64,000 bases of DNA, taken from NCBI GenBank assembly GCA_030264375.1, contig JASCQW010000119.1:7864026-7928025 (forward strand), in the 5' to 3' direction. The DNA comes from Carcharhinus longimanus (Eukaryota). Under the pieces are notes generated by a model that was given only the letters and a program-made list of their open reading frames with translations, did no database searches and was not told the origin of the DNA. Positions 1 through 64,000 of the stretch are shown one piece after another. Each line of letters starts with the position of its first letter. Within the stretch, counting starts at the first letter, position 1. Both the position numbers and the translations under genes were made by a program.

Positions 1-600
1 TGTATTCAAAATAAGTCTGACTTTGACGACCTGTGACCAATCCAATACGACGTCGTGGATCTCGCATTGGGGGTATAAAAGAAAGATGCAGCGGAACAAA
101 GATGCGAGAGCAATGTCACATGTCAGAATCATCAGCTCACCGATTTCACCTCTCAACTCTCTCCCTCAAGAGAGAAATGCTGTTTTTTTTTTCTCTCTGT
201 TGCTGCATCGATATCTTTGGGTAAGCACAATCTAGATTGCAATGGTACCAAAGAGGAAAACAGTCCCAGAAGGCGGAATCAAACGAAAAGTCCCAGAATA
301 TTTCGGAAGTAACAAAAGCTAGATTTAGTTTACATAGTTTAACATGATATTTTTGTTAATATTTAGGCATTGCATTTATTGAAACAACAAAATACTAGAA
401 TATCACTTTTTGGGAATAGTTAATTGGTAGAAGGGGTATGGTTAGCTTCTTCATAATCTAGGTATTTGTTTCACCAGTAGTTAGACAAATCAATTCTTGA
501 ACATTGATATTTAAGTAGATGCCAAGGCTGTATTTTGTATTTCACCACTAAAAGTTCCTGAAGAACATGTTATACAATTTCACCGGCACGTTTTACAAAT
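1..600 (+). repeat. 5' LTR of the Gmr1-like element (may start before the window)
   Basis: Segment 251-340 (…cccagaaggcggaatcaaacgaaaagtcccagaatatttcggaagtaacaaaagct) aligns by eye to 7470-7560 (…tccagatagaagaatcaacagagaagacccagaataatcggaaagatacaaaacct). TATA-like tataaaa at ~75. Confidence 0.6.
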
Positions 601-2511
601 TGTGGGGTGGTAGAATCTTTGGGTTCTTTCCCGGGACGTGGGGAGGGTAGCGGGAGTGAACCTCCAGTTTATATTGGATTGGGGGCTAGGGTTTGCGATT
701 ACGTTTGAGTCCTAAAGCTTTAAAAGGTAAATGAGAAATTGAAAAAAACATATTTTTGGTGTCTTGATGTCAGTCAAATCTAACGAGGGAAACCGGCTCT
801 CAGCATTGATTTCCTGAGGTCCGAAAATGCTTGCCAAACTTGCCAAGAAAGTTTAGAAAGACGGGNNNNNNNNNNNNNNNNNNNNNNNNNNNNNNNNNNN
901 NNNNNNNNNNNNNNNNNNNNNNNNNNNNNNNNNNNNNNNNNNNNNNNNNNNNNNNNNNNNNNNNNTGAGTAACAAAAACTGCAAAAGTAGCAATTGGAGT
1001 CAGAAATTAAACTTAAAATGCTAGAATCAGAAGAAATCTAAAAAAAAAGAAAAGCGTGCAGAAAGAGAAAGGCAGAGAAGGACTCGCAGTCGAATTGGCA
1101 CAGACAGCGAAGGCAGAGAAAAAAGGTGTGAAAAGGCACAACAGAAGGCAAAGAAAGGAATATAGTTGAAAAAACAAATATAGTTGAAAAAAAAAGACGT
1201 TGGAACTTGCCACAAAATGACTTCCAATGACAAAAGTAAAATTGCAAGATAGAAACAGTGATGAACACACTCATCGTAGCAAACGGCCTGGATCAGGTAT
1301 ATGCAAATATGTCCAACCATCATCAAACTTCGGTGAAAAAGATGCATAAGTCTTTCAATGTTCCTTTCAGCAACTCGCTCTACCGATGAAATGACCAGGA
1401 GAAGTGTGGGAAATGTTAATTCAGATCAGCTGCTGGGCAGGTTTACTGAGGTGTTTGCCGCGCCGTCGAATGAGCTGCACGGAAATTATGAAGAAGCGGA
1501 GAGGGCAAATTTGAGTTCCCGATGAATTGATACCAGAGGCTATCGACAAAAATTCACAAATTCAAACAAAGGGACCAAGACAGGCTTATTTCGAGATTGG
1601 AAGAACTGAATAGAACAACTTTGATAAATGGGTGAGCGCATCCAATATAGAAAAGACATATGTGTCATTTAGAGATGCCATTTTATTGGAGGAGAATAAA
1701 AATTCACTTGCCGAAATGATATGATCTCACGTTGTGGAAGTGACAGTTGAAGCAGCGAGAAAAGCTGCAAAGATTATGGATGAATATGAATTCGTACATC
1801 AGTCGAAAATTAAATGCCGTCAAAAAAATCATTCCGTGAGAGATAGAAATTGGGAAAGTGAAGATCTATCAATTAACAAAAAGTAGATCAAGTTGGGAAC
1901 AGTTTACCACCTGTGAAAAAGGAAGTCAAAGAAGTTGGAAAAAAACATGAAAACCTCCTGTGTTTTCACTGTAATAACGTGGGAAACATAATGTCAGAGC
2001 GCCGGTGATCCATGGAAGACACTGTTAGAAAATGTGCTAAATGAGACTCAACCTGAGGCATTAGTTAAGACGGTCAAGAAAATGCCGAGGAAATTTGAGG
2101 AACTGAAGGAGCGTGCACAGCCTAGACATGGGCTGAATGGCAAGCTGGCACCCGATACTTTCAAACACTTCACGTATGTGGTTAAGATTTACTCAAATAG
2201 AACAGGGGGAGTAGGTAAATAAGTCAAAATTTTGAGATAATTGGGTGATAATCAATCACTTGTAATAAGGGATGAGAATAGCCACGCTCCTTCTGAAATA
2301 TTGCCTGAGAGATTAACAGCCTTTGGAATAAATTGAGAGAGTAGTGGTTGTCCCCGTGTAAAATGAAGTTGGCCAGTCCAGTCAAGACATTGGAAATTAG
2401 AGTGGTAGTGATGGAAAACTTGGTTATTCCAGGAATACAGTTTGTTGTTGGAAATTACAATTAGGTGGGACATAGATGGGAGCTGTACGCATTGTAATAG
2501 AAAACACGAAG

Positions 2512-3350
2512 TGTTGTCTGCCGCAACGTTTGTTTTAACCCTTACACGGTGGACAAATGACTACGAGTAGACGTATTGTTAGTACAACTAATATTTATTT
2601 AAATCCACACAAAGAATAATCACTCACCCGACCTACAATAAGTTATCTTACAGAAAATACTAGAATTCATGAGTAATGCAAGACCTTGACTTAATTTTGC
2701 GTGACCGGCAATTACCCAAGCAGATATTAACCTTTATCTGTGCGCTGCTGTCGGTAGTCGTCTGGACTGGTCTGACACTCTGGCTTTGGTCTTCCTTCCG
2801 TCCTTCTCCGGCGTGGTGGCTCTCCTCATGCTGGTTGTCGCTGGTGATGTTCACCATTGTTGTAGTTCGTTCGTGGGGTCACAGAGAGAGAGAGAGACAG
2901 ACAGACAGAGGGAGGGAAAGAAAGAGAGAGAGAGAAAGTTTCCTGGTTGTGCAGCACCAATTAATCACGATTTGATCTCCCTGATCGATAAGATTCCAAT
3001 CAGGTGCTACCACATCGATCTCTGGGTTTTTCCTTAACGGCCATGTCTGTCGGTGCTCGAGGCAAATTGGTCACGTATCTCCCTCCTAAATAAGTGTTCA
3101 CGGTGCCCTTATGCCTGGTACACAACCCAGTGTGACCAGAAAATCTCTCATCCTGGAGATGAAACAACCCAGTGTGACTATAAATTCCCTTTCATCCTGG
3201 AGATGATCCATATCATGGTTATTCACTTGTCAAGGTTGCAGCCTGTGTGTCTCTGCCTTTAAATTGCAGCCTGTCGTTTTACTTGTTGCCCAATTGTCCC
3301 AGACTGCTTTACAAATCAAATCATCATTTTACATGACCTGTTTGGACACA
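2512..3350 (-). mobile_element. Solo-LTR-like insertion inside the Gmr1-like element
   Basis: Begins TGTTG and ends GACACA. It interrupts the region between protease and integrase, has a minus-strand AATAAA near 2595 and contains a (GA)n/(GACA)n tract. No clean TSD seen. Confidence 0.5.
2883..2935. repeat. (GA)n/(GACA)n microsatellite
   Basis: Directly visible in the sequence. Confidence 0.9.
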
Positions 3351-3779
3351 AAAAAGAAAACCAGGAAACTGACGAGTTAAAACAATATTCTGGGATTATT
3401 TCGGACTGAGACGGCAGAATTCCACAGCCATGAGTTGAACTGGAATACTCGAATGTGGAATAAAATAGAAATGTGAAGTAGTTGAGGTACAGTTACCTGA
3501 CCCTTTTTAGATTAGATGATTTATATAAAAAAAACCTGAACATTTCGAGAATCAGGCAGCTGTATTAGTTGTGAAATATCAATCGATTTACAACAAAATG
3601 ATGAAACAATGAAGGATTTACATCACAAAGCCTACTCTGAAAAGTGAATCAGTAAGTACCTTAACAATAACACATTAAAATAGAAATGAAGGCCTTGGCA
3701 GGTTAGTGCAGATGAGAAATGGCAGAAGTTCACCAGATTGTATTGCTGGTCGAATGCAGACAGGTCTAATTGTGAGGCA

Positions 3780-4560
3780 AAGAGGAATAACCTGTAGCAG
3801 GTCAAATAGGAGTGAAAATGGCGCATGCTAACATATAGAATCATTTTTATTGGTCTGGATTGCATCAAGATGTGGTTGAATATTGTCATATCAGGCATAT
3901 GTGCCAGATGTTAGGAAAGCTACAGGTAATGGCAAAACCAGCGCCTTTGATGCCAATTCCACATTTGAAGAATCTATTTTTTTTAACCCGGGCTACAATT
4001 GATTCTGTTGTTCTCCTCCCTAAAAGCAAACGCGGAGACTGTCATTTGTCAACCGTAAACGATGTCTCTACCAGGTGTCAAGAGGCAATTCCATTCCAGA
4101 ATGTCAGAGCAAAAAATGTTGTTGAGAAGTTATTCGCTTTCTTTAGCAGGATTACCCAGGGAATGTTATTCAGACGCAGGGACCAAATTTCCTGCCAATT
4201 TACTTATAGAGATCATCAATTGTTTGGACATCAGATACTTTTCCTCAAGTGTGTATCATTCTGAATCACATGGATCATTCGAATGGCAGTATCAGAATCG
4301 TGGCAACGTCTTGAGGATTACTGCCCAATGATTGCGGAAAATGAATCCCATTTGTATTATGTGCGAATAGAGATGCTCCAAATGAATCGACTTAGTTAAC
4401 TCTACTTGAATTAATATTGAACACGGAGTAAGAGTTCCTTTAAAATTAATTAAGTAATTCGGTATGTCAGATTGAAGAGCTCTCACACTTGGAGTATGTA
4501 TCTCAGGTGAAATAAAGAACAGGCAGAGTGAGTAAATTAGCTCAACAACATTTGAAGGCA
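3780..4560 (+). pseudogene. Retrotransposon integrase remnant
   Basis: HQDVVEYCHIRHMCQMLGK…KPAPLMPIP…IDSVVLLPKSKRG…DVSTRCQEAIPFQNVRAKNVVEKL matches the Gypsy integrase zinc-binding and core motifs. Frameshifted. Confidence 0.85.
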
Positions 4561-5649
4561 NNNNNNNNNNNNNNNNNNNNNNNNNNNNNNNNNNNNNNNN
4601 NNNNNNNNNNNNNNNNNNNNNNNNNNNNNNNNNNNNNNNNNNNNNNNNNNNNNNNNNNNNNNNNNNNNNNNNNNNNNNNNNNNNNNNNNNNNNNNNNNNN
4701 NNNNNNNNNNNNNNNNNNNNNNNNNNNNNNNNNNNNNNNNNNNNNNNNNNNNNNNNNNNNNNNNNNNNNNNNNNNNNNNNNNNNNNNNNNNNNNNNNNNN
4801 NNNNNNNNNNNNNNNNNNNNNNNNNNNNNNNNNNNNNNNNNNNNNNNNNNNNNNNNNNNNNNNNNNNNNNNNNNNNNNNNNNNNNNNNNNNNNNNNNNNN
4901 NNNNNNNNNNNNNNNNNNNNNNNNNNNNNNNNNNNNNNNNNNNNNNNNNNNNNNNNNNNNNNNNNNNNNNNNNNNNNNNNNNNNNNNNNNNNNNNNNNNN
5001 NNNNNNNNNNNNNNNNNNNNNNNNNNNNNNNNNNNNNNNNNNNNNNNNNNNNNNNNNNNNNNNNNNNNNNNNNNNNNNNNNNNNNNNNNNNNNNNNNNNN
5101 NNNNNNNNNNNNNNNNNNNNNNNNNNNNNNNNNNNNNNNNNNNNNNNNNNNNNNNNNNNNNNNNNNNNNNNNNNNNNNNNNNNNNNNNNNNNNNNNNNNN
5201 NNNNNNNNNNNNNNNNNNNNNNNNNNNNNNNNNNNNNNNNNNNNNNNNNNNNNNNNNNNNNNNNNNNNNNNNNNNNNNNNNNNNNNNNNNNNNNNNNNNN
5301 NNNNNNNNNNNNNNNNNNNNNNNNNNNNNNNNNNNNNNNNNNNNNNNNNNNNGTGAAAAAAAGTTATTTTTTTACCTTCTCCTTGGGATAAAGTAATATT
5401 GCTATTACAAGTGATGGCAAAACTCTTTAAATCAAGTTTTGTTATGGAAGGTAAAGAAAAGCCCAGAAACAGATATTAATTACTGCCACTCAGAATGAGG
5501 AACACAAAGTAGGCGATTTGGATTTTAATTGGTTTCGGAATCAATTAACAATGAAGAAGTCCTTCAGGAATGGGAAATGATAGATCAATGTTTGTCCCAT
5601 GAACAGAAAACTGAATTAAACGTTGTTTTTCCCAGTGCTGTGAGGATCT

Positions 5650-6960
5650 ATGAAGAAATATAACGGGAAGGATTAATGCCATAGTGCACAAGATTGACAT
5701 AGAAAACACTGTTGCAATGGAACGACACACCTCCGTCGTAATCCTCTCAAAGCAGCGCAAATTCAGAAGGAGGTGGAGGCAATGCTTCAAGATGGCATCA
5801 TAGGAGAGAACCAAATTGAATGGAGTTTGCCAAACGTGTTGGTTCGTGAACGATCAACGATCTTACGTAGGTATTGGAAGTTACATGTTCTGAATAATTC
5901 CGACTCATATCCAATTACAAAGCAGGAGGTTTGTGTAAAAAAAAATGACAAGCCACTTTTATGACAACAATATTTTACATATTTTGTGGTTAGTAGTGAA
6001 TACCTTGTCGGAGAGAGGAAACGAATTACCTGCTTTTACCACACCAAGTCGATTATATCAATAACGGAATGACTTTTGGATGGAGAACACACAAACCACT
6101 TTTGTTTTTGTTTTAAAGCTTGTGAACAGAGTTGTTGCAGAATTGTCTAATTGTCCTATCCACATAGATTACTTGGTCGTCTTCAGCCATTTGTGGAAAG
6201 ATCAGATGGAGCATATCTGGTAAAGCTCGCGAGAGACGCGAGAACGTAAAAAAAAAATCCACAAGCTTCACAAAAATACAATTCGTAAAGGCAAGACTGA
6301 CATTAGAAAGGCGCAACACTGGATATGGACCGATGACTCCGAGAAACTTGAGTACAAATGCCATCGTGGCATTTCCAGGACAGTCCTTACAAAAAAACTG
6401 CTACAATTTATTTGTCCCTAATTGAGCAGTCTCTACAGGAATGTGTACAAAATTTAACATCATCGACGCACGTCTGAGAAATTTGATAAAAAGAATTGTG
6501 AATGACAGAACAATGCCAAGAGTAATTTGAGAATTTAAAAACAGTATTAAACACCTCACCCGTTTTAGCCACGCAAATATTTATGCACCCATTGAACATC
6601 GCCATAGACGAAGTGACGAAGGTTCTGGAGTTATTTTGTGACAGAGGGAAGGTTGTGCAATTGAGAAGCCAAAATTTTATTTAAAAAAACCTCAATATCC
6701 ACCAAAGCAAAAATGTCCCATTATTGAAAAAAAATATTTTCTGAGTTTGGTCATAACCTTACAGCATTTTAATGTTATATTTCAAAAGAAAAATCGGCAG
6801 CATCGATTGAGTATATCAATCCCAATTCTTTGACAATTAGGAAAGAAGTACTCACAAGGGCGTCATATTATTTCGTTGAAGTTTCATCTTACGAGTATTT
6901 GGTGTTCACAATGTATGCGTTGTTGGCCTTGAAAAATACATTGCAGATTTTAGGTTTTGT
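5650..6960 (+). pseudogene. Retrotransposon reverse transcriptase / RNase H remnant
   Basis: KEVEAMLQDGIIGENQIEWSLPNVLV…YWKLHVLNNSDSYPI is the Gypsy RT N-terminus. Downstream AFTTP-like and RNase H-like segments are heavily disrupted. Confidence 0.75.
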
Positions 6961-7319
6961 CATGTTGGGTAGAACGATTGTTGATTGGGACGTAGAAAGT
7001 AAAATTTGATGTTTGTAAATAGGGTAGAATTGTAAAATGCTAAGTGGGCATGCATTGTATGGTTTCTTCTAAATTTGCTGATTTTCTGTGCAGAGATTTT
7101 TTTCTTTTGTACAAATACAAATACGTAGAGAGACCTATAATGACAGGCCAAGCATCTTTTTTAAGTCAAAACAACAGGCATTTGCACTTACCGAATCAAT
7201 CTATTTCTTGCACTTAAATGGCAAAAGTCATATTTAGTTTTAATTTAATGATTTTTGGCAAACTACTACAATCCTATTTTTGAAATATTGATATGTCATC
7301 GCCTGTATAGTAGACGAGG

Positions 7320-8520
7320 GCATTAATACAAAGTGGAGTGAGAAACTGTCGTCTGCAAGAGCTAGCAACTCACAGCTCTTAGTTTTTAAATTCCACTTGA
7401 GAGAGAATTCCGAGCTGCCATGGCTTAACCTAAGTATTAGAGAAACACCATCTGGATAACAAAGAGACCGACGAAGAAAGGATCTCCAGATAGAAGAATC
7501 AACAGAGAAGACCCAGAATAATCGGAAAGATACAAAACCTTGCTCGAATTCAGAGGGTTATGAGATTGTGCTTATTTTCGTGAGTAGGAATTTGCGTGGA
7601 TTGAGGATTGGCTATCTAACAGGAAGCAGAGAGTTGGAATAAATGGATGCTTTTCTGGTTGGCAGATGGTGACTAGTGGCAAGCCGCAGGGATCGGTGCT
7701 GGGACCTCAATTGTTTACCATCTACATAGATGATCTNNNNNNNNNNNNNNNNNNNNNNNNNNNNNNNNNNNNNNNNNNNNNNNNNNNNNNNNNNNNNNNN
7801 NNNNNNNNNNNNNNNNNNNNNNNNNNNNNNNNNNNNNNNNNNNNNNNNNNNNNNNNNNNNNNNNNNNNNNNNNNNNNNNNNNNNNNNNNNNNNNNNNNNN
7901 NNNNNNNNNNNNNNNNNNNNNNNNNNNNNNNNNNNNNNNNNNNNNNNNNNNNNNNNNNNNNNNNNNNNNNNNNNNNNNNNNNNNNNNNNNNNNNNNNNNN
8001 NNNNNNNNNNNNNNNNNNNNNNNNNNNNNNNNNNNNNNNNNNNNNNNNNNNNNNNNNNNNNNNNNNNNNNNNNNNNNNNNNNNNNNNNNNNNNNNNNNNN
8101 NNNNNNNAATAGGGGGGGGGGGGAGCAGGTGGGCAGTTTACAACAGGGTTGAGGAGGAACTTCTTCTCTCAGAGGGTGTTGATTGTCTGGAATTCTCTGC
8201 CCATTGAAGTGGTGGTAGCGACCTCGTTGAACATTTTTAAGACATGGGTAGATAGATTTCTGATTGATAAAGTAATAAGAGTTATGGGGAGTAGGCGGCT
8301 AAGTGGAACTGATCCACTTCAGATCAGCTATGATCTTATTGAATGGCGGGACATGCTCGAAGGTTTAGATGGCCTACTCCTGCTCCTATTTCCGATGTTG
8401 TTATGACATACAATTAGAATCCTGTTTCATTCTATGATCTTTAATAATTGACAGCGATTCATTTGGGATTGTTAATAACTTAGTTATTTTCTTCACAGTC
8501 ATTTATATGAACGATGTGTT
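7320..8520 (+). repeat. 3' LTR of the Gmr1-like element, split by a CR1 insertion
   Basis: 7320-7580 resembles 70-360, and 8406-8480 resembles 483-555. Boundaries are approximate. Confidence 0.55.
7585..8405 (+). mobile_element. 5'-truncated CR1 LINE (spans an N gap)
   Basis: [13 protein letters not shown]…[22 protein letters not shown], then RRNFFSQRV…WNSLP and a CR1 3' tail (ggcctactcctgctccta). Confidence 0.9.
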
Positions 8521-8629
8521 ACGTCCTGATTTTTAAAAAAAGTGTATTTATTTCACTTGTATTTATTATTGGCGAGTAAAATGTATATTAACATTGCAAT
8601 AACGTTACTGTGAAATTTCCCTCGTCATC

Positions 8630-8857
8630 ACACCCTGGCACCTTTTCGGCTCAATGCAGTTAACCAACACGTTTCTCTTTCAGACTGTGGGAGGAAGCAG
8701 ACGCACCCGGAGGAAACCCACGCAGACACGGGGAGAATGTGCGAAATCAACACCGACACGGCAATTCGTGCAAGCTCCACATAGACAGTGAACCAGGCCG
8801 GAGATAGAACTTGGATCCCTGGTGCTGTGAGGAAGAATTGTGCCACCGTGCCGCCCC
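8630..8857 (-). mobile_element. V-SINE (HE1-like), tRNA-derived
   Basis: Reverse-complement V-domain tgtgggaggaa…cacccggaggaaacccacgcagacacggggaga and head gggcggcacggtggcaca. Confidence 0.85.
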
Positions 8858-10585
8858 CACATGCATGTTGGAGTACATCAGGGATTCATTTTCTATGTAA
8901 CCACCATAGGTTGCTGAAGAGCACATCAAACCACTTCACACCCACCTTTTGCAGATTAGAATGCGAGGTGCTCCTCTTTGGCTGTTTTGATGCTTCTTCT
9001 AAGACGGTAGCATCAATGTCCGAAACGTAACAATTTCGGAAGAATATTCGGGTGGTCGAAATCTGCATCCTTCATCAATAAAGCGTCAGATTGAAATAAC
9101 AGAGAGAACAATTAAACATATTTTGATGACAGAGTTCATTCACGGTCCAGACGAGGTTGGTTTGTGCCCTGACGTTGTGTTACGAGTTAATCTGGTTAGT
9201 CCGAACTTTTTAGGATCCACTGAGAACGTTCATTTGAACTCTCAGCTGAGCGTCTTAGATGACTAGGCCTGCAGGTCGGGTATCAGCCAAGGCAAGAGTC
9301 AGCTTTCTAGATTATACAGGGTCAAATAATAACAGTAAAAAAAAAACAGAAATCGGGCTGCAGGATGGTATTTGGCATTCACTCGTGTTGATTTGTAAAT
9401 CTTGCAAATGATTGATGCAAAGCTTCTTCAGGCGAGAATGATTGCGAAGAAAAGCAATGATAGATGTTTTTTTCTAATTTTATACGTTCGATTAATGGGC
9501 GAGATTTTTCTGTTGTTTGCCAGAGCAACTTAAATCTTCAAGGAACTCATATTGCCCACTGTTTTTTTTTAATGCTATATTTAATACAGTGTAACTGATA
9601 TTGTGAAGTTTGTATTTCTTAATGTTTCTGCAGTAATGGTCATACAGTTCACCCCAGCAACTTTTTTGGCGATGAGCGGCGGTATATCACAGGGTTCTGA
9701 TTGCGTGGGACATGCCCCCTAAGAGTGCATTTTCTTTACATTACAACATTTACCTATTCGAACAATCATTTGGGATCGCGAATGCGGTGTTTCCGAGTAA
9801 AGGAGGTGTTTGAAGTGGATGGCCAGTAACAGAACTTCGTTACTTGTTCATAAGTGGAGCCGAGAGCAAGCCGCACGGCAGGAAAGTCGCAAATTATTGG
9901 GTGTGCTGAAGCTGAAAGGTCAGCTACGGAATCTTTGTACTGTTCGTTTGGAGAAACAAGATGGGAACACAACAGTAACACATGAGGTTAGAACTAATTG
10001 ACGTGGAATGTGACGGCAGGCCCAGAAATCAGGTGGAAATGAGAGTGCATCGGTAATGCAAGAAGTTAGAGCCAATTGAATGGAAATGAACGGTGGGCCC
10101 AGGTGTCAGAAGGCCTCTTGCTGTGGGAGAGTGACGTACATTTGAGTTGTTGAGTTAGAAACCTCAGGGAAAAGTTCTCAGTATGGAACAGTTGGGTCAG
10201 AGGAGTTGTTAGAACTGGCGTTTTTAGGAGGGCTGAGGACTATGAATTAAAACATTCTCAGAAAGTATCAGACAAATATAATAGAAAACAGGAAAAGCGA
10301 GACAACGAGCTCACAGATGATAATCAGAGAAACGGACAGCGAAAACTGCTATAAACCGAATGAAGAAATGATTATACGGTCTAGGCATGCGAAATGTGGC
10401 AGATAATACCGATTCAATACATTAACGTTGAAGATAGGAGCAGGAGGAGGTCACTCGGCACTTTGAGGCTGCGTCACCATTCTTTACGATCATGACTGAT
10501 CGTCCAACTTAGTAACTAACTCTGTTTTCCCCCATAACATTTAAAAATAGACCCAGGCGCTATATCTAGCCATCGGTTGAATACA

Positions 10586-11507
10586 AAGAAAACAAAACAA
10601 AGAACAACACAGCACGGGAAGCAGGCCCTTCGGCCCAATGAGCCCGCGGCGCCATTTTAACATTATGAGTGCCCTCATCTACTCATGACCTTCTCTACAC
10701 CTACTGGGGAAGATTGAGGGAAGACTATTTTAGGGACAATTTGCTACACCAATCAGCCTAAAAGCACGTTTTTGGGATGTGGGAGGAAACTGGAGCACCC
10801 GGAGACAACCCACGCAAGCACGGGGAGAATATGCAAACTCCCGCAGACACCGGCCCAAATCTATGTATCTGCACAGCAAACAGTGATAGTCACTGAGCTA
10901 TCATGTTGCCCGTCAGATGGTCCAGTTTAAGCGTACACTAACGATGTGAAGCAGTAGGCAACGCTCGAAGCAACATCCAAGAGCAGCCCTCACACGACCG
11001 ACTGCGTGTATGCCCCATGTTGGGCAACAAGGCGGACCGAATCACCTGTGAAGTAAAGGAAAAGGCATCAACTAACCTGCAAAGCTTAGGCAGACATTTA
11101 CAGAATCCCCAGAAGTGCAGAAATAAAGCAAGTGAGTCATGACATATGTTGGAAGGTCCATGGGAATCATTTGATTCCCAGGGATGTCCCAAAGCTCTTG
11201 ACCTTTATTTAGAAAAGTCTCCTGTACCCCTCCATCTCTAGTCAGCTCATGTGACTGTTTAAGTAAGCCTTAAACAACCCTAGCGTGCCTGCCTCCACCA
11301 CCTTACTTGGCAGAGCATTCCAGGGTCCCACCACCCTCTGTGTGNNNNNNNNNNGTTCAACCTCCCCCCCCCCTCCCCCCGCTCACCCTAAGCCGTGGCC
11401 CCTCGTAAATATTGTATCAAACCTAGGAAAAAGCTTACCACTGTTCACTTTATCTATACCCTTCATAATCTTATACACCTCTATTCGATCTCTCCTCATT
11501 CTCCGAA
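10586..11507 (-). mobile_element. Nested composite insertion (CR1 ORF2 end + spacer + V-SINE) with 9-bp TSD TTGAATACA
   Basis: TTGAATACA at 10577-10585 and 11508-11516. The host CR1 sequence is continuous across the insertion. 11240-11507 is the same CR1 subfamily as 21054-21588. Confidence 0.8.
10700..10911 (-). mobile_element. V-SINE (HE1-like)
   Basis: V-domain tgtgggaggaaactggagcacccggagacaacccacgcaagcacggggaga. Confidence 0.8.
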
Positions 11508-14500
11508 TTGAATACATTCAATCGTTTGTCATCAACTACTTTTTCAGGCCATGAATTCCACAGGCTCACCACTCTTTGGATGAAGAAATGTCTCCTTGTG
11601 TCCGTCCTAAATGATGTACCTCGAATCCTAAGACTATGCCCCCTGGTTCTGGGCTCCTCCACAATCGGAAACATCCTCTCTGTGTGTACCCCACTTAGGC
11701 CTTTTAGAATATTACACGTTTACATAAGATACCCTCACATCGTCTGAACTCCAGAAAAAAAAACAGAATCTAAACTTAGTCAACGTCTCGTCATACATCA
11801 GTCACGCCATCCACAGAATCAGCCTTAGAAACTTTTAGTGCAATCCCACCAGAGGAAGAACCCCCTTCCTCAGAACAGGAGGTGAAAACTGCACAAAATG
11901 TTCTGGGTGTGTCCTCACAAAAACCCTATAAATATATCCCTGCTAATATATATTCAGTACATCTTGCGATGAAGGCGAACATGTCATTTGCCTTCTTCAT
12001 CGCCTGCTGCACCTGCATGCTTAGCTTCAGATATTTGTGCACAGGGACGCCCAGGTCATGCCCCATTCTTCTTTCCTCAAATTTGCTGCGATTCATGTAA
12101 CAATGTGCCTTTTTGTTTTGATTCCAAAGTGAATAGCCAAACACTTTTCCAAATAATCCTGCATCTGCCATTGATTTGCCCACCCACCCAATCTGTCCAG
12201 GTTATGCTGAAGGATTTCTGCATCTTTGTCACAGTTTAACATGCCACACGACTTGACATCATTTGCACACTTTGAAGTGTTACATTTTGCTCCCTTGTCC
12301 AAATCATTAATAAATATTGTGAATAGCTGGGCCCCAGCCACCGACAGCCTACCCCGAGTTACTGCCTGACAAGTTGAAAAAGGGTCATTAATGCCTCTAA
12401 TTTCGTTTCTCTCTGCCAGTGTATTTTCTATCCATCTCAAAACTCTTCCCTAAATGCACTTTAATCGTGCATGGGGATCTCTTGTACGACAATATGCCAA
12501 ACCCGTTCTTGAAGTCCACAAAGACCGCCTCTCCCTTGTCAGGCCTCCTCGTTACATCATCAAAGAAAAAATCAACAGGTTTGTCAAGCGTGATTTCCTC
12601 TTCATAAATCCATGCTGACTCTGTCTTTTCCTTCCAGTGCTTTCTAAATGTTCCACTGTTAAGTCTTTGACAATGGATTCGAGAATTGTCTCCAACCTAA
12701 TATTAATATTACTGGCCTATCACCCCTTGTTTTCTCTTTCTTTCCCTTTTTGAATGCCGGAGCGACATGAGCTATTGCCCAATCTGCACAGTCTGTTCCA
12801 GAGTCTATAGAATTCTTGAAGATGACGACCAGTACATCGACTGTTTATAGATCAACTTTCTTAATTACTTTGTGATTTATTTTATCAAGCCCTGGGGATT
12901 TATCCTCCTTCAGTCACAACAATATTCCCATTTCTCTAGTGATTTTGATCTCCCTCATTTCGTCACTCAGTAAATATTGCATGGTATGGTAGTTGATTTG
13001 ATTCATCATTTTGGAAGATTGATCCACAGTACGTATTCAACTTCTCAGCCATTTATTTGTACTCTATTATACATTACTCCGTTTTATTTTCGTCTGTGGG
13101 TGACCTAAATTTATCTTCACCAACCTATTTCTCTTCAGGTATCAGTATAAAATTCTACTGTCGGACTTTATATTCCCTGTAAGCTTGCTTCCGTGCCACA
13201 CTTCCCCCGTTTTAATCAATCTCTTGGTCCTTATTTGCAGAATTCAAATCTTTTCCCAATCCTCAGAACTATTTTATTTTCTTGGCCAATCTGTATGCTT
13301 CTACTTTCGATTGGAAAGTACCGCTGATCAATTTGTATGTCATTGATTTGATTTCTTACCCATTTTGCTTTTCTGTCAGACAAGAAAGAATTGTTTCAGT
13401 TGCTCAATGCTTTCCTTATGCGTTTGCCATTATCGATCCACTGACATTTCTTAAAGTAACTCCCCCAATCTATCGAAGACAAATCATAGCTCATATTTTC
13501 ATATTTCCTTTATTAAGATTCAGCACTCTAGTCTCTGCATCAACTACTTCTTTATCCAACTTGACTAAAAGAAAAACTATTTTGTTATAAACATTCATTC
13601 CCAAAAGGTCTCACAGAGCTAGATTGACAATAAAAACTTGTTGTTACGTAGTACCCAATCCAGGATGGTATTCTCTCTCATTGGTTCCTACATAAATTGG
13701 TCAAAAAATCCATCGCATATGCACTGCAGGAATTGCTTCTCCATGGCATTGTGGCCAATTTCATTGCCCAATCAATGTGCACATTAAAATCGCCCGTGAT
13801 CACTGATATTTCCTTATCACAAACATTTCAAATGTTGTGTCTAATTCCATTTCCAACATCACCATTGCAGTTTGGGCGTATATACATGGCACCCACTAAT
13901 GTTTTATTTATTTCCGCTCAGTATTTCCCAACTCTACGTCTCCACACTTCACGTTGTCAGAGCAAAGACCTTTTCTCAGTGCTGTATTAATTTTGTCTTT
14001 AACCTGCAGTTGCCGTTCATATACTTTTCATTTATGTCTGTACTTGATAAATACTGAATGCACTGCGATTTTCAGTTCCCATCCTGGTCAACCGGCAGCT
14101 ATATATATATGTAATCCCAATTGTATTGTACCCACTTAAATCTATGTGTATTTTCGGTGCATCCACTTTTTTGAAAGTGCCCCATGATGAAGCTTGCCTT
14201 CTTAACCATGTTTGTCTCGATCCCAATATTTTTCTATCGAATAGCTTTTGACTTTTGTTCTTGATTTCCCTGCCTATCATTTTTCTTAACCCCCTTTCTA
14301 CCTCAATTTGTCCTTTCTCTTTTCTTCCCTGACCCCTTGCAGAGGTCCCCATCCCACTGGCATACAAGTTTGAACCAGACTCGGACAACGCCCGAGGAAG
14401 CAATACCCGGAAGACATTCGTCATAGTCTTGCCCAAGGGTAATCCGTCCAATTTGTAAAAGTCTCATCTTTTGTAGAACGGGCCCTAATTCCCCAGAATT

Positions 14501-14960
14501 CTAAAACCATTCCCAGAAACCATTTCTTCATCCTTGTATTTACCCGATATATCCTATCATTTCTACTCCGACTAGCAGCTCACTTCAATACTAATTCTGG
14601 AAGAGGAAGAGCCATTCATTAATGCAGACGGCAGAAACGTGCAAGGTAAATTATTAAGGAAAATAATAGAGAAAAGGTATGTCCCAAATGCTTCCGATTC
14701 TGTACAAAACTCCTGGTTGAAATCCACAACTAAAAACAAAACACAAACGTCAACGGTGGTTTTCGCCACAAAAATGGAAATTCGCTCCAGAAAGAGGTAG
14801 TTAACGATCAGCCAGCCACAGCAGAAGCTGCTTAGGATGATACTAAAAACGTGACCACATGGAGGATGACAAGAAATCAATTGTATCCCCGATCCCAGAG
14901 GAACAGGATGAGGAGGAACAGATAAGGAAGGTTTGTGGGAACAGTATTTTTTTTTTCCGA

Positions 14961-15250
14961 TCAAGGAAGGTTGAAGAGAAAATGTCTGGGTTGCATTGTA
15001 TCATTTGTTACGCTGGCTGCTTTGCAGATGAAGCGGGAAGTATAGACAGAATCAATGGGTGGGATGCTTGTTTGCGTGATGTTTGAGCTACCTTCACGAC
15101 CATTTGTAGTTTCTTGCGGTCTTGGGCAGAGCAAGAACCATACCAATTTTTGATACAGCCAAAATAGTTCTTTCTACGGAGCATCCGTAAAAGTTGTTGA
15201 GAATCGTGGCTGACATGCTAAGTTCCCCAGCCCCATTTCTTCTGAGAAAG
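14961..15250 (-). mobile_element. Rex1/Babar LINE fragment
   Basis: Minus-strand FLRR…MSATILNNFYGC…ITQTSIPPIDSVYTSR…KAAS…PRHFLFNLP is typical of the Rex1/Babar post-RT region. Confidence 0.8.
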
Positions 15251-15849
15251 CAAATTAACTGAATGGGGTTTCGTTAAGGGAGGTGCAAAATGGACCAACA
15301 TAAGCTTGGTTAAATAAGACCTTAAAAATCTGTAGAAGAAGCCGCAGAGTTTAGATCCAGGGCACATGCAGATAATGGAGGATTCGATACCCCACAGATG
15401 ATTATAACAAGTTTTGGAGTAGTTATGTTTGTGCATTTCTCGCACATTGTAGATTTGGGCATTCAAATTTGGAATAATTTTCGAGAAAACATTTTTTGAG
15501 CTGCGAAGCAGAATCCAATCACCAGAGAAACCCCAAAATTACTCCAATCAATGCTGATCAACCACAACACTGAATTCTTAAAACGTGTTTTGAGTGTGAA
15601 AATAAACTCAGAATAGAACTGTTAGAACGATTGAGGGATTTAATCGGCTGCAAGGCAGGTAACATGAGCTGGTGGATGACATACAAATTAAATTGATGGA
15701 TTCAGACATCTGGATGGAAAATTTCTGTCATAGTGACACTCCAAAAAAAAACAGAAAATGGGATGATTTGGGGAAACGGCTTGAACAGTACCCCGAATAT
15801 ATTGTCACGCGCATAGATTGTGCATATTGAGATGTCACTTCAACAAAAG

Positions 15850-18560
15850 ATTCCGGAAGTTGAATCCTCCACATAGGAAACATCCGTTCAAACCAGAACC
15901 AATGGAGACAGTTAAAAATATCATTGTCCATAGACAGCAACAACACGTGACGATCAATACTTCATCTGAGACCAACTGAAATTCTGACAAGCAAGGAAGC
16001 CAGATGACATTTGTAGATTAGCCATCTCTGAGTTGCTACACAAGTCAACAACACCTAATTTTGTCGAATCTCACTACCATGGTGAAAAAAAGTCACACAG
16101 CAGACACTATTCACATCGTTAGACATTGCTCGTGGTTTTGGGTCAATTGGCAGTAGCTGAAGAACCCCAGTATGCATTTGCATTTACGTTTTGGAATCAG
16201 AAATGCACTTAGGCCGTCGTGCCGAAGGAAATCAAAAACAGTCCAGTGATTTCTCACAAATGCATGGCGCAGATAACAGAATGCGCCGGATCCACCATTT
16301 TACAACATGTAAATGGCTTGTACATAGCATCAGACAGTTCAAAAATACATTGTTTGGGGTGGTACATAGAATGTTTTAATCAATTCAAGAGACAGGTCTT
16401 CAGCTAATTCGTAGCGAATACCAGTTGGCAAGTGAGCATGTGAGACACCTTGGACATGTTTGTTTCCAAAGTAAACAAGGAACTCCAGATGATCGAAAGA
16501 AAGCTGTGCTAAATGTGCAAAGTCCACTCAGTGTGAAGCGGATCGTACAGTGCTTTGTTTTACAAAAAAAATGTGGAAGATCATGCAGTGTTTGAAAAAA
16601 TGTCACAGGATTCGGTGAACAGTGGAAAGTGTGGTCCTGACAAAAGAAAACGGAGAGAAAAGGAAGCACATTTTTTTTTTCTGATTTAATGCAAGATCTG
16701 GAAAATGTGCCTCTATTAGGATTACCAAATTTCAGCAAACAATTTCACATTCTTGACAGGAAAATGATGGCATGCAAGCTGGAGTGATAATCCATCAACG
16801 TGTAGACTGGTTTAAACCAGTTGGATGCAATGCTGCCCAATAAAATTCAGTCGTTAGAGGCTTTGCATTGTCAAGAGATAAACCTTTGCCTCATTGCAGT
16901 TAAGTGCTTCAGAGCCGAAGTGGAAACTATAATTCTCCACAGAGCTCACGTAATTGTCCAGCATTTTGAAGCCAGAAGAATATAAGGAGCTTCCAATGGA
17001 AAACGTTTAAGATAGGAAGAATATCTCTTTTCAGTAGAAAGGAACAAAGATGCCGACACTGTTTCTGCAGGGGAATTGGTCGTTCAAGGATCAAAATATT
17101 TATGTTTCGCAGAATATGGCAGTGATAAATGATGAAGGAACAGTGATTGCAGGGGGAAAAGAAATCCAATGCCCTAATTCAGCACAAGTTGCAGAACTTC
17201 TGATTTAACGACAGCATTAGAATGGGGTACAGGAATGGGGAACTACTATGAAATCAGTAGACATGATTTGTGGTAATTGGTGACGATATGACAACTTGTT
17301 GTGGGCGAGGTTTCATAACCTCAAGCTGCACAATTGCATGGCATCTAAATGTGATCAAAGTCCGAATTCAAACACCACATAGTCCTTTAGAAACATTTGC
17401 AATGGAAGTACAGTCACACAAGAGATACAAAAGTCAGGATTCAAAATATATTGCTGTGAGGGCAGAACATGTATAAGTTATAGAGGAAGAGAAGCAGAAG
17501 TGGCAGAAACAAGGGGTCAAAAATGTCAAGATGGCATCTGGAGGAGCGGAGGGAAAATTATAGTGCCACGCAGTAAACCCTGTTAAATGTGAGCCATGTG
17601 TTAAGCCATACAAGCAGAGATCAAATTATCAATTTATTGTGATGTGTTGGTAGTGGATAGAAAAGGAAGAAATGAAAGCAAAATTTTGTCAATTATTTTG
17701 CAGGACGCCTTTGTAAGACCACTTAATCATTGTCAGGTTTAAAATGGGGAACCAGCTGAAAAACATTGGACCATGGAAAGAGCTGTGGATGGATTTTGCA
17801 GCACAAATACTAAGAGCAAAAGCGAAGACGTGTTGCATCATCATTATTAGCCGATGTGTGAAAACGTTTTCAAGTCCAGATGCCACAACTATGTTTGTCG
17901 CTTAGATGCTTCGATATTACGAATTAGATGGGTGAGAAATATCTCTTCGTTAAACCTTAGATTGGGGACCTCATTTCACGGGAAAAGTTTTAAGAGAGGG
18001 GTGCCGAATATTAGGGATAAAACAAAGGTAACACAAATCATATCACCCACAAAGCTAAGGAGCGATAGAATGAATGATTGGAATTCTGAAAAAAAATAGT
18101 TCGGCGTGGCTATTTTATGCAAAGGAAACAATTAGGTAGAGACCGTGCCTTCAATATTATTACAACAGAGAGACACCCCATTCCGTGCAACATTGTTATC
18201 CCAGTTTGAACTGATAACTGGTAAAGCAATTCTCTCCTGGAGGACATAATCACAGGAGGTGAAGTTCGGGAGTTTGAAAGGGAAGCAGTGTATCAGTGTA
18301 TGAGAAATTTTAGTAGACTATTTACATTCTCTCACAAAGCAGGTTGTAACTCAATAACAGCGCAGAGGTTGGACAAGGTTCGCAGAAGAGAACGCTCCTC
18401 AATGATCTACCCCAGGAGATGGGGTAATGCGTTTTGTCATGACTGACAAAACGGACTCGGAGTCCAACTGTAACACAACTTTCACAATACAAACATGTGC
18501 CGTAATTGATGAGCAGTGCAATCCAATGGAAATACTGGACATAGTTGTAGCCACATTCTG
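15850..18560 (+). pseudogene. pol: ERV pol remnant (RT, RNase H, integrase)
   Basis: FTSLDIARGF (~16110), QYAFAFTF, PKEIKNSP…STILQHVNGLYIAS (degenerate LPQG/YVDD), SAQVAEL (17179), RGFITSS, EKQKWQKQG…DGIWRS, GPWKELWMDF (17768), DWGPHFTGKV (~17960), HPQS*GAIE. Confidence 0.9.
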
Positions 18561-18599
18561 ATCAGCACTCCAGCAATAATACAGATGTTTCAGAAGGGC

Positions 18600-20200
18600 G
18601 GTTCCCTTCTGAAAAAGGGAACGACCTTAAATTTTGTAGTTGCATTACTAATAATCGGGGCAATTTAGGTTTGCGCACAATTTATCATATTAGTTCAGAT
18701 TGAGGCACTGGTAGATTGGGATATTATTTGCATTGGGGAATATAAATAAATTAGTTAATGTGATACTAATTCAAGTGCCTGAGGGCACTTTGTTTGTGTT
18801 TTCAGAATTTGCGCGAGGATTTCCGGAGAACTACAGTCAACAAACGTAACATACGAGCCACCAATCATACACAAGTTGGATTGTTAAAGTCAAAATTTGA
18901 AATTTAAGGCAACTTAATTATGGCGAGCTAATGTCTTTTTTTAGTCTTATTTCTAATATTGACCAGTAGTAGGGGAATAGGAAATATCATATTGGGACAG
19001 TCTTTTGAGAATTATCAAAATTGTTGCAAACGTTTTAATTCTTATGACGCTGAATTGGAATGTATCATACCAACCGCCCTTCAGGTACTGCGTAATAATT
19101 CTTATTTGAGCATGACATAAACATTAGCTGGAACAGCCCATGTGCATGCCACTTGCAAGTAAGTATTATCAATCAACATCATTTTTTTTTCCTTGCTTGC
19201 ATATTTCTGTTTATGCGCAGGGAGAGATACATCTCCATCCAATGTCTCTGTCATCCATTGATTTAGTATTTGGTAATAGTTTTTTTTTCAGTCTATTAAA
19301 TTTCATAAGGTATTAGATTTTCTTAGAACTTAAAAAAATCGACCGTTACAGAAACAAATACTGTACAGTTGGAGCAGGTCACGTGAATAGGCATTTACCT
19401 CATTTAATTACATCCAATCGAACACTTAGCACCATTTTTAAGAGAAATTGAATCGAACCCGAAACTGATATTGTGTTGGTAATAACAATGTTTCTACAGG
19501 AAATTTCCTCACAAGGAATTGTCAGCATTCAGTAAACGTAACCAGCCTGACTGTATGAATCACGCCAAGAATGTTCGATCTTGCAATGTTCCACATTGGT
19601 TCGAGACTGAACACATACCCCACTCATAATAGTATATTTTGGATTTGCGGGACGAAGACACATCCATTGATGCCTATCGAAAGGAAAGTTTCCTGATACT
19701 TTGCATATGTAGCCCTTTGCGTTTACATTTTTTTCATGTTTCCCTTTTGGGGAAATCGCCATGCCCTTGTGGGAATAGACACCGTCCTTGGGATAATGCT
19801 GACCCCGGATGCATAAGTAAGATTGTCAATCGAGATTAGATTTGGTACAGGCTGCCAACGATAATGCTACAACTCACACTGTGATCAGTCATAAGATTGT
19901 TGAAATGCTCACTGTTGTGCGACAGAATCGAATGACAACATACATCATCTTGACAGCTAAAGGTGGAACACGTGTTTCGATTCAATCTAACCATTGCACA
20001 CATCTACCTGACGCTTCAGAGAACATAACCAACGCGTAAGCAACCAACCTACTTCTCGCTGTGGAAATATGCAGCTGACTGGACGGGGTCGCTCGGAACA
20101 AATATAGTGCAAGTGAACGTATTTGTCTTCATTTTTATCCTCATTATCAGTGGAAATGAGCATTTAACATGAGTTTTGAATTTCCAACAGTATTCATGCT
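18600..20200 (+). pseudogene. env: ERV env remnant with gamma-type TM ectodomain
   Basis: ORF 19842-20039 VRQNRMTTYIILTAKGGTRVSIQSNHCTHLPDASENIT is a degenerate immunosuppressive domain LQNRMALD…GG plus CX6CC. The SU boundary is uncertain. Confidence 0.8.
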
Positions 20201-21053
20201 TTTGAACCCTGGTGGGGAATTAGTGATGTATTACTTGAATCTGGCAAATAATGGGCAGTTTGGTGCTGTATAAAGGATGGTGTCTACATTCAAACATCAT
20301 CTGTCCTTTTGTTAATCTGAAAAAGTAAAATTAAATGAATGGTTTCATGTGAAGCAAGTGCTTAAATGAAAAATAATGATTGTGTTGAGCTGGGTTCTGT
20401 GTTATATCTGTGCTTCTTTCTTCAACGTCGTGTATCTCACAATAATATTTAAATATAAGGCAGTGGGAGGGAGCTGAGTCCAGAGGGGGTGCAGCAATGA
20501 TGGCATTGATCCAAGTTGACAAAGACATGTATTTATTATCAAACAATCCTCAGCATATGATAATATGTCCTCTTGCATATAGATCGGATGACAAAGCTGA
20601 GACGACGTAACTGTTCATTATGATTCATTCGCATCAATGGGCATTTGCAGTATGAGTAACGTAAATCAGGGTAAAGAAGAAAGGAATCAAGAAGCCAATC
20701 CCGTTTTTAACTGTTAGATGCATTTTATTTATTTGGCTAGCCAACATCCAGAAGGGGAAATTGTTATTAGAAGGACGAATGGGGAGGAAACATTTTTAAA
20801 CCAGTAGATATTAAAGCACTGACAGAAAAAAGTAGCAAACATTTCAGTGAATTTTGATATACGGTAATAAACGAACAAGAAGCAACTTTCGCTCATGAGA
20901 TGCAGAAAATAATTAAAACGAGTGACAAATATTGTAAAACGTATATCATCATATTTTAAACGTATCATTATTGATCCTAACGAGAATAAGTCATTTTTGT
21001 AAAAAAAACACAAACTATTGTGGTAAACGCCATTACTCATAGAATCGGTACAG

Positions 21054-21588
21054 GTGGAGAAGATGGAGAGGAAGGCTTATGGCATGCTTGACTTTACAGG
21101 AAAGGGTATAGAGTATAAAAGCTGGCTTCTAACGTTGCAGTTGTATAGAACGTTGGCTGGACCGCATTTGGAGTACTGCATCCAGTTCTCGTCACCTTAC
21201 TACCGGAAGGACATGGAGACCCTGGAGAGAGTGCAGAGGAGGCATACTAGGATGCTGCCTGGTATGGATGGACTGAGCTATGAGGAGATATTGGTCATAT
21301 TGGGGCTGATCTCCTTAGAAAGACGGAGAATGAGGAGAGATCTAATTGAGGTGTATAGGATTATGAAGGGTATAGATACAATGAACAATGTTAAGTTTTT
21401 TTTTCCTAGGTTGGATACAAAAATTACGAGGGGCCACGAGCTCAGGGTGAGGGGGGCGAAGTACAATTCGGATGTTAGAGGGAGGTTTTTGACACAGAGG
21501 GTTGTGGGGGCCTGGAATGCACTGCCAAGTAGGGTGGTGGAGGCAGGCACGCTAGAGTTGTTTAAGGTTTACTTAGATAGGCACATGA
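21054..21588 (+). mobile_element. CR1 LINE 3' ORF2 fragment (open reading, relatively young)
   Basis: LYRTLAGPHLEYCIQFSSPYYRKD…LERVQRR…RGHEL…FLTQRVVGAWNALP. Ends in an N gap. Confidence 0.92.
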
Positions 21589-21688
21589 NNNNNNNNNNNN
21601 NNNNNNNNNNNNNNNNNNNNNNNNNNNNNNNNNNNNNNNNNNNNNNNNNNNNNNNNNNNNNNNNNNNNNNNNNNNNNNNNNNNNNNNN

Positions 21689-22525
21689 TACACTCTGTGT
21701 GAAAAAAAAATGCCACTTTGTACACTTTTGAATGTCCCCCCTAACAGTTAAAACCTATGTCCTCTGGTGTCAAATTCTCCTACATTTGGAAAAAATATAT
21801 TGACTAGCTGATCCCTAACCCTCATTATTTTATAGACTTGAATAAGATCACCCCTCAGCCTTCTGCACTCCAGAGAGAAAGAAAGACAAGTCCCAGTCCA
21901 TCCAATCTCTCTTTATAACTCAAACCATCAGATCCCGATAGCAATCTAGTAAATCCTTTCTGCACTTTCTAGTGTAATAATATATTTCCTAAAATAGCGT
22001 GACCAGAACTGTACACAGTATTCCAAGTGTGGCCTTACCAATGCATTGTACAAATTCAACAAACCATCCCATTGTCTCACTTCAAAGTTCTGGCCAATGA
22101 AATAAGCATGCTAAATGTCTTCTTCACCCTCTGTCCACTTGTGACTCACTTTCAAGGAGCAATGGCCAAGTACCCCTTAGGTTCTTTGGTCTGCAATTCT
22201 GCCCAACGCCATAGCATTAACTAAATAATTTCCGCCCTGGTTCAATCTACTGAAGTGCATCACTTCGCATTTATCTAAATTGACTTCCATTTGCCATTCG
22301 TCAGCCCAATCAAGATCCCGTTGCAATCAGAGGTAACATTCCTCACTGTCCACTATGCCATCAAACTTGGTGTCATCTGCAAACTCACTAAAAATGTCCC
22401 CTATATTCTCATCCAAGTCGTTAATTGTAATGACAAATAACAGCACTGATCCCTGAGGCAGACGGCTGGAGGCAGGCCTCCATTTTGAAAAAAAAACTCT
22501 ACAACCGCCCTGTGGCTTGTGTCAG
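21689..22525 (-). mobile_element. CR1 LINE fragment
   Basis: Reverse-complement RPHLEYCVQFWS and FADDTK motifs (gaccagaactgtacacagtattccaagtgtggcc; ttggtgtcatctgcaaa). Confidence 0.88.
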
Positions 22526-24151
22526 GGTCTGTTAGGGTAAAGACATATTTCCACAGCATATGCGGGTCTTGAAAACATGCAAGGTGTATCGACGGAGTGT
22601 TGGGTGGAAGGAACATATTAAACAATTAAACATATGTCATGATAGAGCTGGTTCACTGTCCGAAAAAATGAACTGATTCCCAAATACCTTGTTAGGAGTT
22701 AGTCTGGTTGGAGAGTGAACATTAGGGGGACTACTGTGAACATTCATTTGGTCTCTGGGCTGTGCGTCTTACGTAACTAGACAACCAAGTTGTGTTGTCA
22801 GCTAAGATAGGAATCAACTTCTAGCATAAATAGTCCAATACATCGACATTATGCTCGGAGGTGGAATGCGTTATTTGGCAAGTGTTACTCTTGATTTGCG
22901 GATCCGAAAATTGATTTATTTATTGTTACTGAAAGGTGGGAATGTTTTTTTTTAAACCGATGCACTATAGATTTTTCTTTGTATTTGTTAGATTAATCAG
23001 AGTGATTTTATTGTTCAGTGACAGGACTACGTATTCATTTGATGAACGACTGATCAGTTTATGCCGGCAAACTTAGCTTAACTTTCAGTCTTGGTTATTG
23101 CTTAATATTAAATCAAATCGATTGACAGATATGATTGAATATGTACAATTGGTAAAATTATCAACTGTAGTGGTAACAAAAAACAAGCAAGACTTTCCCT
23201 AAATTTGAAATAACAAGATATTTACCATATAAGCAGGAGATGTCTGTTCTTCCATATGTCCAGTACGTACTTCATATTGCCAGAAGGAAGTGTAATATGC
23301 AGGCAGAAAATGGTTTGATTTTAACTGCTGCATTATGCCAATTGGATGGGAAGCGGTAACACCACAGGATTTATCGTCACTCTCTGTTACGTAGAAACGG
23401 CCAGGATGATGAAATTCCACGACCATTGCTCGTGTTAGTGTTGTTCGCAAAATAATGGAGTGCACCACATCTGAATGGATATGTGGACTGATGGAACAGC
23501 GGGGATCAATTGAACCAAAGCTACCACATTTATTTATGTATTTATTTATTTTCTGAACGAATTGCTGAAGAAATGATACGAGTTCAGAGGGAGAGTGTAA
23601 TGAATGGCAATGGGGGAAAACAGCTTGGACTAAATATTTGAGTTGAACGACGTGCAAGTGTGTGTGTGCGCGCATGTGTTAGTGTGTTTGCTTATGTGCG
23701 GTGATGTGGGTTTGTGCGCATGGGTTTGAGTGAGTGTGGAGTGATCTCTTTCAGGGATAAAATGGAAAGGATAAAACGTCGAATGAGATGCGTCTGTTAG
23801 ATCGCGTCAAGCGCAGGTATGCATACGCATAACTGCATGGCTAGGAGTCTGATGCTTCAAGAGATCACCTCTGCTCTGACAGAAAAAAAATGCAAATGAA
23901 GGGGCCAGATGAAATCGTGGTTGCATTTAATGAGACTCAAACGTAATTTTTTCATCAACATTCTTATCCATAAAGCGTGTTTGAAGGATGGTGGTCAGCG
24001 TATTTTTTTTTCCGCAGAAATATTGCCCAACGAATGCGTAAAAATAACACCGATAATTCCACACACGCACACACAATCAGGAAATGTTCCCAACCTGTTT
24101 TAGATTTTAAAAGTATTGTGCATTAGCATGGGGACTTCAAATTATTGATTG

Positions 24152-24188
24152 CATAAGAACATAAGAAATAGGAGCAGGAGTAGGCCAT
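24152..24188 (-). mobile_element. Very short CR1 3' tail
   Basis: cataagaacataagaaataggagcaggagtaggccat is the reverse complement of the tail type seen at 8371-8405 and 42092-42136. Confidence 0.7.
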
Positions 24189-24348
24189 ATTGCATTAAGT
24201 TGTGTGCCCGCACCAAAGACTTGAATACTATTTATATTACCGTGCTACTACATAACCTTGGGTTGCAATCATATTTTCCGGTAGAGTAAGTGATTTAACG
24301 ATCGGATGTAGCAGTTCGTTTTTCTGATGCTACCATTTTATTTTGCAG

Positions 24349-24384
24349 AGGTGGCAAAATGCACTCGTGAACAGGAACATAAAG
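24349..24384 (+). CDS. Putative 36-nt phase-1 microexon (EVAKCTREQEHK), GC donor
   Basis: Acceptor ttttattttgcag and donor AAG|gcatgt. Its start resembles exon 28449. Confidence 0.55.
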
Positions 24385-24789
24385 GCATGTAATCGTGCTG
24401 TGTTTCTCTTGCTCCTAATTAACAATTGAAAATATTGGATCTTTGCTTTCAGTCTGATTGCCTTCGCAAGCGCTTGTTCATAAGAACTTGCTGCAATGTA
24501 TCAGGTGAACAATCGAGGCTTACATCGCTGTTCCCAAAATAATTCGGCCGAACGACGCTTCCGGTATTTGATGTTACGTCATGTTTTGACATGTGAAATA
24601 AGAAGCATGTCATAGAGTTGAATGCAGCATGATTTTTAAATATTACAAGGCACTTGGCTTATTACTGGCACGTACCACAAAAAATTGCACTTCCTTCCTC
24701 CTTTGAGCTAAATTAATTTAACAATGTGTTCCAAAACATTTAATTAGCAACAGTAGAAACCTGCCTTCATGTATTTGTTTTGCATGTAC

Positions 24790-26050
24790 ACCCCCAACGA
24801 GACCCCCTCAATGCGACCCGCTATTTTGCTGTGGGTCAGGTTGAGAGATGCACATGAGCGACGATTCGCAAAATTCGCACAAACGTTCCGGACGCATGCT
24901 CATTTCCCAACGCCGAAGAGCAGGCACTGTCGAGATCACGCTGGAAACCGGTGGAAAGACCACATGAACGATGTTAATCTGTTTTCAATGTGATTTTAAT
25001 GACATTACGGCGCCCGGAGCTTATAATATCCGTGCCCGATGGCATCTCCGACACCGGGAAGTGTATTTCACTCCGTAGGATTTGAGAGTAGCTCCCCACT
25101 TTCGGGGAACCAGCGGGATATCACGTTGGAGTTAAGTAGGCAATGCGGCCCCATTCATGGATCCTGAGACGGGGATGTGCTGACCCCGAGGCATGAAAAG
25201 TCTGGCAGTACCAGCCTATGCAGTCAAGTGGCAGAGCATCCTTGCACATGCGGGCATTTTGGCATTTCCCACCAGGCACCGGCAGTGCCTCGGGGGCGGA
25301 ACCTTGAGAACATGCCAAGTTTGCAGATCCTAAAGGGTTATGACGTATTCTAGAAAGACATGTTATGCAGTCTCACAACACCAGGTTAAAGTCCGAAAGG
25401 TAGCACGAGCTGTCGGAGCACCGCTCCTTCATGCCCTGATGAAGTATTTCCTGTGATTATGCCAGTCCAACGCCGCAAAACCCGCATTTTTTTCTTGGAC
25501 GAGCTTATTCGGTAAGGATGAGGAGTCTGGCTGCAATTCTGCATTTGGATCAATGGGGCCTGGATGGAGGCCAGAGATCGAGGTGGACCTGGGGAATGGT
25601 CTCTGTCGTGGTCCAGCTGCCATGTTGTGTCCTGTCAAGATGGGGAGGTCTGATATCCAGTGGAAAGGCATGTGCTGTTGAGTGGGAGGGGAAGAGGGGG
25701 CTGGAGATCAGGGTGTGCCGGGACAGGGGACATGGCTGGCTCTCGAATGCTTCTGCGGGACGGGTGGAAGGGCAGCACTGTGGGGTCTCGGGCTGGCCAG
25801 CAATCGATCTGGCTAACAAATGGGAGGTTGACATGTCGGGGTCACTGCGCATGCGCAGCAGCCCGGGCCTGTCAACGTCCGTCGTGAATAGACCACCCCC
25901 CCTAGTTTTTAATGACAATCACGATTTATCCTTCGCATTGCACAGAATGCGGGAGATTCGAGTCTAAAGACCCACTGAAGAAAGAGTCGTGACTTACCCC
26001 GTATTTCCCTCCATATCCGCACTTCGAACTCTTTTGGGAGAACCACCTGC
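24790..26050. mobile_element. GC-rich interspersed element, possibly a non-autonomous DNA transposon remnant
   Basis: Abrupt GC/CpG-rich block in an AT-rich intron with no coding motif. TIRs could not be paired. Confidence 0.35.
25355..25490. mobile_element. Penelope-type terminal repeat fragment
   Basis: tctcacaacaccaggttaaagtcc…gtagcacgagctgtcggagcaccgctccttcat resembles elasmobranch Penelope terminal repeats, with a decayed hammerhead-like hairpin. Confidence 0.55.
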
Positions 26051-26441
26051 CACCCTCCCACGCCCCCTCTCCCCTCCTGGCCCCCAATCTGTTTTCAGTT
26101 TAACTTCCATTGTTGGCGACAAATTATTAGCCTTTGGCGAATATGACCATTTCATCCAATAACATGGAATGGCGCATGTATCCATGCGTCTTTTCAATAG
26201 TCTTTCGAAGACTTTGGCACAAATAAGCGTTATTTTGCTTGGTTACCCATCGGTGAGCATCGGCAGTACATCCAGTATGGTTTACAATGCGCCAACTGCT
26301 ACAGTGGATCTCCGAATTTCTTTGAGAGACGTTATGACAATTTGAATTTTGCTGCCCCATTGAAAATGGGGACATAATTTAACGTTTGTTCCGATGAGAA
26401 TCTTGCATATCCTCACTGACCATACTCTGACAATGTAATAG

Positions 26442-26468
26442 GAATCGACCTGGCTGGAAAAGAGAAAG
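26442..26468 (+). CDS. Putative 27-nt phase-1 microexon (GIDLAGKEK)
   Basis: tag|GAATC…GAGAAAG|gtaaga. Strong donor, weak pyrimidine tract, and 3' end shared with the other 27-nt exons. Confidence 0.6.
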
Positions 26469-26749
26469 GTAAGAACAGGAATATAGCTGTGGCTGAATGA
26501 AATGTAATCACTTCATAGTTTCACCATTTCTCTTTCAGATATAGAACAAAAAAAAACACTGTGAATTAAAATAGCACGATTTGGAATGCAATACCGATTA
26601 CACAGAAGACAATCAGATTGTTCATCATATCCGCTGGATTCTGTAACAGCTGCTGGGCATATATGAATAAGAAATAACGTTTCAGTTGCAGACTTCACAT
26701 GCAGAATAAAACGAATCGTGGACAATCGGAGAGCAAGGAGGAAAGCAGA

Positions 26750-26791
<42 letters not shown>

Positions 26792-26810
26792 CATAATCAT
26801 AATCATAATA
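26750..26810. repeat. (AAT)n microsatellite followed by (ATCATA)n
   Basis: Directly visible in the sequence. Confidence 0.95.
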
Positions 26811-28448
26811 AAACACATAGATAGTCTTTCTCGTCTCAGATGGCAACATTAAAACTGAATAACCATTCAAAAACAAACACATTGAACACAGCAAGTGATC
26901 GATGAAGATATATTCAGTTCTGGATGGGGAGGTAGAAGACGTGATGAGTTCAAGACAGTGGGCATGGATCGCCATTAATGTAACTTGTAGCGTTACAAAA
27001 TTGAAGTGTTCGCAATTTGCAGAATTATTCCAGTACATTTTTAAATAAAAAAAACATTCATTATATTGTCCATCTTTTCCCTGAAAAGCAAATTATTTTC
27101 AACTGTCACTGTGTTTCACATTCAGCTTTTCGTCGCAGTGTTCTGGACATGGAAAGTGTGGATATGAAGCAACGTTTGCTGGGACAAACATGTCGATCCC
27201 ACATTTTCATGCTGCAAAACACTAACCAACTTTGAATCAACAACGTGTCATGTGATTTGAGTTCGCAATATTATGACGTCATAAACCAAAGGTCTGTGTT
27301 TCATTTGTGATAGATTCAAATGGGTTATTCTTTGCTTTTTGTTCTGCATACTACCTACCCACCTTGATGGCATACTTCCCTTACTTCACTGATATAACTG
27401 CTGCAAATATCAACAATAAATGCAAATTGTTCTATGATGATTGAGACATTCATGTTGAATAAAAACACGATTATCGACATCTCAAAAAATTTAGAAATTC
27501 ATTTGGACATTGGCTCAAATTGGCTTTAAATGCTGCAAGTGTTTATTTTTTTTTAACTCTGTGAGTGCGCAAGTGAATTACAACATTGCATTTCCAATCT
27601 CCCATGTATAGGAAAAAGTAATGTCCTGGTTTTACCTGTGCTACATGCGATACCACATCCACACCAGCCCATTCCAAAGGCATTCAGGAGTTCTCCCTAC
27701 CCAACTGAGCTCTGGAATGCAAAGACGTTTAGTATGTACGAATTAGCCGGCGTAAATGCGTGGACTCACAATGATAAGGCATGCGGTGGTGTGCACACAA
27801 GTACGAGGTTCTTTCGAAGAAACGACTAAATAAAATAACTCTCTACAGTGTAGAGAATCGGAGGCAATATGTCTACGTGGTGGCCGCATTTATGCCATCT
27901 TAATTCATCTAAAGCAACATTTACGATAATTAAATGCAGCAAACACATTCATTGCACGATGTGGTTAATTGTTTGTTAAACGAGTAATGTCCAGAGAGCA
28001 TTGAGCTAATTTTGCTGAAAATGAAGTTGCGTTTTCCACGCAACTTGGGTGATGATTCTATTTGTGGCTCAAAACGTTGTTCGATTGTTAAGTACTTCAG
28101 GTATCTTAACGCTCGTCGTCAAAGGAAATTGATTATTGATATACATATCAATATTTTGGACTCATTTATCGAATTCAATTGAATCGTATAATCATGGAAT
28201 CATAGACACCCAGAAGACCAATCGGTCCATTCATCTGCACCGACAACACGCTCACCCAGATTCTGATCTCTCTAACCCCAAATAACCCAGCCCATTTGAT
28301 TTTCCTACAGTTTACGTGCGTAAATGTCCACTCCGCGAACTCGCAGAGTTGTTGAAAATAGAATGTCATGTCTGACCACTTTTTGATCATAACGATTTGA
28401 GAAGACAACCCATATAATCTGAGCAAATGTGTGCGTCATTCCATTTAG

Positions 28449-28484
28449 AGGTTGCTCATCTCTCAGATAGAATAAAATCATTAG
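28449..28484 (+). CDS. Putative 36-nt phase-1 microexon (EVAHLSDRIKSL)
   Basis: cattccatttag|AGG…TTAG|gtaagt, a consensus donor. Heptad-like peptide. Confidence 0.72.
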
Positions 28485-30260
28485 GTAAGTCTAACTGAAC
28501 TGATATCTTCTTTCCACATATGTTGTCTGCAAAATTCAGTGTTGCCTACCGTGCGAATTGGCTTTGTTATACCAATTGTCTGAACAGATTTTTATTCTGA
28601 AATGGCCAAGTGACTCTGAATATGTCCCCGATTGTACATACCTCCGAACTGGCTTCATAGTGTGTTGGCAGAAACTATATCTGCATTGAGCGTACGCTGT
28701 TCTCATGCGAAATTGATTGTCAGTTAGAAACAGCTGAATCGCGTTATCTGTCATTCTCAGCGTCGGAATCTATTCTGTCTTACAAACAATGAAGATGCAA
28801 TTCAACAAGAGCAGTTAACGAAATGGTCGAAGTTCGTCCCCGTTTCCCCGAATGCAGGATACCCAATTTTGGGGACTCCTGTCTTTAATTCATGTCAGAG
28901 TTAGGCAGATGCAAAATGAACGAGAACTGCAACGCTATATGCGTCCATCCAGGTGTTGACCTGTTTCCATTCTACCTCCTCCCCCAACCCGAAGAATCAC
29001 CAGATTCTTCTCTTTTCCTCCCATTTAAAACTATTTTTGCTCTTTTGTTTTACTTTGCAGCATAAATTGGCATTGCGATGTGTTTCTTCAACTTCCACAG
29101 CTCTAAGTTATATGCAGCGTAATGTACAGAATGAGAAGTAATCGACTATTTACGTCATTTGCAATTAAATTATGAAATCTAACTGTCAAGTTAACACATC
29201 CAAACTGTTTTACTCAAAACCGGTTTAAAACATTATTAGTGATCTGCATTTTTTTTTTTCGCATTTGCTTGAAATCACCATGCAACAGGGGATATTTCTC
29301 TATCGCTGAAACGTCCAGCATATCTTGGATCCGAATGATCGGCGTGTCAATTTTGGCAGTCAGAGATAAAGTGTTTCATCGTTGTTGACCACAGTACACC
29401 CAAAAATACATCACAATATCATTAGATCACATTGTGTCATTTTGTAAATTCCTGCTGACTGCCATGTTTGAAACAGGGATGACAACTTGACCGTATTATT
29501 GTCATCATTATAAACTGAACATTTTCAGTAATTTTTTCTTTTTGTGGGAGGACTCCTATTCAGGAGGTGATAAGCATATATGACTCAACATTTTCATGCT
29601 ACAAAATGTTTGCATTCACTTACCTGGAATGAATGGAATACCCTTGGTGTTCCATTTTTGCCAGCAGGCAGTAAGTACACTGGAACAGGACTCCTTCACG
29701 CCAATACAAAAGGAGGAGTGCTGCTATGTTATGTTGCTCCTGCGATGTTTACCCTTACTGCAGTTTCGTGCATTATCACGTATCTGTCTCTATATAGTGA
29801 ATGTCATTACTCCTGTCCTTCCGACTGTAAAGGTGAGTATCGATGTTGTTGACTATATGATGCTTGTTTGAAAATCGAGGGCCTATTTGATCATCCAGTC
29901 CTGAAGTGTCATTTGGCCATTAAAGACTGGGAAAAGGGGAAAGTGAAAAGAAAGAAAGACAGAGATAAAGAGGCGGTTTGGGGGCGGAGTTGGTGAGGGT
30001 GGAGAGAGAGAGAGGGGCGGGGAAGGATTTGGAATTTGCAGATCGGTTCTTGTTTACTGAACTTTCACGTGGTGTGTTTAACTGACAGTGTAATGAATTT
30101 CCTTCACTGCCTCAGAGAGACAACTGAACGACATGATTGCAAGTAATTTCACTTAGTTTCTTTTGCAAAGTTCGATAATATCCATCTGCAAACTTTGCAT
30201 ATGTTAATAAAATCCACTGGGCTATAAATGCTGACCATTCGTTCTCACACCTTGTTACAG

Positions 30261-30287
30261 AGTACAAAGCTAAATGTGGAGAGAAAG
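30261..30287 (+). CDS. Putative 27-nt phase-1 microexon (EYKAKCGEK)
   Basis: ccttgttacag|AGT…GAGAAAG|gtgagt, both sites consensus. Confidence 0.65.
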
Positions 30288-30328
30288 GTGAGTTTTCTTT
30301 TGAGATAAGGAAATGATGCAATTTACAG

Positions 30329-30364
30329 AAGATTTACGAAAATATGTCAGTCGCACAGAACCAC
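30329..30364 (+). CDS. Possible 36-nt phase-1 microexon (EDLRKYVSRTEP)
   Basis: atttacag|AAG…CAC|gtaagt. Fits the 27/36 alternation but lies only 41 nt after the previous exon. Confidence 0.4.
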
Positions 30365-31369
30365 GTAAGTATCTGAAACGAGAGGAATATTCCAGCCTCC
30401 TATCATCAATTTTGTGCAATCTCTATCAATATCCACAGTAGAGCAAACCGCACAGTTCAGTACCCTTCAAATGTTGAAGTGTCTGATTTATGACTTGTGC
30501 CACCCAAAAATGGGGAGCGTATCCTCAACTTGTCAATGTATCACGCCTCCACGTGGACTATTTATGTACTGGATACTGAGTGGTATTGTTGTTGGCGACA
30601 ACGGAACTGCCGATAAATCCAAATGAAATCTGTGGGCAATATTCTAATTAGGTAGGGCTTGAAGAGATATGGCGAATGGGCAGACAAGTGGATTGGGAAG
30701 CCATGACGACGTCACCCATAATAATATGAAATGGCAGAGTATGTCCTGGGGCTGAATAGCTCGTCGTCCTTCTGTTGTGTCATGATTAACAAAGCAGATA
30801 ATCCAAGATGGACAATGAAGTGTGCAGCTGTCCAAGCCCAAACCAAACACTTTAACGAAATGCCAGCCTCGCGAATTACTACACAGAATTACCAGCAAGC
30901 CAGATAGCATAACCACCAAAGAACAGACAAGGAAAATATTTATCATTTACTCGATAAGGCCTAGGGATTGTAGTTCAGCATTTTGAATTCATAAACGGAG
31001 CTCAGCAACTGAACAATGCAGAGGTTAAAAAAAAACCTTCTCAAATATTCGTATCCTCAACGAGATGGAGGTGGCACATTATTGCAAAAGAGAGTGCTGA
31101 ACTAATCACAAAAATCGTTCGCAAGAATTACCAATTTGAAAAGACAGCTCGACAAACTGTGCAGGTAATTTGCATCACGTGTTGGCTTTCAACCATTTCA
31201 TTCGCTCAATGTCATGAAATAGCTGATCGTGGAGACGCTGAGTGCTGACGCCATTACCGGATCATGACTGGTCCAGAACACACGGTATGCCAGCAAGTCT
31301 GTTCTTGTATAAACTCAACAATTATTTTCAACCGTTAATTTTCTGAAAATATTCAGTTTGAACATGAAA

Positions 31370-32140
31370 TATATTAAAGGTTTAACGATTAACGGGGAAA
31401 GGGCCGTGGATCTTGTATGCATGGACTTTAGTAAAACATTTGGCAAGGAGACCCATTGCATGTTTTCCCAGAAAGTTAAATCACACGAGAACAAAAGTGA
31501 AGTACCGAGATGGATTCGGCACTGGCATGTCCACAGACGCCACAGGACAACGGTGGAAGGGTTTTTTTTTTCCTGAATCGATGTCTGCTATCAATAGTGT
31601 TCCCGAGTGATCGGAATAATGTTGCAATTTTCGTGGCCTCACTGCCAGAAGGACATGGATACTTTGGAGGAAGTACACAAACAAAAACAGGCTATTGCCT
31701 GGCATGGAGATGACTAGCCATGAGGAGAATTTGAAGACGCTGGGATTGGTCTCCCTGGGAAGACGAAGGCTGAGGGCAAATTGCTAGATTTGTTTTTAAT
31801 TATAATGAGAACAGTTGGAAGATTTATTTGTCCCCAGGGCAGGAATGATAATTACAATGGAGCACAAATTAAGGTTAAGATAGGGTTGTTTCAGTAGAGA
31901 TCTGTGAGTGAAACTTTGTTTTTGAACACAGTGTTATGCGGCCCTGGAATGCTCTCCCAAGTGAAGTTGTTTAGGGGGACACGTTGGTAAAATTTAAAAC
32001 TTCACTGGATACACGTATTAACAGACCCAGAGTAGAGAGATACAAGCATTTGGTCTCGACAGAACAATGCGATTAGCTTAGGCTTGCGTGGCCGATGTGC
32101 GTGCTCCTGCGCTGTACTGTCATTTGTTCTTTGTTCTTTA
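31370..32140 (+). mobile_element. Degenerate, internally deleted CR1 LINE
   Basis: AVDLVCMDFSKTFGK RT motif, AWNALP, and a 3' tail ending ttgttctttgttc. Confidence 0.8.
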
Positions 32141-34020
32141 AATACAGCGGTTAAAAAAATTGAAAACAATCGCTCAATACAAAGTGAAGGAACTGGCCTT
32201 CAGAAGACGCAGGCAAGCAACACTTCCATTTAAGTACCTCCTCCCTGAAGCCCATGTGGGGATCGGAAGACAATTCAGCTCTTTTTCTCTTAATAACGAA
32301 AGGGAAAAGGCGGGGTTTTTTAACACATGGGGTTGTGATTTTCTGGAAGAACTTACCACAGGGTGTTGTGGGGTGGGTGGGTGGGGGTCATTTTTCAACT
32401 TTAAAATACATTTAATCCGTTACATCGGTTACATGGGTAAAATAGTTACAGACAAATGTTGGCCAAACTTGGACTTCGTGTTTAAAAAAAGGTGGAATAG
32501 ACAAATTGGGTCGAAAGTTTTTTTTTCGTGCTGTAAGCCTCTGTCTCGACGACTGTATGTGGTTCGTAGATACTGAGGTAGGAATAACAAATCGAAGNNN
32601 NNNNNNNNNNNNNNNNNNNNNNNNNNNNNNNNNNNNNNNNNNNNNNNNNNNNNNNNNNNNNNNNNNNNNNNNNNNNNNNNNNNNNNNNNNNNNNNNNNNN
32701 NNNNNNNNNNNNNNNNNNNNNNNNNNNNNNNNNNNNNNNNNNNNNNNNNNNNNNNNNNNNNNNNNNNNNNNNNNNNNNNNNNNNNNNNNNNNNNNNNNNN
32801 NNNNNNNNNNNNNNNNNNNNNNNNNNNNNNNNNNNNNNNNNNNNNNNNNNNNNNNNNNNNNNNNNNNNNNNNNNNNNNNNNNNNNNNNNNNNNNNNNNNN
32901 NNNNNNNNNNNNNNNNNNNNNNNNNNNNNNNNNNNNNNNNNNNNNNNNNNNNNNNNNNNNNNNNNNNNNNNNNNNNNNNNNNNNNNNNNNNNNNNNNNNN
33001 NNNNNNNNNNNNNNNNNNNNNNNNNNNNNNNNNNNNNNNNNNNNNNNNNNNNNNNNNNNNNNNNNNNNNNNNNNNNNNNNNNNNNNNNNNNNNNNNNNNN
33101 NNNNNNNNNNNNNNNNNNNNNNNNNNNNNNNNNNNNNNNNNNNNNNNNNCCATTTCTCTTTAACAACACCCTCAGCACTCGTGCACAACATCCACAAGCG
33201 ATTTTCGCTAATTAACAAAATGGCTGAACAAAGGTTAGTTGATCAGGTATGGGATTTCAGACAGAACCAGATAGACCTTTAGCGGACCATTCACAATCCT
33301 TCCTCATCAAAATGTGTGAAAAAAAAAATATTCCGCAGATCTGTATGCATGCTACTTAGTTCGAGGACGTGGGCGACAGCAATATGTTCACAGCTAGTTC
33401 CCAGTCAGAATTTTGTGCCGAGTGTCTTTTTGAACGATTGCAATTCTAGAAGTATAGATAAAGCCGCTGTGCTGCAATCTAGATATGTCGAAGACGTTAA
33501 AGCAGCATATTCAGAAATGTCATCCCAGCGACATGTTTTGGAATACTTACTGCAATCAAAGTTTAGAAATGAAAATCAGATGGTCACGCTGCGCCACGTC
33601 AGAAGCTAAATGTCCAGTGATACCCTGACAAAGGTACACATTATCCTTATACAGTAATTTTGTAACATTATGTTTTATTCAGTAACACTGATTTTTTTAA
33701 AAAAGACGTCCACCTCAGCTCACTTTGTTGTCTGTGTAAGTAACGATGAAGCAGGGGAAACAAAAAATGCTCATTCATCCATTGTTCCACAAGGACGCTG
33801 CAAACATTGGCACGCCTTTCGTCTTACATTTGAACTTGCATATCTCGTTACGGAGCAGACAGTGCTGAAACACGTTGCAGGATAATTTTGTATATAATTT
33901 CACTTTGTGAAAACCAGTAGGAAAGGGTGACACGGATTAGCATCCTTCAGCGTCCTGACTTGCTTTTTCAATATTGTTTTCAAAATAATTAGTATTCTTG
34001 CATCGTAATCGATTAGGAGT

Positions 34021-34022
<2 letters not shown>

Positions 34023-34053
<31 letters not shown>
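34023..34053. repeat. (AAT)n microsatellite
   Basis: Directly visible in the sequence. Confidence 0.95.
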
Positions 34054-34057
<4 letters not shown>

Positions 34058-34562
34058 GAATAATGAAGATGCAACACCATTGAAAGTCATTCAGAACAAT
34101 ACCAACAAAAAAATACGCATGAGCTGTTTTGTTTTTACTTAGGTTGCACGACAACTGAGAAAAAAAAATGAAGACCGTTATTTGTCGCCATTGAATGCGT
34201 TTTCACCGACATTCTGGAAATGCCGTTTGGACTCGCCTTAATGATGAAGAATATCTTGGATCTTTATGTTTTTTTTTACTATATTTCTGTACATTGAGAA
34301 CTGAAGGAGCTGCAGTTGCATCCACCTGTATGTGTGTCATAAAAGTCAGCGCAAAGGACAAATCAGGTCAATATACGTTATGAAATACAGTAACTAAGAC
34401 GTATCAGGTGTTCGTGTGAATGCTTTCATCATTTAAGTGAATCTTCTTGATGACCCTATTATCAATACATACAGTTCCTTACATTTTGTGTCGTTTCGTG
34501 TAAAAGATTTTTCGCTGTTAATATTTTGTGAATACATAAACTTAATTGTCCCATAGGTCCAG

Positions 34563-34589
34563 AGATTGTATACCTGAGGCAGAAAGAAG
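34563..34589 (+). CDS. Possible 27-nt phase-1 microexon (xIVYLRQKE); 33 nt if the upstream acceptor (34557) is used
   Basis: ttgtcccatag GTCCAG|AGA…GAAG|gtcagt. Both acceptors preserve frame. Confidence 0.5.
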
Positions 34590-35979
34590 GTCAGTGATGA
34601 AAACTTACTGACGGAGTAATTACATTCATAACGGAGATGAAGTTTGTATTTAACTTACGGTAATGAATTGAGTAAACTCGGATTTGTGTGCAGCATCTTA
34701 AGATAAAACAAATAATAAAAAAAAATCACTGAAGTCTCTGGTTTTGGCATCAGAGAAAAGGTTATTGTACAGCATATATGTTACACGATCTTAACGTATC
34801 ACACGATAAATTTGACACAGACATACGGGAAATTGTTCCCTCCTGTTACATTTAGAACAATGCCACCACCATGGGAGTTATTCAAATTTTGTTACAAAGA
34901 ACATGCAGCAAGAAACATGGTTTGCGCTTCTTCACACGAATTAACGAAACATCTCAGGGTGCAAGTTGAAAGAAAAAGCAAATTATAGAACTGAAGAACG
35001 CTCAAGTTGTGTTAAATATCAATTGGAAGTTGTCAAGTCCTGAATATTACCATGACGAAAAGAATATGTTTGGCACAGTTGAAATGTGTTGAAACGCAAA
35101 CTATCCTTCAAATTTCACCAATATTTGGTGAAAATGGGACATAGGCGCCAGAACACAGGTATCAGGATCAACAAGTGTGTCCGGTTTCTGACGTGTTCTC
35201 ACGCCATAGTTTAGGAAGGAAAGATGGACAGTGACATTTTTTTGGCACGGCATACAATTCCGTTCGTGTCGAACGTTGCCATGAAAAAAAAGATAGCAGA
35301 GTAGCTCCCACTTTTAATTAAGTCCCGAAGATTAGTTTCATTCAGGTAGAAGAAATCCACTTCCAGAGGAAAAAAAAATCATTAGCTTCAGGTGGGCAAA
35401 CGCAACAATTTCGAAGGCAGAATGACAAAATACTGCAGCTTCCAATTTAAAGCTACTGTAAGGAACGGTTGTGGCTTCTGCAATTTGCTGTATGCTCGAC
35501 AGGACTGGGTCCCACTGTAGGAAAGTGAATCAGGAGCTGCCTGCTGCAACAAGACAGAAACCTAGTTTTACTGGCGATTAATGGCTGCAATACATCTTTC
35601 AAACCTAATTAGTTGCTCTCAGATGATATAGGTTAAGCTGCTAAGATCAGTATTATTTCTGTTGCCTGCTTTGACTAAGATACCAAAAAAAAAAGCTGCT
35701 GTCAGAACAAGCAGAAGGTTAAACGCTGATTTTTTTTTAAGAGAAATTTCAATTGAACAACCTGCAAGTGAGATAGCTGCTGCCAAATTTTCTGAACTCC
35801 CCATGATAATTGAAGACCGGTGGGGCTGCATAATTACTTTGTGCAACTGTTTTTCTTTCGTGCCGACCATTTGTATTGTGTTGACAATATTTCTTTCCCA
35901 CAAAAATAACTTTACTTCATGGTCTAAAAGAAAACCTTAGGCTCTACTGAACAGACAAGTTATCATTGATTGTGTGCAC

Positions 35980-36212
35980 CTAAAGAGAAAACGTTGCAAT
36001 ATCTCAGCAAGTCTGATAGCATTTGTAAGGAGGGAAATGAGCTGATTTTTCGAGTCCAGTCGGCCATTTGTCAAAGCATTGACAAAAGGTCATCTGGACT
36101 CGAAACACCAGCTTTTATCTCTCATTTTAGACGCTGCCATGCCAACTGAGGTTTTCCAGTTTTTTCTTACTTTTGGTTTCAGTTTCCAGCATCCGCAGTA
36201 ATTTGCTTTTTG
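35980..36212. mobile_element. Palindromic Penelope-derived element
   Basis: Imperfect inverted repeat centred at ~36077 (36040-36074 vs 36079-36113). Ends ttccagcatccgcagtaatttgcttttt. Related to 57195-57332. Confidence 0.75.
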
Positions 36213-36334
36213 TCAGCGACTGCTTGCTTCATCGACTTTCTGTTTTACTAATTAGCATATGTTCTGATACTTTGGCAGGGAATAAATGCAATTTAGTATT
36301 TCGCCGACCGTAACGGACATAAGTGCCATTTTGA

Positions 36335-36640
36335 CCCGGTGGTACAGTGTTTAGCAATGCCGTCTCAGAACGCCAAGAAAATTAATTGGGTGCCGGCTTC
36401 TTACGACTCTCTGTGCACATTCCGCATTCTCTTCGCACTTACCTTGTTCTCCTCAAAAAGCCCCGGTTTCGAAATATGTAAATTGGATTGCTCAATTACC
36501 GCCTTTACATGCAAGGCTCGGCAAGATATATGAGCACCCCATGGAACATTTGCAGGTTTGCGGTTTGGCTGGTGGATTATGTCAAAGTAGAGGGAGATTA
36601 AGTGTGGATTCGAGGGGCCAAATTGCCTCCTTATTCATTG
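36335..36640 (+). mobile_element. Highly degenerate V-SINE
   Basis: Head gtggtacagtgtttagcaatgccgtctcag resembles 63750-63785 and is followed by decayed V-domain-like sequence. Confidence 0.5.
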
Positions 36641-38358
36641 GAGGCATTCAAACATTTCATGTTTTTTATATGAACAATGTGGCACAGGTTATGCGTTTTT
36701 TAGCATTTCAAAGTCAATTGTTTCTGAAATTTGCAAAACAAACTAGCATTATCTCGCCCATTTGACTTGATGGTTATGCGAGCTTCTCCTATTTTCAGCA
36801 AAGGCAGTGTTATTCCTGAATGATTTGAAAATACGAATAATAAGTGCACAATATTAATATGTGCAATATGATTAATTATGACGAGACAACATTGGAAAGG
36901 AGACCAGAAAACGATCATCGAGCTAGAACAAGTATTTTCTTGGCACAAGTTAATTTGGAGTTCAAATAGCCTGAATTTTCAAGTAGATAAAGAAAACTTG
37001 CAATGCAAAATGCATAATTTCAGGTAAACGTGGAATGTTAATCTTGGCCTCCAGAATTAAAGGGCAAAAGCGACGAAAGCAATGCATATGAAGTCCATAA
37101 ATCAGTCGGCGAACCTGAGCTGAATGGAAATAAAATATACACATTGTGATGAAGACGAGACAAATAGTTGGGAAAATTTAAGCACGTCCAGTCTATTATT
37201 TCATGCAGCTCTTACTCACTTGAATCCAAAATTCAGGCGGAAGCGGATTGTGCCCAAGTAAGAACGCGGCCATAGTGCTGATGAGCCGAGAACATAGAAA
37301 ACACTGTGCGCCATTCATCAAGTAAAGTACAACACTCGCATTAACACACCAATGTTGAAAACACGGCCAGGTATGTTCTACACAGACACAAGTTAACAAA
37401 ATCCTACCTGACAACTTATCAGCTGATCATTCTGTTCTTCATCATGAGAACGTGAAGGACAGTAAAGCAGGACAACTCACCAGTGACACTTGTTTACAAA
37501 CAACCTGATCACTGACACTAATTTAATGTTCACCTCGACGTAACTGAAAGTAGGAAAACATTATCTTCACAATTCGAACATCCATCGGCGCGGGCAAGTC
37601 CTGAGTGGAGGTGGAAGTCTAGTATCAACCATTTGATATCGTCAAATTTCCAGCAGCGCTCCCTAAACTTGTGGTTTTTGGATATCGGATGATGGTGTGC
37701 CCCGCAGGGAGAAACATCGGTGTAGTTTTTGTTTTTCAGGTACCTCAGTTCAAGGACAACAATGCAATAAGTCATCAGTCTTCATCACCTTCAACAGCCC
37801 AACATTGCTTTTTCTTCCACCAGGAACACGAAAGTATGAATACTCACTACGGATTGCACTTCTTTTTTGGAAGATCTCCAAATTCATGTGTCACAGATAT
37901 GAAATGCTGTTATGCGCATCAAGCCGTTTGAGCGCTGATTTCCGGAATGCATGCAATCCCATCAGTGCAAGCAGTGGGCAACACAAGCACATCATTCAGT
38001 CGTCTACGCCGATGTAAAGCCGTTAGATCTGCATGAGCGTGTCAGTAGTCAAAAAGCGGATCAAATTCTGTGATCGATTTTCATCGGATATAAGTTTGGC
38101 TCTTTAACAAACTCATAATCGAATGTGAAGCAAGTAATGTTTTGCAGTGTATTGGAGGGATCGTTTAATATTGAGCGTCCCTTGCCGGAAATCATATCTG
38201 AGAAATTATCGCGTATTGATGGAAGGCACATTGTCAACAATAGTCATTTAATTTGAAATTGAAGAAAATTACTGAGCAAGATCAAAAAGTATAGTCCTTA
38301 GAAAACTCGAAATAATGAATATATCAGAACCAGCTGACAATGCAATATTTTGATTTAG

Positions 38359-38394
38359 AGCTGGACAGACAGTTCAGAATTTTAAAACAACAAG
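38359..38394 (+). CDS. Putative 36-nt phase-1 microexon (ELDRQFRILKQQ)
   Basis: ttttgatttag|AGC…CAAG|gtaagc. Heptad-like peptide. Confidence 0.72.
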
Positions 38395-38659
38395 GTAAGC
38401 AATAAACACCGAAGTGTTAATACTCTTTGACAATGTACGAGGCTAAATGAATGGGCGTGCATTTTCTATGACAAGAATCCACAATTATTTTGAAAAATAA
38501 TGCTGCGCTTTGTAAAAATAATATCAAAACGCTGCATATTTGAGAAGAACATATGCAATATCAGGAATAAAAAAAAGAGTCCTGACCGGTTTCAACTCGC
38601 ATAACGAAGTATGGCAATACACTGGAAAGGTAAAACGAGAAGTCAGAAGTAGCCGAATG

Positions 38660-39260
38660 GAAAATCGAAACAAAAAGAGGCTGTTTGGGCCATGTCGGCA
38701 AATCCTTTGGATCATGGCTGATCACCAAATTCAATGTCCTGATCTGTCCTTCCCACGATAGCAATGAACTCCCTTCAGCCCGAATAGCTATGTCTAAATC
38801 ATTCGTGAAATCACACAATGTTTTCACCAAACTTATATGCTGCGACAGTGAATTCCACAGTTTCAACATGCCCTGGGCGAAAAATAAGCACTTTTCTCAT
38901 CTAATTCCTGAATGTTACCCCGAGACTCAAACGATCGGGATTATTTCCTCTGCGTATATTGCTAATAATACGTAAACTTCTATGAGATCTCTTTCATGCG
39001 TCTCAACTCCAGTCGACTTTTCTGTTTGTGTAACAGGCATGCTATCCCAGAAATCAGTCTGCTGAAGCTTCGCTGCCCTCCCTGTGTAACAAGTACCACC
39101 TTCCTCAGAGAAGGCAAACAAAATTGCGCTCATTTTTCAAAGTCTGGCCACATCAAGACCCTGTTAAATTTGAGTAAATCATTTTTTTAAAAAAAAATCA
39201 GTAAGTCATCCTTATTTCTAGTCTCAAATCGGCTTACTGTGAAGGCCAAGTCATTATATC
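38660..39260 (-). mobile_element. Degenerate CR1 LINE 3' fragment
   Basis: Minus-strand LWNSLSQ, RDLIEVY and CR1 3' UTR (gatcatggctgatc). Confidence 0.8.
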
Positions 39261-39610
39261 TTGAATTTTATTTTTCTATCTAAAATATGCCGTGTTTCCA
39301 TATTACTCAGGTTGTGAATCATCGGAAGAGTTCGATTGATGCAAATATGGAGCATGCTAAGTAATGGGGTGACGTTAATAATGTAATCACTAGAATGTCG
39401 AGCACTTATATCAGCTACGACCTTTTCCAATGTTAAAAAACCGGCTCAAGTGGAAATTTACTTGCCCATTTGGTGAAATAAATCCTCAGAGGCTGATGTG
39501 GTTCGATCAAATTATTCCTTTACTGACAATCACTATGTCATTCCGACCGTGCTTCACACAATCAATCAGAAAAAAAATGACATTCCCATTGTTAAAAAAA
39601 AGTATACAAG

Positions 39611-39813
39611 TTTTTTTTTACTTTTACCCACGCGGTTTTATGTATGGTAGGAACAACGTACGAAAACGTATAAAGAAAACAAAAAAGTTTTAAAATATAG
39701 TTAACAATCAAATTACCAAGTAAGTTTGCAAAAACAAACGGAGTTCGGCTGTAGTGCTCTTAATGTTAGCTTCTTAGCTTCTTAGACGCCAGATTCGGCA
39801 CGCGACTTTTAAT
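39611..39813. repeat. Diverged direct repeat copy 1 (LTR-like)
   Basis: Aligns to 43843-44042 (gttttatgtatg…aacaacgtacg…tatagttaac…taagtttgcaa…ttcttaga). Confidence 0.75.
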
Positions 39814-40399
39814 GATGATTTACTCAAACTTAACAGGCCCAACCATCTGATTGGGCAGAACATATTCTCCTAATCGAGGGGTTCATACTCCAAGAGGCCA
39901 ATCTCATGTGTTTCCTTGATGTCATTAAACGCCTTCCCCTCGGAACACACGGAAACTGTGTGGTTCTTGGATCTCAGTGATTTCTTGATACGGTTCCACT
40001 CTTGATCCAGGGTCTCCATCTCATGACCTGACGTGGAGGAGTGTAGCAGGAACTCTTCTCTAATAACTTGAACTTTGGTCTTCTTGTTGGCACCCTTCAT
40101 CAGATGGCTTCTGAATTGCCGTGGTTTCATCTGCAGTTTCTCTATCAGAATGTGGATTATTATTTACGAGCAATATTGAGGCAGGTCTAGCCAGTCCTGG
40201 AGGTCTCTTCTGGCAAATCGGCAGTCTGGACATATTGCCTTGAGGACAAACTGTGATTTTAGGGCCTGTACCTGGTCCAGATTTTAATTTTTGGCTGTGC
40301 TCACCCACGCTCATTCTGTCGGATCCAAGTCTTGTTCTCTCGTCAAATGTTCTGGATAGCCATTTAACTATTGCTCTTTAATATTAGTTTGCTTTTCTG

Positions 40400-42137
40400 T
40401 GTGTGGAAGTCTTCACAGTGGGGGACACAAATAGTATACCAACAATTGACGGTCATGGGGATGTAGGCGGCGAGGGCATTAAAACGATCACTATTACTAG
40501 AGAGGTAGCGCTGGGTAGGCTAACGGGACAAAAGGTAGACAAGTCCCCTCGTCCGGATGGAATGCATCACAGGGTTACTCAAAGAAACGACAGAAGTAGG
40601 AGCAAATGCGTTAGTTGTAATTTATCAAAATTCGCTTGATTCTGCGGAGATGCCAGCTGACTGTAAAGCAGTTAATGTAGCGTCACTTTTTTTGAATAAA
40701 TGGAGGTAGACAACAAGCAGGTAACTACAGGCCAGTCAGCTTAATATCCATAGTTGAGAAAATGCTGGAGTCTATCATGAAGGAAGAAATAGCAGGACAC
40801 CTGGAAAAGAATGGTCCAATCAAGCAGATGCAGCATGGATTCATGAAGGGGAAGACATGTTTGACGAATTTACTGGACTTTTATGAAGATATAACAAGTG
40901 TGGTTGACAGAGGGGCCCCCAAAGATGTGGTGTATTTAGATTTCCAGAAGACATTTGATAAGGTACCTCACAAAAGGTTGCTGCATAAGATAAAGGTGCA
41001 TGGAGTTGTGAGTAAAGTGTTAGCTTGGATTGAAGATTGGCTATCTAACAGAAAGCAGAGTGTCAGAATAAGTTGGTGCTTTTCTGGTTGGCAATCCGTG
41101 AGTAGTAGTGTGCCACAGGGGTCGGTACTGGGGTCTAAATTGTTTCCCATATACATTGGACGATCTGGAGGAGGGGACCGAGTGGAGGCTAACAAAGTTT
41201 GCTGATGTCGCAAAGATGAGTGGGAAAGCAAATTGCATGGAGGACACAGAACGTCTGCAGAGAGATTTCGATAGGCTAAGTCAGTGGGCAAGGAACTTTC
41301 AGATGCAGTGTAACGCTGGTAATTGCGAGGTTATCCACTTTGGAAGGAATAATAGTGAAATGGACTATTATTTAACCGGTGAAAAATTACAACATGCTAC
41401 TGTGCAAAGGGACCTGGGGTTCATTGTGCATGAATCACAAAAACTCACCTTGCAGATGCAGCAGGTGATCAAGAAGGCAAATGGAATGTTGCCCTTTATC
41501 GCGAGAGGAATAGAGTTTACAAGCAGGGATGTCTTGCTGTAATTGTACAAGGTACTGGTGAGGCTGCACCTAGCGTACTGTGTATAATTTTCGTTCCCTT
41601 ATTTAAGATAGGATATATTCGCTTTGGAGTGAGTACAGAGACGGTTCACCAGGTTGATTCTGGAGATAAGGGGGTTAGCTCGTGAGGAGAGATTGAGTAG
41701 ACTGGGTCTGTACTCAGTATAGAAAATGAGGGGCGATCTTATAGGGACCTATAAGATAACGAAGAGGTTAGACATGGTAGAAGCATGATGTTATTTCCAC
41801 TTAGAATGGAAACAAGAACTAGGGGGCACAGCATCAAAATACGCGGAAGTCAATATAGAAGAGAATTGAGGGGGAACTTCTTCTCCCAGTGGATAGTGAA
41901 TCTTTGGAATTTTCTGCCCATTGACGCAGTAGATGCTACCTCGTTCAATNNNNNNNNNNATTCACATATAGATAGATTTGTAACCAATAAGTGAATTAAA
42001 GGTTAAGTGAAGCAGGCGAGTAAGTGGATCTGAATCACTATCAGATCAGCCACGATCTTATTGAATGGCAGAGCAGACTCGAAGGGCGAGATGGCCTACT
42101 GCTGCTCCTATTTCTTCTGTTCTTGTGTCCTTATGTT
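40400..42137 (+). mobile_element. CR1 LINE (RT through 3' tail)
   Basis: QHGFMKGKTCLTNLLDFYE, DVVYLDFQKTFDKVPHKRLL, VPQGSVLG, KFAD and 3' tail. Confidence 0.95.
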
Positions 42138-43842
42138 TTCACAAGATTTTCCCTGGCGTTCTTAATAAAAACGTCCTGTAAGGCAGGCATTTCAAAAGTT
42201 GGTCTGTTATCAGCACTTGATACAACGGATGAGAGACGGAGTCACAGGTTGATGTGAACGGTGTATTGTACATCACCAGCCCAAGAACGGCCGCTACATT
42301 TGTATTGAGGCCAGAGGCGGGTGGAGATGAATTCCGCCCGCACTCACTCTTCAAAAGCAAGTAGACCGAATGTTCCACACTTTTCAACCAAATACTTCAT
42401 TTGAGTTACCAGAGAGATTGTGAACCTTATAAAATGTCATACTTTGCTCTCTGGATGATCGAGTAGGCTGACCAGAAACATAAACATAAACATCTGTATT
42501 GATAGAGGCGCTTTCGAGTATTGGATGCGGCAGATTTTTAAAATCCGCATTCAGCGCACGAGGAAACAAAACATGACTCAAGTCTAATTTTGAGGAAAAA
42601 AATATCACCTTTCCAACTTAGCAATAAACCCATGATCCGGTATTTGGGTACCTGTCGTGCTGTGAATAAGTGTTCATTTCTTGTTTAAACTGCGTTTTCG
42701 AGCATCTTTACAGGCACCATCCGGCTACACATTCTGCACAACAAACATGCTGCGCAATACATTATTTTCCTGTCTTCAAATTGTTGTTTCCAGTTATTCC
42801 CTTCCAACTAATGTTAACAGCTGGGCCTTGAAAAACCAATGAAATGCGTCCTGGATGGTAGAACCGTCAGAATTACCCAAGCACGCTTGTCCGGAAAAGG
42901 GAAAATCCCGCCCGAGTTCAACTGAACTTTTTTTTTTCTCTCTCTGGTCCGCTCCTCGCCCACGAAGATTTACTTGACAAGAGGAAGAGAGAAAGAAGCT
43001 TCGTAAAATAGTTTTGCCTCATTTCACTGTCCCATGCTTTGTTAATAAACTGTCGGTTATTTGGGCAAGATTTATTTGGGCATTTCAGCTACTTTTTTTC
43101 GCTAGTAGTTGTTTACATGAGAGAGGAATATTTCACTCAACCCATTTGGACGCTTTAGGCTCAGGCCCGAGCTCTTCACTAATATTGCCAACGAAACATG
43201 TCATTTGTAAGAGAGGGGAACTTTGGTTTTACCGACAACTCGAAAATTTGCCGCTGTACATGTTCTCAGTTTTGCTTGATTAGACTTAGTTTTGCTTGAT
43301 GACTTAGGTTTGGAATCCAGAACGATTGTTTTCGAGCACTGATTATCCGACCACTGATACGACTGCAACTCTATCCTTCTCCTTTAATGGGGCCATCCAT
43401 TTCACATTTCCATCATCTTAAATTGGTAAAATTTGGATACTGGTATGCTGCATATTTTTTCCCTGTCGAATGTAGGTAGGCTTTCGAATGTTTACACCCA
43501 ACTGGACATAGCTACTTGTCGTTTTGCCAAATCTAGGCATTAGAATCTTGCATTGTTCCAGTAGCTCTATATAACAGCAACAGGGACGCTGCCTTTCATG
43601 GCATGTTTCTGAAAGCATGTTGAAAGTCTTTTCAAAGTTCGGTGTTGCTTTGAGATGACCTGTGGGCAGACCTGGGTTTATTTCTACCTTTATCGTTCTC
43701 GACAAATGTTGTGTAATCACCGGCATTGAAGTCGTGGTGCCCAATCTCTGTTGAACTGGCAATGGCTTCAAGTTCTGTTCCACCTTTAAACACACGTGCT
43801 TCTTTCTGCCGCATTTTATGAAGATCAGCCCAGCTGTAATGA

Positions 43843-44500
43843 TTTTTTTTTCATCTACTACCCAGGCAGTTTTATGTATGAGAAGAACAACGTACGGACT
43901 CATAAGAAGTTAAATATATGTGTATAGTTAACCAGTAAATTGCCAACTAAGTTTGCAAGAATCAACCGGGATTCTGCGATAATGCCCTCAATGTGAGTTT
44001 CTTACCTTCTTAGACTGTAGGTCCGGTCCGTGACTTCCAATGCTTCGTCTTTGGATGGTGATTCTCGCTGGCCGTTTTCTCCTTGCTTCCTTTCTTCCTT
44101 TTCATCTCTGGTCATGTCTCGATCGTCTGGCGTCTCGAGGACTGGCCACCAAAATGTACGGAGTGCATATGTTATCCCTTTGTGGCCATACGATTATGAT
44201 TTTCACCTTTCCTTGGTGCTCTGCCCATTGGGTCTCAGGAGGCTGGGACTCAGTGCCCAATGTTCGACTTGACAACCTACTGAAAGGACAGGTGTGCCCT
44301 CCCCGAAAACTCTGGAGCCTTGTGTCACCAACGTGTTGTCAATAGTACCATGCGTATCAAATTGGAACGGTAATGATTTGCTTGATTATCAGGGACAGGG
44401 GAATTTACGTCGGTGCATATCAAATTGGAGCGATGGTCACTTAATGGGTTATCGGGGCTGATCCAAACATGTCTCAGCAGCCTCTGTGAGTTTTCTATAT
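43843..44500. repeat. Diverged direct repeat copy 2 / LTR-like segment
   Basis: The first 200 bp match 39611-39813. Contains an internal duplication (tatcaaattgga at ~44356 and ~44418). The right boundary is uncertain. Confidence 0.55.
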
Positions 44501-44934
44501 TGAACTTTGTCCAGCTTGGATTTAATGCGGGCTATGTGTTGCAATTGACTGTAACTTACTTTAGATTGCCAATACGTTAATTCCTAAGATACAATTTTAA
44601 TTTGGACTCAGTAATACGCTGTTGTCGAAAAGATAAACAATTTATCCCGAACATCAAATGGTCTCTTTGCATCTCATTCAGCGTTAAGCCACTGCTACAT
44701 GCCACTTCAAGTTTGCAAAAAAAAATTGCACTGAAAATCATTATATAGTCCTTGTATCGCGGATATCCGAGTGAAACTTTTACCTTCTCAGAGTGCGTTG
44801 TGTTTTGTGTCATTACAATCTTTCACTATGCCTGCCAATTCCTTGAGGAATTTCTTATCTGGGACCTCAAGGAAAATCTGTAGATAATGACAAATACCTC
44901 ACCACGGACAAATGTTGACTGGTAGACACACAAA

Positions 44935-46165
44935 TAGAGTCATGAAATCATCGATTTCGCAGCATGAAAACAGGACCTTCGGCCCAAATTGCCCGTAAAA
45001 TAAACTGAGCTAAAGACAGTTGTCCGCATTTCGTCAGTACGTTTCTCTTCCTATAATTCCCTTGTAACTGCCTAAATGTTTTTTTTTAAGAGAACATTGT
45101 ACCTTTCTTTCTTACAAACTCTCGCAGCTTGCTCCAGCCGCTTGCCGCTCTCTGTGCAAAAAACAACCCTCTGGACATTTTTGTATCTCTTCTCTCCCAC
45201 TTTAAAACTATGTCCACGATTTTGAGAACACCTATATTTTGGAAAAGATATTGACTATCTTGCCCCTGATTATTTTATAGACCAATTTCAGATCAATTCT
45301 ATGCTTCAGGGAAAAAAAAAATCCATATCTATCCATCCTCTTTTTATAACTGAAATCATCACTTTTCGGTAGCATCCTAATTAATACTTTCTGCATTCTT
45401 TCTACTTTAATTATATCTTTTGTATTATAGGGCGACCAGAACTGTACACGATATTCCAAGGGTAGCCATATCAATGTCATGTACAACATCAAGAAAATGT
45501 CCCATCTCCTGTATTCAATGTTCTGACTTATGGAACCAAGCATGTCTTATTTTGTTCAACATTGACTACATTTACAAGGAGCTATAAACCCTGTACCCTT
45601 TCATCTCTTTCCTGTATAACTCTCCCCAACGCCCTACCATTATCTGAGTAAGATCTGCCCTGGTTCAATATATAAAGTGCATCAGTTTGCATTTGTCTAA
45701 ATTAAATTCCATCTGTCATTCGTCAACCCACTGGCTCAATTGATCAAAATGCTGTTGCAATCCGACATGGCCTTCTTCACTGTCCACTATGCCACCAATC
45801 TTCGTATCATCTGCAAACTTACTAACCATACCTTCTATATTCTCATTCAAATCATTACTATAACTCGCAAAAAAAAACAGTGGTCCCAGCAATGACCCCT
45901 GAGGCACACCGCTGGTCACAGGCCCCTACGTTAAAAACAAACAAACAAACAAACCTCCACGACCACCCTCTAGCTTCTGTTATCAAGCAAATGTTGTATC
46001 CATTTTAGTTACCTCACCACGGTTCCCGTGAGGTTAAACAGTATGCCAGAAACTACCATGAAGTAATTTGTGAAAGGCTTTGATAAAGTCATGTACCCAG
46101 CATCAACAGTACTGTCCTCATCTACCTGCTTGGTACCCCTTCAAAAAGCTCAATCAAATGTGTAC
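44935..46165 (-). mobile_element. CR1 LINE fragment
   Basis: TSGVPQGSLLGPL, SKFADDTKIGG, PLEYRVQFWSPY and 3' tail at ~44940-44990. Confidence 0.92.
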
Positions 46166-46272
46166 TTTTGGTTACAAATATTGATATGTTGGCTACAGTT
46201 GCAAATAATGCCATGTCTACGAATCTGTTTTATTTTCAAACGTTTAATTAAATAATGACCGTTTATTTACAG

Positions 46273-46299
46273 AGGAGATATTACAAAGGAAGGAAAAAG
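46273..46299 (+). CDS. Putative 27-nt phase-1 microexon (EEILQRKEK)
   Basis: gtttatttacag|AGG…AAAG|gtaaat. Confidence 0.72.
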
Positions 46300-47989
46300 G
46301 TAAATATTGTCCATAACTATGCATTCGAATTGAACACAGTGTTTTCTGCAAATCTGAACTGGAAAATATGGCATTCAACCAATCGAAGAAGATTACCCGT
46401 TCCATTCAGTCATGAGTATCTGAGAACGAATATCTTGCCAGAATTCGATGATTATCTAGAATTGGCAGTGACAGTTCAGAACGTTGCCCATAAAAGGCAA
46501 CGACCTAAACATACATTCCATGATGAGAGGAATAAACACACATTTTAATGAAGTTCAACAGGAATCATTCTCTCCTTTTGTACTAGGTTAAATAAAAAGG
46601 GACGTGGTCGGATTTCTGATTGGCCAGTTCTAGACCTAGGTTAAAGCTCAACGTTCCCAACAAATGGTGGATTTTTTTTTTAGATAACTGATATTCGACG
46701 TCCAATGTTGACAGTAGAAGCATTGGTGTTTGTTTTAAACCAAAAAAAAAATCTTTCGCCCACTTTCATTGGGCAAAATAATCAGCTATGATGCATGAGG
46801 TTTCACACCGGAAGCCGAACAATTGTTACAATTCAGAGTTAAATCCCTTTGGCTTGTTTCGTAATCTGGTTTAATGTTTGGGAAGGTGTTCGTATCAACG
46901 TTTAGAGATTCATTATGACAACGGTCTGGCACTCATTTCAGTTGAATTAATATAAAGAGATTTATTTAATCAAACGGGAAGTTTAACTAAACAAATAGCC
47001 TAACAATTAAAGTTATGTTCAACTGGAATGCTGTTGAAAGAAATCCAGAAATAATTCACCAAGTAATAATACAAACTTCTATATATAACAGGTTATGTGT
47101 TTTTGAAAATTAAAACTTTGGAGTTCTATCGATGTCGCTGTCGGTAAAGTCCTTCTGATTTTGTACCTTTTTGGTCGATAGATGGAGAATTATCTTAAAG
47201 ATATTTCTAACTGATAGGGAACTGTTCTCGCACTCTGCGTGCTGAGAGATGACAACTTTTCAGTTCAACTTGATTGAAATGAACGGAAATTAAGGCTGGC
47301 AGTTGAGTTCCTATTTTTATACCCCGGATTAAATTTCGATTTTCTGTGCTAGGATTTAGATGAGGTCGTCAACGACAGTAACTTCAAAATCGATTTGTTC
47401 TTGACGGCTGCATTATTTGACTCCATGATTATTAGTTCACTTCTAGACTTTGGGGCATGAGCTCTTTTGTTCTAAATTTCAGGTTTAATAGCCCATGTCG
47501 TTACCACTTTTGTCTCCAAAGCAACACCGGATTTTGCAACATTTCCTCGCTGACATCGCCACTCACCTTCAACGTTGTGGCTTTCAGATCTTGTCTTAAT
47601 TGTCCAATTTAAATCTATACAAGGATAGTTTTTTATTTTGTTGTCCGCAAAGTTTCATGTGCTGCAGCTTGGCGAATGAGAATTCTATACCTGTCGGGCT
47701 CTGTTTCAGTTGTGCTCTCTTCTGTTCTCCAGTAAGGCGGCATTGATCCTTAACGCTTGATAACCGTGAAAATAACTGTCGAAATATATGGACAATGCAG
47801 ACTCGCGACCTCATGTTGCGCAAAGTGTTCCTGGGCATCCATTTTTCCACTGAATGTTGTTTTTGAGCTACTCAATTTACAAAGTAACACAGCGGAATTC
47901 CTCACGTGTTCTGTCTGGACAAATGACATCATAATCTTTTGCGGCTACTCCATGCTTTCATCTAAAGCGGGGGCAGCAAATTGCAACCA

Positions 47990-48800
47990 TCTATTCCTGT
48001 TGCATTTTGAACTTCCCTTCACTTCCTTGACGTCTTTGTCTATGTTTCTCCCAATGGATTGCCCACTAATATTATTGAAAATCCATTGAACGCCAAAGGT
48101 TCAAATAAGACCACTCTTCAGATCCCACGTCCTCAAATTTCTGCAGCCTATTCTCTAGGGTTAATTCACCTCCCTTCCACCTATTCGATAAAGCGACTTT
48201 CAAAAATGGCGATGCTTGTATCCCCTACATTTTTCTCAAATTTGGTTCCCATCCAGTATGGTTTACAGTGGACTTAAACGTCTCAAAAAAAAACACTGCT
48301 TATCCGTTACCAAATACTCCAAAATCTGGATAGGCTCACTCATGTACTCACTGTTCACACTGCCAGCGTTCCCTGAAATTTCCACCAACTTCAACACCAT
48401 GCCACAGCAAAACACATCCGTTATTTACTGCTTCTGTCAGCAATCCACACAGACCTTTGCTCAGAAATGCCCTGTTCCGCACAGCCACCATTCCCAGCAC
48501 CAATTACCCTGCCCACAGGACCTTCTCATGCAATTATAGATGGTGTTGCTGATTTCCATACGCCGTGCTCAACGGCTAAATACCCACACGCTCTTTCCAG
48601 TTGAATCAGCGCTTCCACAACTTTGTTAATTTTGCAACTTTCATTTGTTGCACCCAATGTGCTTTACTGTCGCTCACAGAGTCCCGAGCAGTGATGAAGG
48701 TTTTTTTTTTGTTTTGACCGTATTTCCAAACATTCTCCTGTCGCCTGCTGAGCCATCCAATTGTTTTTTTTTCCTGTGGTTGTTTCAGATTCAAACATCC
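47990..48800 (+). mobile_element. Degenerate Penelope-like element (RT C-terminus to GIY-YIG region)
   Basis: LHFLDVFV-like RT motif (~48020) and nucleotide resemblance to elasmobranch Penelope ORF ends (aatttccaccaacttcaacaccatgccac…cttctcatgcaat…ttgcacccaatg). Recognised from memory. Confidence 0.6.
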
Positions 48801-49378
48801 AGAGTAATTCGTGGTTTTTTTTAATCATCACAACGCTGCCTGCGTTCAGACATTGGCCTTTCATCACCATGATCACAGTGCATATTGACCATCCTGGATC
48901 ATGACCCTGATGTTTGGAATCAGTTCAGAAATGCATATCGTGCCCTACATTTCTGTAATCAATTTATTCTCAGCCTGAATGAGAGTCAAGCTTTGACACT
49001 TAGAACTCATTTCATGCCACTACAACATGTTCCAATGATTTCAAAGAAACATATAGTGAAAGAATAAATCACAGACTGATTGTTTTTTGATGGTGAAAAA
49101 CGTTTACGTCGTTGCACAAAATTGTCCAGAAATTCAGTTGCGTCATTGTTCTGCCATTAGTTGATATAAGCTCAAAATACAAATGTCGATTCAGCTTGAA
49201 GTAGAGATGGCGAAGCATGCAACAGACAACTCTTCTGTTCAACTCACCTGGCCCAATTCAGCAGACAGTACAACCTTAGACATTAAAGTCCCATTAATTA
49301 TTTGCCCCCAAAAAATGTTTTGAAATTTATTCGTATCAATTGACAATTGTAATCACATTTCATGCCTTACTTTTCAAG

Positions 49379-49414
49379 ATCTACGAGATTGCCTTTCGAA
49401 AATCAAGGAGCTTG
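49379..49414 (+). CDS. Putative 36-nt phase-1 microexon (DLRDCLSKIKEL)
   Basis: ccttacttttcaag|ATC…CTTG|gtgagg. Clear heptad peptide. Confidence 0.72.
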
Positions 49415-50799
49415 GTGAGGAAATCACATTGTTTTGATAAAATGCATCCGTAATGTTTACTTGTGTTTCAGCTATGCGACAATTTTGCATGTTCCTTTAA
49501 CAAATTGATAGAAGAAGATGCAAATCCGTTTACTTACGAATATTTAAAACGCATCATAAACTGACGAAAAAAGTTAATCATTTGGGACAGGATAGAAATA
49601 TTTTTAACAAATGTGATGGACACAACAGTGTAATTAGACGCCTCTGTCATTATTGTTGTGAAGCGCATTTTCAATCATAGATTGTAGTTCCATCTGCATC
49701 ACCTCATCTCTTCTGCCAGCGCACTCGACGGAAGCGGCAAGCAAAACATGAATGGAACAATAAACATCCCCAATTTCATGAAGAGTTGTTGCCCGAACAA
49801 GACAACTTATTGAAGCTGTTTTGAGGCAAATCAAAGCGATAATGAGTAAAGACAGAATGATCGTTCATTTTGTGGTTCCAATCAGTGCAAGGGTTTGTGT
49901 TTAATGCAACAGCGGGCCAAATTGTTGGGCCAGGTACATGGGTTGATGGGATGCAATTCTATTTGCAGATTGGTCATAATGATTTGTCTGCGATTTAGAA
50001 TTGCACATCTCCAAGCTAGACACCCAGGCCATGCAGACACAACGCTGCATTGCATGGCAAGGCCTTCAAGATAGAACAGGCTGCAAGATAAAACTTTGGA
50101 AAATTGCAGGGAACAAAATACCCGTCTCAGATGAGCTTAATGAATTCCGTGCCTACACTGAGGCTGCCTTGTTCGGGTGACCACTCTTCGTGAAATTGGG
50201 GGTGTTTATTGTTCCTTAATAGTTATCCGTAAAACAAAACAACAAAACAAAACACTGTTATAATCACCAGACACACGTTTTACCCCTTGAATGAACGGGG
50301 CAAGAGACCCGTTGCATTTGGTGGCCTGGCTTGGAATTTGCCATTGCAGGCAGGTGAGGAATGGAATGTCAGAAGAACAGCTTGTCAACGGATCCCAAAA
50401 TGTCTCTGCGACTTGCGCCATTGTGCTATTTTTCTTTTGCAGCTTCCCGTCCCGGAAATTTCAGTTTTAATACAGTTGCAACAAATCACCATGTGCTATT
50501 TAAGGATACCAGGCAAGTGCACTGCTTAGTTTGCTGATTATAGGTCTTCAGATCTTCATTGCGTTTAAACTGAGCATTGATCAAACAGTGTGGAAAGAAA
50601 TCGCACACTCTGAGAGGGGTGCAGCGACAATCGTGCTCTCTGTTGCCGTTGATGAACGTTGGCCACTGCGGGGCCAGCGAGGATTCCTGTTAAAGCAGCC
50701 AACAAGACAAAATGGTGGGAAACTTCAGAACCATCGGAGAGTTCCACGAGGAAACCGCCACGTGGTCGTTTTACAGAGATTTAACATTTTAATTATCTT

Positions 50800-53700
50800 G
50801 AAAGCGATGAAAATTTTATTGATTTTCCAGTATTCCTGAGCACAGTGGGGAACAAACGTACAGAGACCTAAGGAGCATGCTGAAGACAGATGCACCAGTT
50901 GTTAATCAGTCGCAGATTTTCGCAAGTAACTGAATATGCACTTCGCGCCACAACCGTTGAACATTGCAGACACGTGCAGGTTTAAAGCAGGGAAAACTGA
51001 TGGGAGAAAACATTGTTAAATTTGTCACGAGTATCAAAAGCCGGACAAACTATTGTCATTAAAGGTGTTTTCGTCAGAAGCCGATGCACGACCGTCCTGC
51101 ATGAGGATTGCAACATGAATAAGCTCGGGAAAGTTCGGTGAAAGAAGAACAATTTGTTTTTAAAAGGGATTATTTTTTACAGTATCATGAAAGGGGATGC
51201 AACTCGGGCACGAGGGCAACAGTATAAAAGATCGTGGGCGTTCAAGGACAATCAGTTAAACAGAAGGGTTGTCATTGTGGTAACGAGTCTGCAATGAGAC
51301 CAGTGGCTGAATGAGAACAGCTCAATGTGGAAGTTGCAGAAAAAAAAATGGTAATTTCGCCCGTAAGTGAACAGCATCATGTCCCAGGATGCGGTGAAAG
51401 AGAAACGGTCAGGACACATGACCTGCAGGAATTTGCAGGTGGACAATATTGAGGGAGGAATGAATCAGAGGATCCTGAAATCGAAGAGAACCAACGAAGG
51501 GATGAAATTTAAACCTCACGTGTTGTCAACACATGGTGTTGTAGAGCTGCTTTGGTCGACGTTCAAACTGGACGGGAAGATAATAATGATGGAAATGTGC
51601 ACCGCGGCGGCGGTACAGTTGATTCCTGAGCGTATATCTGAAGAGAAATTGAATCGCTTTTCACTGAAACCCTCAAATACTGTTCTGAAATATTTGACGG
51701 GTCAGATGCACTGAGCGACAATTGTGCACGTCTACACTTGTACTTAAGAAAATGATTTGTGCTGCGTTGTTCGGAAGAATTTGGGCCAAGCCGTTGATAG
51801 TACATTGGGAAGTAGGAAGCAGACTCACAGAAGCTCGTTCGGACGTGGACAACTCTTTGCAAAGATACAAGGAAATATTTAATTGTATGCTTTGGAAATA
51901 CAAAGGAGTAGACTTAAGCATAGGACTGAAACCGGGAGTTCACCCAAGGAGCATAAAAGGGGTTTACCAGTACAATGTGCAATTTGACCCGAAATTGAGG
52001 CCGAACTGGAGTTCTTGGTGGAGTTGGCAGCATTGGAACAAATGGTCATGAGTGACTTCCGCGTTAAATAGCCTTCCTCACACATCATTTATCTCCATCA
52101 GCTTATTGGGGGGGGGGGGGGGGAGCAAAATATATATTTCCCAAGCTCATTTACAAATGGTGGCGACCGACATTTCAAAACCCATTTAATAATTAACGTC
52201 CAAAATAGTTCGACAACACTTTGGAGTTGCATTTACTTGAGTCATAATCAAGATCAAAGGGATAAAATCCTAAATGTGCTCCTGTTGGTGCAATAATACT
52301 TGGTGCAATAATTAGTCACGGGGACCACCCCCGAGGAAAGATTAGATCATCTACAAGAGACGCTGAAGAGAATGCAATCACATTCTCTGAAAATTAGGAA
52401 ATACACAGGTGAAATTTTCAAGCACTCAGTGGATTATGTGGACCGTCGATATTGAGGTGTTGAATAACGCTCCAAAGTAACTGGTAAACATGACAGAGGC
52501 GCCCATGCCTTGGATATTCCATCAGTTGAGATTCTTCCATGAACTGATCAATTGTCAAGGCAAATGTGTCCTGTATTTGTTGATGACTTTGAAGTATTTG
52601 CAACGACAACTGATGAAAACTCAATTTTAACAGTGAACGATATAATGCGATAAGACCTATGAAGCGACAAAGGGGGCGTGAAGTGGGACTTTTTTCTAAT
52701 AAACTCACACCCAGTTAGTTCTTTATTAGGCATGTGACATGTCTCCATAGTTGGGAGGTCGGGGCGGGGGGCGGTCGTGGCAGTTTTTTTTCGAAGTGAT
52801 GGCCAATGGGAAACATCAGGCAATTGCTATCACGTTCTGGACACGTTCTGAGGCAGACTAAAATTACTCCCAGATTAAAAAAAATAAATAATTGTCGTAT
52901 CTAATTTTGTTTCATCTGGCGACATTTCCATAATTTGCTTATGAGGGGAAATGTGTCTTGTTGCTGAAGCATTAATCACTCACACGGAAGTTGATTCCAT
53001 ATGTCGGTATTCCATCAGTGGCTGCCACGGGGTTGCAAAGGTAGGTACTGATCGTGTGAGGTAATTGGTATAAGCTCCTTTACTGCCACTTGGATCTACA
53101 GGTCAACGCACGATTTTTCGAGATATTCTGCACCTGTGCACAGGCGTGTTTCGTGGAGACGGTGAAGATTATGCGTATTCCAGAAGAGAAAAATGTTCTG
53201 ATTGCAAATGTGAACGCTAAACCAGCCAAAAGAAAGTATCACATACCAGTGGAAAATTTACAGTCTCGTCCCACAAAACATCCTGCTCGAGGTCAATGGG
53301 CAATTGCATTGTCTCACGCTCTCCGATTTGAGAGTGGACGGGGCGTTTAAATTATGGGGACTGAGTCAATTGATAGAACTGGTCTGGAAGGGAGACAACC
53401 TATCACAAGAAGGACCCAGAATTGAAGTCTGAAAAAGACAGTGAGGAATTGCAGTGCAGGATCACTCCATCTTGTCGGTTGCGTATGTCGTTCTTCAGAC
53501 TGTCTTGCCTGGGGACGAGCTGGACGACGTGATATGTCAGAAACAGTTGATATGAGTTACGGCTGGTGGCCAAATATTGATGCTAGAATAGAATGAAAGC
53601 AGGAGCATATGTAACACGTTCCCAAATTCGGAAAGCAACACCATATTACCAATATATTATTTTGTTTGGCCAAGAACGCAATGGGAAAGCGTCCATATCG

Positions 53701-55150
53701 ATTTCGCTAGGCAAGTGGAAAATCACAAGTTACGAATGAAATTGCTGCATAGCNNNNNNNNNNNNNNNNNNNNNNNNNNNNNNNNNNNNNNNNNNNNNNN
53801 NNNNNNNNNNNNNNNNNNNNNNNNNNNNNNNNNNNNNNNNNNNNNNNNNNNNNCTGCATAGCCGAAATGCCCGAAAGTGATTTTCATGAAAACAATACTA
53901 CAGAGTTGGCCTTGAAAATGTCCGAATTCCGCCAAGTTTGATTAATGAGAGAAAGTGGTGAACGTCAACGGGCTGCAGTTTGTGTAACCAGAATTTCACG
54001 AATACATGGAACTGTATGCCATTTGGCTTTAAAGTTGAGGACCATATTCCCCGATGACGAATGGTACAATGGAGCGATTTGTACATTCGGGTAATCAGTC
54101 GTTGGAGATTTCAAAGGGGGCAGGATCATTAAGGTGATAAACAATTTTCTAAGTGTGAACAGAAACACATCACATGCAATGATAAGTGGCCATCAGCGAC
54201 GGTGATGCTGTGAAGACATTATTTATTGATTCAGGAAGATGGGCAGAGATTAGACAAACGATGACATGGAGAAAAGAGAGGCAGAAATAGTTCAGAGCTG
54301 CACATAAAAACTGTCAATTTTTCAAGAATGCATTGTAGTCCTACTGAGAAACTGTGCGCAGGAGAGGGATTGAGTCTCTGCAATGATAATAGCGTGAAGC
54401 ATAGAGCTGACCTCGAATATGTAGATGGGAGATGGATTGGACTGGCTTGGACATGCAGGCCAATTAGTCGCTCCATCTATTCCAGATGCAGAAACACCAG
54501 CTCAGGAGTTGGAGACGTTTCAGCCAGAACTGAAAGTGCTCGAAGGAGGAGAGCATCCTTACTCCTTCTTCCGATGAGCCAGGAATACAAGCAGTGATGA
54601 TTGATAATGTGGGTATGGATGATTCCCTGAAGCTCCCCTCAGCAGAGACAAGATCGTTGGGTAGAATTTGAAGGNNNNNNNNNNNNNNNNNNNNNNNNNN
54701 NNNNNNNNNNNNNNNNNNNNNNNNNNNNNNNNNNNNNNNNNNNNNNNNNNNNNNNNNNNNNNNNNNNNNNNNNNGCAGTTTCCAGCACCTAGGCAACAAC
54801 GTCCAAACAACTGCAAGTCTTTGGAACGATAGATCTTCTCGATAAAACATTGGCCGTTTGTTGGGAGGTGAAGTGTTTTTTTTTATTAATGTCTGTAACT
54901 GGTACATTCATGACTTTTTATAGAAATAGCCAATTGTAATTTCTGGATGAGCATGAGCGTGTTGCATCGAGGACTGTTATCTTTGTGCGGCACAACCCAT
55001 TGCCAGAGATAGGTCAAGTGACGAGGGGTGACGTCCCCAGAATCCGCCTCAGCAGGCAGCTGAGTGCATAAGGGTGAGAACAACACTTCGGCAATAAAAC
55101 TTTATTTGTTTGCTACTGACACTCCTCCGTGTGGGTTGCTTGAAGTAACC
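50800..55150 (+). mobile_element. Degenerate Mag-type Ty3/Gypsy LTR retrotransposon
   Basis: Gag FLSTVG…TYRDLRSML…HFAPQPLNIAD, zinc-knuckle remnants ~51270-51370, protease LDGKIIMMEMCTAAAVQLIPE, RT remnant LVTGTTPEERLDHLQETLKRM, RNase H and integrase remnants (WWPNID at ~53565). PPT-like gggaggtgaag before a TG at 54874, and AATAAA at ~55093. Confidence 0.85.
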
Positions 55151-55728
55151 ACTCCCAGTGGGTTTAAACTTAAAGAAAGCATCACTTGCGCTCCCAGAAA
55201 ACTACATAATATTTAAACGTGCATGATTATTAATCATTTCAACTGTAGATCACTCATTTGCTTCATATTGTGAAACATGAAATAGGGCTGATGGACAGGT
55301 TTTTTTTTAGAGGTGATCGGTGTGTTTTCTACTGCTTTGTCTTCATACTGAAACGTGACAAAGCTGCTGTTGCAGCTTCATTGGCCGATGGCTGAGTTAC
55401 AACTGGTGTTAGAGTTCAGTTTTTCCAGTTAAATAATTTCGGGAGTAGTTTGGTTATTCCTGTTTCAAACTATTTGATGTTTCTTAAAGAGCAAAAGAGA
55501 AGCTTGTTGTTGTTTATTTGTCACTGACAACGACATTCGTCGAGTTATCAGAGTATGGTAGAACATCTGGTCTCTAAGTGTCATTCTGGCCAAGTGTTTC
55601 GTTTTTGAGCGTCAAACAGAGTTTTAATTCTATCTCATTGTTTAACAGTAGCTTTGAATAGAAATCAAACTGGAAATGTCGAGCGATTTATTAATTAATG
55701 ATCGAAATTTTGTTTTGTCATTTGACAG

Positions 55729-55755
55729 AAAATGTATTTGATGAGAAAGAAACAG
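55729..55755 (+). CDS. Putative 27-nt phase-1 microexon (ENVFDEKET)
   Basis: ttttgttttgtcatttgacag|AAA…ACAG|gtagac. Confidence 0.68.
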
Positions 55756-57194
55756 GTAGACACGAATTTAAAATGTCAGAGCAAATCACTGCACAAACAA
55801 AGCAAAAGTGTAACGTTTCATTTTAAGATTTGTCTGGTGAAATATATGCATTTTTTGAATGGCGTTTGCCAGGTGTAATTTGAAAATTGCGAATTCTCAT
55901 ATTGTTTTGCCAGCCACCTGTGCTGCATGTTTGAAGCTATCCGACGAAAACTCCGGCAAGATTGGTACTGCGTCAGTAATTTTCGCTGCTAGAATTACAA
56001 ATAGTTTGTTTGATTGAAAACGTGCTGCTTTCCAATGTCGCAGTATGAGACTGACAGTAAAATGTACTAAATTGGAACGCGCATTAAATTTGTGTGGTTG
56101 AGTTTGTGTTTGCAATACCAGAAATGACTGTTGTATCGCTTGATGCTAAGTCAGACAAATCACTTCGAGGTTGTTTATTCTTATATAAAAGAAAATGGAA
56201 TTGGAACACGTTTTCAATACTCGAGGCTTCATGGTGCATGTGTCACAACCTCAGATACAACGTAAGATGTAGTGTAATAAATGCAAAGTGCTCAGAAATG
56301 AGCGTGGGGAAATGAAAACAAAAGTAAAATCTGGATTTTTTTTTTCCTCTCCAAAGCCTGATGTGCAAAATGCCTGTTTCTTCGCACTTCTAATGGTTAT
56401 CAACATTGTGTCACGGATGTTCTTCAACTGCGCACGTTGAGGAGAGGTTTTGTTATGCAGAATTCAGTCTCTATGCTTGAGCAGTACTTAACTAAATTGA
56501 TGGATTTTGGATTGCCTGGAACACAATGACATTGATTAACTTGCCTACAAATTGAGATGGGGTTTGTAAAACAAGGACATTAAAAAAAAATCATCAAAGC
56601 ACATATGAGCAGGCTAATTCCGATCACTAGTAAATCAGAAAAAGTTCGCAAAACAATCATGCAAATGTCACAGGTTTGAAGAGAAACTTCGGGAAAAACG
56701 GAAGAAAATGCTGTTATGACACAGAGGCGATTACCAATTAAATTACGTAGTAATTTGCTTAATTATTTGCGAAGGTGCTATTTGGCCTTAAATGGTGTTT
56801 CGAGATTCGTCAAAATAAAAGCGTAATACATGAGAAATGTAAAATATAGTTTAATTAAATACCAAGGAACTTTATCAATAGAAGAAACATTCATTTGCAA
56901 AGCAGAGAGAAAAAAACAGAATTCTGCTCACTCTCGATGGAATGATACGAGCACACTTGATAGAATTTAGATAATTTCTATTGGTTCTTCTACAGCCGTC
57001 GACCGTCTGAAAACACGATGGGTTTTGTCCCTTTCTCTGGTTAGAGGGTGAATTATTTTGAGAGATACCCGAAGCTGGGATGTTTAGAACTAGCTATTGA
57101 TGTTGGCTCAACTGTCCCTAACCGCATTGAACGCAAGACTCAAAATCCTCGTGGGGACAGAACTTAAGGCAATGGAGTTCATGTATTACTGTGT

Positions 57195-57332
57195 TAAAAA
57201 AAATTACTGAGGATGCTGGCATCTGAGACAAAAAGAGAANNNNNNNNNNAAATCTCAGCAGGCCTCGTGGCATCTGCAAGTAGAGAAAAAAAAACTGACG
57301 TTTCGAGCCCAGATGAGGCTTTACCAAAGCTT
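57195..57332 (-). mobile_element. Penelope-derived terminal repeat (single arm)
   Basis: Reverse complement of the right arm at 36079-36212 (ttactgaggatgctgg…tctcagcagg…gtttcgagcccagatga). Confidence 0.75.
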
Positions 57333-57704
57333 TCCCTAAAGTCATACAATGTTCGCTGTTTGCCTTCTTTAAAATCATAGGCCAGCAAAACTGCAAAAAC
57401 AGCTCTGCAGAATTGGTAACCCTGATTATTTTGATCTCTGAAGCAAATGTTGCTTCTTTTTGTTATCTGCACACCTGCGTTTATAGATTCCAGCATAGAT
57501 CACAAATGCAGATTTTCAAAGGTTCATACACTGTTTTTTTTTTGTTTTGTCTTGACCGTTTTTACAACTATTTTACATCCTTATGAACGTTATTTATGTA
57601 AGTACAAACTCAAGTTCAAAAAAATAATAAGAGAAGTTGTCCGTAATGGGAATATGGAAACTCGCCTCTAATGTGCATGATGTTTTGACACTTTTTTTTA
57701 CGGG

Positions 57705-59190
57705 GATGTAATAACTGAAAATTAGAAAATGGCTGAGGCTTTGAACAGGTATTTTGTGTCAGTCTTCACACTGGATGACACAAATAACATGCCAGAAATT
57801 GATGGCAGGAAGGCTATGGCGGGTGAGGATCTAAAAACAATCATTATGACGAAAGAGGTAGTGTTGGGCAAGATAATAGTTCCAAAGATAGGCCAGTCGA
57901 CTGGCCGCGATGGAATTCATTTGGGTACCAAAAGAGATGGCGGGTAAAATGACAAATATACTCGGGGTAATTTGCTAAAACTCGCTGGATTCTGGGGTGG
58001 TCCCTGCAAATTGGAACACAACAAATGTGACAACACTGATTAAAAAAGGAGGCAGGCAAAAAGTGGGGAGTAGAAGCCGGTTAACTGAACTTCTGTAGAA
58101 AGGGAAATGCTTGTTTTTTTTTTATCAAGGAATAAATAGCGAGACAACTGGATATAAATTGTTCCATTGGAAAGACGTTCATGAAGGACACGTCACGTTT
58201 GACGAATTTGATGGAATTATTTGAGACCATTATATGCACATTGGACAATGGGGAACCTATGGATGTGGTGTATCTGGATATCCTGAAGGCATTTGACAAA
58301 GTGATGCACCAAAGACTGCTGCATCACAGAAAGCGANNNNNNNNNNTAATGTATTAGCATGGATAGCGGATTGGTTAACTAATAGAAAGCAAACATTGGG
58401 GGTAAAACGGTGCTTTTCTAGTTGGCGATCAGAGACTTGTGTGTGGCTCAGTGATCCGTGTTGGGACCTCAAATGTTCAAGATTTACATAGACGATGTGG
58501 AGCTGGGGACTAATTGCAGCGTGCCAAAATTTGCAGATGATAATAACATGAGTGGCAGTGCAAAACATGCAGAAGACACTGAAGGTTTGAAAAGGGATAT
58601 CAATTGTCTAAGTGATTGGCAAGGGTCTGGATTGGAGTACAGTTTTGGTAAATGATAGGTCACCCATTTTGGTAGGAGTAACAACAAAATGGACTCTTGT
58701 TTAAATGATAAACAATTGCACTATACTGCTGGGCAAAGGATCCCGGCTTTCCCTGTGCAGGAATCATAAGCAATTTGTTTGCAGGTGCGGCAGGTAATTG
58801 AGACAGCAAATTGGTTTTTGTCCCTCATTGCTGGAAGATGGAGATTACAAATAGTGAGGTTATGTCGCATCTGTATCAGATGCTGATGAGGCCACACCTG
58901 GAGTAGTGTGTGCAGTTTTGGTCTTCTTACTTGAGAAAGGATATACTGACACTGGAGTGGAGTGGGTATGTTTTAAAAACATATAAGATTACGAAGGGAA
59001 TAGATAAGATAGAAACATAGAAGTTGTTTTCACTGTTAGGTGAAAGTAGAACTGGGGGTGCAGCCTCAAAATATGGAGAAGCAGGTTTCGGACTGAGTTG
59101 AGCAGGAATATCGTCAGGCAAAGGGTTGGAAATCTGTGGAATTCTCTGCCCAGTGAAGCAGTTGACGCTACGTCATTGAATGTTTGAAAA
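57705..59190 (+). mobile_element. CR1 LINE fragment
   Basis: MAEALNRYFVSVFT, DVVYLDILKAFDKV, LGPQMFKIYIDD, KFADD, RPHLE and LWNSLP. Confidence 0.93.
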
Positions 59191-61344
59191 AAAAAACAAG
59201 AACAAGGAAAAGAAGAACGAGATGGAGGAGGATAAGGAGGCGACGGGGAAGAGGTGAAGTGAAAATTTATAACAAGCATGTCGTGAAGAAGAACTCAATC
59301 AAAAAGAAGAAGAAAGTTTAAAACAAAACAAAGATTCTGTCAAACTGAAAGTGCAAAATTTACTCGACAGCAATGGGTTACAATTGCAAGGAAGCGACTG
59401 ACACTCTCATCACGCAGTGTCCCGACTATTGGCTTTCAAACAGAATAGTATCACACAATTTCCCTTGAAATCACCATGGATGAATCGATGAATGCCAAAA
59501 TCTGGAGTTGTAGAGAGAATTATCATTAGTCATCGTTATGAAGCGAAAACGGCAACGTATATAAAATAAAATCATCTACCTGAAAGAAACGTTCAGATGT
59601 CATCAATGCTGGGGTGTGGAATGCAATGCTTTAGACATATTTCTTCAAAATTTCCAATAACCGACACGGCACAAGTCAGGAGTATATAACGTATATTCTA
59701 CTTGGCTGGAGACGTCCAACTCCAACAACACACACGGTGCTTCTCAGCATACAGAAAAATAGCATCCCACTTGCATGGCACCCATTTCACGAAAGTTCAG
59801 GCACCAATTACCAAAAAGAAACGGCAGAAATTTGGTGCATCCGGAACATGCACTCTAAAAAATAATGGAACGTCGTGAAGGAGCAAAGTATAAAACGTAT
59901 ATTTCTGCATTCGAGATATGCAATAAAACGCAAGGAGTCATTTTCGCCTGAAATCATCCAATCCACGTCGATTATCACGAAGGCGGGAAATATATAGTCA
60001 TATACTGGAACAGCTTGTGCATCGCGAGATCTGTGGCGAGTTGCCCCGTGGTTCATCAGCATATTTTTAAGAGAGATCAACCAACGGAAATAAATGCTGG
60101 AACACGGGCGAAGCCCGAGTTTCATGACAGAAAAAAATCAGTTGCTCCATTGGAAGAAAAAAAGAGCAAATATTTGCGAAGGCTTGTTTCTAATTTGTGC
60201 AAGACCAAAATGTGATAAAGAGAATCAACAGACAATTGAAAAATCGTATTTATTAACGGTAGTGTGAAATGATATCTGTTGGCTGAAAGGAATGCAATAG
60301 GGAATTTATTCCAAGTCCTTTAAACGACCATTCTCAAATGCACACGTTTAAATACATGTGGGTGGAAAAAGAAGAACGACTATGGACTTTTCGTCCACGT
60401 GAACATTGCATGCACTTCTTGGAAAATGACCACAGCTGTAAGATAATGTGTTGGGAACCATTAGAAATGGTACGTATATTTTTTGTTCTGGCAATTAAGC
60501 TACCGTTTGTTTGTTAGGCTGAGCTGACAATCATTTATCCATTGGGAGGGTTCCATGTCAGCAAACATCTGAGGTTGCGTCGTATTTGAATCTTTCGGAG
60601 TGCAGAATCCCGCAATACATCATGTGAGCATTTTTCCCTCAACCGTTTTATCGTGACTAATTTCTGGAGAACAGAGGCGCTGCCTGTTCATGTTACAGCG
60701 GTCTCTCCGACGCAGCAATGCGCTGCAAATTAGCCTTGCCACATTCACGTCATGACCAATGACAGCTCTCCACCAACTCAGAATTGGACAGTGGGTGATA
60801 AATCAATAACGGCCTGAAATTGCCAGCCTGGCAGTACCAACTTGTGAGAGGTGCAAAGAGGTCTGTTTGCCATCAGAATTGTCGCAAAAATGTATTGGTT
60901 CATTTGGAAAGAAAAAAGTGGGAAAGATGATGCGTCTCTCACATCTGCTTCCACCTGGAACCTTTTAATGGGGTGCTGCAAAAGACAGTGCTAATATCGT
61001 GCAAGAAAATGGAGAGGGACGCATAGAAGTTTCAGGAGTCCAACGAACTGCAACAAGTTTCTTTCAAAACATCTGAACCTCGGTGATCTGTGATTTCTAA
61101 AGAATAGGGAATTTTCCCAAAACGCAGGGAAAAAGATTTAAAAAGACATTTTTTTTGGTGAGGAACGCAAAATCATGTATTTCTGGATGAACCTTTTTTT
61201 GTTACGGCCAGTGAAAAAAGCATGCAGTCGTCGCTGTTTTCTCAAAAGTTGTAATGCGATGCAAACGCAACCTCACTGTAAAATTTGAGTTGAACTTTGT
61301 TCATCCGTGTATGAAAAGCACACATTAATCTTTGGAATGCAAAT

Positions 61345-63735
61345 AATTCAGTGTATGTTTTGCTCCCTTCCTTAGATATGGCGTACAAAACTGATCACAA
61401 TACTCCAAATGGGGTCTGACCATAACCTTATACAACCCCAGAAGGAGACCGCTAAGCGTGTGTTCTAGCCCTCTCGATATAAATGCTAACACCGCAATCT
61501 TTCCTCCCTAACTGCTGACTGAATCTGCACGTTAAACTTCAGAGAATCTTGAACAATGACTCTCAATGTCCTTTGTCTTTCTAATTTCCTGAGCATTTCC
61601 CCATTTAGAGAACAGTCTGTTCCTTCATTTATCCTTCCAAAGGGCATATCGGCACACTTTTTCCGCATTTTTTACTATTTGACACATCTCTGCCCCCTCT
61701 GCCATTCTGTCCAAGTCGTTCTGCAGCCCCTCTTTTCCATCTCAATATTACCTGACCCTCGACATACCTTGGTATCGAGTGCAAACTTAGCAACAGTGCC
61801 TTCACTTCCTTCTTCCAAATGACTACTTATGTTGTAAAAAATGACGTCCCAGCACTGACCCCTGAGGAACAGCACTTGTCACCGGCTGCCATCCTGTGAA
61901 TGACCCCTTCATCCCCACTTTTGTCTTCTGCCTGGCTTTGGAGGGGGCGGACACGATTTGCAGGTGCTGGAGGGGTTTCAGTTCTCTGCCACAGGCAGCA
62001 ACTTTCAGGTTAGTTTCGGTGAATTTGTCAGGCGCTACCGGCTCGATTTGCAGCGAGTTCCCTGGACATCAATGTTCAGACAAGGCTCGGGGGCAAGGCA
62101 TTGCAGGGGACGGGAACGATGTGCAGCCGATGGCGGGGTGTCAGTTCTCGGCCATGGGCAGCAAGGTTCAGGTTAATGTCGGTGAAGGTGTCAGTCGGTG
62201 CGGGCTTCACGTACTGCGACTGGAGGGTTACAGGTATCTTACACGTGTATCAATGTTCGGACTAGGCTCGGGGAGAGGCGTTGGAGCGGGGGTTGGGAGG
62301 GAGGTTGCTAATTATTTGCAGCCATTGACGGGTTTTCATCTCTCTGCCCCGTGCAGCACGTTCAGGTTGATATCGGGTGAAGGTGTCAAGCGGTGCGGGC
62401 TCTGTTGGCAGCGGTTGGCGGAGTTGCAAGCCTCTTCCACAGGCCTCAATGTTCAGACAAGGCTCCGGGAAGGCTTTGGAATGGATGGGCACGATTTGCA
62501 GCCATTGGCGCGGTATCAGCTCTCAGCCACATGCAACAACGTTTAGGTTAATGCTGGTGAAGGTGCCAGGCAGTGCGGGCTCGATTTGCAGCGGCTGGCG
62601 GGGTTGCAGATGTCTTCCCCGGGCAACAACGTTCAGACTGCCAGTTACCCAGTCTTCTAGCCATGTCAGGATCTTTCACACACCACCATGGGGAGTTAAC
62701 TTATTTAACTGGCTCTTATGCAGCACCCTGTCAAAGGCCTTCCGGAAAACTAATTAAATCATGTCCACTGGTCCCCTTTTACTGACATTCCTTATTGTCT
62801 CATCAATAACTTCGACAAATTTTGTAGACATGACCTCCCCTTGACAAAGCCGTGCTCACTCAGTCCTACTTTATAATGCAGACCCAAGTCTTCTGCGATC
62901 TCATCGAAAATAATGAACTCTAAAATCTTGCCAATAACCAAAGTCAGGCTAACTGACCTGAAATGTCCCGTCTGTTGCCTCCCTCCCTTCTTAAACAACA
63001 ATGTTAGTTTCGTTACTTTCCAGTCCTCTGGTACCCTGCCTGTCTCCTGTGATTTCTGAAAGTTCAGCACCGAAGACTACACAATTTCCTCAGCCATCTA
63101 TTTTGGAAACCTGGAGTGTAGTCCTTCCGGTCCAGGTGCTTTATGCAACTTGAAACCTTTCCCTTTTCTCAGAACCTTCTTCTTATTTATTGCCACTACA
63201 CTCACCTGTGCCCTCGACTCCTTATGGAGCTCGAGCACGTCACTGGTTTCTTTGACCGTGAAGACTGATGCAATGTAATTATTCACTTCCTATGCCATTG
63301 TTTTGTTTCCTATTATTACTTACCCAGCCTCATTGCGAGTGGTCCAATGCCTACGATCCCTATCTTCTTTTATATTGCTAGGTCGTCATTATACACTTAT
63401 TTCATTTTCGCTCGGCCCTCACCACCACCCCACCCCGCAACCACTCACCACTCTTGTTTTTTTAGTTGTCCTCTTCTCTTTGTTAGGCGCTTCCCAATCC
63501 TGTCGCTTCCCACCATCCTTGCCACTTTGTGCGCTTTTTATTTTGTTTTTTATGCTGTCATTGGCGTCCCTCGTCACCCATAATGTCTTGTCCTCCCCTT
63601 ATCATGTTTTGTTTTCGTGCTTTGGAATGAATTCCTTTTATGCTCCCTGTTCACTTGTCTTCCCAGATAGGCTCCCCTACCAAATAACCCTGGCCAGCTC
63701 CTCCCCCATGTTTTTGTAGCTACGTTTATTTAATT
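61345..63735 (-). mobile_element. CR1 LINE fragment interrupted by a tandem repeat
   Basis: VPEDWK…LFKKGGRQ…FRSVSLT, HGFVKGRSCL, NNYIASVFT, KFALDTK and RPHLEY. Confidence 0.9.
61933..62637. repeat. GC-rich tandem array of about four ~180-bp units, each an A/B dimer of ~90-bp subunits, with CTGCC TSD
   Basis: Units start at ~61934, 62097, 62277 and 62472. CTGCC at 61928-61932 and 62638-62642. Confidence 0.85.
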
Positions 63736-63741
63736 ATAATA

Positions 63742-64000
63742 AGGGTGGCACGGTAGCACACTGATTAGCAATGCTGTTTCACAGCTCCATGGATCTGGGT
63801 TCGATTCATGGGTTGCTGCCTGTGTGGAGTTTGCACATTCTCCTCGTGTCTGCGAGAGTTCCCACCGGATGCTCCAGTGTCCTTCTGCAGTCCAAAGGTG
63901 TGCGGGTTTGGTTGATTGGCCACGCTAAAATTGCCCGTTAGTGTCCTGAGATGCGTATGTAAGAGGGATTAGCAGGTAAAATATGTAGGGATATGAAGGT
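63742..64000 (+). mobile_element. V-SINE (HE1-like), runs off the window
   Basis: gggtggcacggtagcac head, B-box ggttcgatt, and V-domain tgtgtggagtttgcacattctcc…tccaaag…gattggcc. Confidence 0.9.

Follow-up and report, generated by a model that had tools for sequence, protein, structure and literature searches.

A megabase-scale array of 21-, 27- and 36-nt exons ending in B30.2 in Carcharhinus longimanus and its predicted coiled-coil product

Micro-exons of the window and the extent of the gene

The window analyzed here is a stretch of 64,000 nt of Carcharhinus longimanus DNA (positions 1..64000, equal to 7,864,026-7,928,025 of scaffold C119, contig JASCQW010000119.1). An earlier note had proposed that ten short segments of its + strand, bounded by AG and GT or GC and placed outside transposable elements, are exons of a hidden gene in which lengths of 36 and 27 nt strictly alternate. 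All ten segments were found with AG before and GT after them (GC for the one at 24349), and all ten are open in phase 1 and lie outside sequence repeated within the 864 kb examined. With the additions made here, the segments of the window are as follows:

24349..24384, + strand: 36-nt phase-1 micro-exon with a GC donor and cysteine at core position d
26442..26468, + strand: 27-nt phase-1 micro-exon, acceptor weak (−8.2) and donor strong (12.6) in a trained model
28449..28484, + strand: 36-nt micro-exon, core positions hydrophobic 4/4
30116..30142, + strand: 27-nt micro-exon overlooked in the earlier note, 118-nt intron to the next
30261..30287, + strand: 27-nt micro-exon of a second type
30329..30364, + strand: 36-nt segment from the earlier list, probably not an exon of the chain
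34563..34589, + strand: 27-nt micro-exon of a third type
38359..38394, + strand: 36-nt micro-exon
46273..46299, + strand: 27-nt micro-exon
49379..49414, + strand: 36-nt micro-exon, all core positions hydrophobic, cysteine at d
55729..55755, + strand: 27-nt micro-exon
57796..57822, + strand: possible extra 27-nt exon, doubtful because of a low score and a sequence with two other copies nearby

The alternation proved not to be strict, because the 27-mer at 30116, which opens a run of three 27-mers in a 36-27-27-27 unit, had been missed, and because the segment at 30329 is probably a false exon. This segment would need a 41-nt intron after 30287, while the shortest among 147 catalogue neighbours is 81 nt; it has hydrophobic residues at 0/4 core positions, and no counterpart was read by eye behind seven homologous 27-mers. 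Hence, the most likely local order is 36,27,36,27,27,27,36,27,36,27.

The chance background, which the earlier note had proposed to estimate from the minus strand and from shuffles, supports the exons. Using a generic splice score of approximate textbook frequencies, identical on both strands, the window contained 13 phase-1-open candidates of 27 or 36 nt on the + strand, all ten segments included, and 2 on the − strand, compared to 1.8 ± 1.1 (maximum 5) in 40 Markov shuffles. The lengths of 21, 27 and 36 nt were in excess on the + strand (52, 70 and 52 candidates, versus 2-16 for each of 43 other lengths), while the minus strand had 11, 11 and 8. The micro-exon catalogue over the array held 182 entries on + versus 13 on −. 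Phase 1 was open in 174 of 185 + candidates and the other phases in 98 and 92, and the minus-strand candidates were open in 30, 30 and 36 of 52. The 21-nt exons, mostly in one run, made up 43 of the 148 exons catalogued in 864 kb. The features beyond the window are the following:

C119:7,277,150-8,524,510, + strand: array of 21-, 27- and 36-nt phase-1 micro-exons, ~1.25 Mb
C119 about 7.41-7.75 Mb, + strand: run of 21-nt exons, part of the array, outside the window
C119:8,528,663-8,529,183, + strand: terminal B30.2 exon with a phase-1 acceptor, 172 open codons and a stop

The terminal exon is intact, in phase with the micro-exons, 665 kb downstream and followed after ~190 nt by AATAAA. A domain search matched it to SPRY (E 1e-13), while the Pfam PRY model was unmatched, and the best match of a B30.2 profile among solved structures was the B30.2 domain of BTN3A1 (E 2e-31). 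From 6.33 to 8.53 Mb, C119 had no second SPRY match. In the samples taken up to 9.96 Mb, micro-exon blocks lie on the same strand as the adjoining B30.2 exons. The proposal of a hidden gene of frame-preserving micro-exons is thus supported by a phase-1 array that runs ~1.25 Mb into a B30.2 exon. We are highly confident that these exons are genuine and part of a B30.2-ended gene, and the window, wholly within the inferred gene, very likely represents the middle of one roughly 1.25-Mb gene. Since the scaffold contains misplaced pieces (a lone HEPACAM2 exon lies inside the array) and about 105 kb of N, the joining of all exons from 7.28 to 8.53 Mb in one transcript is something that we infer. The view available to the earlier note covered about 4% of the gene.

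Heptad register and chondrichthyan relatives

The 36-nt exons encode hydrophobic residues at positions 2, 5, 9 and 12, and the 27-nt exons that follow them at positions 4 and 7 (0.84 and 0.79, 19 pairs). The combined pattern of 2,5,9,12,16,19 of 21 residues makes the pair a true three-heptad unit, as had been suggested from the sum of 27 and 36 nt. In an a/d register derived largely from the same exons as those tested, hydrophobic residues or cysteine occupied 243 of 452 core positions versus 175 of 992 others, and cysteine was enriched at d (35/226, compared to 5/226 at a and 23/992 elsewhere). A 21-residue unit is split 12+9 and a 39-residue unit 12+9+9+9. Duplicated exons appear barely constrained (8 pairs, pN 0.28, pS 0.41), with an identity of 0.70 in the exon versus 0.73 in the flank. 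Because every exon is of phase 1-1, duplication, loss or skipping of exons alters the length of the rod while the frame is kept.

When the B30.2 exon was used in a word-index search, the 118 proteins obtained were generic TRIM/BTN ones of 24-43% identity, with no close chondrichthyan relative among them; such relatives were found by a profile search:

XP_042192744: chimaera protein, automatically named nuclear-pore anchor-like
XP_007898089: automatically named myosin-2 heavy chain-like
XP_038668997, XP_055510696, XP_069775384-90, XP_038672306-10, XP_042191566-8, XP_078422387: further chondrichthyan relatives

The models share with the shark gene the B30.2 clade and a coil in 9- and 12-residue cassettes, by which they vary and whose exons they join, while they differ in having automatic names only and in mostly covering just the 3′ end. 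The search via the B30.2 domain found no ortholog model of the window gene among them. In this genome six genes of the cluster extend over 5 Mb of C119 and two more lie on scaffold C81, and these eight paralogs group with proteins of sharks, rays and chimaeras in a single B30.2 clade (16 of 45 tree rows, support 100/100, midpoint root), with two shark and five tetrapod butyrophilin rows on the other side of the tree. In catshark XP_038672306, residues 230-236, 238-245, 247-254 and 256-270 match four consecutive micro-exons of a C81 paralog, with one junction residue between neighbours, which shows that the catshark model joins orthologous micro-exons in register.

The chimaera protein consists of 1,697 aa of coil plus a B30.2 domain of the same clade, and its two annotation versions are 12 indels apart, 4 of 9 and 4 of 12 residues. 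The earlier suggestion that the length could be tuned by frame-preserving splicing agrees with the database isoforms of the relatives, which differ by 9-residue cassettes. An L-x-x-C-x-x-x-L core motif holds 11 of the 24 cysteines of the chimaera rod. Glycosylation sequons are depleted in this rod (2 versus 8.2 in local shuffles, P 0.005), while in the exons of this shark the depletion is not significant (3 versus 6.2 expected, P 0.11). A clean overall periodicity of 3.5 was absent from the chimaera model, and AlphaFold on a six-sequence alignment gave an unusable mean pLDDT of 38.9.

Atlas clusters with a long coil plus SPRY (1,579, 1,277 and 1,802 aa; scores 0.92, 0.90 and 0.79) are leads only, their taxa being given as Chordata and most having PRY, unmatched by the exon of this family. 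Among teleosts, B30.2 proteins of 700-1,100 aa were rejected as relatives, being unlike the rod and, for the one placed in the tree, outside the clade. The literature searched held no description of this gene family, which has so far been met only in cartilaginous fishes, mislabelled in databases.

The 5′ region

A first or signal-peptide exon was not found for this gene or in four paralog 5′ regions. The look-alikes were at chance level, the best of them (7,258,996) having a poor donor and a position within a simple repeat, and an excess of 52-nt candidates (15) yielded none. The predicted starts of skate XP_055510696 and chimaera XP_042192744 have methionine followed by a hydrophobic stretch of about 12 residues, with a 19-residue hydropathy of 1.5-1.6 versus 2.9 for a shark butyrophilin membrane exon. 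These two gene-model predictions are the only signal-like starts among seven named relatives, and the other five, which start within the coil or at the domain, seem to lack their 5′ part. The hydrophobic stretch is followed by acidic residues in the skate, and in the chimaera by a run of basic residues such as follows a membrane anchor.

The open frames of three 5′ regions gave no match to Ig, RING or B-box (0/82 and 0/95), while the same search of a control butyrophilin locus matched V-set, C2 and PRY-SPRY. No convincing membrane-span exon was seen in the 5′ regions scanned, while the control exon of a butyrophilin was recovered; the 5′ region of the gene has 12 gaps (about 14 kb). B-box had no match among 150 of 277 cluster candidates scored, neither Ig, RING nor B-box is listed for the chimaera protein, and no C-type lectin motif pair occurred in the loci scanned. 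A genome search for V-set, in which 150 of 928 candidates were scored, is weak evidence. An Ig exon at C119:7,559,208 was rejected as an ectodomain since it belongs to HEPACAM2, whose other exons are on C132 and C190. Hence, of the flanking domains that the earlier note had listed, B30.2 was present, while Ig, transmembrane and lectin exons were not found, and neither the receptor nor the CD23-like lectin that it had considered is borne out in the 5′ sequence scanned and in the terminal exon, respectively.

Possible location of the product and comparison with known systems

The reading that we prefer, and to which we give an even chance, is that one giant shark gene of 21-, 27- and 36-base exons encodes a predicted coiled-coil rod of at least 1,700 residues with a B30.2 end, which is likely secreted and in which core cysteines likely stitch dimers together. 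A signal peptide, as suggested by the two relatives, would direct secretion, and parallel dimers would form d-d disulfides. With a coiled-coil rise of 0.1485 nm per residue, the rod may reach 250-400 nm, and paired B30.2 heads could serve as the end by which a fibre, gel or tether binds, with exon duplication, loss and skipping setting its length without a frame break. The broader proposal, held somewhat more tentatively, is of an undescribed family older than the shark/chimaera split, with megabase-scale genes of 200-300 micro-exons each, among the most exon-rich of vertebrates, whose secreted, disulfide-stitched rods, at most about 400 nm long and with B30.2 at the tip, would form an extracellular fibre or gel protein with length set by exon copy number and skipping.

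Counted against secretion are the signal exon sought here and not found, the signal-like start in two of seven relatives and the basic run in the chimaera. The first and the last of these also speak for a location of the same rod inside the cell, which we regard as a serious but less probable alternative. Butyrophilins and TRIMs have their B30.2 domains in the cytosol, and the product could be a soluble or N-terminally anchored coil, similar to a butyrophilin or BG tail minus the Ig head (as in zipper protein or enterophilin), serving to tether membranes or the cytoskeleton. In that case, the cysteines would be small core residues or be cross-linked late, as in hard keratins. Two reports also describe heptad exons that encode the cytoplasmic tails of BG and BTN (PMC8813856, PMC5938342). 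On the other hand, a membrane span would normally be longer than the hydrophobic starts, of which that of the skate precedes acidic residues, the cysteines are concentrated at d, and the chimaera rod is poor in sequons.

It is unlikely that the array is real with other gene limits, either as a series of shorter genes from 7.28 to 8.53 Mb or as one longer unit with the B30.2 exons at 8.53 and 9.02 Mb as alternative ends, which would fit either protein location. The scaffold, with its gaps and a misplaced contig, allows for this, at 8.60-9.02 Mb the exons begin with neither a 21-nt run nor a 5′ end that could be recognised, and 8.33-8.49 Mb was covered by sampling. However, the array keeps a single strand across 1.25 Mb with a single B30.2 exon, an internal terminal or initial exon was looked for and not found, and coil and B30.2 are united in a single 1,700-aa chain in the chimaera model.

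It is very improbable that the gene is a genuine butyrophilin whose tail is extreme and whose Ig and membrane exons are misplaced or lie in gaps. Phase-1 exons of 21 and 27 nt before B30.2 follow the butyrophilin tail plan, and two paralogs lie on C81 among butyrophilin and TRIM B30.2 exons, but the 5′ frames are negative where the control locus is positive, the chimaera protein has no listed Ig domain, the shark's butyrophilins fall outside the clade, and a ZIP transporter gene lies about 26 kb upstream of the first exon of a C81 paralog. The reading of the segments as chance matches chosen by eye, or as decayed exons of a dead gene, is refuted as a whole by the length, strand, frame and heptad statistics, by the intact B30.2 exon and by phase-1 closure in only 11 of 185 candidates, even though chance should yield about 2 candidates on each strand of the window, one of the ten segments is probably such, and one 27-nt segment before the B30.2 exon has a phase-1 stop. 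A DNA-like read run, which may be from the source sample, agrees with the assembly at this stop-bearing 27-mer and at the 41-nt gap.

Annotation pipelines shrink this multi-megabase cluster to short TRIM39-like stubs or to myosin and TPR names. The gene takes the design of one heptad per exon, as in the tails of butyrophilins and BG, several-fold further, and it offers a natural test bed for how exons of 21-36 nt are spliced by the hundred across introns of kilobases. A secreted product would be an extracellular fibre with B30.2 at its tip and a candidate behind shark materials that are still unexplained; a cytosolic one would bear on the origin of BG and butyrophilin tails.

No exon for Ig, a membrane span, RING or a B-box turned up in the sequence scanned, so that the gene is in all likelihood neither a butyrophilin, a BG nor a TRIM. 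CD23-type lectins carry a C-terminal lectin domain after their 21-residue stalk, where the shark gene ends in B30.2. Class IV TRIMs (TRIM39/69-like, as the relatives are named in databases) likewise have a coiled coil followed by B30.2, but the shark coil is many times longer and built from micro-exons. Enterophilins, which are rodent, intracellular proteins with tens of heptads plus B30.2 and no Ig, resemble it in outline, and this likeness is probably a parallel invention. The butyrophilins BTN3A1, BTN2A1 and ERMAP have heptad exons and then a phase-1 terminal B30.2 exon, so the butyrophilin and BG lead of the earlier note held for the B30.2 end, but theirs are few heptads only, with IgV-IgC and a membrane span, while the B30.2 of the shark gene matches SPRY and not Pfam PRY. 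Chicken BG, including the soluble zipper protein, is similar in having a long coiled coil in many symmetric 21-nt exons with the first codon split, a variable exon number and a tandem gene cluster (PMC5938342, PMC8813856). BG differs in its IgV domain, membrane span, 27-38 repeats and lack of B30.2, while the shark gene has at least about 170 exons of mixed 21, 27 and 36 nt, cysteine at d and a B30.2 end, and its 21-nt exons carry the core residues at codons 2 and 5, compared to 4 and 7 in BG.

Micro-exons of the window and extent of the array

The earlier note had proposed ten phase-1 segments on the + strand of the window, in strict 36/27-nt order (24349, 26442, 28449, 30261, 30329, 34563, 38359, 46273, 49379 and 55729). 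All ten are present at these positions, with AG before, GT or GC after and an open phase-1 frame. The chance background was assessed with a generic splice score, identical on both strands and based on approximate frequencies. The window contained 13 phase-1-open candidates of 27 or 36 nt on the + strand, including all ten segments, versus 2 on the − strand, and 40 Markov shuffles of the window gave 1.8 ± 1.1 (maximum 5). With a splice model trained on 84 exons, all from outside the window, nine of the ten segments scored at least 11, and 26442 failed at its acceptor. The strict order did not hold: a 27-mer at 30116 had been overlooked, and 30329 is probably a false exon, because it requires a 41-nt intron and its core positions lack hydrophobic residues. 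The shortest intron among 147 neighbour pairs was 81 nt, and the vertebrate minimum is near 65–70 nt. No convincing exon was found from position 1 to 24349, a stretch including about 1.4 kb of N; two low-scoring 36-nt candidates are located there (12543-12578 and 14899-14934). Introns of the window contain LINE-type reverse-transcriptase frame fragments (7588-7730, 21027-21590 and 40696-41542), which we take to be CR1-like, and about 18% of the window recurs elsewhere in the 864 kb of sequence examined.

These 864 kb of contiguous flanking sequence contained, on the + strand, 52 candidates of 21 nt, 70 of 27 nt and 52 of 36 nt, compared with 2–16 at any one of 43 other lengths and with 11, 11 and 8 on the − strand. 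Phase 1 was open in 174 of the 185 + strand candidates of these three lengths and the remaining phases in 98 and 92, while in the − strand control the phases were open in 30, 30 and 36 of 52. The catalogue made with the trained model, training exons counted in, held 148 + strand and 11 − strand exons in the 864 kb, and 34 versus 2 in an additional 264 kb, which gives 182 + strand exons and about 1,700 residues from 1.13 of 1.26 Mb. About 105 kb of this sequence is N. Because the catalogue threshold recovers only six of the ten accepted window exons, the figure of 250–300 exons for the gene is extrapolated rather than counted. The window occupies 7,864,026-7,928,025 of contig C119 (JASCQW010000119.1), within an array that extends from near 7.277 Mb to 8.524 Mb, with a block of 21-nt exons first and 36/27-nt units afterwards. 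The accepted window exons are very likely real, and the gene they point to far exceeds the window.

Heptad register and cysteines of the rod

Hydrophobic residues are located at positions 2 and 5 of the 21-nt exons, at 2, 5, 9 and 12 of the 36-nt exons, and at 4 and 7 of the 27-nt exons behind a 36-mer. From this spacing it follows that 36 + 27 nt encode exactly three heptads, in agreement with the unit suggested earlier. Units of 36-27-27-27, present in the window and elsewhere with an intron of 81–128 nt between the first two 27-mers, encode 39 residues, arithmetically four heptads and a hendecad. Among exons chosen by splice signals only, cysteine was found at 35 of the 226 d and 5 of the 226 a positions (a and d being the heptad core) and at 23 of 992 others, and this pattern was absent from the − strand control set; since mostly these exons also served to define the register, the count at d describes it and is no independent test. 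The family's cleanest member for experiments is the paralog at 9.34–9.50 Mb of C119 (− strand), in which the 36/27 alternation runs through most listed exons and most 36-mers have cysteine at position 5, a d position. In eight duplicated exon pairs pN was 0.28 and pS 0.41, and the flanks were at least as identical as the exons. The rod exons retain frame and pattern, and their sequence turns over fast.

Terminal B30.2 exons and chondrichthyan relatives

A genome search with the SPRY model (150 of 182 candidates scored) gave at least 141 matches, at least six of them on C119.

SPRY-matched B30.2 exons on C119
6.33 Mb, − strand
8.53 Mb, + strand, probable terminal exon of the window gene
9.02 Mb, + strand
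9.09 Mb, − strand
10.68 Mb, + strand
11.29 Mb, + strand

The exon at 8.53 Mb begins behind a strong phase-1 acceptor and runs through 172 open codons to a stop, with AATAAA beyond it. The window gene combines symmetric exons, a heptad register and cysteines at d with a B30.2 end. The micro-exon strand, sampled up to 9.96 Mb, flips together with that of the C119 B30.2 exons, and the region is therefore read as a cluster of micro-exon and B30.2 genes, apparently with two head-to-head arrangements. Two further members are located on contig C81, at 94.27-94.34 Mb and 91.99 Mb, within a large TRIM/butyrophilin B30.2 cluster; the former is a short gene of about 75 kb, with a ZIP zinc-transporter gene ahead of it.

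When a profile of the six C119 B30.2 exons was run over 1.84 billion representatives, eight single-domain matches scored 140–240 bits, the next being at 126. Named models of sharks, rays or chimaeras account for six of the eight, a seventh falls in a cluster with a named skate model, and the last has no name. We then built a tree of 45 domains, 14 of them taken from this genome and 31 hand-picked from about 280 proteins. One side of it (100/100) holds 16 rows, to which this genome contributes eight and named chondrichthyan models seven, the remaining row being unnamed; butyrophilins, TRIMs and NLR B30.2 domains lie opposite, as placed by a midpoint root only. Four consecutive micro-exons of a C81 paralog match catshark XP_038672306 residues 230-236, 238-245, 247-254 and 256-270, with a single junction residue between neighbours. 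In the 9.09 Mb gene, the final micro-exon shares 7 of 8 residues with XP_038668997, immediately ahead of B30.2. Catshark, Narcine and chimaera isoforms differ by 9-residue cassettes (6 in one Narcine case), and two versions of a 1,700-residue chimaera model are 12 indels apart, eight of them of 9 or 12 residues. Database gene models of this sort typically rest on RNA alignments. Chimaera XP_042192744 also contains, at about 900-1015, a Thr/Ser/Pro/Asp-rich 8-residue repeat of about 13 copies that breaks the coil; towards its N-terminus, paired clusters of basic residues resemble furin sites. The family is apparently confined to cartilaginous fishes.

A proposed secreted rod and known heptad-exon genes

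We propose a secreted coiled-coil rod with disulfides at d, paired B30.2 heads and exon-tuned length, a proposal that, taken whole, we consider evenly poised. A signal peptide would direct the chain to the secretory pathway, two chains would zip as a parallel coil, and the d cysteines, a position suited to inter-chain disulfides in model-peptide work, could link them. The rod, predicted to be 250–400 nm long, would display two B30.2 heads, which may bind a partner or other rods to give a fibre, gel or tether, and its length could be tuned through exon duplication and skipping.

The skate and long chimaera models start with Met and a hydrophobic stretch of about 12 residues, which is too weak for a membrane span, as judged by comparison with a shark butyrophilin exon. 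The other five named relatives start within the coil, at the domain or in unrelated-looking sequence, and no exon matching the hydrophobic start was found in the 5′ regions scanned in this genome. That the rod is instead cytosolic or anchored, as BG tails are, is a tentative but serious possibility.

It is unlikely that the gene's limits differ from those inferred, a reading combinable with any other. The + strand exon block after 8.53 Mb starts at 8.599 Mb, with no recognisable 5′ end in 8.53–8.60 Mb, and one unit may have alternative ends in the B30.2 exons at 8.53 and 9.02 Mb. A 27-nt AG..GT segment at C119:8,528,155 (L124:8155-8181), 481 nt ahead of the B30.2 exon, has a phase-1 stop, confirmed in the assembly by a DNA sequencing run, and its phase-0 reading is similar to the penultimate exon of paralogs; it may be a decayed exon or a switch yielding a rod lacking B30.2. 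A lone HEPACAM2 Ig exon within the array (C119:7,559,206; L051:5181-5477; 97% identity to a catshark protein) probably reflects a misplaced contig of the scaffold, because the gene's other exons are on contigs C132 and C190. Upstream on C119, at 4.6-5.1 Mb and 1.1-3.6 Mb, there are several matches to Ig domains (HEPACAM2-like C2 and V-set).

A true butyrophilin is very improbable: none of 82 open frames upstream of the window gene, in a region with 12 gaps, matched a Pfam family, and 95 frames upstream of two paralogs matched no Ig, RING or B-box family. In a control butyrophilin locus, V-set, C2 and PRY-SPRY were matched by 3 of 10 frames.

A search of mainly open-access literature found no published description of a micro-exon rod and B30.2 family, which we regard as an apparently undescribed variant on the heptad-exon and B30.2 design. 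Butyrophilins, already known from cartilaginous fish, combine a few heptads with B30.2, and BG tails have 27–38 repeats encoded by 21-nt exons and lack B30.2 (PMC8813856, PMC12841164, PMC5938342, PMC13749957, PMC4046983). In contrast to BG so described, the window gene has 182 catalogued micro-exons and ends in B30.2.
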